A stretch of DNA of 64,000 nt from Eledone cirrhosa (lineage: Eukaryota). The first letter of the stretch is position 1. Each line of letters starts with the position of its first letter. The DNA lies in assembly GCA_964016885.1 (NCBI GenBank), contig OZ024750.1, positions 17,608,001-17,672,000 of the forward strand, read 5' to 3'. Below are positions 1 to 64,000 of this stretch, in pieces. A model generated the notes under the pieces. That model made no database searches, was not told where the DNA came from, and worked only from the letters and a program-made list of their open reading frames with translations. The position numbers and the translations under genes were made by a program.

Positions 1-321
1 TCTTATTCAGCAAAGTATCTCTCCACTTGTCACTTGTCCTTCGTCATCTCCACCGTGAGCTTCAGCGATCTGAGGATCTGTTCTCACCACCTCCGCCCAT
101 GTTTTTCGTGGTCTACCTCTACCACGTCTTCCTTCAACTGGCACTTCTTCACCCATCGGTCATCCTCCATGTGCATCACATGTCCATACCACCTCAGTCT
201 CCTCTCTCTCGCACACTACATTCTATCCCTCTCAGACACAGTTTCTCTCTCAACACATTCATGCTGGGTCGTTCACGCACATTGACATTGCACATCCAAC
301 GGAGCATGCTTGCCTCATTTC

Positions 322-324
<3 letters not shown>
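1..324 (-). mobile_element. RTE-clade LINE 3' fragment
   Basis: The minus strand encodes RNEASMLRWMC...LREKL...RRLRWYGHV...RGRPRKTWAEVV (frameshifted), a typical RTE C-terminus. Confidence 0.8.
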
Positions 325-380
<56 letters not shown>

Positions 381-393
381 GTGTATAAGTTGA

Positions 394-485
394 GTGCCTT
401 CATTAAAACATCTCAACTAATATATACTCCCTATTATATACTATATAAGTGTCACAATTACTGACATCAAAGTGATATGTCAGCA
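394..485 (+). pseudogene. Degenerate duplicate (pseudo-exon) of the 1306 exon and its acceptor
   Basis: ctcccTATTATAtactatataAG-TGTCacaATTACTGacaTCAAAGTGATATGTCAGCA aligns to about 1257-1341. The Trp codon is TGA and there is no donor. Confidence 0.8.
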
Positions 486-954
486 ATTCATCATCATCCA
501 TTTTCCCAGCTACCAAGGGTTAGATGGGTCATCACAGACCAAGACAGTACTTAATCAGATCCACAGATCTTTCAGATGGGCCAGGCCCTCATCCTGCTTA
601 CATATGTTCCCACATTTTACAGAGTACACCATGTATTTTATCATGACACCAGTATTAGGGAGGCCATCATGTCTATGACACAACTGAAGAGTCTTTTCAT
701 CCCTTTGTTTAGCAAGTTTTTTTACAGCTGAATGCCCATCTTATCATCAACCATTTTACAGAATGCACTGGGTTTGTTTTATCATGTCACCAACACTAGA
801 GAAGTTGTTGTGCCCTTGACAATATTGAAGAGTCTTCTCAACACCTTTATGATAAGGTTTCCACAGTTGGATGCCCTTCCTATTACCAACCACCTTACAT
901 GGTGCATTGAGGGTATTTTTTGTGGCACAAGCACTAGGTATGTTGACATATCAT

Positions 955-1147
955 CAGACTTGTCAACTCTCCCTGTCTGATGGGGAAATCTCCCACCTTC
1001 TTTGGGGTGGATGAGAGATGTCTTCTCTTGTGAAAATGGGTATAGCATTCATTATGTAAAATCTCCCCATTTTGCCTCATTCTTCCTGTTTTGGGACATT
1101 TCTTTTCATGTACTCCCTATTAACATTTTTAGAGGTTGGCAGGTCTG
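955..1147. mobile_element. TIR MITE (hAT-like termini); second copy at 9463-9660
   Basis: TIR cagacttgtcaac / gttggcaggtctg, flanked by direct repeat tatcat (gctacaa in copy 2). Internal sequence is shared between the copies. Confidence 0.7.
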
Positions 1148-1305
1148 TATCATGACTTTTATGGCAAGAATTCTACTGTTAAACTTCCAACAATTAAAAC
1201 TAAACACTAGTTTATGTGTGTGTTTATATAGATATGAATCTAGATATAACTGTTGTGTACCTTCACTAAACAATTTATATATTCCCTATTATATTCTATA
1301 TACAG

Positions 1306-1357
1306 TGTCCCTATTACTGGCCTCAAAGTGATATGTCAGCAGATAATGAAGCCTATG
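1306..1357 (+). CDS. R7-family RGS gene, first exon in window (DEP/DHEX junction): CPYYWPQSDMSADNEAY(A)
   Basis: tatacag acceptor and G|gtaagt donor; 52 nt, phase 0 to 1. Resembles the R7 RGS PY(F/Y)WPS...DY motif. Confidence 0.88.
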
Positions 1358-1819
1358 GTAAGTCCTTATTCTTTAACTCAAATTCCTTTATTCTGTCATT
1401 GGTTTTACTCATTTGAACTCTGGCCATGCTAAGGCTTAACCTTCAACAAGGAGGGCATCCGGCCATAGAAATACTGCCACGAAAAGTCTCTTGCAATCCA
1501 TGCCAGCATGAAAAAATTGGACATATAAATGATTTTATTTATATATATATTTTTTTTTTTAAGAAGAAGAAGAAGAAACGGGGGCTGTGTGGTTGCTGGA
1601 TAAAGTGTATTTAGAAATAAGAGCATGAACAGGGGATATTTCCCTTCATCAGTTGTCTGTTGGAATGTGTAGAAATGTCTGAGATCTCCAGCAGACAACT
1701 GTTCGTGCTTTCCTCTTATTTCTAAATACATATATAAATATATATATATATAAACTAGTTTCCATGCCTGCATGGATTATATGCATATATATCTTTAGAT
1801 TCTCCTCTCTCTCTGTATT

Positions 1820-1860
<41 letters not shown>

Positions 1861-2894
1861 ATGAATAATAAATAATCATGTGTTATACAGTCTTTTTGCT
1901 TCTCTCTTGCCTCTCTCTTTCTCCAATACTCTCAGATTCCAGTACATTCAACTTTGTCTTGATCATATCAAGAATATAGAGTTATCAACTCTTTTTCTCT
2001 CTCTCTCTCTCTATTTGTTTGTTTTTTTTCTCTCATTTAATTATTCCAAAAGCCAATCCCTTACTTAAGATTGCAACATAAATGACAACTCCCCCACTTC
2101 TCTCTCTCTGTTTAAAAACATAAACCTTATACTTCATTCTTTCTGTCTATCAACCGAATTAAAATGAGGCTAGCTCTGAGCTGCCGCCTTTGCTTGCTAA
2201 GTGGGACATTGCTAATGAAGTGTGTGAGGGAAGTTATCCAAAGTTAACATATTCATAACATTTTTTTAGATATTTTCTCTCCATCAAAGAATGCACAATG
2301 TAATTTATGATTTAATCCCCAATAAATTACTTTGAAAGTTTATAGAGAAGGGAGCTTTTGATTGACACTGTTTATCTATACAGATTTGATTGGTTTCTTT
2401 TTTGTGTGTTCTTTTATTTTAATATTTTAAAGAGTCGTGAGATCATTCATGTGATATGGGGAAAACCCTAATATATATTCATATATATTCATGAAACAGC
2501 GCCACAAAGGCTCACTGGTGAAATTGCTATGCTTCGTTGTTTGAGGTGCCAAATTTGAGTCTCGTCTATAAATGTAGGATTTATTACATATTAAATATTA
2601 AGATCCAATCGCTGGAAGTTACACTTGTGTAAAAAAAACATGTCAGTTTTTAACTCATTTGATACCAACCTGTTTGTCAATTTCTTTGGTTCTAACATAC
2701 AAAATTTTATGTTCTAAAGTGTTTAAATTTAAATTAAAACCCTTCACCATAATTTCATGTGAAGAAATTGCTATGTTCCAGAAACCAATGGAGCCTTTGT
2801 CAGCTTCGACAATGAGTGTTCCAATTGTTTGATCATATTTGACAGTATGCTATACCATGAACCCTTAACTCTTAAGTGAGCTAAAAACTGCCAT

Positions 2895-3300
2895 AGAGAC
2901 AACAAGCACCCCAATGGAATTACCCTCTTCCCATTCGAAAGAGGTAGAACTCGTCTGGAACACCACATGTTGTCACACATTTACCACCTCTAGCTTAGTC
3001 ACTTTTGCCACAAACCCTGGTATTGTGGCTTGCAGTGCAGAGGAAAGGAAGACAAACGAATACCGAGGATTGTCAGCCACTTCTTCTTCATAGCGATTGC
3101 CATCCACACCTCAGGCGTAGTTGGACCTCATATTACCAAGCTTCTCCTCAAGATTGGAATGTCGGCAGGCTGTCTGAGGAAGGAGCCTCACGAGGTGAGG
3201 TGGCTGTTGCAGCACATGTCGCTGGCCATTGTCCACGGAAATGTTTTTGCGGTTTTGTTTGCGGGGTGCAGCCCCAACACCACCGTGCTCTAGACCTAGA
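2895..3300 (+). mobile_element. CRE-like non-LTR retrotransposon, restriction-like endonuclease fragment (decayed)
   Basis: DNKHPNGITLFPFERG/LVWNTTCCHTF...ACSAEERKTNEY/FFIAIAIHTSGVVGP...LLQHMSLAIVHGN matches the recalled RPDG..LVWDxT..AExxKxxKY..FxPxAxExxGxxG..LSxAxQRGN pattern of CRE-clade RLE domains. Confidence 0.75.
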
Positions 3301-3834
3301 TCCCATCACCCTCCTCTTTCCCCCTCCAAACCATCTGTGACACTAGAACCCTTGCCTTTCCCTTCCTTTGCCATTTTAAAACATTTGTTGTGTTTTTCTG
3401 ATTACTTCTTAGTTATTCATTCATTATTTATTATTTTATTAAAGAAATCATTAAACTCATTAAGAAGTTAAAACTATATAAATCTTTTTACAATACATTT
3501 CTTTCCTTGTCTGTATTTTTTCTTCTATGTGTGTGTGTGTATGTCTCTGTGTATGTCTCTGTGTGTCTGTATATATGTGTGTCTGTCTGTGTGTGTGTCT
3601 GTGTGTGTGACTCTCTGTATGTGATTTTTTTTGCCATTCAATAGGTCATCTGTCTGTGTGTCTGCGTCTGTCATGCAATAGTCTCTCTCTCTCTCCTTCC
3701 GCTCACTTTCTCTTTCGCTCTCCCCCCCCCCTCTCTCTCTCATTCAATAGTGTGTCTATGTCTGTGATTCAATTGTGTGTGTATATCTATCTATGTCTGT
3801 CATTCAATTGTCTGTCTCTGTCTGTCATTCAATA

Positions 3835-3866
<32 letters not shown>

Positions 3867-4514
3867 GTGTGTGTGTATGTCACTGTCTCTATATCTGTGT
3901 GTCTATCATTCAATTGAGTGTGTCTCACTGTCTCTATATCCATGTGTCATTCAACTGTGTGTGTGTGCCTCTCTGTCATTCAGTCCTCTATCTGTCACTC
4001 AATAACCCCCCCTCCTCTCTCTCTATCTGTCACTCAATAGCCTCCCCCTCCTCTCTCTCTCTCTCTCTCTGTCATTCAATAGCCCCCCCCCCCTCCTCTC
4101 TCTCTGCCTGTCATTCAGTCCTCTGTATGTCACTCAATAGCCTCCCCCCTCCTCTCTCTCTCTCTCTCTCTCTGTCATTCAATAGCCCATTTCCTCCCCT
4201 ACTCCCCCTCTCACTCTTTCATTCACTTTTTTTTCTTTTGTTCTCTTCTTTCTTTTTTATTTTGCTTCTTTAATTTCTTTATTTTTTTCTCATTTTCTCC
4301 GTTTTTTTTTTTCATTTTCTCTTTCTTTCTAACTTCCGTTTTTCCTTCCTTAATATTCTTCCATTTTCTTTATTTTCTATTTTGTTTCTTCTTTCTTTTA
4401 ATTTTCGTTTCTACTCTCTATTTCTTTACTCCACTGTTGTTGCTGAGTTCTTATCATTAGAACAACAATAATAATAATAATTCAGCTGCTCATGGCAACA
4501 GCAGACACCCCACC

Positions 4515-4820
4515 ACCAACACTACCTCTGTATAATACACCACCACAAGTTGAGGTAATATATAGGGCAGACAGACAAACACCATACCACCCCCACATGT
4601 TGAGTCAATATATGGGACACGGACACCACACCACCCCCACATGTTGAGTCAATATATGGGACAGACAAACACCACACCACCCCCACATGTTGAGTCAATA
4701 TATGGGACAAACACCATACCACCCCCACACGTTGAGGTAATGTATGGGACAGACAAACCCCATACCGCCCCCATATGTTGAGTCAATATATGGGACAGAC
4801 CCCCCCCCCCCCCCACATGT
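4515..4820. repeat. Tandem repeat, about 46-50 bp unit, about 6 copies
   Basis: Repeated cccccacatgttgagtcaatatatgggacagacaaacaccatacca. Confidence 0.9.
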
Positions 4821-4999
4821 GGTAATGAAAGGATTAAAGTGTTCATATTTAAATCTAAGCCTTCTATCATAATTTTATGTAAGAACCTTTTTAAAGTTAT
4901 GTTTCAAACACCAACTTAATCATGAGGGAAGATAGTTATATTACTAACCCTCTCGAAATTCTGATATGTGGTAATGTTGTTAAAGTAAGTAACAGATTA

Positions 5000-6177
5000 A
5001 ATTTATCATCAAAGTTGACCACAGTGGGATTTGAACTCAGAACACAAAGAGCTGGAAGAAATACCACAAGGCATCTCATCTAAAGCTCCAATAATTCCCT
5101 CAATTCACCACCCTGGACAAGTACATCATTTTGTTAACCCCAGAAGGATAAAAAGCGAAGTTGACCGACCACAGTGGGATTTGAACTCGAAGCACAGAGA
5201 CCCTGATTAAATCCTGCAAAGTATTTAGTCCTATACTCTAATGGCGTAGACAAGGGTCAATGCCTGGAGTATCTCATGACAGACATGAAGGATTTACTGA
5301 AGTCAAGGAAATCACTATTTACTTTTTGCAGAAGTCCTTGAAAACTAGAAATCATTAATGAGTGAAGGATGATGGGGGGGGGGGGGGACTATATTTGGTG
5401 TTTGGTGTAGGGAAATTCATAGTGGGGTGGTGTGTGTTTATATGTGTTATTCTATTCCATGCCAACATGGGAAATAGATGTAAAATGGCGATAATAATAA
5501 AACACACACACACGCACGTCAATACTCACTGATCAGGTCACTCACTCTCCGTTTCTCTGTTTTATAACTAAAAATATTCAATTTCTAAGAAAAGCACAAG
5601 GCCAGAAATTTCAAGGGAGGTCATTAGTGAATTATATCAACTCCAGAAGAATAAAATGCAAAGTTGACTACTGTAAGATTTGAACTCATAATGTAAAGAG
5701 CTGGGATAAAATCCTCATGGTATTTTTTAACAATTCTGCCAACCCACCAACCTTGATAATGATAATAACTGTTTCTTATTTAGGCACAAGGCCAGCAATT
5801 TGAAGGGGAAGAGAAAGTCAATTAAATCGACCCCAGTGGTACTTTATTTGATCAACCCTGTAAACATGAAACGCAAAGCTAGAATAGTAATAAATTTTCT
5901 AATATAGGCACAAGGCCAGCAATTTGAAGGGGAAGAGAAAGTCGATTAAATCGACCCCAGTGGTACTTTATTTGATCAACCCTGTAAAGATGAAACGCAA
6001 AGCTGTTTGAACTCAGAGCAAGAATAGTAATACATTTTCTAATATAGGCACAAGGCCAGCAAATTTAAGTGAAGAACCAAGTTGAATATATCGACTCCAG
6101 TACTAAACTAATACTTTCTTGTATTGACCTCCGGAGGGATGACAGGCAAAGATAACAGCAGGATTTGAACAAATACT
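5000..6177 (-). mobile_element. Cluster of decayed SINE-A fragments
   Basis: Repeated ggcacaaggccagc...tcgacccc...ggatttgaactc motifs. Confidence 0.75.
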
Positions 6178-7260
6178 AACGATTTCTAGTATAGACACAA
6201 AGCCAGTATTTTGAGGGGAGGGGAAAGTCGATTAAATCGACCCCAGTGCATTACTGGTATTTTATTTTATCGATCCTGTAAGGATGAAAGGCAAAGTTAA
6301 CCTCGGCAGGATTTGAACTCAGAACGTAAAGGGCCATAACTCTGTGCCGAAAGCCATGGTGTCTGACGCTCTACCGATACTGCCAATCCACCAATACTAA
6401 TACTGGTTTCTTATTTAGGCACAAGGCCACCAATTTGAAGGGAGGGGAATGTCAATTAAATCGACCCCAATACGTCACTGGTGCTTTATTCTATCGACCC
6501 CTTAAGGCAAAGCTAACCTCGGCAGGATTTGAACTCAGAACGTAAAGGGCCATAACTCTGTGCCGAAAGCCATGGTGTCTGACGCTCTACCGATACTGCC
6601 AATCCACCAATACTAATACTGGTTTCTTATTTAGGCACAAGGCCACCAATTTGAAGGGAGGGGAATGTCAATTAAATCGACCCCAATACGTCACTGGTGC
6701 TTTATTCTATCGACCCCTTAAGGCAAAGCTAACCTCGGCAGGATTTGAACTCAGAACGTAAAGGGCCATAACTCTGTGCCGAAAGCCATGGTGTCTGACG
6801 CTCTACCGATACTGCCAATCCACCAATACTAATACTGGTTTCTTATTTAGGCACAAGGCCACCAATTTGAAGGGAGGGGAATGTCAATTAAATCGACCCC
6901 AATACGTCACTGGTGCTTTATTCTTTCGACCCCTTAAGGCAAAGTTAACCTCGGCAGGATTTGAACTCAGAACGTAAAGGGCCATAACTCTGTGCTGAAA
7001 GCCATGGTGTCTGACGCTCTACCGATACTGCCAATCCACCAATACTAATACTGGTTTCTTATTTAGGCACAAGGCCACCAATTTGAAGGGAGGGGAATGT
7101 CAATTAAATCGACCCCAATACGTCACTGGTGCTTTATTCTATCGACCCCTTAAGGCAAAGCTAACCTCGAAGGGATTTGAACTCAGAACTCAAAGGGGCG
7201 TAACTCTATGCTGCAAAGCATGGTGTCTGATGCTCTACCGATACTGCCAATCCACCACCC
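6178..7260 (-). repeat. Tandem array of five SINE-A copies, 216-bp period
   Basis: cctcg at 6301, 6517, 6733, 6949 and 7165; units are near-identical. Confidence 0.92.
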
Positions 7261-7349
7261 TGCTAATAATAATAATAATTTCTCATATAGGTATAAGGCC
7301 TCAATTTTGGAACAAGGGTGTCGCCACTTTATTTAACAGGTACTTCAGG

Positions 7350-8854
7350 TGTATGTATCTGTATGTGTATCTGTATATGTGTATGTGTGTGTCAATGTGT
7401 GTGTAAGAAATAGTTATAGGGTTTGGATGTATTATCAGTGTGTGACTCCTGAGTGGATGTGAGTGTGCATGTGTGTGAGACTCCTGTGTATATATGTGTG
7501 TGTGTGTGTGTGTGTGTTTGTGTGTGCATGTGAGATTTCTGTGTATATATGTGTGTGTGTGTGCGTGTGTGCATGTGAGATTCCTGTGTATATATGTGTG
7601 TGTGTGTGCATGTCTGTGAGACTACTGAGTTTGTGTGCATGTGTGTGAGACTCCTGAGTGTGTGTGTGTGTGTGCATGTGTGTGAGACTCCTGAGTATGT
7701 GTGTGTGTGTGTGCATGTGTGTGAGACTCCTGAGAGTGTGTGTGTGTGTGTGTGTGTGTGTGCATGTATGTGGGACTCCTGAGTATGTATGTGTCTGTGT
7801 AACACTTGAATGTGTGTGTGTGTGCATGTATATGAAATGCCCGAGTGTGTGTGTATGTCTATGTGTCACTCTTGAATGTATGTATGCATGTATGTATATG
7901 TGGCTTCTGTTTAGATTTCCTGAAATATTACAATATTTATAGGTGTGTATAATTGGATCAGGTAATCAGGTCTAACATAATATATTGTGTATGTGTGTAT
8001 ATTTTCTGAGATTTGCCTGAATATTACCATATTTATAGGTGTCTATGCATATGTATCATTGTGTGTATGTATGCATATGCATATATATCTTTGTGTGTGT
8101 GTGTATACATATATATATCTTTGTGTGTGTATATATATATATTTGTATGTGTGTGTGCATATATATCTTTGTGTGTATATATACATGTATCATTGTGTGT
8201 GTGTTATTGTGTGTGTGTATGCATATATATCTTTGTGTGTGTATATATACATGTATCATTGTGTGTGTGTGTGTGTGTATATGCATATATATCTTTGTGT
8301 GTGTGTATGCATATATAGCTTTGTGTGTGTATGCATGTATATCTTTGTGTGTGTATATATACATGTATCATTGTGTGTGTGTGTGCATGCATATTTATCT
8401 TTGTGTGTGTGTGTGTATATATGCATATTTATCTTTGTGTCTATAAGTTTTCTGTAATATTACCATATTTATAGGTGTGGTATAATGTATGTGTGTATAT
8501 AATATCAGGATTTAAGCAGGTGTAATATAGTTTATTGATTCTAAACGGGAAGAAATTGTGTATATGGCACCATTTTCCTTTGATCTTTCATTTCCTTCTT
8601 TATAGATAACTAATATATACACACCAGAATTGTCATTAGATGTTTAGATGTATATATATGTATGTATATATATATGTATGTATGTATATACATGTATGTA
8701 TGTATATATATGTATGTATACACATGTATGTATGTATATATATGTATGTATGTATATATATGTATGTATGTGTGTATACATGTATACATGTATGTATGTA
8801 TATATATGTATGTATGTATATGCATGTGTATGTATATATGTGTATGCATATGTA

Positions 8855-8915
<61 letters not shown>

Positions 8916-8980
8916 ATGTATGCATATGTGTATGTATAAATGTGTATGCATGTGTATGTATATACATGTATATATGTATA

Positions 8981-9037
<57 letters not shown>

Positions 9038-9135
9038 ATAATGAAATTATTGTGTAAAGTGCTAATATATATATATTTGCCTCTATGCGTGTGCTATTTT
9101 ACATTGTCTACATCATTTTACATCTACTATATATG

Positions 9136-9180
<45 letters not shown>
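7350..9180. repeat. Compound (GT)/(AT)/(ATGT) microsatellite region
   Basis: Visible directly in the sequence. Confidence 0.95.
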
Positions 9181-9184
<4 letters not shown>

Positions 9185-9659
9185 AATATTTGAATATTTA
9201 TGCACAACACAGTGTCTACTAAAAAATGTAACATACATTTAGTATAACTATATAACTACAGTGTATATAACTACAGTCTTGCTGTCAAAATCTAAATAGT
9301 GTAAAACATTATTCTCTGTGTGCAAAAAAAGACCATAGGTTACTGCCTATATGCTTTACAGCTAATTGGCTATTCCTCAGAAGCTCTGTACTACTATCTT
9401 TCTGGCCATAAAGACAACTATAGTTAATAATGAGGTTATAGTAAAACATCTATTAGCTACAACAGACATGTCAACTCTCCCTGTCAGACAGGGAGATCTC
9501 CAACCCACTTTCAAGTGGGTTGGAGATAGCTTCTCTTATGAAAATCGGTATAGCTTTTTATTTTTGTAAAATCTTCTTATTTTTTCCCCATTTCTCCCTG
9601 TTTTAGTGCATTTCTTTTCATGGTACTCCCCGTTTGGGTTTTTAGAGGTTGGCAGGGCT

Positions 9660-10448
9660 GGCTACAATAGCTCCAATATAACTTATAGGCTACAATAGCT
9701 CCAATATAACTTAAAGGCTACAATAGCTCCAATATAACTTAAAGGCTACAATAGCTCCAATATAACTTAAAGGCTACAATAGCTCCAATATAACTTAAAG
9801 GCTACAATAGCTCCAATATAACTTATAGGCTACAATAGCTCCAATATAACTTATAGGCTACAATAGCTCCAATATAACTTAAAGGCTACAATAGCTCCAA
9901 TATAACTTAAAGGCTACAATAGCTCCAATATAACTTAAAGGCTACAATAGCTCCAATATAACTTAAAGGCTACAATAGCTCCAATATAACTTATAGGCTA
10001 CAATAGCTCCAATATAACTTATAGGCTACAATAGCTCCAATATAACTTAAAGGCTACAATAGCTCCAATATAACTTAAAGGCTACAATAGCTCCAATATA
10101 ACTTATAGGCTACAATAGCTCCAATATAACTTATAGGCTACAATAGCTCCAATATAACTTAAAGGCTACAATAGCTCCAATATAACTTAAAGGCTACAAT
10201 AGCTCCAATATAACTTATAGGCTACAATAGCTCCAATATAACTTAAAGGCTACAATAGCTCCAATATAACTTATAAGCTACAATATCTCCAATATAACTT
10301 ATAGGCTACAATAGCTCCAATATAACTTATAGGCTACAATAGCTCCAATATAACTTATAGGCTACAATAGCTCCAATATAACTTATAGGCTACAATAGCT
10401 CCAATATAACTTAAAGGCTACAATAGCTCCAATATAACTTATAAGCTA
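9660..10448. repeat. 28-bp minisatellite, about 28 copies
   Basis: Unit ggctacaatagctccaatataactta(t/a)a. Confidence 0.97.
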
Positions 10449-11043
10449 TAATAGGCCCTAAGTAGATTTTATAGATTAAAATACATAATACATTTAAAAT
10501 AGAAAAGAATATGAAATTTACAAACACACAGACTGTCACACTCACTCACAGACTGTCACACTCACTCACAGACTGTCACACTGACTGACTGACACACAGA
10601 CACACACTCACTCACAGACACACACTCACTCACAGACACTCACTCACAGACTCACTCACTCACAGACTCACTCACTCACTCACAGGCACACTCACAGGCA
10701 CACTCACAGGCACACAAGACTCACTCACAAACACAGACACTGACTCACAGACACACACACACACACACACTCACAGACACACTCACAGACACACTCACTC
10801 ACACACTCACAGACAGATACACGTGTTGCTGTATCAGCCTCAATATCACCATTGTCCTAATATGTTTGGTCAATATCTCAGCTTTGTCACTCCAATCCAT
10901 TAACATTTGAAATAAATGTAATAAACCACCCCCTCTACCCAACTTTGAATAAATACATAAATAATACACATTTAATGTATGGAACACTGATTGGCTACAA
11001 CAAAAATAATAGAATTTTGGCTAGTTGCCCAGCTCTGTGTGTG

Positions 11044-11095
<52 letters not shown>

Positions 11096-11319
11096 CTGAA
11101 CAAAAAGGAAAAACGAACACAGACATATATATATGTGTTCAAATCGTAATGGACCAAAATCGCTAAAGTGAAAAAAATACTAAGTACAGACAATAGGGTT
11201 TGCTAGACTCAATTCAAGAATAAATTAAGAAAAATAAATACAAACCAGTATTGTGGTAACTACCATCACCCAGACGGTCTTTGATAGAACCGTTTCACAA
11301 TATTATTTAATACACTGGG

Positions 11320-11555
11320 TGGATTGGCAGTATCAGTAGAGAGTCAGACGCCATGCTTTCCAGCACAGTTATGTCCCTTTACGATCTGAGTTCAAATCGC
11401 GCCGAGGTTAACTTTGCCTTTCATCCTTACGGGGTCGATAAAATAAAGTACCAGTAATGTACTGGGTAATTGCTGGCCTTGTGCCTAAAGTAGAAACAAT
11501 TATTTAATGCACTGGGTAATTGCTGGCCTTGTGCCTAAAGTAGAAACAATTATTT
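11320..11555 (+). mobile_element. SINE-A copy with duplicated 3' tail
   Basis: tggcagtatc A-box, gttcaaatc B-box and core gcctttcatccttacggggtcgataaa; tail repeated twice. Confidence 0.9.
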
Positions 11556-11737
11556 GTGAAGAGATATACCCTTTCTCATTTCCTCTCTCTTACTTTCTAC
11601 CTTTCTCTGGAAGAAATCTGCTGTGCTCAGGCCTGGAGAGGGATGGGCTCCCCCAGGCTGAAAATGCCCAAGAAATGCTGTACGTCAATATGGCACCACT
11701 ACGACTCTATCAGGAGTTACAGGACCATACATACATA

Positions 11738-11767
<30 letters not shown>

Positions 11768-11768
<1 letters not shown>

Positions 11769-12103
11769 CATCATCATCATCATACGTCCACTTTTCCCTG
11801 CTTGCAAGGGTGAGACGGGAACTGATTCTGGCTTGATTTCTACAGCTGGATGCCCTTCTTAACACCAACCTCATTTACAGTGAGTGCTGGGTGCTTTTTT
11901 TGCCGTGGCACCTACACGACCACTTTGCAGTGGAATGATAGGGACCCCAGTCCCTATCATCTCATTTCTACAGCTGAGTAAACTGGAGCAATGTGAAATA
12001 AAGTGTCTTGCTCAAGGAAACAACACATCACCCAGTCTGAGAACTGAACTCACAACCTTTCGATTGCAAGGCCAATGCTCTAACCACTAAGCCATGTGCC
12101 TCC
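11768..12103 (-). mobile_element. SINE-B copy
   Basis: Reverse complement of 62880-63216. Confidence 0.9.
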
Positions 12104-12614
12104 ATATATATATATATATAAACAAGAGTAGTAAATTGAGAGAGCAAAGTTGGTTGAGATATGCCAAGAAGATTTACAGCTCAATGTGTTTCCACAATCA
12201 GCAAATAGAACGAACTGGTTCATCCAAGATGCAATTCCAGGTGTTAATCCAAAATATTGTACAAGTGTAAGGTCACAGAGTATTAATAATAAGTAATAAG
12301 AAAACCTTAGTTCCAGGCAGAATTCTTTCTTAGTCTTAGGCATATTTCTACAAATGAAATAAATATAAAATTAAGGTTAGTTAATAATTCTCGTTTAAGT
12401 AAGATTCCAATATATAGAAGTAAATCCATATATTGGTTATTAGGTTTAAATTTTCCCTGTACTTATTAATTTCATTTCATATCGTTTCCTCGGAGACATT
12501 AAAAGATGCATGAATCTACATTAAATTGAGGAAATATCTAGATCTCACAATGTCATATTGATATTTGAAGAGAATTCCCATTGAACATAATGATGATAGT
12601 AATTCTGCTGCTTC

Positions 12615-12934
12615 TCTCTCTCTCTCTCTCTCTCGCTAGTAATCCATTTTATGTATACACTCAACTCTCTCTCTCTCTCTCGTTAGTAATCCATTTTATG
12701 TATACACTCAACTCTCTCTCTCGTTAGTAATCCATTTTATGTATACACTCAACTCTCTCTCTCTCTCTCGTTAGTAATCCATTTTATGTATACACTCAAC
12801 TCTCTCTCTCTCTCTCGTTAGTAATCCATTTTATGTATACACTCAACTCTCTCTCTCTCTCTCGTTAGTAATCCATTTTATGTATACACTCAACTCTCTC
12901 TCTCTCGTTAGTAATCCATTTTATGTATACACTC

Positions 12935-12969
<35 letters not shown>

Positions 12970-13044
12970 GAGTAATCCATTTTATGTATGCACTCAACTC
13001 TCTCTCTCTCTCTCTCGTTAGTAATCCATTTTATGTATACACTC

Positions 13045-13087
<43 letters not shown>

Positions 13088-13265
13088 GAGTAATCCATTT
13101 TATGTATACACTCAACTCTCTCTCTCTCGTTAGTAATCCATTTTATGTATACACTCAACTCTCTCTCTCTCTCTCTCTCTCGAGTAATCCATTTTATGTA
13201 TACACTCAACTCTCTCTCTCTCTCGTTAGTAATCCATTTTATATATATACTCAGCTCTCTCTCTA
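12615..13265. repeat. Minisatellite with variable (CT)n core
   Basis: Unit (ct)n-cgttagtaatccattttatgtatacactcaa. Confidence 0.95.
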
Positions 13266-13327
13266 ATCAGTCTATTTATGTATACACACATCTCTTTTTC
13301 TACATCAATCTATCTATGTGTACACAT

Positions 13328-13381
<54 letters not shown>

Positions 13382-13494
13382 CAATCCATTTATGAATATA
13401 TACATCTCTCTTCACTACAACAATCCATATATATATATAATAAATTGAGCTTCTATACTCTTTACCAGGATATATATTGGTAAACTCTAATGTA

Positions 13495-13538
<44 letters not shown>

Positions 13539-13733
13539 TACCCCTTACTAGCAAGCTGTCTCTCTATATATATACACCTCTCTCTCTCTCTAGCAAGCCA
13601 TCTCTCTCTATATATATATAGCCATCTCTCTCTATATATATACACCTCTCTCTCTCTCTAGCAAGCCATCTCTCTCTCTATATATATAGCCATCTCTCTC
13701 TATATATATATACCTCTCTCTCTCTCTCTTCAG

Positions 13734-13798
13734 CAATTCATTTAACCAAAAGAAGTATGCGTAATAAACAGAAACATGGTCTTGAGGATTATGAACAG
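13734..13798 (+). CDS. R7 RGS exon (DHEX): (A)IHLTKRSMRNKQKHGLEDYEQ
   Basis: ctcttcag acceptor and CAG|gttagt donor; 65 nt, phase 1 to 0. Resembles DHEX YA(V/I)YLxKRxxxN; KHGLE recalls the EAT-16-type sequence. Confidence 0.92.
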
Positions 13799-14295
13799 GT
13801 TAGTAATATTTGAAATATTATTCCAGTCCCCCCTCCTCCTCCTTCTCCTCTCCCCTCCTCCTCCTCCTTCTCTCCCCTCCTCCCCCCTCCTTCTCCCCCC
13901 CCCCCTCCTCCGCCTTCTCCCTCCTCCCCCTCCTCCCTCTCCCTCCTACTCCTCCGCCTTCTCCCTCCCCCCCCCCCCTCAACCTCTCCTTCCCCTTCTT
14001 CTTAGCCGGGCGGTGGATTGGCAGTATTGATAGAGCGTTGGACACCATGCTTTGCAGCATAGGAGTTATGACCCTTTACGTTCTGAGTTCAAAATCTTGT
14101 CAGGTTAACTTTGCCTTTCATCCTTATGGGGTCAATGAAATAAAGCACCAGTAATGTACTGGGGTAATTGCTGGCCTTGTGCAAGTCCTCTGAGAAGCAA
14201 TCTTCTCCAACCAAGACCAGTGGAGCTCATGGATGTTAACTATTCTATCCTATCTTGTCTTGTCATATTGTCTTGTTCTGTCTGTTTATCCTATT

Positions 14296-15040
14296 CTGTC
14301 ACCTCTGGGGGTCGTTGACACCTTCTGTCACCTCTGGGGGTTGTTGACACCTTCTGTCACCTCTGGGGGTTGTTGACACCTTCTGTCACCTCTGGGGGTT
14401 GTTGACACCTTCTGTCACCTCTGGAGGTTGTTGACACCTTCTGTCACCTCTGGAGGTTGTTGACACCTTCTGTCACCTCTGGAGGTTGTTGACACCTTCT
14501 GTCACCTCTGGAGGTTGTTGACACCTTCTGTCACCTCTGGAGGTTGTTGACACCTTCTGTCACCTCTGGGGGTTGTTGACACCTTCTGTCACCTCTGGAG
14601 GTTGTTGACACCTTCTGTCACCTCCGGAGGTTGTTGACACCTTCTGTCACTTCCGGAGGTTGTTGACACCTTCTGTCACCTCTGGAGGTTGTTGACACCT
14701 TCTGTCACCTCTGGAGGTTGTTGACACCTTCTGTCACCTCTGGGGTCGTTGACACCTTCTGTCACCTCTGGGGGTTGTTGACACCTTCTGTCACCTCTGG
14801 GGGTTGTTGACACCTTCTGTCACCTCTGGAGGTTGTTGACACCTTCTGTCACCTCTGGAGGTTGTTGACACCTTCTGTCACCTCTGGAGGTTGTTGACAC
14901 CTTCTGTCACCTCTGGGGTCGTTGACACCTTCTGTCACCTCTGGGGGTTGTTGACACCTTCTGTCACCTCTGGAGGTTGTTGACACCTTCTGTCACCTCT
15001 GGAGGTTGTTGACACCTTCTGTCACCTCTGGAGGTTGTTG
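14296..15040. repeat. 29-bp minisatellite, about 25 copies
   Basis: Unit ctgtcacctctgg(a/g)ggttgttgacacctt. Confidence 0.97.
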
Positions 15041-15221
15041 TTAGATTCATTGTGTGACATATGATCTCTGTGACACTGTAGTGGTCTTGTCCATTCTGAT
15101 GTCTTATTCCCATATTCCCTGTCACATTATAAAGTCCATTCCTATCCACACTTTGCTGTAACATTCCCATCATTCCCGCAACACTGCAAACTGCCCATTC
15201 TAATAATAAAAATATAATAAC

Positions 15222-15600
15222 AATAATAATGACATTATTGTGTACAGTACTCAGGTGCACTACAATTCATCAAAGGTGCATGTATAGTACATAGAATAAT
15301 GTACAAATATCAGGAGAGTGAACAGTGTATTTAATACGATATACACACAGATACACGCATGCGTGTGTATGGAGGCAGGGGCAGAATATCAGATGTAGTG
15401 TTGGTAAATTTCTGGAAATATGGAGGTTTTGAAGGATGCTGTGAGAATTCCAGAAGTTCCAGAGTGTTTCTCTGACACAGGATTCCATCAGTTTGGCAAT
15501 GCAGCTAGTAAAACTGACTGGACGATAGTTGACAGGTGACTTGCGATCACCCTTTTTGAACAGAGGAATGACACTGGCAGTTTTCCTCTGATGTCCCATT
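15222..15600 (-). mobile_element. CR1/L2-group LINE remnant: RT N-terminus joined to 3' UTR with (ATT)n tail
   Basis: KTASVIPLFKKGDRKSPVNYRPVSFTSCIAKLME. The same 3' UTR recurs at about 20003-20125 (-) and 55230-55330 (+). Confidence 0.8.
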
Positions 15601-15765
15601 CCTATAATCTCTCTGATCCTCTAGTCCAGTCATGTAAGATTCTTTGGAGTCACATTCATATAATGGCTTCTCTCTTCCTCAACTTCTGCCTACCTCTGTC
15701 TCTCAACTTTGTAGTTATTATTGTAGACACATATAATATATGTTATTCCTATTTCTAATTCCTAG

Positions 15766-15842
15766 GCAGCCTTAAACCGACTCAAGAATATGTATTCTGA
15801 TAAATGGAATATAATTAATAACCAGGCAGAGAAACAAGTTCG
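15766..15842 (+). CDS. R7 RGS exon (DHEX): AALNRLKNMYSDKWNIINNQAEKQV(R)
   Basis: ttcctag acceptor and CG|gtaagt donor; 77 nt, phase 0 to 2. Resembles RGS7 [22 protein letters not shown]. Confidence 0.92.
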
Positions 15843-16275
15843 GTAAGTGTAAACACATCATAATCATCATTATTACTTGTGGATTGGCAGTATTGGTAGA
15901 GGGTTGGACTCTATGCTTTGCAGCACAGAGTTATGACCCTTTACATCTGAATTCAAATCACGCTGATGTTAACTTTGCCTTTCATCCTTACAGGGTCAAT
16001 AAAATAAAGCACCAGTAATGCAATGGGGTAATTGCTGGACTTGTGCCAAAATTAAAAACAATTATTACTTGTTTCAGAGGCCTTGATACTGACTGCCCTT
16101 CTCTTGCATCAATCTCAGAGGCTCAAAAATGGACCATGGGTACTGTCTTTCCCCTACCACAGTGTGGTGTGGGCAAGATATATTTTGTTTATCAAACAAT
16201 CACGTTCCCACAACTGGTGCATCAAGTCATTGAGATGCCGATCTAGACACTTTCATAGTCAGCCATTCTCTGTGG

Positions 16276-16361
<86 letters not shown>

Positions 16362-16473
16362 AAAATAAATGGAGGAGAAAGCAATACATTCAAAAACAAA
16401 ATTTACTCCTTACACTGTGTTTCATCTAGGCATAATATTAATATAACAGTTCTATATATATATATATATATAT

Positions 16474-16683
16474 AATGAAGGAAGTGTGGTAAGGAACCAG
16501 ATGGACCATAACGCACCAGAGTACTCAATACTTAGGGTAGTAGAGTGGGTAATAGGAAAATGTTCAAGATCCGGAATGCAGAGCTCAAGCCGTTTCGACG
16601 GCTATTTCTGAACTCCAAATAGTCCAGAAATAGCCGTCAAAATGGCTTGAGCTATTCCGTCGGGGTCTTGAACATTTTCCTAT
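16474..16683 (-). mobile_element. (TA)n-embedded Penelope-like fragment, family 2, fold-back end
   Basis: About 80 bp shared with 39924-40040 and 60588-60746; inverted repeat 16552-16683. Confidence 0.6.
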
Positions 16684-16715
<32 letters not shown>

Positions 16716-16829
16716 GTGTGGGTGTGTATATATATAGTTGGACCTCTGTCAGTTCCAATGATGAGGTTTCCAGCTGTTTTAAACACGTTAAAGCCTGCTC
16801 ATGAAATTGACACATAAGTGGCTGATAAC

Positions 16830-17017
16830 TGTTTCTACTTTTGGCACAAGGCCAGCAATTACCCAGTGCATTACTGGTACTTTATTTTATCGACCCCCGT
16901 AAGGATGAAAGGCAAAGTTAACCTCGGCGGGATTTGAACTCAGATCATACAGAGAGGTAACTCTATGCTTCAAAGCATGGCGTCCGACCCTCTACCGATA
17001 CTGCTAATCCACCGCCT
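16830..17017 (-). mobile_element. Full-length SINE-A with 15-bp TSD
   Basis: taagtggctgataac at 16815-16829 and 17018-17032. Confidence 0.93.
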
Positions 17018-17236
17018 TAAGTGGCTGATAACACCCCAGACACGTATACCCATAACACAGTTCTCAAGGAGATTTAGTGTGACAAGGCTGGCCTTTTGAA
17101 TTACAGGTACAACACATGTTTCTCCAGTTCAGTAGACTGTTGGAGCAACACAAAATAAAGTACCATATTCAAGGAATGTACTGCCTAGAATCAAACTTAC
17201 AAAATTGCATTTATGAGCCATATGTACATATGTGTG

Positions 17237-17270
<34 letters not shown>

Positions 17271-17820
17271 GGAGGTGAGTTTTATTGTAGCAACAATAAA
17301 GCAATGCAAACATTGAATAAGTAGCACTCCCCAGTTTGTAGGACTGGAGTATAAATAATTGTTTCTACTTTAGGCACAAGGCCAGCAATTACCCAGTGCA
17401 TTACTGGTACTTTATTTTATCGACCCCGTAAGGATGAAAGGCAAAGTCAACCTCGGCGGGATTTGAACTCAGATCGTAAAGGGACGTAACTATGCTGGAA
17501 AGCATGGCGTCCGACCCTTTACCGATACTGCCAATTCACCGACTGGAGTATAAATAATATAAGATCAAAAGATGGTTAAAAAAGTTCCAAGTATTTTATT
17601 ATGCGCATTTCTAAAACAAATATCATCATGGGATGTGAAGTTTTAAATCAACATATATGTTGATTTAAAACTTCACTGCTCACAAGTATTTTTTAAGCTT
17701 CATATAATGTCTCCCTATTTTATCTGATGAGAACGCAGATATCATCCCATGATGATATTTGTTTTTGAAATGCGCATAATAAAATACTTGGAACTCTTTT
17801 AACCATCTTTTGATCTTATA

Positions 17821-17828
<8 letters not shown>
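17271..17828. mobile_element. Penelope-like terminal repeat in inverted (fold-back) arrangement, family 1, in (TA)n, interrupted by SINE-A
   Basis: 17271-17635 is the reverse complement of the 3' part of 45203-45453, and 17656-17828 is a forward copy. A 42-bp perfect palindrome lies at 17635-17676. The SINE at 17360-17540 has an 18-bp TSD (gactggagtataaataat). Confidence 0.7.
17716..17786 (+). ncRNA. Type I hammerhead ribozyme motif
   Basis: Stem I UAUUUUAU/AUAAAAUA; core CUGAUGA; stem II with 15 of 16 pairs; GAAA; palindromic stem III AUGCGCAU. Cleavage triplet AUA, predicted cut after 17778. Confidence 0.75.
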
Positions 17829-17859
<31 letters not shown>

Positions 17860-17886
17860 TATGTGTGTAAATATATATATATATAT

Positions 17887-18017
17887 AAGGACAGACACTG
17901 GTCTGTTGGAGATGCAGGACATGGCGGTGATAATGAGGGACAGAGACCGCTGGAGAGAACTCGTCCATGGATCTCGGGAATTTTACCCGCCTTAGATAGA
18001 TAGATAGATAGATAGAT
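17887..18017 (+). mobile_element. RTE-type LINE 3' end with (TAGA)n tail
   Basis: RTDTGLLEMQDMAVIMRDRDRWRELVHGSREFYPP*; a longer copy lies at 20889-21068. Confidence 0.8.
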
Positions 18018-18254
18018 ATGTGTGTGTGTGCATATATATGTATATATATATATTTATATGTGCATACAGGCACATGTGTGTGTCCCTGACTCCAACATAC
18101 TCTGCCACACCTATGTGTGTGTGTGTGTGTCTGTGAACTCCAGCATACACTGCCACACCTACATTCCATGTTTACCTAAAATGGCAGTTTTTCAGATATT
18201 TAAACTATTAAATAAATAAATCTCCTGTAATATGATCTTATGCTAAATATATGT

Positions 18255-18355
18255 ATGTGTGGTATATCTATTTGTGTGTGTGTGTGTGTGTGTGTGTGGT
18301 ATATTCATTTGTGTGTATGCAGTATATCTATCTGTATGCGTGTGTGGTATATCTA

Positions 18356-18394
<39 letters not shown>

Positions 18395-18535
18395 TATATT
18401 CATTTGTGTGTATGCAGTATATCTATCTGTATGCGTGTGTGGTATATCTATTTGTGTGTGTGTGTGTGTGTGTGTGTGGTATATTCATTTGTGTGTATGC
18501 AGTATATCTATCTGTATGCGTGTGTGGTATATCTA

Positions 18536-18574
<39 letters not shown>

Positions 18575-18715
18575 TATATTCATTTGTGTGTATGCAGTAT
18601 ATCTATCTGTATGCGTGTGTGGTATATCTATTTGTGTGTGTGTGTGTGTGTGTGTGTGGTATATTCATTTGTGTGTATGCAGTATATCTATCTGTATGCG
18701 TGTGTGGTATATCTA

Positions 18716-18754
<39 letters not shown>

Positions 18755-18895
18755 TATATTCATTTGTGTGTATGCAGTATATCTATCTGTATGCGTGTGT
18801 GGTATATCTATTTGTGTGTGTGTGTGTGTGTGTGTGTGGTATATTCATTTGTGTGTATGCAGTATATCTATCTGTATGTGTGTGTGGTATATCTA

Positions 18896-18930
<35 letters not shown>

Positions 18931-19720
18931 TATATTCATTTGTGTGTGTGCAGTATATCTATCTGTATGCGTGTGTGGTATATCTATTTGTGTGTGTGTG
19001 TGTGTGTGTGTGTGGTATATTCATTTGTGTGTGTGCAGTATATCTATCTGTATGCGTGTGTGGTATATCTATTTGTATGTGTAAAGGGAAGGGGTGTATG
19101 GAGTAGCAATATGTGGGTGTGTGAGAGGGGTTGGGTGGTGCAGCAATCCGTGTAATATAAATGGATATGGAATAGCAGTGTGTGTGTGTGTGTGTTTGTA
19201 TGTGTCAGTGTGTGTTTGTTTGTCAGTGTGTGTTTGTATGTGTCTGTGTGTATGTATCAGTATGTGTTTGTGTTTTTCAGTGTTTGTATGTCTGTGTGTG
19301 TGTGTTTGTGTTTTTCAGTGTTTGTATGTCAGTGTGTGTGTGTGTTTGTGTTTGTCAGTGTGTTTGTCTGTGTGTGTGTGTGTGTTTGTATGTGTGTTAG
19401 TGTTTGTCAGTGTGTGTTTGTATGTGTCTGTGTGTGTGTTTGTGTTTATCAGTGTGTTTGTATGTGTCTGTGTGTGTGTATGTCTGTGTGTGTGTGCTTG
19501 TGTTTGTCAGTGTGTGTTTGTATGTGTCTGTGTGTGTGTATGTGTCTGTGTGTGTGTGCTTGTTTGTCAGTGTGTGTTTGTATGTGTCTGTGTGTGTTTG
19601 TGTTTGTCAGTGTGTTTGTATGTGTCTGTGTGTGTGTATGTCTGTGTGTGTGTGCTTGTGTTTGTCAGTGTGTGTTTGTATGTGTCTGTGTGTGTGTATG
19701 TGTCTGTGTGTGTGTGGTAC
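18255..19720. repeat. (GT)n-containing minisatellite with 180-bp higher-order period, followed by a degenerate GT repeat
   Basis: Lines 18301, 18481 and 18661 are identical. Confidence 0.95.
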
Positions 19721-20170
19721 AGTAATCTTACATATATTACTATCTTTCTAACATATAGATATTATGTTTGGAATTGCTGAATTGCTGTATGTGAGGTGGT
19801 GTGAATGTTTTTATGTCTGTCTGTATATTTATGTGGTTTAGTAATCTTACATATATCACTATCTTTATAACATGTAGATATTATGCTGGATATGGGTATG
19901 ACTGTGTGTGTGTGTGTGTCTCTCTGTGTGTGTCTGTCTCTGTGTGTCTGTGCGTGTGTTCGTGTCTGTTTGTGCATATTTGCATGGTTGTTTATTTTAT
20001 CATAATAATTATAATAATAAAATTATTGTGTACAGTGTTCAGGTGCACTACAACTCATCAAAGGTGCATGTATAGTACATAGAATAATGTACAAATGTCT
20101 GGAAAATGAACAGGGTATGAGTCATGATCTACAGAAGAAACAATTTCTTTGAACCAAAATACAAATGTGT

Positions 20171-20217
<47 letters not shown>

Positions 20218-20616
20218 TATTATCACCACCGTTTAATGTCCATTTTTCATGATTGCAGGGGTTAGATGGATTGTCCACGTCATGAGACAAGTCTGGTCAG
20301 TTGGCCGAACAATGCCTTGCTCATAGTGAGCCCTGGGCGAAGCCATTAAGAGGAGGATCTGGCCAGTTGGCCTTACCATAATCCCATCCACATCAGAACC
20401 ATATTTTGGGAGCTGGGTGATCCCAATATAAGGGACGTTGAGCCAGTTGGCCGTGCCAACCTTTATTCATAAAGGAACCATGTTACTGGGTGGTCCTGCC
20501 ATCAACCACGTTTACAGTGTGGAACTGGGTGGCACCATTATGAGCAGGATATATGGGGTTGAGTTGTTGGCATAGGTGTTTTGTCATACGTTGAAACGGC
20601 AGAGGTCTTGGCATTA

Positions 20617-20679
<63 letters not shown>

Positions 20680-20888
20680 TTTTTAAAATCCAATGTCAAT
20701 AAATACATCAGGATTTTTTCATTCTGATGACTGAAAGCAAATTTTGTTTGCTTTCAAGAAACCACTGGTAAATGAAATAATTATCTTTTGTTTATTACAT
20801 AACTATATATATATAGAGAGAGAGAGAGAATAAAAGAAAAAACACAGGTAAGCATTAAAAAAGGATTTTATCCAGGTATTTACGACCG

Positions 20889-21068
20889 TTATGGGAGCCC
20901 CTACATGGACACACTAGAAGAGGAAGACCAAGGTTAACGTATGTTGATGCCCTAAGGACAGACACTGGTCTGTTGGAGACGCAGGACATGGCAGCGATAA
21001 TGAGGGACAGAGACCGCTGGAGAGAACTCGTCCATGGATCTCAGGAATTTTACCCGCCTTAGATAGAT
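20889..21068 (+). mobile_element. RTE-type LINE 3' fragment
   Basis: LWEPLHGHTRRGRPRLTYVDALRTDTG...RDRWRELV, followed by a (TAGA)n tail. Confidence 0.82.
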
Positions 21069-21069
21069 A

Positions 21070-21357
21070 TATTTCTTTATTAGCCACAGGGGCACAAAAG
21101 AAGGGGACAAATACAAAGGGGGAAGTTTACATACAATAAAAACGTGTAAAATGTTATCACAGATGGAATTTAAAAGTTAGTCGATTTTCCCCAATAGAGG
21201 GAGACAGTTTATTTCCTCAACCTACAGGCTGATATAGAGAGAAGGCCCATTCACTCGGGCCATTCTCGCCACTTTCACCCACCTTTCATAAAACTTGCTG
21301 GGGTACAGCACCTCTCTCTCCATCCTGATTCTTCTTCCAAAGTGGTATTTGAAAAAG
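21070..21357 (-). mobile_element. L1/Tx1-clade LINE 3' fragment nested in the RTE (TAGA)n tail
   Basis: The minus strand reads FFKYHFGRRIRMEREVLYPSKFYERWVKVARMARV, then a 3' UTR ending aataaagaaa. gata repeats lie on both sides. Confidence 0.6.
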
Positions 21358-21805
21358 ATAGATAGATAGATATATATATATATCTAGGGAGTGTAACTTG
21401 GAGTTACTGCAGGTTCACCCGGGTGAGCACTCGATGTTTAGGTTCACTTCTGTGTTGAGGTGTAGAGCTATACAGAGTGTGATATATTCCTCCACATACA
21501 CTACAGGCCAATACATCCCTATGATCTTTTCCACCAATCAAAACAACTCATATTGTACAACTTATGAACTTCTGACTTTATCACATAGCATGTATTCATT
21601 TTCTTATACCATTTTAAAGGGTCCGTCGAGCTGCCGATTATTGAGTCGGGTACGATCGATACAGATCGAACCTTGAGCTGATCAGTGGTGAAACATGTGT
21701 CACCTACCAATAAATGTAATGAAGGAATAACCAATCGACCTTGTTATCCTTTCAATATATATATACATATATAAATATATATATTCGTTCATATATGCAT
21801 ATATA

Positions 21806-21883
21806 CAAGGTGTCCCCCAAAAATACATACACACTCCAAAAGCAGATAACTCAAATGTGTATAACTTTTTTGGTACACTCTGT
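21806..21883. mobile_element. About 80-bp Tc1/mariner MITE; second copy at about 60341-60418
   Basis: TA-flanked imperfect TIR ca(a/g)g(g/a)tgtccccaaaaa ... ttttgg...ctg/ttg. Confidence 0.6.
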
Positions 21884-22682
21884 ATATCATTTGTCAATAT
21901 ATTTTTACTGTCTGAAGAGTCAGACATGACAACCAAAAGCATTTACAGTCTATCATATTAAACTGTGTGTGTACATAATAGAGTTATATATATATATATA
22001 TACACGCATGTATATTTATGCACACACACACATATATATGTGTATATACACATACATATACACACACATATATATATATGCGCACACATATATATATTCA
22101 CACACACATATATATATACATACTCATACACACACATATATATATATATATGCACACACACATATATACACATACACACACATATATATATTCACACACA
22201 CATATATACACATACTCACACCCACACATATATATATATATATGCACACACACATATATATACATACACACACATATATATTCACACACACACATATATA
22301 CACATACTCACACCCACACATATATATATATATATGCACACACACATATATACACATACACATACATACATACATACATATATAAATAAAACACCAACAG
22401 TATCATATCATTCAACACAAATGTGTCAATCTGTTTCAAATTTAAATTTTTCTGTTTCCTTTTACATTTTATAATTATTTCAAAAAGTATAATATCGTTT
22501 CTATATTTTTGTTCTGCAAGATTCTTGATGTGAAGTCCAGTATTGGAACAGATATTCTTGTACTTCAGGATGGTTGAACTGTCAATCAAAATAATTTTCT
22601 ATTTTTTATTTTTCAAACTTATTTCCAATTATTTATTGTGTGTCTGTATCAAGATTTTTCTCTTGTTTTATGTATATTACAG

Positions 22683-22764
22683 GATTGCTAAGGAGAAGAA
22701 GAAGATCGATAAAATGATATGTGATAGTCAAGAAAGAGCCTTCTGGCGTGTCCATAAACCTGCA
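22683..22764 (+). CDS. R7 RGS exon (DHEX end): IAKEKKKIDKMICDSQERAFWRVHKPA
   Basis: ttacag acceptor and gtaagt donor; 82 nt, phase 2 to 0. Contains the diagnostic DSQERAFWxVH(R/K)P motif. Confidence 0.95.
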
Positions 22765-23481
22765 GTAAGTATGAGATTCATGGTGAGATGAGGGCTGTCC
22801 AGTGTCTATATAAACCTGTAGTTGGTCTTGGTTTAATAGAGAGCTATCTGATATATACATAGTATAGTATAGTATAGTATAGTATGGTATGGTATGGTAT
22901 GGTATAGTATAGTCCCATAATTTCAGATGGAGTTGTAGAGGGGCACTGTATTGACATACAGCATTTCTAGAGCATTTTAAAACCTGGTGGAGCTCAATTA
23001 AGGGCAGCCCTTGAGTTTGCCACCACTACAACCCTGGGCCCTCTACATATTTCAAATACATATACTATATGCCCAAAAGTGTCATGTTGTTAAATCTTAA
23101 CTGAATAGTTAAGGAGATTGCTTCACAATCATAAGACCCCAGGTTCAATCCCACTGTGTGACATCTTGGGCAGATGTCATTTACAGCCTAAGATCAACCC
23201 ATATATTGTAAGTGACATTGAGTAGACAGAAACTGTTTTAAAAGCCTGTCGGGTGGACTGTATTTATTATTCAAAAAGCCTGGCCTTCTAACATATTGTG
23301 TCATGCTGAATGACCCAGAAAAAGGTCTGTGAAATACACAACCACTTACATGTTAATTTCAAGGCTGTTCCATTGATTGAACAACTGTAACACTTGTCAA
23401 AACCATCGGAAGTCCATTCCATTTAATTCCATTTCATGTCTTCATCTCGTGTCTGATACTGTTCCTACCATTTCTCTTCAG

Positions 23482-23580
23482 CCAGGACAAATAAAATCCT
23501 TTGAAGAACGAACAAAGAGAAACTTCTCACCTTCACAGATTGCTGCTAAAAAGGAAAGCAAGGAATATTTACGTAATAAG
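23482..23580 (+). CDS. R7 RGS exon (DHEX-GGL linker): PGQIKSFEERTKRNFSPSQIAAKKESKEYLRNK
   Basis: ttctcttcag acceptor and AAG|gtaatt donor; 99 nt, phase 0 to 0. Continues the conserved P-x-PG motif. Confidence 0.9.
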
Positions 23581-23617
23581 GTAATTATATTTATTTTAAC
23601 GTGTTTATGGTGTTTAA

Positions 23618-24066
23618 CTCTCAACATCTTGTAACCACATTAAACCACATTCTTGGAAAGTACAAAACAGCACTATGACTGCATCACATTAAAGATTTAT
23701 GTGTTTAGTTCAATGCAAATTTTTACAAAAATCTGTCCAGTATTAAAAATACTCTAAATATTTAAATTAACACACCCATATTTAAATATTTCATCATCAT
23801 TGTTTAATGTCCATTTTCCACGCTAGCATGGGTAGGACAGGCTGTCCCTTTGTGAGAGATCAGATCGAAGGACCATGTTTCGCTCATACAGAACTGATTT
23901 TTGCTTGGTTTTTATGGCTCGAAGCCCTTCTTAATGCCAACCACATTTACAGGATGCTGTTTGCTTTTTGTTGTGACACCTAAACGACCACTTTACAGTG
24001 TGGGCTGGGCATTTTTTGTCGTGTTGCTAATATTTATATTGCTAAATCATTACAGGATGTTAAGAG
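23618..24066. mobile_element. TTAA-flanked MITE (CTC termini) with nested SINE-tail fragment; second copy at 27141-27698
   Basis: ttaa-ctctcaacatcttgta ... tacaggatgttaagag-ttaa; shared internal gaaagtacaaaaca.cactatgactg. Confidence 0.7.
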
Positions 24067-24704
24067 TTAAAGTGTTTATAGCTCTGCAACACTAAAAGTA
24101 AACATGGTAAGAGCATAGCAATCAAACACAGACAATATAGACTTTGAGAAGACTCTTCCATCTTGCTGAGCATGTGACAACCTTTCTTGTGCTGGAAGCA
24201 TGACAAAATGCACCCACTACACTCTAAAGTGTTAAGGTTGGTAATACAATGAAATGCATCTAGTCCACTCTGTCAAATGGTAGTATTAGTGTCACGAAAA
24301 ACAGACCCTGTAAAATGGCTAGTGTTAGGAAGAGCGCCTAGCCATAGAAACCATGCCAAATATAAAACAGAATAAGATTTTTTGCCCCACCCTGTCCAGT
24401 CTCAGACAATGACAACCTATTGAACCCATGCCAGTGTGGAAAGTGCTAAATGATGATGGTGATGGTGATGATGAAAAAGATTTCCTCTCACCCTCATCTC
24501 TATAATATCAGTAAATGAACATGTATCTCTGTTTATTAGTCTTATTTTTAATGCAATCTGTAAGTGGAATAGTAAAAATATAGAAGACATTACAAAAGTT
24601 CAATATGTGACATTTGTTGTTACTGTTGTCTAAATTTCAGAGATGGAGCAAGGTTTCTGTCTTAGAATCCAAACTCTTTCCTTATTGGAGGAATTCAGAT
24701 AATC

Positions 24705-24741
<37 letters not shown>

Positions 24742-24946
24742 ACACACACTCACACGATCACACACACGCTACATGCACGCTCATACGCACGCTCACACAC
24801 ACATTTGATGAATAAACCACAAGAGACAAATCCTAAACTGCCAGTCAATGTATAATAAATTTGACTTTACTTGTCCTTTCATCAGGAAATGTTTGAAGTT
24901 ATTTATAATTTTGTATTTTAACATTAACATTAATCCACAAATGTAG

Positions 24947-25004
<58 letters not shown>

Positions 25005-25072
25005 ACATACACACACATACACACATACACACACATACATACACACATACATACACACACACATACATACAC

Positions 25073-25103
<31 letters not shown>

Positions 25104-25120
25104 TACATACATACATACAT

Positions 25121-25482
25121 GGTGGCTGCCAACTCGTTTTCGAGTACGGCCACTACTTCATATCCATGTAGGAGAACCCCTACCGATGCGCTGAACGAGT
25201 GTGACTTTTTAGTCCAGCCAGCGACTTGAAAACTCTAGTACAAACACTACACTTGTGACAATTATTGACACATAGTGCTGGGCCCATGGTACCATGTGAT
25301 GGCAGGTGCAGAGAGATATCCAGATATAAAGCAATGCCTGTGCCGTGAAGCTTTTATAGTGAGCAAAGGCACTGCACAAAGCCAGTCCCACTCTCTTAAC
25401 CAAGATGATATTTACCAAAAAGAAGAACAAGTCAACATCATTGGATACCATCAGGGTTGCAGGTGTTATATCAGAGTTTTCC
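25121..25482 (-). mobile_element. Non-autonomous retroposon (RTE-like head, (ATGT)n tail); copies at 34213-34770 and 63451-64000
   Basis: Three highly similar copies share one boundary, two of them next to (ATAC)n. The minus strand has ctaggagaaggaaaactctga and actggcaacccc, recalled as RTE 5' UTR motifs. Confidence 0.65.
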
Positions 25483-26124
25483 ATACATACATACATACAT
25501 ACACACACATACACAAATTTATATAGTCTTTCCAGTGAGAGTTTAACATATAATAAATTTCTAAAACTTCTCTAAATTATGTCAATTCTGATAAAACACT
25601 TACACACACACATACACACACGTACATACACACATATATACGCAGATATACACACACACATACATTCATACATACATACATACATATACATACATACATA
25701 CCTATACACATACACACACATACACACACATACATACACACACACATACATACACACACACATACATACACACACACATGCATACACACATACACACATA
25801 TATACATACATACATACATACATACATATACATACATACATACCTATACACACACATACATACATACATACACACATACACATACACACATACACATACA
25901 TACATACACACATACATACACACATACATACACACATACATACACACACATACATACATACATACATACACATGCATACACACATACGCATACACACACA
26001 CATACATACATACATACATACATACATACATACAAACATACATACATACATACATACATACACATACATACACACATACGCATACACACACATACACACA
26101 TACATACATACATACATACATACA

Positions 26125-26158
<34 letters not shown>

Positions 26159-27140
26159 CATACATACATATATACATACATACATACATACATACATAAT
26201 GCATATTTTTCTTGTTCTCATGTATCTTGGATGTTCCATAAATAGAACCACATTCTCCACATTAGTCTCACCAGCTTTATAAATTGATACCAAACCCCCC
26301 TGAAACCGCCCATGGTTTTATGATGCAAAACTGCATATTTTACAGAGTTTGTATATATCTAAAAGCCTACCATCATAATTCTATGTAGAAACCTTTAACC
26401 CTTTAGCATTTATCTGGCCAGAATTCTCTCATCTCTTTCCGTTTCAAACTGGCCATAACGAGCCCCTCATACTGATGTTAAGGTTTTGTTCTCAAAATAA
26501 ATGACATCAAAGTCTCATAGATTCAATATTATGTGAAATAATTATGTGAGGTAAAGCCTTTACTGTGAAAATAAAACAGTAAATATTGTGTAAAGGGTTA
26601 AATAGCAGCTAAGTAATGAAATAATTATATTATTAAATCCTTCCAAATTCTTAAATATTAAAAAAAAATTATAGGCAATGTCTTTCATTAGAAATATGGT
26701 AATGAAATGGTTAAAATCAAAATGAATTCTTTACCAAAAATTGCCTTTCTTGCCCTAGATTTTCTTCTGAAAGTAATACAAAAAATATTGGTTCTATATT
26801 TATATTTATGGAATTTATATAAGATACATATATTAAATAAAAAATTTTTCCTACAAAATTTCACCACCATCATCACTGCCACCACTACCATTACCATTTC
26901 ACCATCACCATTACACCATCACCATTAAACCATCACCTTCCCTGACAGATATATTGTGTATTTTATTAGATATTTTTGAAGCTGTTTCTTTTTTTAAAAC
27001 CAGTTTTGTTCTCAAAATGCCAAATATGACCATATGGATTCAGAAACTAACTAAAGATATCAGACAGTTTACAGGATGTGAGATGACTTGGAAAGTGCTG
27101 GTGATGGTGCGGGTTGGGGTGGGGGTCATTAATGAGTTAA

Positions 27141-27698
27141 CTCTTAACTTCCTGTACCATATAAAACCACATTAGTAAGACATTCTTGAAAAGTACAAAA
27201 CAACACTATGACTGTATCACATTAAATATTAGAATCTTTACTTTAAAACTGCAAACTTTTGCACCAATCCACCATCCACTTGTAAAAATACTTTAACCCT
27301 TTAGCATTTACATTACTCTATATCTGCTATTGTATTTTTGTGTTAAAGGCTTTATCTTACATAATTATGTCACATAATATCGAATCTACAAGATTTTGAT
27401 AATGTTATTATTTATTTTGAGAACCATACATAAACATCTGTATGAGCAACTGGTTATGGCTGGTTTGAACAGAAAGAGGTGAGAGAATTCTGGCCAGATA
27501 TGGCCAGTTTAAATGCTAAAAGGTTAAACATTTGAATTGACAAACCACATAAGCAAAACAGTACTACAACTGCAACACATTAAAATTTGAAGTCTTTATC
27601 TTAATACTGCAAATTTTCACAATGACTTGTTTATCAGTAAAGATACTCTATTTTCATTTTTAGATATTTTCTACTAAATCATTGCAGGGTGTTAAGAG
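27141..27698. mobile_element. TTAA MITE containing a nested piggyBac-like MITE (about 27293-27527)
   Basis: Outer TIR ctcttaacttcctg / cagggtgttaagag; inner ttaa-ccctttagcattta ... taaatgctaaaagg-ttaa. Confidence 0.7.
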
Positions 27699-28961
27699 TT
27701 AAGAAACCTGAGAACAATGGATATCAAACATGAAATCTTTTATGAGATAATGTAAAATATTAATTAGTTTCACTGCTTTTGTTTCAAATTGAGATAATTT
27801 CTTTAGTTGTATCTGTTCTTGATCAGACCTGTACATCTTAGACAGAAATAGGGAAGACAACAGACATTGTAAAAAGAATGAACTACAAATGTTCACAATT
27901 ATAGTTTTCTGGTTTATATAGTATGACCAAATAGTTTATAAGCACGATTTGCAATTCTAAAGTCCAGATTTGATCCTATTGGCTGGCAACTTTAGCAAGT
28001 GTCTTTACCATGGCCTCAGGTTAACCCAAAAATTGTGAGTGAAATTGGGTAGACAGAAAGTGTATGCAAGCCTATCAGATGGATTGAATCAGTATTTCAA
28101 AGGGCCAGTGTTTATATGTTCTATTTTAGGGGACAGACATCATATTGTGACTCTGTTCTACAATATTTTAGGGGGCGAACAACATGCAATGTCTCGGTGT
28201 TGTTCAATATTTTAGCGGGTAGATAACATATAATGACTATGTTCCATAATATTTTAGGGGAAAGATAACATACAGTCTCTCTATGTTGTTTAACCCCTAA
28301 TATTTTATGGGTATGATAATGCTGCTGATTTGCTCTAGATATTCACAAGACTATGAAACCTCCAAGGAGTAATACTATGAGATCCCCTTCCCTGTAGATT
28401 TCACTGCAGACATCATATGATACATAATGACAAACAACAAAATATTGTGTTTAAACTCAGAAATACATTATATCTGTTCCTGGCCTGACATTTATGTCAA
28501 CACCACACATCGCCACCACCAACACTACCACACATGTCACCACCAACACCACATGTCACCACCGACACTACATCCTCTATAAAAAAATATATTAACACCA
28601 CCAACAACATATTTACTGGTTTTAATATAAAGGTCACCTCCATATAAAGAACTTCCAAAACTTTTAGACAATGAAGATATCATTATTCCAGTTCTTCCAA
28701 TATCTTTATTGTTGTTGTTGTTCCTAGGAATTCCACACCAAACATGGAGCTATATTGCTGTCATCTTCATTAAATCCCTCCCACTTGTCTTACAGAATGT
28801 CAAATGATTCTATCATCATCATCATCATCATCATCGTTTAACGGCTATCTTCCATGCTAGCATGGGTTAGATGGGTTTGTCCCACTTGAGGCAAGTTTGG
28901 TGAATATGACAACCTGTTTAACACATGCAAGCAAGGTAAATAAATATAAAATGATAATGAT

Positions 28962-29003
<42 letters not shown>

Positions 29004-29596
29004 CATATACATATATATAAGAAAATCAATGACGTTTTGTTTACATGTATTTATGTTTTTATTATATATCGACCTGAATCATGCATTTTGCAGGGGATTG
29101 GTTCAAGGTCACCCATGTAAGTTATCGATCTGTTCAACAGACTGGTGATACATATATATATATAATGTGTGTGTGTATATATATATATAGTAATAATAAA
29201 TAGGAAGATCAAACTCCAAAGAGGACCTAATAAGGGTTGTATATATATATATAAAGTATATATAAATGTGTAGAGCAAATGTTTATTATCAATGCAAATT
29301 AAAAGTTCAAGCAATGAATTACTGCTTTCACCCTAAGCAAGATCATTGGAAACTGAGAAAAATCAATCTGTAGACGCAGAAGCAAATATTTCAAGAAAAA
29401 ATTAACATATGATGATCATCATCATCATCATTTAACATCAATTTTCCCCGCAATTTTCCAGTCTTGCTTGTCTCACAATGGGATAGCCAAGCTGTCCCAT
29501 TGTGAGACAAGCAAGACTGGAGGACCTTGTTTTGCTCACACAGAATTGATTATATATATATATATATATATATATAAACATACACACACACATATA

Positions 29597-29642
<46 letters not shown>

Positions 29643-29669
29643 ATACATATATTAATTTGCCCGTTTCAG

Positions 29670-29731
29670 GTGAACAATCTGACAGCTTCTCTAGAAAAAC
29701 CAAGGTTACGGATGTCAAAGGTCATTGAAAG
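29670..29731 (+). CDS. R7 RGS exon (GGL N-half): VNNLTASLEKPRLRMSKVIE(S)
   Basis: ccgtttcag acceptor and AG|gtaatt donor; 62 nt, phase 0 to 2, bridging the flanking exons exactly. Resembles the G-gamma-like R(L/V)KMSKVxE motif. Confidence 0.9.
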
Positions 29732-29959
29732 GTAATTTACTTATAATATCTACCTTTGTTGTTGCTTAACACACACACCCACACACAAAAGGAAGAGTAT
29801 CCAGCTGTAGAAATGAAGCCAGCCCCACCTTCCCTCTGCAGAACCTTTGTAAGCAATAATTACCCCTAGGCATGAAGTCCCTGGCTCTCAACTGGTATAG
29901 TAATAATAACTGGTATAGTAATCATAATAATAATAACAATAGTAATAATAGTAATAATA

Positions 29960-30530
29960 ATTGTTTCTACTATAGGCACAAGGCCAGCAATTTGGGGGCC
30001 AAGGGAAATTCGATTAAATCAACACCAGTGCATTACTGGTACTTTATGTTATCAACCTCGTAAGGATGAAAGGCAAATGATAATAATAATAATAATGTTT
30101 CTACTTTTGGCACAAGGCCGGCAATTACTCCAGTGCATTACTGGTACTTTATTTTATCGACCCCGTAAGGATGAAAGGCAAAGTTAACCTTGGCGGGATT
30201 TGAACTCAGAATGGCAAGGGCCGTAACTCTATGCGTCAAAGCATGTCGTCCGACCCTCTACCGATATTGCCAATCCACTAATAATGATAATAATGATTTC
30301 TACTTTAGGCACAAGGCCAGCAATTACCCAGTGCATTACTGGTATTTTATTTTATCGACCCCGTAAGGATGAAAGGCAAAGTCAACCTCGGCGGGATTTG
30401 AACTCAGATCGTAAAGGGACATAACTATGCTGGAAAGCATGGCGTCCGACCCTCTACCGACACTGCCAATCCACCGCCCTGATAATCCACCAATAATGAT
30501 AATAATAATGTTGATTTCTACTTTAGGCAC
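29960..30530 (-). mobile_element. Stack of SINE-A copies separated by (AAT)n
   Basis: Two full copies plus fragments. Confidence 0.88.
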
Positions 30531-31119
30531 AAGACCTTGTTTGGCTCACACAGAATTGATTTTGGCTTAGTTTCTATGGCTGGATGCTCTTCCTAACACC
30601 AACCACTTTACAGTGTGGACTGGGTGCTTTTTGTCGTGTGTGTTTTGTGTGCTTATATATATGTTAGAGAGAGAGATGGTCTTTCGGTTTACTTCTGTTA
30701 CTCTGAAACAAAATAAAAACCAGTCGTAAACAAATCGAAATTCTTTTGTTTGAGTCTTGGCAGGTCTTGGCATTTGTCTTCATGTCAGTGTATGGTGTAC
30801 CTGTATTTACCTGTGTTTACATGTGTGGGTGTACCTGTGTTTACATGTGTAGGTGTACCTGTGTTTAGATGTGTGGGTGTGCATCTGCGTTGTGTGTATA
30901 TGGTGTGCATGTGTGTTGTGTGTGTGTGTATATGTGTAGGATTACGTGTGGCTTTACATCTGTGTGAGTGTGTGCAAGTGTATATGAAGTGTGTGTGTGT
31001 ACATGTGTGTCCATGTGTTTGTTTATTTCTAAGTGAGTACAATTAATTAGTGAGTACATTAATTAGACATATAACAAGGGACATAACAATTACAAATCTT
31101 TAAAAACTAAATATATTGA

Positions 31120-31930
31120 AATCATCATCATCATCGTCATCATCATTTCCATCACCACCATCACTACCATCATTATCATCATCCTCATCATCACTACCAC
31201 CACCACCACCACTGCCATCATCATTACCACCACCACCACTACCACCACCACCCTCACCATCACTGCCACCACCACCCTCACCATCACTGCCATCATCATT
31301 ACCACCACCCTCACCACCACCACCACCACCACCCTCACCACCATTACCACCACCACCACCACCACCACCAACACCACCCTCACCACCATCACTGCCACCC
31401 CCATTACCACCACCCAAACCACCACCTTCATCACCACCACCGACACCACCCTCACCACCATCACTGCCACCACATTACCACCACCAAAACCACCACCCTC
31501 ACTACCATCACCACCAACACCACCCTCACCACCATCACCAACCTCACCACCACCACCACCACCAACCTCACCACCACCACCACCACCAACCTCACCACCA
31601 CCACCACCAACCTCACCACCACCACCACCACCACCCTCACCACCACCAACACCACCCTCGCCACCATCACTGCCACCACCATTACCACCACCAAAAACCA
31701 CCACCATCACCACCATCACCACCAACACCACCCTCGCCACCACCACCACCAACCTCACCACCACCAACGCCACCCTCACCACCACCACTACCACCACCAC
31801 CCTCGCCACCATCACCACCAACCTCACCACCAACACCATCATCACCACCACCACCATGACTACCACACACCATCTCACCACCATTTACTGCTAGCAACTC
31901 ATTATCTCTCCTTCATTAAGGCCAACCTCT

Positions 31931-31980
<50 letters not shown>

Positions 31981-32115
31981 ATTCATTTTAAAAATCATTC
32001 ATTAATCACTGCTGTATTGTCAGTTTTGTCAATGACCACTTGTAGAAATTAAACATCTCGTTAAGTAGATTCCACAAATTAAAAATACAGGAAATAGACT
32101 TTCAAAGGGCAAATC

Positions 32116-32147
<32 letters not shown>

Positions 32148-32474
32148 CATCATCATTAACATCATCATCATTAACATCATCATCAACATTATTATCATAA
32201 TCATTATAACACCATCATCATCATCATCAAGATCGACATTATAAGCATCATTATCTACATGATGATGATGATCATGATCATCATCATCATCATCATCATA
32301 ATCGACACCATAAATAAACATCGTAAACATAATAATCATAAACTACATTATCACTACTACCACAGCTACTACTACTACTACTACTACTACTACTGCTGTT
32401 GCTACTACTACTATTACTACTACTACTATTACCACCACCACTACTACTAGTACTACTACAAATACCAATACTAT

Positions 32475-32509
<35 letters not shown>

Positions 32510-32684
32510 TTACTACTACTACTACTATTACCACCACCACTACTACTAGTACTACTACAAATACCAATACTATTACTATTACTACTACTACTACTACTAC
32601 TACTGCTGTTGCTACTACTACTATTACTACTACTACTATTACCACCACCACTACTACTAGTACTACTACAAATACCAATACTAT

Positions 32685-32715
<31 letters not shown>

Positions 32716-32795
32716 GCTGTTGCTATTACTACTATTACTACTACTACTATTACCACCACCACTACTACTAGTACTACTACAAATACCAATACTAT

Positions 32796-32826
<31 letters not shown>

Positions 32827-32900
32827 GCTGTTGCTACTACTACTATTACTACTACTACTATTACCACCACCACTACTACTAGTACTACTACAAATACCAA

Positions 32901-32946
<46 letters not shown>

Positions 32947-33170
32947 GCTGTTGCTACTACTACTATTACTACTACTATTATTACCACCACCACTACTACT
33001 AGTACTACTACAAATACCAATACTATTACTACTACTACTACTACTACTACTACTGCTGTTGCTACTACTACTATTACTACTACTACTGCTGTTGCTACTA
33101 CTACTATTACTACTACTACTATTACCACCACCACTACTACTAGTACTACTACTACTACTACTACCAATAC
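31120..33170. repeat. Degenerate (ACC)n, (ATC)n and compound (ACT)n arrays
   Basis: Visible directly; the ACT array has a higher-order unit of about 110 bp. Confidence 0.95.
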
Positions 33171-33509
33171 TACAAATAACCCACTTTTTATTTCCTTCTC
33201 ATTGTATCTTATTATTTTCCTGAGTTCAAATCCCGCCGAGGTTGACTTTGCCTTTCATCCTTACGGGGTCGATAAAATAAAGTACCAGTAATGCACTGGA
33301 ATAATTGCTGGCCTTGTGCCAAAAGCAGAAACAATTATTTTCCTTTGATTTTTACCTTTCTATTGTACTCAATATCTTCAGCCCTTGTGGCCAATAAAGA
33401 AAATTATCATTTAATTATGTATATATATATATACATACATACATATACATACATACATACATACATATATATACATACATATACATACATACATACATAT
33501 TCATACATA

Positions 33510-33862
33510 CATCATCATCATCATCATCATCATTTCATTTTACGTCCGCTTTTTCCCTGCTTGCAAGGGTGGGACGGGAACTGATTCTGGCTTGATTTCT
33601 ACAGCTGGATGCCCTTCCTAACACCAACCTCATTTACAGTGAGTGCTGGGTGCTTTTTTGCCGTGGCACCTCCACGACCACTTTACAGTGGATTGATAGG
33701 GACCCCAGTCCCTATCATCTCATTTCTACAGCTGAGTAAACTGGAGCAAAGTGAAATAAAGTGCCTTGCTCAAGGAAACAACACATCACCCGGTCTGAGA
33801 ATTGAACTCACAACCTTTCGATTGCAAGGCCAATGCTCTAACCACTAAGCCATGTGCCTCCA
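33510..33862 (-). mobile_element. SINE-B copy
   Basis: Reverse complement of 62880-63216. Confidence 0.9.
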
Positions 33863-34212
33863 TACATATACATACATATACATACATACATATACAGACA
33901 TACATATACATACATACATATACATACATATACATACATATTCATACATACATATACATACATATACATCATACATATACATACATAGACATACATATAC
34001 ATACATATACATACATATACATACATACATATACATACATACATATTCATACATACATATACATACATACATACATACATATACATACATACATACTTAT
34101 ACATACATATACATACATATACATACATACATGCATACATATACATACATATACATACATACGTATTCATACATACATACATACATACATACTTATACAT
34201 ACATACATACAT

Positions 34213-34770
34213 AGTGGCTGCCAACTCGTTTTCGAGTACGGCCACTACTTTATATCCATATAGGAGAACCCCTACCGATGCACTGAACGAGTGTGACTTT
34301 TTAGTCCAGCCAGCAACTTGAAAGCTCTGGTACAAACACTACACTTGTGACAATTATTGACACATAGTGCTGGGCCCATGGTACCATGTGACGACAAGTG
34401 CAGAGAGATCTCCAGATATAAAGCAATGCCTGTGCTGTGAAGCTTTTATAGTGAGCAAAGGCACTGCACAAAGCCAGTCCCACTCTCTTAACCAAGATGA
34501 TATTTACCAAAAAGAAGAACAAGTCAACATCATTGGATACCATCAGGGTTGCAGGTGTTATATCAGAGTTTTCCTTCTCCTAGAATTCTGCCTTGACAAA
34601 GGCTAAGGGGTCATCTCTCCCGGTGATTTTGGATGGCCATTGACTCTTAAGAGCTCCTTTGCCCTTTGACAGGTTTTGTTTTTAGTCCTGCAGGATGTCC
34701 AAAGTCACCCTCCTCACCAAGAAACCTTGGTGGGGTTGCCAGTTTAGTCACCAACGACCCGACCATGAGA
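34213..34770 (-). mobile_element. Non-autonomous RTE-headed retroposon copy
   Basis: Near-identical to 63451-64000. Confidence 0.7.
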
Positions 34771-34827
34771 CATATATATATACATACACATACATATACA
34801 TACATAAATATATATACATATATATGA

Positions 34828-35170
34828 AGGCACATGGCTTAGTGGTTAGAGCATTGTCCTTGCAATCGAAAGGTTGTGAGTTCAATTCTCAGACCGGGTG
34901 ATATGTTGTTTCCTTGAGCAAGACACTTTATTTCACATTACTCCAGTTTACTCAGCTGTAGAAATGAGATGATAGGGACTGGGGTCCATATCATTCCACT
35001 GCAAAGTGGTCGTGGAGGTGCCACGGCAAAAAAGCACCCCAAAAAGCACTCACTGTAAATGAGGTTGGTGTTAGGAAGGGCATCCAGCTGTAGAAATCAA
35101 GCCAGAATCAGTTCCCGTCCCACCCTTGCAAGCAGGGAAAAAGCGGACATAAAAATGAAATGATGAAATG
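34828..35170 (+). mobile_element. SINE-B copy
   Basis: tRNA-like head tggcttagtgg / gagttcaatt and (ATG)-rich tail. Confidence 0.9.
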
Positions 35171-35221
35171 ATATATACACACACATATCATCATCATCAC
35201 CGTTTTACGTCCGTTCTTCCA

Positions 35222-35398
35222 CAGTAGAAGGAAACCACAGTAGAGAAAGACTAAGGAAGACTTGGGCAGAGTTGATGATGAGGGCTGATCTTAAATCACT
35301 GAAGCTCACACAGGAGATGATGAAGGAATGCAACGCAAGACCTGTCCAACATATGCAAGCATGGAAAAGCGGATGTGAAATGATAATGATGATGATGG
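35222..35398 (+). mobile_element. RTE LINE 3' end sharing the SINE-B tail
   Basis: VEGNHSRERLRKTWAELMMRADLKSLKLTQEM followed by gcaagcatggaaaagcggatgtgaaatgataatgatgatg. Confidence 0.7.
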
Positions 35399-36059
35399 AA
35401 GATATTTACTGTTATGCTATCACATTTAATGTGTATCTGTTGTCAATGGTGTTATTAACTGGTAGGATGTCGAAATGTTACTTAAGTACTTCTTCTGAAT
35501 TAACTAGAGTAGCATGGTCATTAAAACATCACAATAGTAGAAGTAGTAGTAGTAGTAGTGGTGGTGGTGGTAGTGGTAGTGGTAGTGGTAGTAGTAGTGG
35601 TAGTAGTATTAATAGTAGTAGTGGTAGTGGTAGTAGTAGTAGTAAAGATATATTCTGGATAATGAAATTCAACAAGAGGCAGAAGGAAGAAAAGGAATTC
35701 AGTTGAGTTTTTTCTGTATTTTGTGGCATTTTTATATATATTGTAGTAAACCCCAACTCCTTTCTTAAACAGTTAGATATATACATATATATATATATAT
35801 GTACATATATATATATATATATATACAAACAAACATTGATACATATAAACATACTTACATACAAACATATATACGTGTGTACATACTTGTGTATACGTGT
35901 GTGTATATATACATGCATACATTCATACATACATACATGCACATAGTTATATTGAAAACAAACTAATATATAAAGAGCTGAATTTCATTTTCAAATGGAG
36001 GATACATCTTCAGACATAGAAAGGTATGGATAATACTGCCTCAGTGTGTGTGTGTTTTA

Positions 36060-37720
36060 TGTTTTAACTTGTGTTTTTCTGTCTTTTCGTGTCTTAACTA
36101 TATCTTAACTCTCTGTGTGTCTTAACTTTGTTGTATTAACTGTGTCGTAACTTTTCTGTGTGTCTTAACTTTGGTACCTTAACTATGTTTTAACTTCTCT
36201 GTGTGTCTTAACTATGTATTGTCTGTGTCTTAACTTTGGTACCTTAACTATGTTTTAACTTCTCTGTGTGTCTTAACTATGTATTGTCTGTGTCTTAACT
36301 TTGGTACCTTAACTATGTTTTAACTTCTCTGTGTCTTAACTATGTATTGTCTGTGTCTTAACTTTGGTACCTTAACTATGTTTTAACTTCTCTGTGTGTC
36401 TTAACTATGTATTGTCTGTGTCTTAACTTTGGTACCTTAACTATGTTTTAACTTCTCTGTGTGTCTTAACTATGTATTGTCTGTGTCTTAACTTTGGTAT
36501 CTTAACTATGTTTTAACTTCTCTGTGTGTCTTAACTATGTATTGTCTGTGTCTTAATTTTGGTACCTTAACTATGTTTTAACTTCTCTGTGTGTCTTAAC
36601 TATGTATTGTCTGTGTCTTAACTTTGGTACCTTAACTATGTTTTAACTTCTCTGTGTCTTAACTAGGTATTGTCTGTGTCTTAACTTTGGTACCTTAACT
36701 ATGTTTTAACTTCTCTGTGTGTCTTAACTATGTATTGTCTGTGTCTTAACTTTGGTACCTTAACTATGTTTTAACTTCTCTGTGTGTCTTAACTATGTAT
36801 TGTCTGTGTCTTAACTTTGGTACCTTAACTATGTTTTAACTTCTCTGTGTGTCTTAACTATGTATTGTCTGTGTCTTAACTTTGGTACCTTAACTATGTT
36901 TTAACTTCTCTGTGTGTCTTAACTATGTATTGTCTGTGTCTTAACTTTGGTATCTTAACTATGTTTTAACTTCTCTGTGTGTCTTAACTATGTATTGTCT
37001 GTGTCTTAACTTTGGTACCTTAACTATGTTTTAACTTCTCTGTGTGTCTTAACTATGTATTGTCTGTGTCTTAACTTTGGTACCTTAACTATGTTTTAAC
37101 TTCTCTGTGTGTCTTAACTATGTATTGTCTGTGTCTTAACTTTGGTACCTTAACTATGTTTTAACTTCTCTGTGTGTCTTAACTATGTATTGTCTGTGTC
37201 TTAACTTTGGTACCTTAACTATGTTTTAACTTCTCTGTGTGTCTTAACTATGTATTGTCTGTGTCTTAACTTTGGTACCTTAACTATGTTTTAACTTCTC
37301 TGTGTGTCTTAACTATGTATTGTCTGTGTCTTAACTTTGGTACCTTAACTATGTTTAACTTCTCTGTGTGTCTTAACTATGTATTGTCTGTGTCTTAACT
37401 TTGGTATCTTAACTATGTTTTAACTTCTCTGTGTGTCTTAACTATGTATTGTCTGTGTCTTAACTTTGGTACCTTAACTATGTTTAACTTCTCTGTGTGT
37501 CTTAACTATGTATTGTCTGTGTCTTAACTTTGGTATCTTAACTATGTTTTAACTTCTCTGTGTGTCTTAACTATGTATTGCTTGTGACTTAACTATGTAT
37601 TTCTTGTGTCTTAACTATGTATTGCTTATGTCTTAACTTTGGTATCTTAACTATGTTTTAACTTCTCTGTGTGTCCTAACTTTGTGTCTTCACTATATTT
37701 TAAGTATGTCTTAACTTTGG
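36060..37720. repeat. 65-bp minisatellite built from TTAAC-initiated subunits
   Basis: Unit actttggtaccttaactatgttttaacttctctgtgtgtcttaactatgtattgtctgtgtctta. Confidence 0.97.
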
Positions 37721-38287
37721 TCTTTCAAATGTAAAAACCAATGTTAGGTGTTTGGTGATAGGAAGGACATCAGACTGCAGAAACTGTGCCAAAATGAAAT
37801 ATATGTAACTGAGAAATGGTCCCCTGCCCTGTCTACGAGGACAGGGGCTCTGCTAAAGTATTGACTTGGTCAGTAATGACCAGTCCAACCCATGCCAGAA
37901 TGGAACACCATGTAAAATGATGACGAGGATATATATATACATTTTTACTAAAAGTGTTTCACCTTTGATCTTCAAAGGTATAGGAAGCAAAATATCTAAA
38001 ATTTAGTTTGAAATAGTAATTATATATGTGTTTGTGTGTGTGTATACACCTCCACTATGTATTCCACACACATACACTCACACATATGCCCGAATATGTG
38101 TGTGTGAGTATGTATTCGTGTATATATTTACACACCTGTGTTGGTATATGAAGTTAGTTGTAGATAAACTGCTACATTACCTAAACACACAAAACATGCA
38201 TACAAACAATTATGTACACATACACATCATCCATCATCCATATACATATACACATATATACATCACTCATATACATACATATAACAC

Positions 38288-39452
38288 TAGTGTGTTTCAT
38301 ATTTATAGGGAAATTTTTCTTTAGTTGAAATCACCTCATGCCGATTGCGCTCTGGATCCATTTTACATAAAAACCACATAGACAAAAATACAAGATTCTT
38401 ATATTACTCGAATATAAGAACTCAAAATAAAATTGATTGATTGATTTTGCTTTACATCTTTCACAGTGAATAAGAAAATTGAAACCAGAAAGCCCATTTG
38501 GCTGCTTGAGAAAAAGCTCGATGAGGAGTTACCTCAAACTTAACTCCCTTCCAAACAACAAATGCTCCTGTGTTTTCTCTACCATCATGTCGAACTCAGG
38601 GAGACAATTTCAGTTGCCAGAAAATATACTAGCCAGGGAGTGTGGGGGAAAGCAAATATACCTGCCAGAATGGAAAAAAAACATCCACACTTCAATTGAG
38701 AAATTGATTAAGAACTGACAAAGCAATTGCAAAGGGTGAAATTTGGGGAAAGATGATCGCGAGGAAATTTTTGACATTGCAAGCCAGAACGTTCTCAAAT
38801 GAAAGGATGTTACATCTGAAGACAAAACTTTCCTTGAGACACAGCGAAAAGATCGGATGTCTTCATTCCTGGCTGGTGTTGGTGCAGAAAATGTGAAAGA
38901 GCCATTCAGAAGAAGGACAAAAATATTCAAGATATGAAAATAAGAAAAAGAAAGCAAACAGGATGAAGTCAAAATGTCCAAGAAAGTAGCTCTCAAAAGT
39001 TTATCATCCAGCTCAGCTATTAGTGATGATGATGATGATGAAATCTTCAGGTCATCACCATCCCGGAAGTCATTACAAATGAAGCTGACTCTCGATGTCA
39101 CTCTTGTTGCCAGGTGGAAACAGGAGAAACTATTGGTATAACAAGCAAGTACTTCTTACATCCCAATTGTGGAGAGTCTTAGTCATGATGTGTCTGAACG
39201 TTTGATTTCTCCCTCAACTGTTTATCGAACAAGATGATGACTCAGGGAATCGAGTTATCTGCTTTCCCACCCTAAAACTGATCCCGGCTAGTCATCCCCT
39301 AGGATGGAGAATCATTACTATCGGATTCCCGATCCAGCACACTCGAAGATCAGATTGCAGTTTTAGTTACAGGAAAAGGAAAGGTGGAGCCCTTATGTGT
39401 TCCTATTGCAAGAGATGGGACAGGACAAGTTGCTGAAGCGTATATAATTGAG
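38288..39452 (+). mobile_element. Decayed hAT-type (hATm-like) DNA transposon, 3'-truncated
   Basis: Broken frames LPSKQQMLLCFLYHH, VWGKANIP, EEIFDIA, EDKTFLETQRKDR and DG...DQIAVLVTG...VP...GTG match the recalled pattern LPSxxQVL..FWxKAxIP..LFDIAH..EDKxFLxxQR..HWDGK..DRxxVxV..GTG. Possible left end tagtgtg. Subgroup assignment is tentative. Confidence 0.6.
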
Positions 39453-39923
39453 TACATAATTGTCTGTATTCATGTTTTGTGTGTTGAGATAATGTAGCAA
39501 TTTATCTACAACTGACTTCATATACCAACATATGTGTGTTAATATATACACACTCACACACACACACACACATTCAAGCATACTGTAAAGTGGTCATGTA
39601 GGTGACATGACAAAAAAGTGCCCAGCCCACACTGTTATATGTTCCTGGTCGTGTCATGACAAATAGCATCCAGCCCACACTGTAAAGTAGTTGTGTAGGT
39701 GTCACTATAAAAAGCACCCTGTAAATGTGGTTAGTGTTAGGAAGGGCATCCAGCTATAGAAACCGAGCCAAAATTAGTTCTGTATGAGCAAGACATGGTC
39801 ACCTAACCTGGCCTATCTCACAACAGGACAACTCATCTAACCCATGCTAGCATGATAAAATGGATATTAAACGGTGTTGGGGATGATATATATATATATA
39901 TATTTATATATAAATATATATAT

Positions 39924-40039
39924 ATAGGAACAAGTAAGACCCCGGGGTCTTACTTGTTCCTATTACCCACTCTACTACCCTAAGTATTGAGTACTTTGGT
40001 GCGTTATGGTCCACCTGGTTCCTTACCACATTTCCTTCG

Positions 40040-40040
<1 letters not shown>
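39924..40040 (+). mobile_element. Penelope-like family 2 fragment starting with a perfect 40-bp palindrome
   Basis: ataggaacaagtaagacccc|ggggtcttacttgttcctat; (TA)n on both sides. Confidence 0.65.
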
Positions 40041-40074
<34 letters not shown>

Positions 40075-40201
40075 CAAATGAAGTAACAGAGTAAAGGACT
40101 CGTGTTGTTCCCTGTAATACATTGAGCTCAAGGAAAATTTTTCCGGCTCTTCAAAATATATAGGAGAGAATACATGAAAAGAACATGGTTTTTCATTACA
40201 G

Positions 40202-40243
<42 letters not shown>

Positions 40244-41455
40244 CACACGCACACACACACATACATGCACACACACATATACAGCACCCACACAAACATA
40301 TATCACCATCATTTTACATGTTTTCCCATGCTTGCATGTATACATACACATAGCTCTCAACATTGATGACAACATTGTATGTCGTCCATATGTTAATTGT
40401 TGAAAGAGGAAACATCTGTCTTAATTAAGTTGACTTAAATTTGTCCTGAGTAGTGGACATAAATGTTACTGTGCACTTAGCTTGACTTAAACGTTATATC
40501 CTAAATGGGTGGAGAAAATATATTTCTCTCTAGTGAAAGACACTGCCTGTGATTTTGAAATAAATTTAAAAACAATCAAGAATTTTGGGTGATTTTGTAA
40601 AATTATTAAGCTCGTGTTTGGAGCATAACTTAAAAGATCTGTACATAGAATTATGGTGAAAAGTCTTTAAATAAATATAAGTACTTTAAAAAAAAAGAGT
40701 TTTATATTGCAGAACTAAGGATGTTTTCTTGCAGTTTAGTATTAAAGTGCTTAAAACTCTAGTGAAATGGCAAGTGAAGTGCCAGACTATGTAGATTCTC
40801 GGCAGTATTAAATTTGGCACTACAGGTAAAATTCCATTATAACGAATTTTTGAAATTTGACCTGAGGTAAATATAGAAAATGATATGAGTCAACAAGGGA
40901 GTTTATACATGGATACTGAACCTGCTAGATATAGAAGCCAATTTTCTCCTAAAATCAATCTTGAATGAAGGGCCTGCATTCATATTTGGAAAATGTCATC
41001 TAATTCTATACAAACATATACATATATTTGTGTAAACACACACATATACACATACGTGGTGAAGACATAGAGCCTGGTGGTTAGGTTATGTAGTCAATTC
41101 CAGAACAGGACAGAAGATGGTGTTCTTGAGCAAGATGCTTCATTTCACATTTTTTCATGATAAGACTGGAGCACCTATCTTTAAAACACATGAGAAACCT
41201 CTGATGAAATGCAACTTCATGGGAGGTCAACTAAACCTACGTAGGTGTGAGCTGTAACAACAACATGATAGGACTGGGGCCCCTATCACTAAAACACCTG
41301 AAAAACCTCCTATGAGATCAAACCTCATCGGAGACCCGAAAAACCTCCTCACCAAGAAACCTTGGTGAGGTTGCCAGTTTAGTCGCCAACGACCCGACCA
41401 TGAGACAGGTTGTACTGGGATACATGTTACCAGTAGCACCAACTGGTGACCTGAC

Positions 41456-41488
<33 letters not shown>

Positions 41489-41675
41489 TACATATATAAA
41501 GAGTGAGAAAGAAATGTGCATGAGCGTGTATATAAATATATATACACATAGATATATGTTTACGTATGTATGTATAGGTGTATATATTCATACACACACA
41601 TATACATATATGTATATATATATATATATACTCTTTATATATATATATTAAATATTTATACTCTGCTATGTATTG

Positions 41676-42004
41676 TTTCATTTTACGTCCGCTTTTTTCC
41701 TGCTTGCAAGGGTGGAACGGGAACTGATTCTGGCTTGATTTCTACAGCAGGATGCCCTTCCTAATGCCAACCTCATTTACAGTGAGGGCTGGGTGCTTTT
41801 TTGCCGTGGCACCTCCACGACCACTTTACAGTGGAATGATAGGGACCCCAGTCCCTATCATCTCATTTCTACAGCTGAGTAAACTGGAGCAATGTGAAAT
41901 AAAGTGTCTTGCTCAAGGAAACAACACATCTCCCGATCCGAGAATTGAACTCACAACCTTTCGATTGCAAGGCCAATGCTCTAACCACTAAGCCATGTGC
42001 CTCC
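41676..42004 (-). mobile_element. SINE-B copy
   Basis: Reverse complement of 62880-63216. Confidence 0.9.
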
Positions 42005-42258
42005 ATTAATATATACATGCAGACACATAAAGCTTCTTCTCTCATGTCTAATATAATGGCCTGATATATCAATTATATAGTTAGGCACACTTTAGAACGG
42101 CACCACTCTTGAAAAGAAGTGGAGGAGAGGTGTACACACGTACACATATATACACGCACACATGCACACATGCACCCACTCACATACACACACACACACG
42201 GACATACACACAGACACGCACACACATACACAGACGTTCATTCATATTACCTCAGACT

Positions 42259-42289
<31 letters not shown>

Positions 42290-42739
42290 GTGTGAACAAA
42301 CAGATACATAACATATATATACTTTTATTTTATCACACACATACACACATACGCACATACACACACACATACATACACACACACATACATACATACACAC
42401 ACACATACATACATACACACAAACACACTCACTGTGTGAAAGAGAGAGGCAAGAGAAAACATGGGGAAAGACCTGTGAGGTGAGGGGCATGGTTGGAGTG
42501 GGGGTATTGTCAAGGGGAGGGGGAGGGTGTTGCCAAGGTGTAGGTGTATGGGGTGGAGGGGAATGTTGGCAAGGGGGTGAGGGTTAGTTACATCAGTTAA
42601 CAATTTCAAATCTTTCCACTTTATCAAGAAAGTCTGTAGGAATCTGATGGAGGAGGGAGGGGGGCTTCTTGAGTGTCAGTAGTAGTGGGGGGGGGTTAAT
42701 TGTGGTGGTGATCGGTGTGTGGGGGGGTATCAGTGGCAG

Positions 42740-44880
42740 TAGTGATGATGGTTGGTGGTGGTGGTGGTGGTGGTGATTGGTGGTGATGGTGATTGTTGGT
42801 GATGGTGATTGTTGGTGGTGGTGGTGATGGTGATTGTTGGTGGTGGTGGTGGTGGTGGTGATTGTTGGTGATGGTGATTGTTGGTGATGGTGATTGTTGG
42901 TGGTGGTGGTGATGGTGATTGTTGGTGGTGGTGGTGGTGGTGGTGGTGATTGTTGGTGATGGTGATTGTTGGTGATGGTGATTGTTGGTGGTGGTGGTGA
43001 TGGTGATTGTTGGTGGTGGTGGTGGTGGTGGTGGTGATTGTTGGTGATGGTGATTGTTGGTGATGGTGATTGTTGGTGGTGGTGGTGGTGGTGGTGGTGA
43101 TTGTTGGTGATGGTGATTGTTGGTGATGGTGATTGTTGGTGGTGGTGGTGATGGTGATTGTTGGTGGTGGTGGTGGTGGTGGTGGTGATTGTTGGTGATG
43201 GTGATTGTTGGTGATGGTGATTGTTGGTGGTGGTGGTGATGGTGATTGTTGGTGGTGGTGGTGGTGGTGGTGGTGATTGTTGGTGATGGTGATTGTTGGT
43301 GATGGTGATTGTTGGTGGTGGTGGTGGTGGTGGTGGTGATTGTTGGTGATGGTGATTGTTGGTGATGGTGATTGTTGGTGGTGGTGGTGATGGTGATTGT
43401 TGGTGGTGGTGGTGGTGGTGGTGGTGGTGATTGTTGGTGATGGTGATTGTTGGTGATGGTGATTGTTGGTGGTGGTGGTGATGGTGATTGTTGGTGGTGG
43501 TGGTGGTGGTGGTGGTGATTGTTGGTGATGGTGATTGTTGGTGATGGTGATTGTTGGTGGTGGTGGTGATGGTGATTGTTGGTGGTGGTGGTGGTGGTGG
43601 TGGTGATTGTTGGTGATGGTGATTGTTGGTGATGGTGATTGTTGGTGGTGGTGGTGGTGGTGGTGGTGATTGTTGGTGATGGTGATTGTTGGTGATGGTG
43701 ATTGTTGGTGGTGGTGGTGATGGTGATTGTTGGTGGTGGTGGTGGTGGTGGTGGTGATTGTTGGTGATGGTGATTGTTGGTGATGGTGATTGTTGGTGGT
43801 GGTGGTGATGGTGATTGTTGGTGGTGGTGGTGGTGGTGGTGGTGATTGTTGGTGATGGTGATTGTTGGTGATGGTGATTGTTGGTGGTGGTGGTGGTGGT
43901 GGTGGTGATTGTTGGTGATGGTGATTGTTGGTGATGGTGATTGTTGGTGGTGGTGGTGATGGTGATTGTTGGTGGTGGTGGTGGTGGTGGTGGTGGTGAT
44001 TGGTGGTGATGGTGATTGTTGGTGATGGTGATTGTTGGTGGTGGTGGTGATGGTGATTGTTGGTGGTGGTGGTGGTGGTGGTGATTGTTGGTGATGGTGA
44101 TTGTTGGTGATGGTGATTGTTGGTGGTGGTGGTGATGGTGATTGTTGGTGGTGGTGGTGGTGGTGGTGGTGATTGTTGGTGATGGTGATTGTTGGTGATG
44201 GTGATTGTTGGTGGTGGTGGTGATGGTGATTGTTGGTGGTGGTGGTGGTGGTGGTGGTGATTGTTGGTGATGGTGATTGTTGGTGATGGTGATTGTTGGT
44301 GGTGGTGGTGGTGGTGGTGGTGATTGTTGGTGATGGTGATTGTTGGTGATGGTGATTGTTGGTGGTGGTGGTGATGGTGATTGTTGGTGGTGGTGGTGGT
44401 GGTGGTGGTGATTGTTGGTGATGGTGATTGTTGGTGATGGTGATTGTTGGTGGTGGTGGTGATGGTGATTGTTGGTGGTGGTGGTGGTGGTGGTGGTGAT
44501 TGTTGGTGATGGTGATTGTTGGTGATGGTGATTGTTGGTGGTGGTGGTGGTGGTGGTGGTGATTGTTGGTGATGGTGATTGTTGGTGATGGTGATTGTTG
44601 GTGGTGGTGGTGATGGTGATTGTTGGTGGTGGTGGTGGTGGTGGTGGTGGTGATTGTTGGTGATGGTGATTGTTGGTGATGGTGATTGTTGGTGGTGGTG
44701 GTGATGGTGATTGTTGGTGGTGGTGGTGGTGGTGGTGATTGTTGGTGATGGTGATTGTTGGTGATGGTGATTGTTGGTGGTGGTGGTGATGGTGATTGTT
44801 GGTGGTGGTGGTGGTGGTGGTGATTGTTGGTGATGGTGATTGTTGGTGGTGGTGGTGGTGACGTGAGTGGTGGTGGTGGT
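42740..44880. repeat. Compound (GGT/GAT/TGT) trinucleotide satellite
   Basis: Visible directly; explains the spurious 741-aa ORF. Confidence 0.97.
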
Positions 44881-45202
44881 GACGTGTATGGTGGTGGCTG
44901 TGGGGGAGGTGATGGAGGCTTCTGTTTCTCTCATTGTTCTCAAGTGTGTCAACATGGAATAAACATTAGTGTGAGTGTATGTGTGGCCGTCTGTGTGTTT
45001 TTTGTGGTTGCTTCTTTGTGTGTGTGTGTGTAAAAATATAGAAATATGTTTATATTTTTTTATGTTGGTATGGGTTGTATTTGACCTTTTGAGGCAATTC
45101 TTTTATATCTGAATGCCCTTCCTTACACCAATCCTTTGCAAGGATATAGTATACCTATTCTGACCATATGTATTTATATATCATCATCATCATCGTTTAA
45201 CG

Positions 45203-45453
45203 GTTGATTTAAAACTGCACTATTCACAAGTGTTTTTTAACCTTCATATCATGTCTCCCTATTTTATCTGACGAAAACGCAAATGTCATCGCATGATGAT
45301 ATTTTTTTTTGAAATGCGCATAATAAAATACATGGAACTCTTTTAACCATCTTTTGATCTTATATATTATTTATACTCCAGTCCTACAAACTGTAGAGTG
45401 CTACTTATCCAATATCTGCATTGCTTTATTGTACTACAATAAAACTCACCTCC
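45203..45453 (+). mobile_element. Penelope-like terminal repeat, family 1, ending in (TA)n
   Basis: Homologous to both arms at 17271-17828; contains a hammerhead motif. Confidence 0.7.
45260..45330 (+). ncRNA. Type I hammerhead ribozyme motif, copy 2
   Basis: UAUUUUAU-CUGACGA-stem II-GAAA-UGCGCAUA|AUAAAAUA; predicted cut after 45322. Confidence 0.72.
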
Positions 45454-45515
<62 letters not shown>

Positions 45516-46409
45516 ATCATCATTTAACATCCATTTTCCACGCTAGCATGGGTTAGACGGGTTGTCCCATTAGAGACAAGTTGGGTCTCTAATGGGACAA
45601 CCCGTCCATGTCTTGCTCATATAGAACTGTTTCTGATTAATTTTAAGGTTTTGTTCTCAAAATAAATGACATCAAAATCTCTTAGATTCGATATCATGTG
45701 AGATAAAGCCTTTACTCTATAGTAAATATAGAGTAATGTAAATGCTGAAAGGTTAACCCTTTAGTATTTAAACCAGGCATATCCGGTCAGAATTCTTTCA
45801 CCTATTTCAAACCAGCTGTAACTAGCTACTTATACTGATGTTAAGGTATTGTTCTCAAAATAAATAAAATCAAAATATCATAGATTCGATATTATGTGAG
45901 ATATTATGTGAGATAAAGCCTTTACTGTGAAAATATAATAGTAAATATAGTGTAATGTAAATGCTAAAGGGTTAAACATCTATTTTCCCTGTGAGCAAGT
46001 GTTGGGCACACATGCACACACACACATGCACACACACACACATGCACATGCACATACACACATGCACACACACACACATGCACACACACATGCACACACA
46101 TATACTCATATAATTTTATACCATACCACCAGTATAACTGACATCCCTACCATCATTAACATCCACTACTTACCACCCACCACCACCACTACCCTTCCAT
46201 CTACTTAGCATCACCTCCCACCACCAACCACTATCATCACTATACACCCCCCTCTAAAACCACCTCCACCACTCAAACTGACCTTGATGCTATTGTCCTA
46301 TTATATATACTTTTATTGATGTGAGTTGTTGCTACTGTCGACTTGCAGAAAATTGGGACAAGCCTTTACAATGTGTGTTGTGTATATTGTGCATTATATC
46401 TGTGTAGCT

Positions 46410-47722
<1,313 letters not shown>

Positions 47723-47922
47723 NNNNNNNNNNNNNNNNNNNNNNNNNNNNNNNNNNNNNNNNNNNNNNNNNNNNNNNNNNNNNNNNNNNNNNNNNNNNNN
47801 NNNNNNNNNNNNNNNNNNNNNNNNNNNNNNNNNNNNNNNNNNNNNNNNNNNNNNNNNNNNNNNNNNNNNNNNNNNNNNNNNNNNNNNNNNNNNNNNNNNN
47901 NNNNNNNNNNNNNNNNNNNNNN
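47723..47922. other. Assembly gap (200 N)
   Basis: Run of N. The exon phases on either side are compatible, so order and orientation across the gap look correct. Confidence 0.99.
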
Positions 47923-48193
47923 TCCCTCTCTCTCTCCCCTTCTCCCTCTCTCTCTCTGACTCTCTCACAATTCATGCTCTACCTAGAGAAAGATGGGCCC
48001 CACCAGTTGTAAAACTCCCAAGAAATGCCATGTGTATGTACCATGCCCCTACAAACTCCATCAGGTGTTAATGGCCCTTTCATCTTCATTTTTACCTCTA
48101 CCTTTTACATTTGATATTTCTGTCCCTTGGTGATTATTGATTGATCTCTTATAGAATTATTATATTTATTATTGATCTTTGTATATTCTCCAG

Positions 48194-48307
48194 TTATCAG
48201 AACAGAGTGCAGCAATATCATGACTTTGATCCATTCTTCTCTGCTCCTCATCCATCCAATCCATGGATTACTGATGACATCACAGCCTGGACAGCAAGCT
48301 CTAACTG
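48194..48307 (+). CDS. R7 RGS exon (GGL C-half): YQNRVQQYHDFDPFFSAPHPSNPWITDDITAWTASSN(C)
   Basis: ttctccag acceptor and TG|gtaagc donor; 114 nt, phase 2 to 2. Contains the GGL signature DP...PSNPWIxDD. Confidence 0.95.
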
Positions 48308-48594
48308 GTAAGCTATCATAGATCCATTTGTTTGTGTGTGTCATATGGCAAAGTGGTTAAGATGTTTGCTACACAATCATTAAGTTCTTGAATTGCAAGC
48401 CTTGTACCTGGCAGTATCGGTAGAGGGTCGGACGCCATGCTTTGACGCATAGAGTTACGGCCCTTGCCATTCTGAGTTCAAATCCCGCCGAGGTTAACTT
48501 TGCCTTTCATCCTTACGGGGGTCAATAAAATAAAGTACCAGTAATGAACTGGATAAATTACTGGCCTTGTGCCAAAAGTAGAAACAATTATTAA

Positions 48595-48798
48595 CCCTTT
48601 AGCATTTAAACCGGCCATATCTGGCCAGAATTCTCTCACCTCTTTCTGTTCAAACCAGCTGTAACTGGCTACTTATACTGATATTAAGGTATTGTTCTCA
48701 AAATATATAACATTGAAATCTCATAGATTCGATATTATGTAAGATAATTATGTGAGATAATACAATAGTGTATATAGAGTAATGTAAATGCTAAAGGG
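48595..48798. mobile_element. piggyBac-like MITE (TTAA TSD); other copies near 26396-26600, 27293-27527, 45753-45977, 50654-50944 and 55912-56125
   Basis: ttaa-ccctttagcattta ... taaatgctaaaggg-ttaa. Confidence 0.85.
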
Positions 48799-49038
48799 TT
48801 AAGGCTGATTCATGTCGGGCAGCAGATTGGTAGAGTGTCGGACAACATGCTTTATAGCATTGAGTTACGGCCCTTTACATTCCAAGTTCAAATCCTGCCG
48901 AGGTTAGCTTTGCTTTTCATCCTTATGAGATCAATAAAATGAAGTACCAGTAATGCACTAGGGTCGATTTAATTGACTTTCCCCTCCCCCAAAATTTTTG
49001 ACCTTGTGCCTGAAACAGAAACCATTATTAAGTCTGAG

Positions 49039-49230
49039 GGCGGTGGATTGGCAGTGTCGGTAGAGGGTCGGACGCCATGCTTTGACGCATAGAGTTACGG
49101 CCCTTGCCATTCTGAGTTCAAATCCCACCGAGGTTAACTTTGCCTTTCATCCTTACGGGGTCGATAAAATAAAGTACCAGTAATACACTGGATAATTGCT
49201 GGCCTTGTGCCAAAAGTAGAAACGATTATT
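49039..49230 (+). mobile_element. Full-length SINE-A (tRNA head plus Meta/MESC-like core); further copies near 14009, 15880, 33220, 48408, 48820, 55340, 57990 and 59140
   Basis: A and B boxes, core gcctttcatccttacggggtcgataaaataaagtaccag, TSD ttattaagtctga. Confidence 0.92.
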
Positions 49231-49354
49231 AAGTCTGATTCAGTAACCTGTTGCTCTGGAGTTTTCCCCCAATATGTGACTGGTTCCTCAGACAGTCTAA
49301 ATGATAAAATTAATTTTATTCTATCTATTTATCTGTTTATATTTGTTGTTTTAG

Positions 49355-49648
49355 TGATCAACCAACTGAAAAACGGGTTAAAATGTGGAGTTTTGGCCTC
49401 CACGAATTGTTGTCAGACAGAGCTGGTCTTCTCTGCTTCGAATCATTTCTCAGGAAAGAGTTCAGCCATGAAAACATTCATTTCTGGTTGGCCTGCAAAG
49501 CCCTCAAGTCTTGTGCACAGTCTCAGGTGGCAAGTAAAGTGGAGAAGATCTTTGAGGACTTTCTCGCACGAGGGGCACGTTGTGAGATAAATATTGATTG
49601 CAAAACGATGGAGGAAGTACAGGTAAATCTCAAGAAGAAATTATCCAA
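49355..49648 (+). CDS. R7 RGS exon (RGS domain N-part): [47 protein letters not shown]...EINID...KKKLS(K)
   Basis: ttttag acceptor and AA|gtaagt donor; 294 nt, phase 2 to 2. RGS box motifs FLxxEFSxENxxFW and EINID are present. Confidence 0.97.
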
Positions 49649-50519
49649 GTAAGTTACATACATGTGTGGTTGTCATTGTATTCAGGTGTGGTTGTGATTG
49701 TATGTGTATATATGTATATGTATGTGTATATATGTATGTGTATATGTGTATGTGTATATATGTATATGTATGTGGATATATATATATATGTATGTGTACA
49801 TATGTATATGTATGTGTATATATGTATATGTATATGTATGTCTGTATATGTATATGTATGCATGTATATGTATGTATGTGTATATGTATATATGTATGTG
49901 TATATGTATATATGTATATGTATATGTATATATGTATATGTATGTGTATATATGTATATGTATGTGTATATATGTATATGTATGTGTATATATGTATATG
50001 TATATATGTATATGTATATATATATGTATATATGTATGTGTACATATATATATGTATGTGTATATATATATATGTATGTGTATATATATATATATATGTA
50101 TGTGTATATATATATATGTATATGTGTGTGTATATGTATATGTGTGTGTATATGTATGTGTATATATATATGTATGTATATGTATAATGATGATGTTAGT
50201 GGTGTTGATGATGATGATGACAATGTTAATGGTGGTAGTGATTATGGTAACGATGTTCATGATTATAGTGATGATGGTGATAATGATAATGTTGGTGATG
50301 ATTGTGATTATGATGTTGATGATAGTGATAATGATGATTATGATGTTGATGATTGTGATTATGATGTTGATGATAGTGATAATGATAATGTTGGTGATGA
50401 TAGTGATGATGATGATGTTGGTGATGATGGTGATGATGATGATTGTGATTATGATGTTGATGATAGTGATAATGATGATGATGATGTTGACATTGATGCC
50501 ATCTTGTCTCACCCTGTAG

Positions 50520-50648
50520 ATATACATTCGACCCTGCAGAAAGTCATATCTATACACTGATGAAAAAAGACAGCTATGCCCGATTCCTTCGTTCTGATGA
50601 ATACAAGACTTTACTTGCCAATGCTGTTCAACCAATCAGCAAAAAAAA
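50520..50648 (+). CDS. R7 RGS exon (RGS domain C-part): [42 protein letters not shown](K)
   Basis: ccctgtag acceptor and AA|gtaagt donor; 129 nt, phase 2 to 2. Contains LMxxDSYxRFLRS. Confidence 0.97.
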
Positions 50649-51217
50649 GTAAGTTAACCCTTTTTTATAGAGTATTTACATTACTCTATATTTATTATCC
50701 TTACGGAGTCGATAAAATAAAGTACCAGTAATGTACTGGGGAATTTCTGGCCTTGTGCCAAAAGTAGAAACAATTATATTTTTGTGGTAAAGGCTTTACC
50801 TCACATAATATTGAATCTATGAGATTTTGATATTATTTATTTTGAGAACAATACCTTAACATCAGTATGAGTGACCAGCCGGTTTGAACAGAAAGGTGAT
50901 AGAATTCTGGATGGATACGGCTGGTTTAAATGCTAAAGGGTTAAACAGTCTAATTCTCTCTCTCTCTCTCTCTCTCTCTGCTGGTATTACGGCTAAGTTT
51001 TGCTTCTGTTATTTGGGTTATTTATATCATATATGATGGACTTGCCGGCCACAAACATCAGATGGGGGGTCCAAGAAATATTACACATTATGTGCACCCT
51101 CGAACCCCATCCCTCCTCCCAAGACACAATTTTAGGTCTGCACACAACTGATCATGATGCCCCCATCTGCCGGCCTCAAAATCCGCAAGCAGGCTGAAAC
51201 AAGTTGACCTCCATCTT

Positions 51218-51254
<37 letters not shown>

Positions 51255-51413
51255 TATTTCGTTTCTGAATTTGTTTAGCAAGATTCTTTATCTGAAATCG
51301 TGTGTTGAAACCGATATTGTTATACTATTGTAAATTTATAAATATATAATAAATTGAAGTGAAAGCAACTGGTGCGTGTGTTTCTTATTGGCAACATGAC
51401 CCTCCCAAAGTAT

Positions 51414-51449
<36 letters not shown>

Positions 51450-53417
51450 TACCCCCGACATTCCCAGTCCTGGTTATTCGTGGAATTTCTAACTAAAACC
51501 TAACTAATAATTGTTCATGCAAACCACCACATATTCGCAGAATTGTAAATATCTTCTGCAATTTTTTATGGCTTTTTTTCGTGGCAATACATATCTTTTT
51601 AACACTAAATTATTAATAACAATATACCATATTTTCTAGCCTATTAGGCGCCCCTTTGTGTAAGACTGTCCCTCATCTTTTTATTATATTTTACGTTATA
51701 TTTTGACCTCTATTAGCATTTTTATGGACCACATCCAATATTCGCATTTTTTCACTCTTCATATGTGCTCTAGGAATGTAACCCATTAAATACCGGGGGA
51801 TAACTGTATATATATGTATATATATATATGAGTGTGTGTGGTAAAAGCTAACCTCACACAATTAGACCTATCATAGACACACAAGGAAGCAAATTGATTT
51901 TGTATTTTATCAAAAACCAAATCTGTATTTGAAATTAATAAACAAGAACTAAAATTGTTATATTTGGTAAAATTGAAGTATAAAACTATTTGGGTGTGGT
52001 TGCAAACCAATTTCTACCACCTCTGTTGATTTTATTGATTATATATTACGGATCTGATTATATTGATTATATAATACTGATCTCTTATTGAGACACAGCA
52101 TTAATCACTAATAGGAAATGGGAAACGCTACTGAATTGGTTTAACCCTTTCACATTATTTTTATTTTATTGATCCAAGTTAAGTTTGAAGTTTAACTAAA
52201 TCTGTATCATAGTCTCATCTTAGAATATAAGACCAATCTCAGTGGTGTAGTGGTGTGTGACAGTTTCATCTTAGAATATAAGACCTGTCTCAATGGTATA
52301 GTAGTATATGACAGTCTCAGTGGTATAGTAGTATGTGACAGACTTACTTTAGAAATAAGACCAGACTCAATGGTTTGGTGGTATGTGACAGACTGAATGG
52401 TATAGTGATATGTGACAGTCTAAACTTAGAATATAAGGCTCAGTCTAAATGGTATAGTGGTATGGAGAATTGTAACATTTTACTATTTCTCTCAACATGG
52501 CACTTTTTATTATAATGCTGGAGTTCCTTCAGTCTTTTTCTTGGGCCCTAAACTTCTGATGGAGTGGTAAGGGCACCACTGTGACATATGGCATGTATTA
52601 GTTAAGCTCATCTCTCTCCAACTGATTTCATATTTTACTTCTTAGAGAGCAAGAGAGAGAGATATCAAATGTAAAAGGTAAAGATGAAGAGTCATTAACA
52701 CCTGGAGTTGTAGGGGTATGGTACTGACACATGGCATTTCTTGGGTATTTTACACCTGGTAAGGTCCATCTGTCTCTAGGTAGAGCAACATTTGTATGAG
52801 AGATAGAGAGAGAGAGAATATGAAGAAAATTTGACACCAGTACTACTTTATCGATCTCTGAAAAGATAAAATACAAAATTGACCATGGCAGTATTTGAAC
52901 TTAAAACAGAGAGAGACAGAAAATACAGCCAAGATATTCTAGCAGATGTTCTCATGATTCTGATCATTTTCTTTGTTGATATTAATGTTATGAAGGCTGA
53001 AATGTTGAAAACAATCAGGAATGATACTGAATTTAGTCAAAACTGGATATTTTTAAAACAAAACCATGACACTGAATAGTTTAAAGCAAGAAGATAAAAA
53101 CTGTTACAATATTGAATTTGTGGGAGGGAAAATTGATTAAAAAAACAAGTTAGAATATTGAATTGTGTAAAAGAAAAAATAGATTGCAATATTTGATTTG
53201 TGTGGAAAAAAAAGAGCATTAAAAACAATCACGATATTGAACATGTGTAAAAGTGCATTAAAAAGACCATTCCAATATTGAACATGTGTAAAAAATAAAA
53301 GGTGAATTTAAAAAATAATTACGATATTGAACTTGTGTAAAACTGTAACTTAAAACTAATTACAATATTCAACATATCAAAGTGGAGTTTAAAAACCACC
53401 ATTGAACATTCAATAAT

Positions 53418-53605
53418 TGTTTCTACTTTTGGCACAAGGCCAGCAATTATCCCAGTGCATGACTGGTACTTTATTTTATCGACCCCATAAGGATGAAAGG
53501 CAAAGTTAACCTCGGCGGGATTTGAACTCAGATCATAAAGGGCCGTAACTCTTTGCTGCAAAGAATGGCGTCCGACTCTCTACCGACACTGCCAATCCAC
53601 CGCCC
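53418..53605 (-). mobile_element. SINE-A with 16-bp TSD
   Basis: ttgaacattcaataat on both sides. Confidence 0.92.
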
Positions 53606-53842
53606 TTGAACATTCAATAATGATTATGGTATTGAATATTTAGAAACTGTAGTTTAGAATTGACTGCCTTGCATGTCATAATTTCTGAAACAGTATAGAG
53701 TAGAGGACCCTTTAGTCATGCAAAGGGTATGACAACATCTCTAGTGTTGGTGCCATGATAAAATACACCCCATGTACCCTGTTAAGTGGTTGACAAATAA
53801 TAAGAAGCTGTAGGGTAGAGAAGATTCTTTAGTTTTGTAGAA

Positions 53843-54136
53843 CAGTGGTCTCCAACCTTTTTTATATCACAGACCAGCTTCATACTGGAGAATCTTTCTG
53901 CAGACCGATAGTTGCACATATGTGTTAAGTGCATTTCGATAAAGAGAGCAATAATAAAAAGTGCAATTTATTAAAGTAAATGAATATTGAATATTTAAAC
54001 AAATCTTTTTAAATTAAAGTCCAATATTCAATTTATCTATTATATAATTTTAAATAAGTTAATTTTTTCATTGTGGCCCAGTAGCAAATGATCCACAGAC
54101 TAGAACCATCCACAGCCTGATGGTTGGGTACCTCTG
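53843..54136. mobile_element. hAT-Charlie-like MITE
   Basis: cagtggtctccaacc ... ggttgggtacctctg; 8-bp TSD ttgtagaa/ttgtagag. Confidence 0.8.
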
Positions 54137-56887
54137 TTGTAGAGGACATGAAAGCCCCTCTAGTGCTGGTGCAGTGATAAAATACAGCCAGGACAATCTG
54201 TAAAATAATTGACATATGAAAAGAGGCAACTTAGGGTAAAGAGGACTCTTTAGCCTTGCAGAGAACAAGCAAACATCTCTAGTGTTGGTATTATGATAAA
54301 ATACACCCAGTACACTCAGTTGACAAATAGAGGTAAACAACTTCTTTCTGATAAAATACATTCATTACACTGTTAAGTGGTTGATGTTAGGAAGGACATC
54401 CAATCATAGAAACCATGCAGCCAAAACTGGAATGTATTTCATGAATGTTTCTTGTGAGTCAACAACCATAGAGCATTTCCATGTCCATTATATTTTTTTA
54501 AGTTTCAGTAAGTCAACTGAAAGGTGTGATTTGATTGGGATTTAACTGGTGTTTCTAGCACGTCTCACGACCTGTTTTAGTTGAGGTGTGTCAGTTAACC
54601 ATAACAAACTGGTTCTGACATCTGTTGACTAAATTAGACTTAATAAAAAAGCTGTAAACTCGGGTTATTCTTTTTTCTTTCTTTAGTTCTGGTTAGAAAT
54701 TGGTGAAATAGAATGATAAATAGATTTATATGTTAAATAGCAGGTATAAAAATATACACACAAACACCCATTCACATATATATATATACATACACCTATT
54801 CACATATATATATATACACCCATTCACATATATATATATATATATATACACCCATTCACATATATATATATATACATACACCCGTTCATATATACATACA
54901 TGTACACTACGCCTATTCATTTATATATACATGTATACATATACACACATTCATTTACACACATTCATTTACACACACACATATATATATATATATATAA
55001 ATATATATGCACACATCCATTCAAGCATAGTCACAAATATATACACCCTCAAACATTGGCATACATCCACACATGTATACATCACAAATATATACACCCT
55101 CATCCACACATGTATACATACATTCACATACAACCATTCAATCATGGAGTCACTAATGTAGTTGTTTGAACAACGGGAATAGCTTGCTCGTGATATGAAT
55201 GTGAAAGTTGCTGAGCGTCCCTCGGCATGACAGTATTCACTTCCCTGACATTTGTATATTATACATGAACCTTTGATATGTTGTAGTGCACCTGAGTACT
55301 GTACACAATAATTTCATTATTATTATTATACATCCAAACGGCGGTGGATTGGCAGTATCGGCGGTGGATTGGCAGTATCAGTAGAGGGTCGGACGCCATG
55401 CTTTCCAGCATAGTTACGTCCCTTTACGATCTGAGTTCAAATCCCGCCGAGGTTGACTTTGCCTTTCATCCTTACGGGGTCGATAAAATAAAGTACCAGT
55501 AATGAACTGGGTAATTGCTGGCCTTGTGCCTAAAGTAGAAACAATTATTATTATACATCCATATGTTCAAATCCCGCTGAGGTTAACTTTGCCTTTCATC
55601 CTTACGGGGGTCGATTAAATAAAGTACCAGTAATGTACTGGGTAATTGCTGGCCTTGTGCCAAAAGTAGAAACAAGTATTATATATCCATATGCTCACAC
55701 ACACACACACATCCATACACATACATCCATACCTACTCAGGTTCTCTGATTATCAGCTATTTTTCATTTTATATTATCTTGTATTTTTTCCTTTTAAATT
55801 ATATTATGAATTTTTTAATTCTTTTACTGGTTCCAGCCTATAGACTATGGCCATGCTGAGGCATTGCCTTGAAGGGATTTTGTCAATCATATCAACCCCA
55901 GTACTTATATTTTAACCCTTTACTATATACTATTGTATTTTTGTGGTAAAGGATTTATCTCACATAATTATCTCACATAATATTGAATCCATGAGATTTT
56001 GATATTATTTATTTTGAGAATAATACTTTAACATCAATATGAGTGGTTGGTTATAGCCAATTTAAAAAAAAAAAGAGGTGAGAGAATTCTGGCTGGATAT
56101 GGCCAGTTAAATGTTAAAGGATTAAACTATATTTATTTTTTTACTGGTTCCAGACTGTGGCAATGCTGGGGCATTGCCTTGAAGGAATTTAGTCAAGCAT
56201 ATCAACCCCAGTACTTATATTTTAAGTCTGGTACTTATTTACAAATCTCTTCCTTTTAATCCATCGCCTTCATTCTCCTCAATCTCTTTCATCTTCCTCA
56301 AAACTCAAGAAAGCTTTTTCCTGTTTTCTTACTCACCACCATCATCATCATCATCATACATCTACTTTCCACAATAGCTTGGGTTGTACAGTCTGTCATG
56401 GTCTGAGACCAAATGAGTTGGAGGAACTTCATCTTGCTCACACATTCCATATTTGGCATGATTTCTCTGGCTGGATGTCACTCCTAATGCCAACCACTTT
56501 ACAGAGTTTATTGCATGCATGTTTTTGTGGCAACACCACTACCACCTTACACTGTACTGGATGTGTTTTTCGTGACACCAACACTAACACTTTACTTGGT
56601 ATACTCCGGTACATTTTATTGTGGCACCATTTTAAATTCAAAACACTCCCCTTAACCAACAGCACTATTTCTGAATCAATGGTATAATAATTATTAATAA
56701 TTACCCTAACATAATTACAGATTTATTTGTGTAATAATTGCTGGTGTAAATATTTTATCCCTTATTTAATTATTCAGTGATTATTTATTCATTACAATAA
56801 AGATCTAAAAAATTCTTCATGATAATTGTTAACTGAAGAACCTTCAGCATTTATCGCCATTTTATATCTGCTGTTCCATGTTATCAT

Positions 56888-57092
56888 GATAAATTTCAGG
56901 CCCATAACTGCTAAACAGAGCTCAACATTTTGACAAAGTTGGTACTTGTTGTCAAGAGTCGGGTGGGCGAAGCGCAGACATGTATCATTCCAGACAGATC
57001 CATCCACAACAACCTCCACCTCATGCGATAGATACATCATCGAGAGGGTAGCTAAGGAATCTGGAATGGGTGGGGCCCCTGATCAACATGGA
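56888..57092 (+). mobile_element. L1/Tx1-clade RT fragment (frameshifted)
   Basis: NFRPIT/LNRAQ.../VGEAQTCIIPDRSIHNNLHLMR/YIIERVAKESGMGG/LINMD, matching RT subdomains 1-3. Confidence 0.75.
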
Positions 57093-57319
57093 TATGAATA
57101 TGAGTATGAAAGGAAATGTTAATGGAGGAAATGGGTGATACACCAGTACCACCACCATCACCACCACAATCAGCCCAGTACTATTACCACCACCACCATC
57201 ACAGCCAGCCAACCATCATCACCACCACTATAGTCAAGCTACCTGATCAAGATAATTTAATGAACATATTATAGCTGTGAGCAGCCTCTTGTTAATTAGT
57301 GCAGATTATGAAGCTGGTA

Positions 57320-57384
<65 letters not shown>

Positions 57385-57548
57385 CATAGCAGTACTATAA
57401 ACAACTACTACCAACACAGCAGTAGAAACATCATCTACCACCACCACCAGCACCACCACCACCACCACCACTACAGCAGTTTAAAAAAACAAAAAGTTAC
57501 ATTTACAGTTCACACCTATGTATATGTAGCTGGCCTCCTAAGTCGTTG

Positions 57549-57950
57549 CATCTCATAGGAAGATTCTTGTATGATTTAATGGTAGAGGCCTCGACCATAT
57601 CATACACATGTATATTTGTTACAACTCCGAACTATGTAGATTTAGCTAGGCTTCTATGTAGTTTCATCTCATAGGAAGATTCTTGTATGATTTAATGGTA
57701 GAGGCCTCGACCATATCATACACATGTATATTTGTTACAACTCCGAACTATGTAGATTTAGCTAGGCTTCTATGTAGTTTCATCTCATAGGAAGATTCTT
57801 GTATGATTTAATGGTAGAGGCCTCGACCATATCATACACATGTATATTTGTTACAACTCCGAACTATGTAGATTTAGCTAGGCTTCTATGTAGTTTCATC
57901 TCATAGGAGGTTTCTTGAGTGTTTTAAGGATAGAGACCCAACCCTGTCAT
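57549..57950. repeat. 116-bp tandem repeat, three copies plus a diverged partial
   Basis: catctcatagga at 57549, 57665, 57781 and 57897. Confidence 0.95.
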
Positions 57951-58271
57951 ACATACTCATATGTATGATGTTACAGATCACACCTGGTTTTGCAGTATCG
58001 GTAGAGCGTCAGACACCATGTTTTGCAGCATGGAGTTTGCTGGCCCCTTACGTTCTGGGTTCAAATCCTGCCGAGGTTAACTCTGCCTTTCATCGTTACG
58101 GGGTCAATAAAATAAAGTACCAGTAATGCACTGGGGTAATTACTGGCCTTGTGCCAAAAGTAGAAACATTATCCACAGTATTGTCTTCAGCAACAGCATT
58201 AACAACAACATCTTGAAAGGAAGCTTATTTAAAAATTTTATTTTACTTTATTTTTCTTCTTTCCTTTGCAG

Positions 58272-58452
58272 ATTCTTTTCGTTCACAAGCACCAAAAAAC
58301 GGACCCCAACACCAAGTCCTCTTATGAAACGTAGGGGCAGCACCTCAAGTGACCACTCTGAACTGGGTCTCGGAGCTCCTGGAGCTCCCTGCCATTCCTA
58401 TAGTACTGGAAACCTAAAGGAACTTGGAAACAACACAGCTGCCTACAAGTAA
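58272..58452 (+). CDS. R7 RGS probable last coding exon: FFSFTSTKKRTPTPSPLMKRRGSTSSDHSELGLGAPGAPCHSYSTGNLKELGNNTAAYK*
   Basis: Strong polypyrimidine tract plus ttgcag; phase 2 matches the previous exon; GC-richer than its flanks. The TAA overlaps a possible donor (AA|gtaact). Confidence 0.75.
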
Positions 58453-60416
58453 CTAAACTCCCCATTCCTTCACAAAAACTGAATTGTGGACTTTTAGTAA
58501 ACCTTGGTCATATTTATTCCATCGGTTTTCTTCTTCTGGCACCTTTTCACTCCCTAAATATTTTCAGTTGGTCCTTATATCTCATTTTTACCCCCAATTT
58601 TTCCCTCTTATAACCCCATTTATTTCTACCTACCCTCCAGAAACTTACCAACTTTTGTTGTTGCATTTTTTAAAGACTATTTTTAATTATTTTCACCCCT
58701 TTTTTTTCGTTTACCCAATGTTGTTCATTAATTATTGTGATTATTATTATTATTATTTTTATTATTATCCTGATTGTTATAATGAGGCAATGTTACTTCC
58801 TTTGTTGAGTTGTTGTAATAACTGGTACCTTTTCTGTGTTGTTGTTTTGTTGTTTTTGTTGTTTACTATTTTCTGAACATGTTAATATTTGTCTTTATAA
58901 TTGTTATTTTTATTGTTTTATTATTACCATCATTATTATTATTAAATGTGAAAAACCTTTATTTTGTTGTTGTTGTTGTTACTGTTGTTTGGTGTTTTTT
59001 TATTTGATTTTATTTGCTTGTTTTTATGGGCTTTTTTTCTGTTTTTAGTAAGTTTTTCTTTTGTGGAAATGTATCTCTACTGTTTCCATGTTTACCCATA
59101 ATCCACCTGTCATTTATTCAGGTTATCTCGCTTAGTGTTGGCAGTGAATTGGTAGAGTCGTTATGATATCAGACAGAATACTTTACGGTATTCGTCCCAC
59201 CTCATTGCACGCTCTGAGTTCAAATCCTGCCATGGTCAAATTTGCCTTTCATTCTTCTAAAGTCAATAAATCTGTCTAGTACTTCCTCTCTATCTCTTTT
59301 TCACTTCCTCTCTATTACTTACTTTCATTACTCTGGAAAAAATTTGGCTATATTCAGAACTGGAGAGGGGATGGATTCCCAGGTTTAACCAAAATGCCTA
59401 AGAAACATTGTCACTACAGTGACCCTATGATGCTACCAGAACTTATGCTTAAAAAGAAAGGAATTAGGGAGTATGCACAGGATTTTTCAGCATGCTAGAT
59501 AGAGCAACCAAATCCCCCTCAAATTAAATCTTTGATATCAAAAATTTTTATTTAATTTATCTGTATGCTCCAAGATGTCTGAATAAGCTCTTTGTTTTTT
59601 TTTACTTAGAACCATGGTAACATGGACAAGGAGATTAGGATGTGATCAAACCCTACTATCTTAGTGTCAACATAAAATCCTGGGAACAGCCTTCTCAGTA
59701 GAGGTCCTCAGGGCGCTCCCTCATTCATTAAGGCACTATATATGTTCACAAGAGACACATACACAAGTGATTGGGAACCAAATGTAAGTGCCACAAAACC
59801 AACCCAGCTAACACCTCTACTTCAATGGAAGCCAGAGAATACATGTGCCACATGTGTGGTTACTAATTCTGAGAGAGAATCAGACTTACCAGTCATCTGT
59901 AGACACATAAAACCCCACAAAGTCATGGTCTTCATTGACTATTAATGGACAGACAACCAACCATCTCAGAAAAGGACATACTGGGCAATGTGGTCCTGGG
60001 ATCAGGGAAAAGACAGGATGGTCACATATGGATTGTTTTTGATAATGAGTCTACACGATCAGTAAGCACTAATGTACATATGTAGCAGGAAGCACAGACA
60101 TTAAATGATGATGATGATGAGGGTATATATATACACACAGCATGGTATATATATATACACAGCATGGCCACAGCCAGATTGAAAAAAATATATAGACATT
60201 AAATGGTGATTATATATATATATAGAGAGAGAGAGAAATGACTTCTACAGGACTAGAACTGCTTCATTTGTCACAAATCATATATATATGTATTCCTATA
60301 TATGTAATTTGCTCTTGAATTTACATTATATATATGTATACAGGATGTCCCCAAAAATGTATACACACTTTGATTAGAATGCTGTTGAAGTGTTTATATA
60401 ATTTTGGAGGAGACCT

Positions 60417-60455
<39 letters not shown>

Positions 60456-60521
60456 TTTTTTAATATATTCCTGTATATGCCATTCACTCTTGATAGTATA
60501 TATATATATATATACTATCAT

Positions 60522-60587
<66 letters not shown>

Positions 60588-60589
<2 letters not shown>

Positions 60590-60743
60590 CAAAGGAATTG
60601 TGGTAAGGAACCAGATGGACCATAACGCACCAGAGTACTCAATACTTAGGGTAGTAGAGTGGGAAATAGGAAAAAGTATGACCCCAACGGCAGAGCTCAA
60701 GCCGTTTCGACGGCTTGAGCTCTGCCGTCGGGGTCATACTTTT

Positions 60744-60746
<3 letters not shown>
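60588..60746 (-). mobile_element. Penelope-like family 2 fragment with about 38-bp fold-back stem
   Basis: aggaaaaagtatgaccccaacggcagagctcaagccgt-ttcg-acggcttgagctctgccgtcggggtcatacttttcct; (TA)n on both sides. Confidence 0.65.
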
Positions 60747-60782
<36 letters not shown>

Positions 60783-60783
<1 letters not shown>

Positions 60784-61660
60784 GAGGTGTGTCAGAAAAG
60801 TTCCAGGACTGGTGTCACAAAAGATTTATTTCAAACCCAAACTTCAGACTAAGAGTTTTTTCCTTCAATAATCAGTAATCCCCCTGGAGTATGTAACTGT
60901 AATCTTAGCTCTCTGCAGCGATCAAACTTTTTCTTCATAATTTTATATACATGTCCTCTGTTTCAGGTTGTCAAGCAATGAGCACAGAGCAACGAACAAA
61001 CTTGAAGTTTCTGGTACGGTTGGGGAAAACTCCGTCAGAAGCACTGGGATTGCTGCAGCAAGTGTATGGAGATGAGATGATGTCACGCTCACATGTTTTT
61101 GAGTGGTGCAAGAGATTTAAAGAAGGATGCGAGGACGTGGAAGATGACCCCAGGAGCGGAAGGCAGATGGAGCGTAGCGATTGTCGGCTGACTGTTCGAC
61201 TGATGACAAATGAGCTGGGCATGAATCGGGACAGCGTCTGGAAGATTCTCACTGAAGATTTGGACATGCTGAAAGTCTGCGCGAAGATGGTGCCAAAACT
61301 GCTGAACGATGACCAGAAGGGTCGACGCAGGCAAGTGTGCCAGGACATCCTTGAGCGTCTTGAAACCGAACCAGACTTGCTAGGGACAGTCATCACCGGA
61401 GATGAGTCATGGATCTTCGAGTACGACTCGGAGGGGACCCGTTTTGAAGACGTGGACGACATCAAAAAGACTGTGGCGACGGAGCTGCGGAGGATCCTGG
61501 AAGAATCCTTCCAGGAGTGCATGCAAGCATGGCAGAAAAGGATGGAAAAGTGCATTAGACTCCAGGGGATTACTTTGAAGTAGAAAACTCTTAGTGTGAA
61601 GTTTGGGTTTGAAATAAATCTTTTGCGACATCAGTCCTGGAACTTTTCTGACACACCTCG
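60783..61660 (+). mobile_element. Internally deleted mariner element with long TIRs; ORF 60951-61583
   Basis: TA TSD and TIR cgaggtgtgtcagaaaagttccaggact. The ORF has an HTH region (EQRTNLKF...FEWCKRFKEG...PRSGR), CAKMVPKLL (WVPHEL-like) and ITGDESW, then jumps to the C-terminal RFEDVDDIK...WQKRMEKCI. Confidence 0.93.
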
Positions 61661-62111
61661 TATATACTATCATCATCATCATCATCATATATATATATAT
61701 ATATATATATATGACTTCTACTAGACTAGAATTGTTTAACTGTTTCATTCATAAGAAATCATCATGTATATCGAGATATGCCAACAAAAGTAAATATATA
61801 AATATAAATATATATACACACACGTATTATAAACAGTTACTGTATTTCAGTTGGTATTCTAAGTTACTTCCTGACATGGAATTGTAGAAAACATAAAATA
61901 AACAAATAGATAAACAAATCAATGGAGAATTAAAATATAAATGTCAGCACTGAAAACTAAGTGGAAAAAGAAGTCTTAGAATATTGCAATTCTTTAAAAT
62001 GGATGATAAACAATCTAATGAATAGTTCCTAATTCTTAGCAATTCTTATCTAGAAATTATTGAAATTCAACATTTCTTATCTGTGGAACTAAACTAGCAG
62101 CAACCATTTAG

Positions 62112-62187
<76 letters not shown>

Positions 62188-62294
62188 AACTTTCTAAGAC
62201 ACACAAACACTCACTCACAAATGCTCTCACACATATAGAAACCGACATGCACATATACACTGACATGCAAACACATGCACACACTCACAGAGAT

Positions 62295-62334
<40 letters not shown>

Positions 62335-62458
62335 AAATGCTCACTCACATATAGAGACCAAACATGCACATATGCACTGACATGCAAGCGCATGCACAAC
62401 ACTCTCACAGAGACACACAAACATGCATACTCTCACAGACACACTCGCTCATACAAAT

Positions 62459-62492
<34 letters not shown>

Positions 62493-62879
62493 ACTGACAT
62501 GCAAACACAAACACACACATTCACACACACACACACACACATCATTTACTATCCAGTGTTGTATGCTGGCAAGGGTTAGATGAGCTGTCATAGACCAAGT
62601 CAGTACTTAATGAGAGCTAGTGACCTCACCAGCAAGCTGGGGTTGACTAGCTCTTATATATGTTCCAGTTTTGGCATGATTTCTACACCTAGATGCCCTT
62701 CCTATCAACAACCCCTTTACAGAGTGTGCTGGGTGCGTTTTATCATACCACACATATGAAGGAAATTGTCATGTCCTTGACATGGGCGAAGAGTCTTCCC
62801 AACACATATATATGTGTGTGTATATATTCAAGCATGGAAAAATGGATGTAAAAACGATGATGGTCACACATATATATAT

Positions 62880-63216
62880 GGAGGCACATGGCTTAGTGGT
62901 TAGAGCATTGGCCTTGCAATCGAAAGGTTGTGAGTTCAATTCTCAGACCGGGTGATGTGTTGTTTCCTTGAGCAAGACACTTTATTTCACATTGCTCCAG
63001 TTTACTCAGCTGTAGAAATGAGATGATAGGGACTGGAGTCCCTATCATTCCGCTGCAAAGTGGTCGTGGAGGTGCCACAGTAAAAAAGCACCCAGAACTC
63101 ACTGTAAATGAGGTTGGTGTTAGGAAGGGCATCCAGCTGTAAAAATCAAGCCAGAATCAGTTCCCGTTCCACCCTTGCAAGCAGGGAAAAAGCGGACGTA
63201 AAATGATGATGATGAT
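62880..63216 (+). mobile_element. SINE-B (tRNA head, CORE-like segment, RTE-like (ATG)n tail)
   Basis: tggcttagtggttagagc A-box, gagttcaatt B-box, gtgttgtttccttgagcaagacacttta, tail gcggacgtaaaatgatgatg; five near-identical copies in the window. Confidence 0.92.
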
Positions 63217-63450
63217 ATCAAAAGTATATATTGAGTTAAAAACTCACAATAGTCCCTTATAATTAAAATAGCTCAAGGAAAAAAATTTTCCGACCCTTAT
63301 AATATTATTTAATATAATAGAGACAAACACAGATATATACATATATGCATTCAAATCATAAGGGTTTAGGTCCCTTATGATTTGAACGCATATATGTATA
63401 TAGCTGTGTTTGTCTCTCTTTATTATATTAAATTATATATATATATATAT

Positions 63451-64000
63451 GATGGCTGCCAACTCGTTTTCGAGTACGGCCACTACTTTATATCCATGTA
63501 GGAGAACTCCTACCGATGCGGTGAACGAGTGTGACTTTTTAGTCCAGCCAGCGACTTGAAAACTCTGGTACAAACACTACACTTGTGACAATTATTGACA
63601 CATAGTGCTGGGCCCATGGTACCATGTGACGACAAGTGCAGAGAGATCTCCAGATATAAAGCAATGCCTGTGCCGTGAAGCTTTTATAGTGAGCAAAGGC
63701 ACTGCACAAAGCCAGTCCCACTCTCTTAACCAAGATGATATTTACCAAAAAGAAGAACAAGTCAACATCATTGGATACCATCAGTGTTGCAGGTGTTACA
63801 TCAGTTTTCCTTCTCCTAGAATTCTGCCTTGACAAAGGCTAAGGGGTCATCTCTCCCGGTGATTTTGGATGGCCATTAACTCTTAAGAGCTCCTTTGCCC
63901 TTTGACAGGTTTTGTTTTTAGTCCTGCAGGATGTCCAAAGTCACCCTCCTCACCAAGAAACCTTGGTGGGGTTGCCAGTTTAGTCGCCAATGGCCCGACG
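63451..64000 (-). mobile_element. Non-autonomous RTE-headed retroposon copy (runs off the window)
   Basis: Near-identical to 34213-34770. Confidence 0.7.

Follow-up and report, generated by a model that had tools for sequence, protein, structure and literature searches.

We report here two type I hammerhead motifs lying in introns of the RGS7 gene of Eledone cirrhosa, within a 64,000-nucleotide stretch of DNA (hereafter the window). Both derive from a single repeat and do not represent independent events. They are probably dispersed copies of a high-copy octopus repeat with an intact-looking hammerhead, likely the pLTR of a Penelope-like element (PLE); these copies will likely have landed passively in (TA)n tracts of the introns and are predicted to cleave rarely or never. 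The exons of the window map by identity to RGS7 of Octopus sinensis (P0002; 97% over the query), in agreement with the initial annotation, which had placed both motifs in introns and sense to an RGS pre-mRNA (Table 1).

Both motifs form a three-way junction with an open stem I and carry the invariant core CUGANGA, GAAA and UH, here as CUGA(U/C)GA, GAAA and a UA at the cleavage site. In each of them stem I is composed of 8 bp that are A-U throughout, stem II is 16 positions long, is interrupted by a C-U mismatch at position four and has a 4-nt loop, and the helix III strand is the palindromic AUGCGCAU. The motifs differ at 6 of 71 positions, namely N7, three A-U/G-U wobble swaps, one loop base and a break of stem II at 45305; the latter is a private C-U mismatch of the 45-kb motif (45280/45305), nearly all other copies having G at 45305 according to the variants in sequencing reads. 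Two type I hammerheads with these stems, core and coordinates, differing in stem II and at the variable core position while identical at the catalytic positions, had been described initially, and that description holds: a type I descriptor run on both strands of the window matched at these two sites only. In block-wise dinucleotide shuffles the loose descriptor gave 0.14 matches per shuffle and the strict one (stem I of at least 8 bp and a helix III strand of at most 6 nt) none in 100. The G10.1-C11.1 closing pair is not present in either motif (Table 1), and a C at 11.1 accounts among genomic copies for about 0.7% of the depth in run X1 and for 9-13% of RAD reads. PLE hammerhead motifs in the Craig 2021 supplement likewise occur without this pair, and nothing on 10.1-11.1 substitutions was found in PMC544870. 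The Rfam hammerhead models, suggested as a check in the initial annotation, gave no match in focused scans of either site (E<=10), and there was no hammerhead among the 150 of 172 whole-window matches listed, which likely reflects a limit of the models for a long stem II combined with a short helix III.

Table 1. Features of the two hammerhead loci and of the host gene (positions in the window).
Feature	Position	Strand	Remarks
RGS7 intron with the 17-kb locus	15843..22682	+	GT..AG ends; flanking exons = aa 150-175 and 176-202 of P0002
Tail of inverted copy	17269..17349	-	74/80 identical to 45376-45455; ends in (TA)n
SINE-like repeat insertion, abundant	17360..17540		later event, inside the inverted copy
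Inverted unit copy, antisense arm	17549..17652	-	unit positions 1-18 joined to 85-173
Perfect 42-nt palindrome	17635..17676		head-to-head junction of two copies around ATATAT
Sense unit (pLTR-like body), no tail	17659..17829	+	runs into (TA)n; 91% identical to 45203-45375
Type I hammerhead motif copy 1	17716..17786	+	base of stem II G-U; predicted cut after 17778 (H17)
RGS7 intron with the 45-kb copy	29732..48193	+	predicted cut ~2.9 kb upstream of acceptor
Unit copy 2 (pLTR-like body)	45203..45375	+	sharp 5' end common to many genomic copies
Type I hammerhead motif copy 2	45260..45330	+	base of stem II A-U; predicted cut after 45322 (H17)
80-bp tail	45376..45455	+	followed by (TA)n(GA)n
RGS-domain exons, host gene	49356..50649	+	Pfam PF00615

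Each hammerhead is contained in a 173-bp unit ending in (TA)n, to which some copies add the 80-bp tail. The unit starts at the same base in all three copies of the window, and 3' ends run into (TA)n in three of three window copies as well as at several loose ends in the reads. At 17 kb two copies stand head to head and a tail is present at just one end of the pair, as is seen in Penelope-like insertions. The inverted copy, which lacks the 5' half of the hammerhead and carries an additional 18-nt repeat of the unit's start, pairs with motif copy 1, the arm 17549-17635 being complementary to that region at 85 of 87 positions. An antisense arm upstream of this motif had been noticed initially, but the span given to it (17591-17635) was too short. 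The SINE-like insertion is flanked by 18-bp duplications (17342-17359 and 17541-17558) and has more than 15 relatives in the window, the best at 97.8%. An assembly artefact is an unlikely source of the palindrome: the arms are not identical (2 of 87 positions differ), a deletion and the SINE are found in one of them, and raw reads contain inverted joints at other loci. At 45 kb the unit occurs singly, as a monomer whose helix III has 2 bp.

Sequencing reads showed the abundance of the repeat: on 45190-45440, a stretch which excludes the last 15 nt of the tail, run X1 gave 4,087 contigs and run X12 gave 5,045 of 12.5 million reads. Loose ends in the reads fall at 45203, 45355, 45367 and 45375; 45203 is the sharp 5' end of genomic copies, and the 3' ends at 45367 and 45375 continue into (TA)n. 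Inverted truncated copies beside the 5' end at other loci are indicated by two joints between opposite strands, 45203/45363 and 45203/45323. Upstream of 45203 many copies continue into one shared sequence (the X1 and X12 loose-end consensuses agree by eye at 25 of 30 letters), a motif absent from the window. None of the variants listed (40 of 82) changes an invariant core base, in line with the conservation of the core across genomic copies to which the initial annotation had looked, and 9 of the 10 stem variants among them keep pairing. None of the 12 invariant positions is among the 34 variable positions of the unit (P ~0.07 alone). Pairing is retained by 8 of the 9 stem variants that are not private (binomial P 0.035 under a null of transitions only and 9e-6 under one of all changes), with the proviso that the reads are unphased, that the variants are not independent and that two-sided compensatory change cannot be read from them; 45310 U>C, for example, pairs only if linked to G at 45275. 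A helix III variant, 45316 G>U, was rejected as a RAD artefact, as its occurrence follows a stack of 1,141-1,539 molecules that have their end at 45313; in X1 it amounts to 10.9 of 1.5 million depth.

According to Craig 2021 (PMC8557442), PLEs use (TA)n targets, lie next to an inverted copy of themselves that is truncated at its 5' end, and often bear a tail at just one of their ends. In O. vulgaris, PLEs account for 6.83% of the genome (PMC13282606 supplement). The repeat shows an insertion bias for (TA)n, which flanks it, an inverted truncated copy adjoining the 5' end (17269-17652 and the read joints at 45203), a hammerhead in a terminal repeat with a palindromic helix III, and high copy number; the tail is one-sided, yet at 80 bp it is longer than the 30-40 bp described for PLEs (Craig 2021, PMC8557442). 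A Penelope-like origin is well supported by this anatomy, though not proven. That the motifs are Penelope-like termini had been proposed initially; the anatomy agrees with the proposal, whereas the accompanying link to RT and GIY-YIG domains found no counterpart in the window, where the 216 filtered ORFs (at least 52 aa) matched only RGS, RGS_DHEX, Mos1 HTH and C2H2 fingers in Pfam. Neither domain would be expected in a lone terminus; with no such match among these ORFs, Penelope membership is something that we infer. The parent element was not found in the window, and the Craig 2021 consensus set contains none of five probe motifs of the family.

The same unit could be the monomer of a non-LTR retrozyme, a non-coding element of 170-250 nt whose head-to-tail master arrays give rise to circular RNAs, with the two loci as dispersed monomers. 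Its size, its low GC and its hammerhead, of type I and with a palindromic helix III, suit such an element (PMC7229834), as does the common start base of the window copies. Retrozyme families, which descend from pLTRs, also contain dispersed monomers (bioRxiv 10.64898/2026.07.22.740005), so that this reading and a Penelope-like one overlap. We nevertheless consider it unlikely: the five listed joints are opposite-strand (three) or skips (two) and never head-to-tail, a count to be read in the knowledge that (TA)n spacers would hide tandem arrays in short contigs and that the mapped stretch stops short of the tail's end; there are no head-to-tail tandem units in the window, and the extension of copies past 45203 into shared sequence points to a longer parent. 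It is extremely improbable that a SINE-like repeat, or another one unrelated to PLEs, mobilised by a LINE carries the hammerhead as a passenger, as in Schistosoma Sm-alpha-type elements. The fixed 5' end, the short length, the abundance of SINEs and LINEs in octopus and the 23 nt directly before the 45-kb copy, which also occur in another octopus repeat, would suit such a passenger, but head-to-head inversion and a one-sided tail are PLE traits, neither site has a tRNA-like Rfam match, and there is no poly(A) end.

For a Penelope-like element, what is known of PLE hammerheads suggests that one RNA of the source element would contain two hammerheads. Their AUGCGCAU strands, each self-complementary, would anneal to give both a common helix III of 8 bp, and cleavage after AUA would trim the transposition RNA. 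Short 3' ends would subsequently be copied into (TA)n by RT and GIY-YIG endonuclease supplied from elsewhere, frequently together with an inverted truncated copy. The inverted copy of the 17-kb locus is transcribed ahead of the ribozyme, which it is predicted to hold in a long hairpin; the 45-kb copy has no partner nearby.

Folding predictions suggest that cleavage within the host transcript is unlikely. With the antisense arm present, the ribozyme fold at 17 kb is predicted to be uphill by +55 kcal/mol, which supports the silencing by this arm that had been suggested initially. The 45-kb monomer fold is predicted at +8.4 to +8.7 kcal/mol and the helix III self-duplex at -10.5 kcal/mol; these are nearest-neighbour energies that ignore tertiary contacts and Mg2+, so that inactivity of the monomer is not proven. 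A single metazoan minimal motif did not cleave and dimers had low activity (Cervera and de la Pena 2014, PMC4209133). The only known partner of the 45-kb copy is 27.5 kb away, in another intron and predicted to be locked, and an in-cis dimer was rejected for these reasons. The proposal that the motifs could cut the host pre-mRNA is thus disfavoured by the models, one copy being locked and the other isolated, with a helix III of 2 bp. That the 45-kb copy works as an intronic ribozyme, cutting RGS7 pre-mRNA co-transcriptionally by itself or in trans with transcripts of other copies and measurably lowering or timing the mRNA in the manner of Cpeb3, is highly improbable. Its sense strand, intact core and position upstream of the acceptor, a stem I with a predicted P of 0.5-0.85 in context and the Cpeb3 precedent (PMC10919898) all speak for activity. 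Set against these are the short helix III, basal stem II pairs with a predicted occupancy of ~2%, the stem break at 45305, which is missing in nearly all other copies and looks like drift rather than selection, the absence of cleavage in 8 of 9 Xenopus dimer elements (bioRxiv 10.64898/2026.07.22.740005), and the fact that the locus is one among many copies. Monomer activity, a mark of a host-co-opted intronic ribozyme, is what the predicted folds argue against.

A broader reading, which we regard as very unlikely, is that thousands of near-intact copies act as conditional ribozymes in octopus pre-mRNAs, lone sense copies cutting solely on contact with the AUGCGCAU strand of another copy in cis or in trans and inverted insertions serving as antisense locks and long dsRNA. 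Were this true, the dsRNA would be a possible substrate for cephalopod A-to-I editing, unlocked sense intronic copies would be depleted by selection, and the 45-kb copy could tune RGS7 output. The copies have a modest significance, and a host function is not supported by these data. New are an octopus hammerhead family missed by Rfam, with an unusually long stem II based on a non-G-C pair, and, at 17 kb, a clear example of an inverted insertion in the Penelope style that is predicted to inactivate the ribozyme it carries; PLEs with hammerheads are a known kind, and a different octopus one has been published (Craig 2021 supplement). The family offers a genome-wide test bed for in vivo cutting by metazoan PLE hammerheads, by contrasting sense with antisense and locked with unlocked intronic copies.

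Open-literature searches for hammerhead with Penelope, octopus or cephalopod returned no paper on this family, with Repbase, Dfam, the O. vulgaris repeat library and subscription papers outside their scope. Pattern scans for the motif gave no loci in metagenomes and none in viral contigs; two loci from a 20-mer scan were rejected as chance matches because only the 20-mer was in common and the rest of the unit was missing. The pLTR hammerheads of metazoan PLEs (PMC4209133) share with both motifs the type I topology, a short palindromic helix III suited to dimers, a long helix II and an occurrence mostly as single dispersed motifs, with some opposite-strand pairs 100-700 bp apart. The octopus family differs from the motifs of that report in having no unpaired base between A9 and 10.1, in the lack of G10.1-C11.1 in most copies, in the longer stem II with its 16 positions and C-U mismatch, and in the 8-bp all-A-U stem I. 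Hydra-1_Obim, a Hydra-clade PLE of Octopus bimaculoides already published with a canonical HHR (Craig 2021 File S1/S2), shares the octopus host, the (TA)n target, a sense type I hammerhead near the 3' end and a non-G-C pair at the base of stem II; it has a different sequence, a shorter stem II and a 4-bp helix III with a 1-nt loop. Other rows of the same files include G-U stem II bases and loop-less palindromic helix III. The retrozymes of coral, mussel, axolotl and Xenopus (PMC7229834; bioRxiv 10.64898/2026.07.22.740005) have in common with the octopus unit a short non-coding AT-rich unit, a type I hammerhead and high copy number, whereas the octopus unit is non-tandem, with joints that are inverted rather than head-to-tail. 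Finally, the Cpeb3 HDV-like ribozyme (PMC10919898) and amniote intronic hammerheads (PMC6765202) are likewise sense-strand motifs of a self-cleaving type in an intron of a signalling gene. Those ribozymes are locus-specific, with demonstrated activity for Cpeb3 (PMC10919898, PMC6765202), while the octopus motifs are copies of an abundant repeat, one predicted to be locked and the other with a private stem defect.

Both of the type I hammerhead motifs reported in the initial annotation were found, each of 71 nt, at 17716-17786 (copy 1) and 45260-45330 (copy 2), and they were the sole descriptor matches on the two strands of the window. In the pair table each has a stem I of 8 bp, A-U, a CUGAUGA or CUGACGA core and a stem II of 16 positions, followed by GAAA, AUGCGCAU and UA; the H17 positions are 17778 and 45322, respectively. 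Across 100 block-wise dinucleotide shuffles, loose matches arose at 0.14 per shuffle and strict matches never. At neither site did the Rfam models, proposed as a check, give a hammerhead match at E<=10, nor was a hammerhead family present among the 150 listed of the 172 Rfam matches in the window. As described, the copies differ in stem II and at the variable core position; of the 71 positions six are different, namely N7, three with wobble swaps, one in the loop and one that breaks the stem.

Mapping of the protein named Octopus sinensis RGS7 placed its exons on the + strand from ~1.3 kb to 50.6 kb (97% identity in the RGS-domain exon); this mapping and the GT-AG introns confirm that both hammerheads are sense and intronic. 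A 200-N scaffold gap makes both the length of copy 2's intron and how far the copy lies from the intron's acceptor approximate.

Cutting of the host RGS7 pre-mRNA, as had been suggested, is disfavored by the predictions: monomer folds are costly, copy 1 appears locked and copy 2 has no partner nearby. For copy 1 the hammerhead fold is predicted to cost 6.6 kcal/mol by itself and 10.9 within its unit. With the upstream antisense arm, an inverted copy complementary to it, the cost reaches 55 kcal/mol, in line with the proposed silencing by this arm; for a nascent chain that stops shortly beyond stem I it is 46. The hairpin at this locus is predicted at -151.8 kcal/mol (z -25). Copy 2 would require 8.4-8.7 kcal/mol as a monomer, with its basal stem II pairs occupied near 2%, and 5.5-5.8 in the dimer-ready state; set against a predicted AUGCGCAU self-duplex of -10.5 kcal/mol, this makes a dimer energetically plausible, but without a nearby partner. 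A single S. mansoni minimal motif showed no cleavage and dimers low cleavage (Cervera and de la Pena 2014, PMC4209133), and one of nine Xenopus dimer elements cleaved in a 2026 preprint, where introns hold ~43% of the copies of retrozymes, non-coding hammerhead elements from tandem arrays (bioRxiv 10.64898/2026.07.22.740005). Slow cleavage of copy 2 may nevertheless occur, since tertiary contacts do not enter these energies and cleavage is documented for single retrozyme motifs of coral and mussel (PMC7229834). Within the RGS7 intron, 17549-17829 is predicted to form ~105 bp of near-perfect double-stranded RNA. This duplex is a possible substrate for ADAR or Dicer; A-to-I editing is heavy in cephalopods.

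Features of the window (self-comparison for units)
Feature	Position	Strand	Remarks
RGS7 intron with copy 1	15843-22682	+	GT-AG
RGS7 intron with copy 2	29732-48193	+	GT-AG
200-N scaffold gap	47723-47922		inside intron with copy 2
173-bp unit, 45-kb copy	45203-45375
Unit, 17-kb sense copy	17659-17829		91% identical to 45203-45375
80-bp tail, 45-kb copy	45376-45455		terminates in (TA)n
SINE-like family, ~180 bp	17360-17540 and >15 other sites, e.g. 55362-55539, 30299-30476		best pair 97.8% identical
Mariner transposase fragment (Mos1-type HTH)	60909-61580		Pfam PF17906, E 2.6e-8
Repeat with C2H2 zinc-finger frame	24948-25482, 34034-34763, 63434-63999		three copies, 90-96% identical
Weak tRNA-like Rfam matches within repeats	33795-33852, 62889-62946	-, +	28.1 bits, below gathering

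The 17-kb locus reads (TA)n, inverted tail, SINE-like insertion, inverted copy, ATATAT, sense unit, (TA)n; the inverted copy lacks the 5' half of the hammerhead, the sense unit lacks the tail, and the SINE-like insertion, lying between 18-bp duplications, is a later event. CATATGTGTGTAAA(TA)n flanks this locus as a direct repeat (17226-17255 and 17859-17887), which may be a target duplication of ~28 bp or a coincidence in microsatellite sequence. Immediately 5' of copy 2's unit, 45180-45202 is identical over 23 nt to 28821-28843, where another repeat family starts, one that recurs at 45513; nested insertion or template switch could each account for this junction. SINE-like copies also occur decayed in 6242-7256, spaced 216 bp, and the family is very abundant. 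The C2H2-frame repeats are likely LINE 3' ends, and the tRNA-like matches possibly heads of tRNA-derived SINEs. The frame at 15273-15620 (-), without a match in Pfam, is similar by eye to a stretch of LINE reverse transcriptase.

Four of 14 listed sequencing runs were matched against 45190-45440, giving 4,087 contigs in one run (X1) and 5,045 and 5,740 reads in two RAD runs. These counts indicate a high-copy family, probably of thousands of copies, although read depth does not give copy number and RAD sampling is biased. Loose ends cluster at 45203, 45355, 45367 and 45375, the last two continuing into (TA)n. Three of the five listed joints connect opposite strands, and two of these three lie at 45203; none of the five is head-to-tail, a negative weakened because the compared stretch omits the tail's last 15 nt. 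Upstream of 45203 many copies run on into a common sequence (X1 and RAD run X12 consensuses match by eye at 25 of 30 letters) which does not occur in the window. It is consistent with a longer parent element, of which it is likely the next part, and offers the best handle toward an autonomous copy.

Among the best-supported 40 of 82 variant rows, 34 unit positions vary and none is among the 12 invariant core positions (P ~0.07; 0.04 counted within the motif). There, 9 of 10 stem variants keep a pair. The one at 45305 reveals a private stem break in the window's copy 2; without it 8 of 9 do so (P 0.035 under a transitions-only null, 9e-6 for all changes), the remaining 45310 U>C being paired only when linked to G at 45275. 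A variant at 45316 was discarded as a RAD pile-up. The variant pattern suggests constraint on the source elements, short of proven covariation, as the reads are unphased and subfamilies not independent.

No RT or GIY-YIG family matched among 216 filtered ORFs of the window, and no genuine match to the unit emerged when metagenome and viral contigs were scanned with patterns; its membership of the Penelope-like elements (PLEs) is therefore argued from anatomy. According to Craig et al. 2021 (PMC8557442), PLE insertions show an adjacent inverted truncated copy, a tail that is often confined to one end, and (TA)n targets; the present tail is roughly double the length they give. PLEs make up 6.83% of the O. 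vulgaris genome (PMC13282606). Probe motifs of this octopus hammerhead family were not found in the Craig 2021 supplement (PMC8557442), nor did the literature searched, which took in neither Repbase, Dfam nor the O. vulgaris repeat library and no subscription papers, show a paper on it. PLE termini are an established site of hammerheads, and the same supplement already tabulates one from octopus, Hydra-1_Obim, whose stem II has an A-U base, as well as rows with G-U stem II bases and a loop-less palindromic helix III. Both motifs are real and of this known kind, in a probably unnamed family, and the two copies are most likely passive, copy 1 being locked by its own inverted twin.
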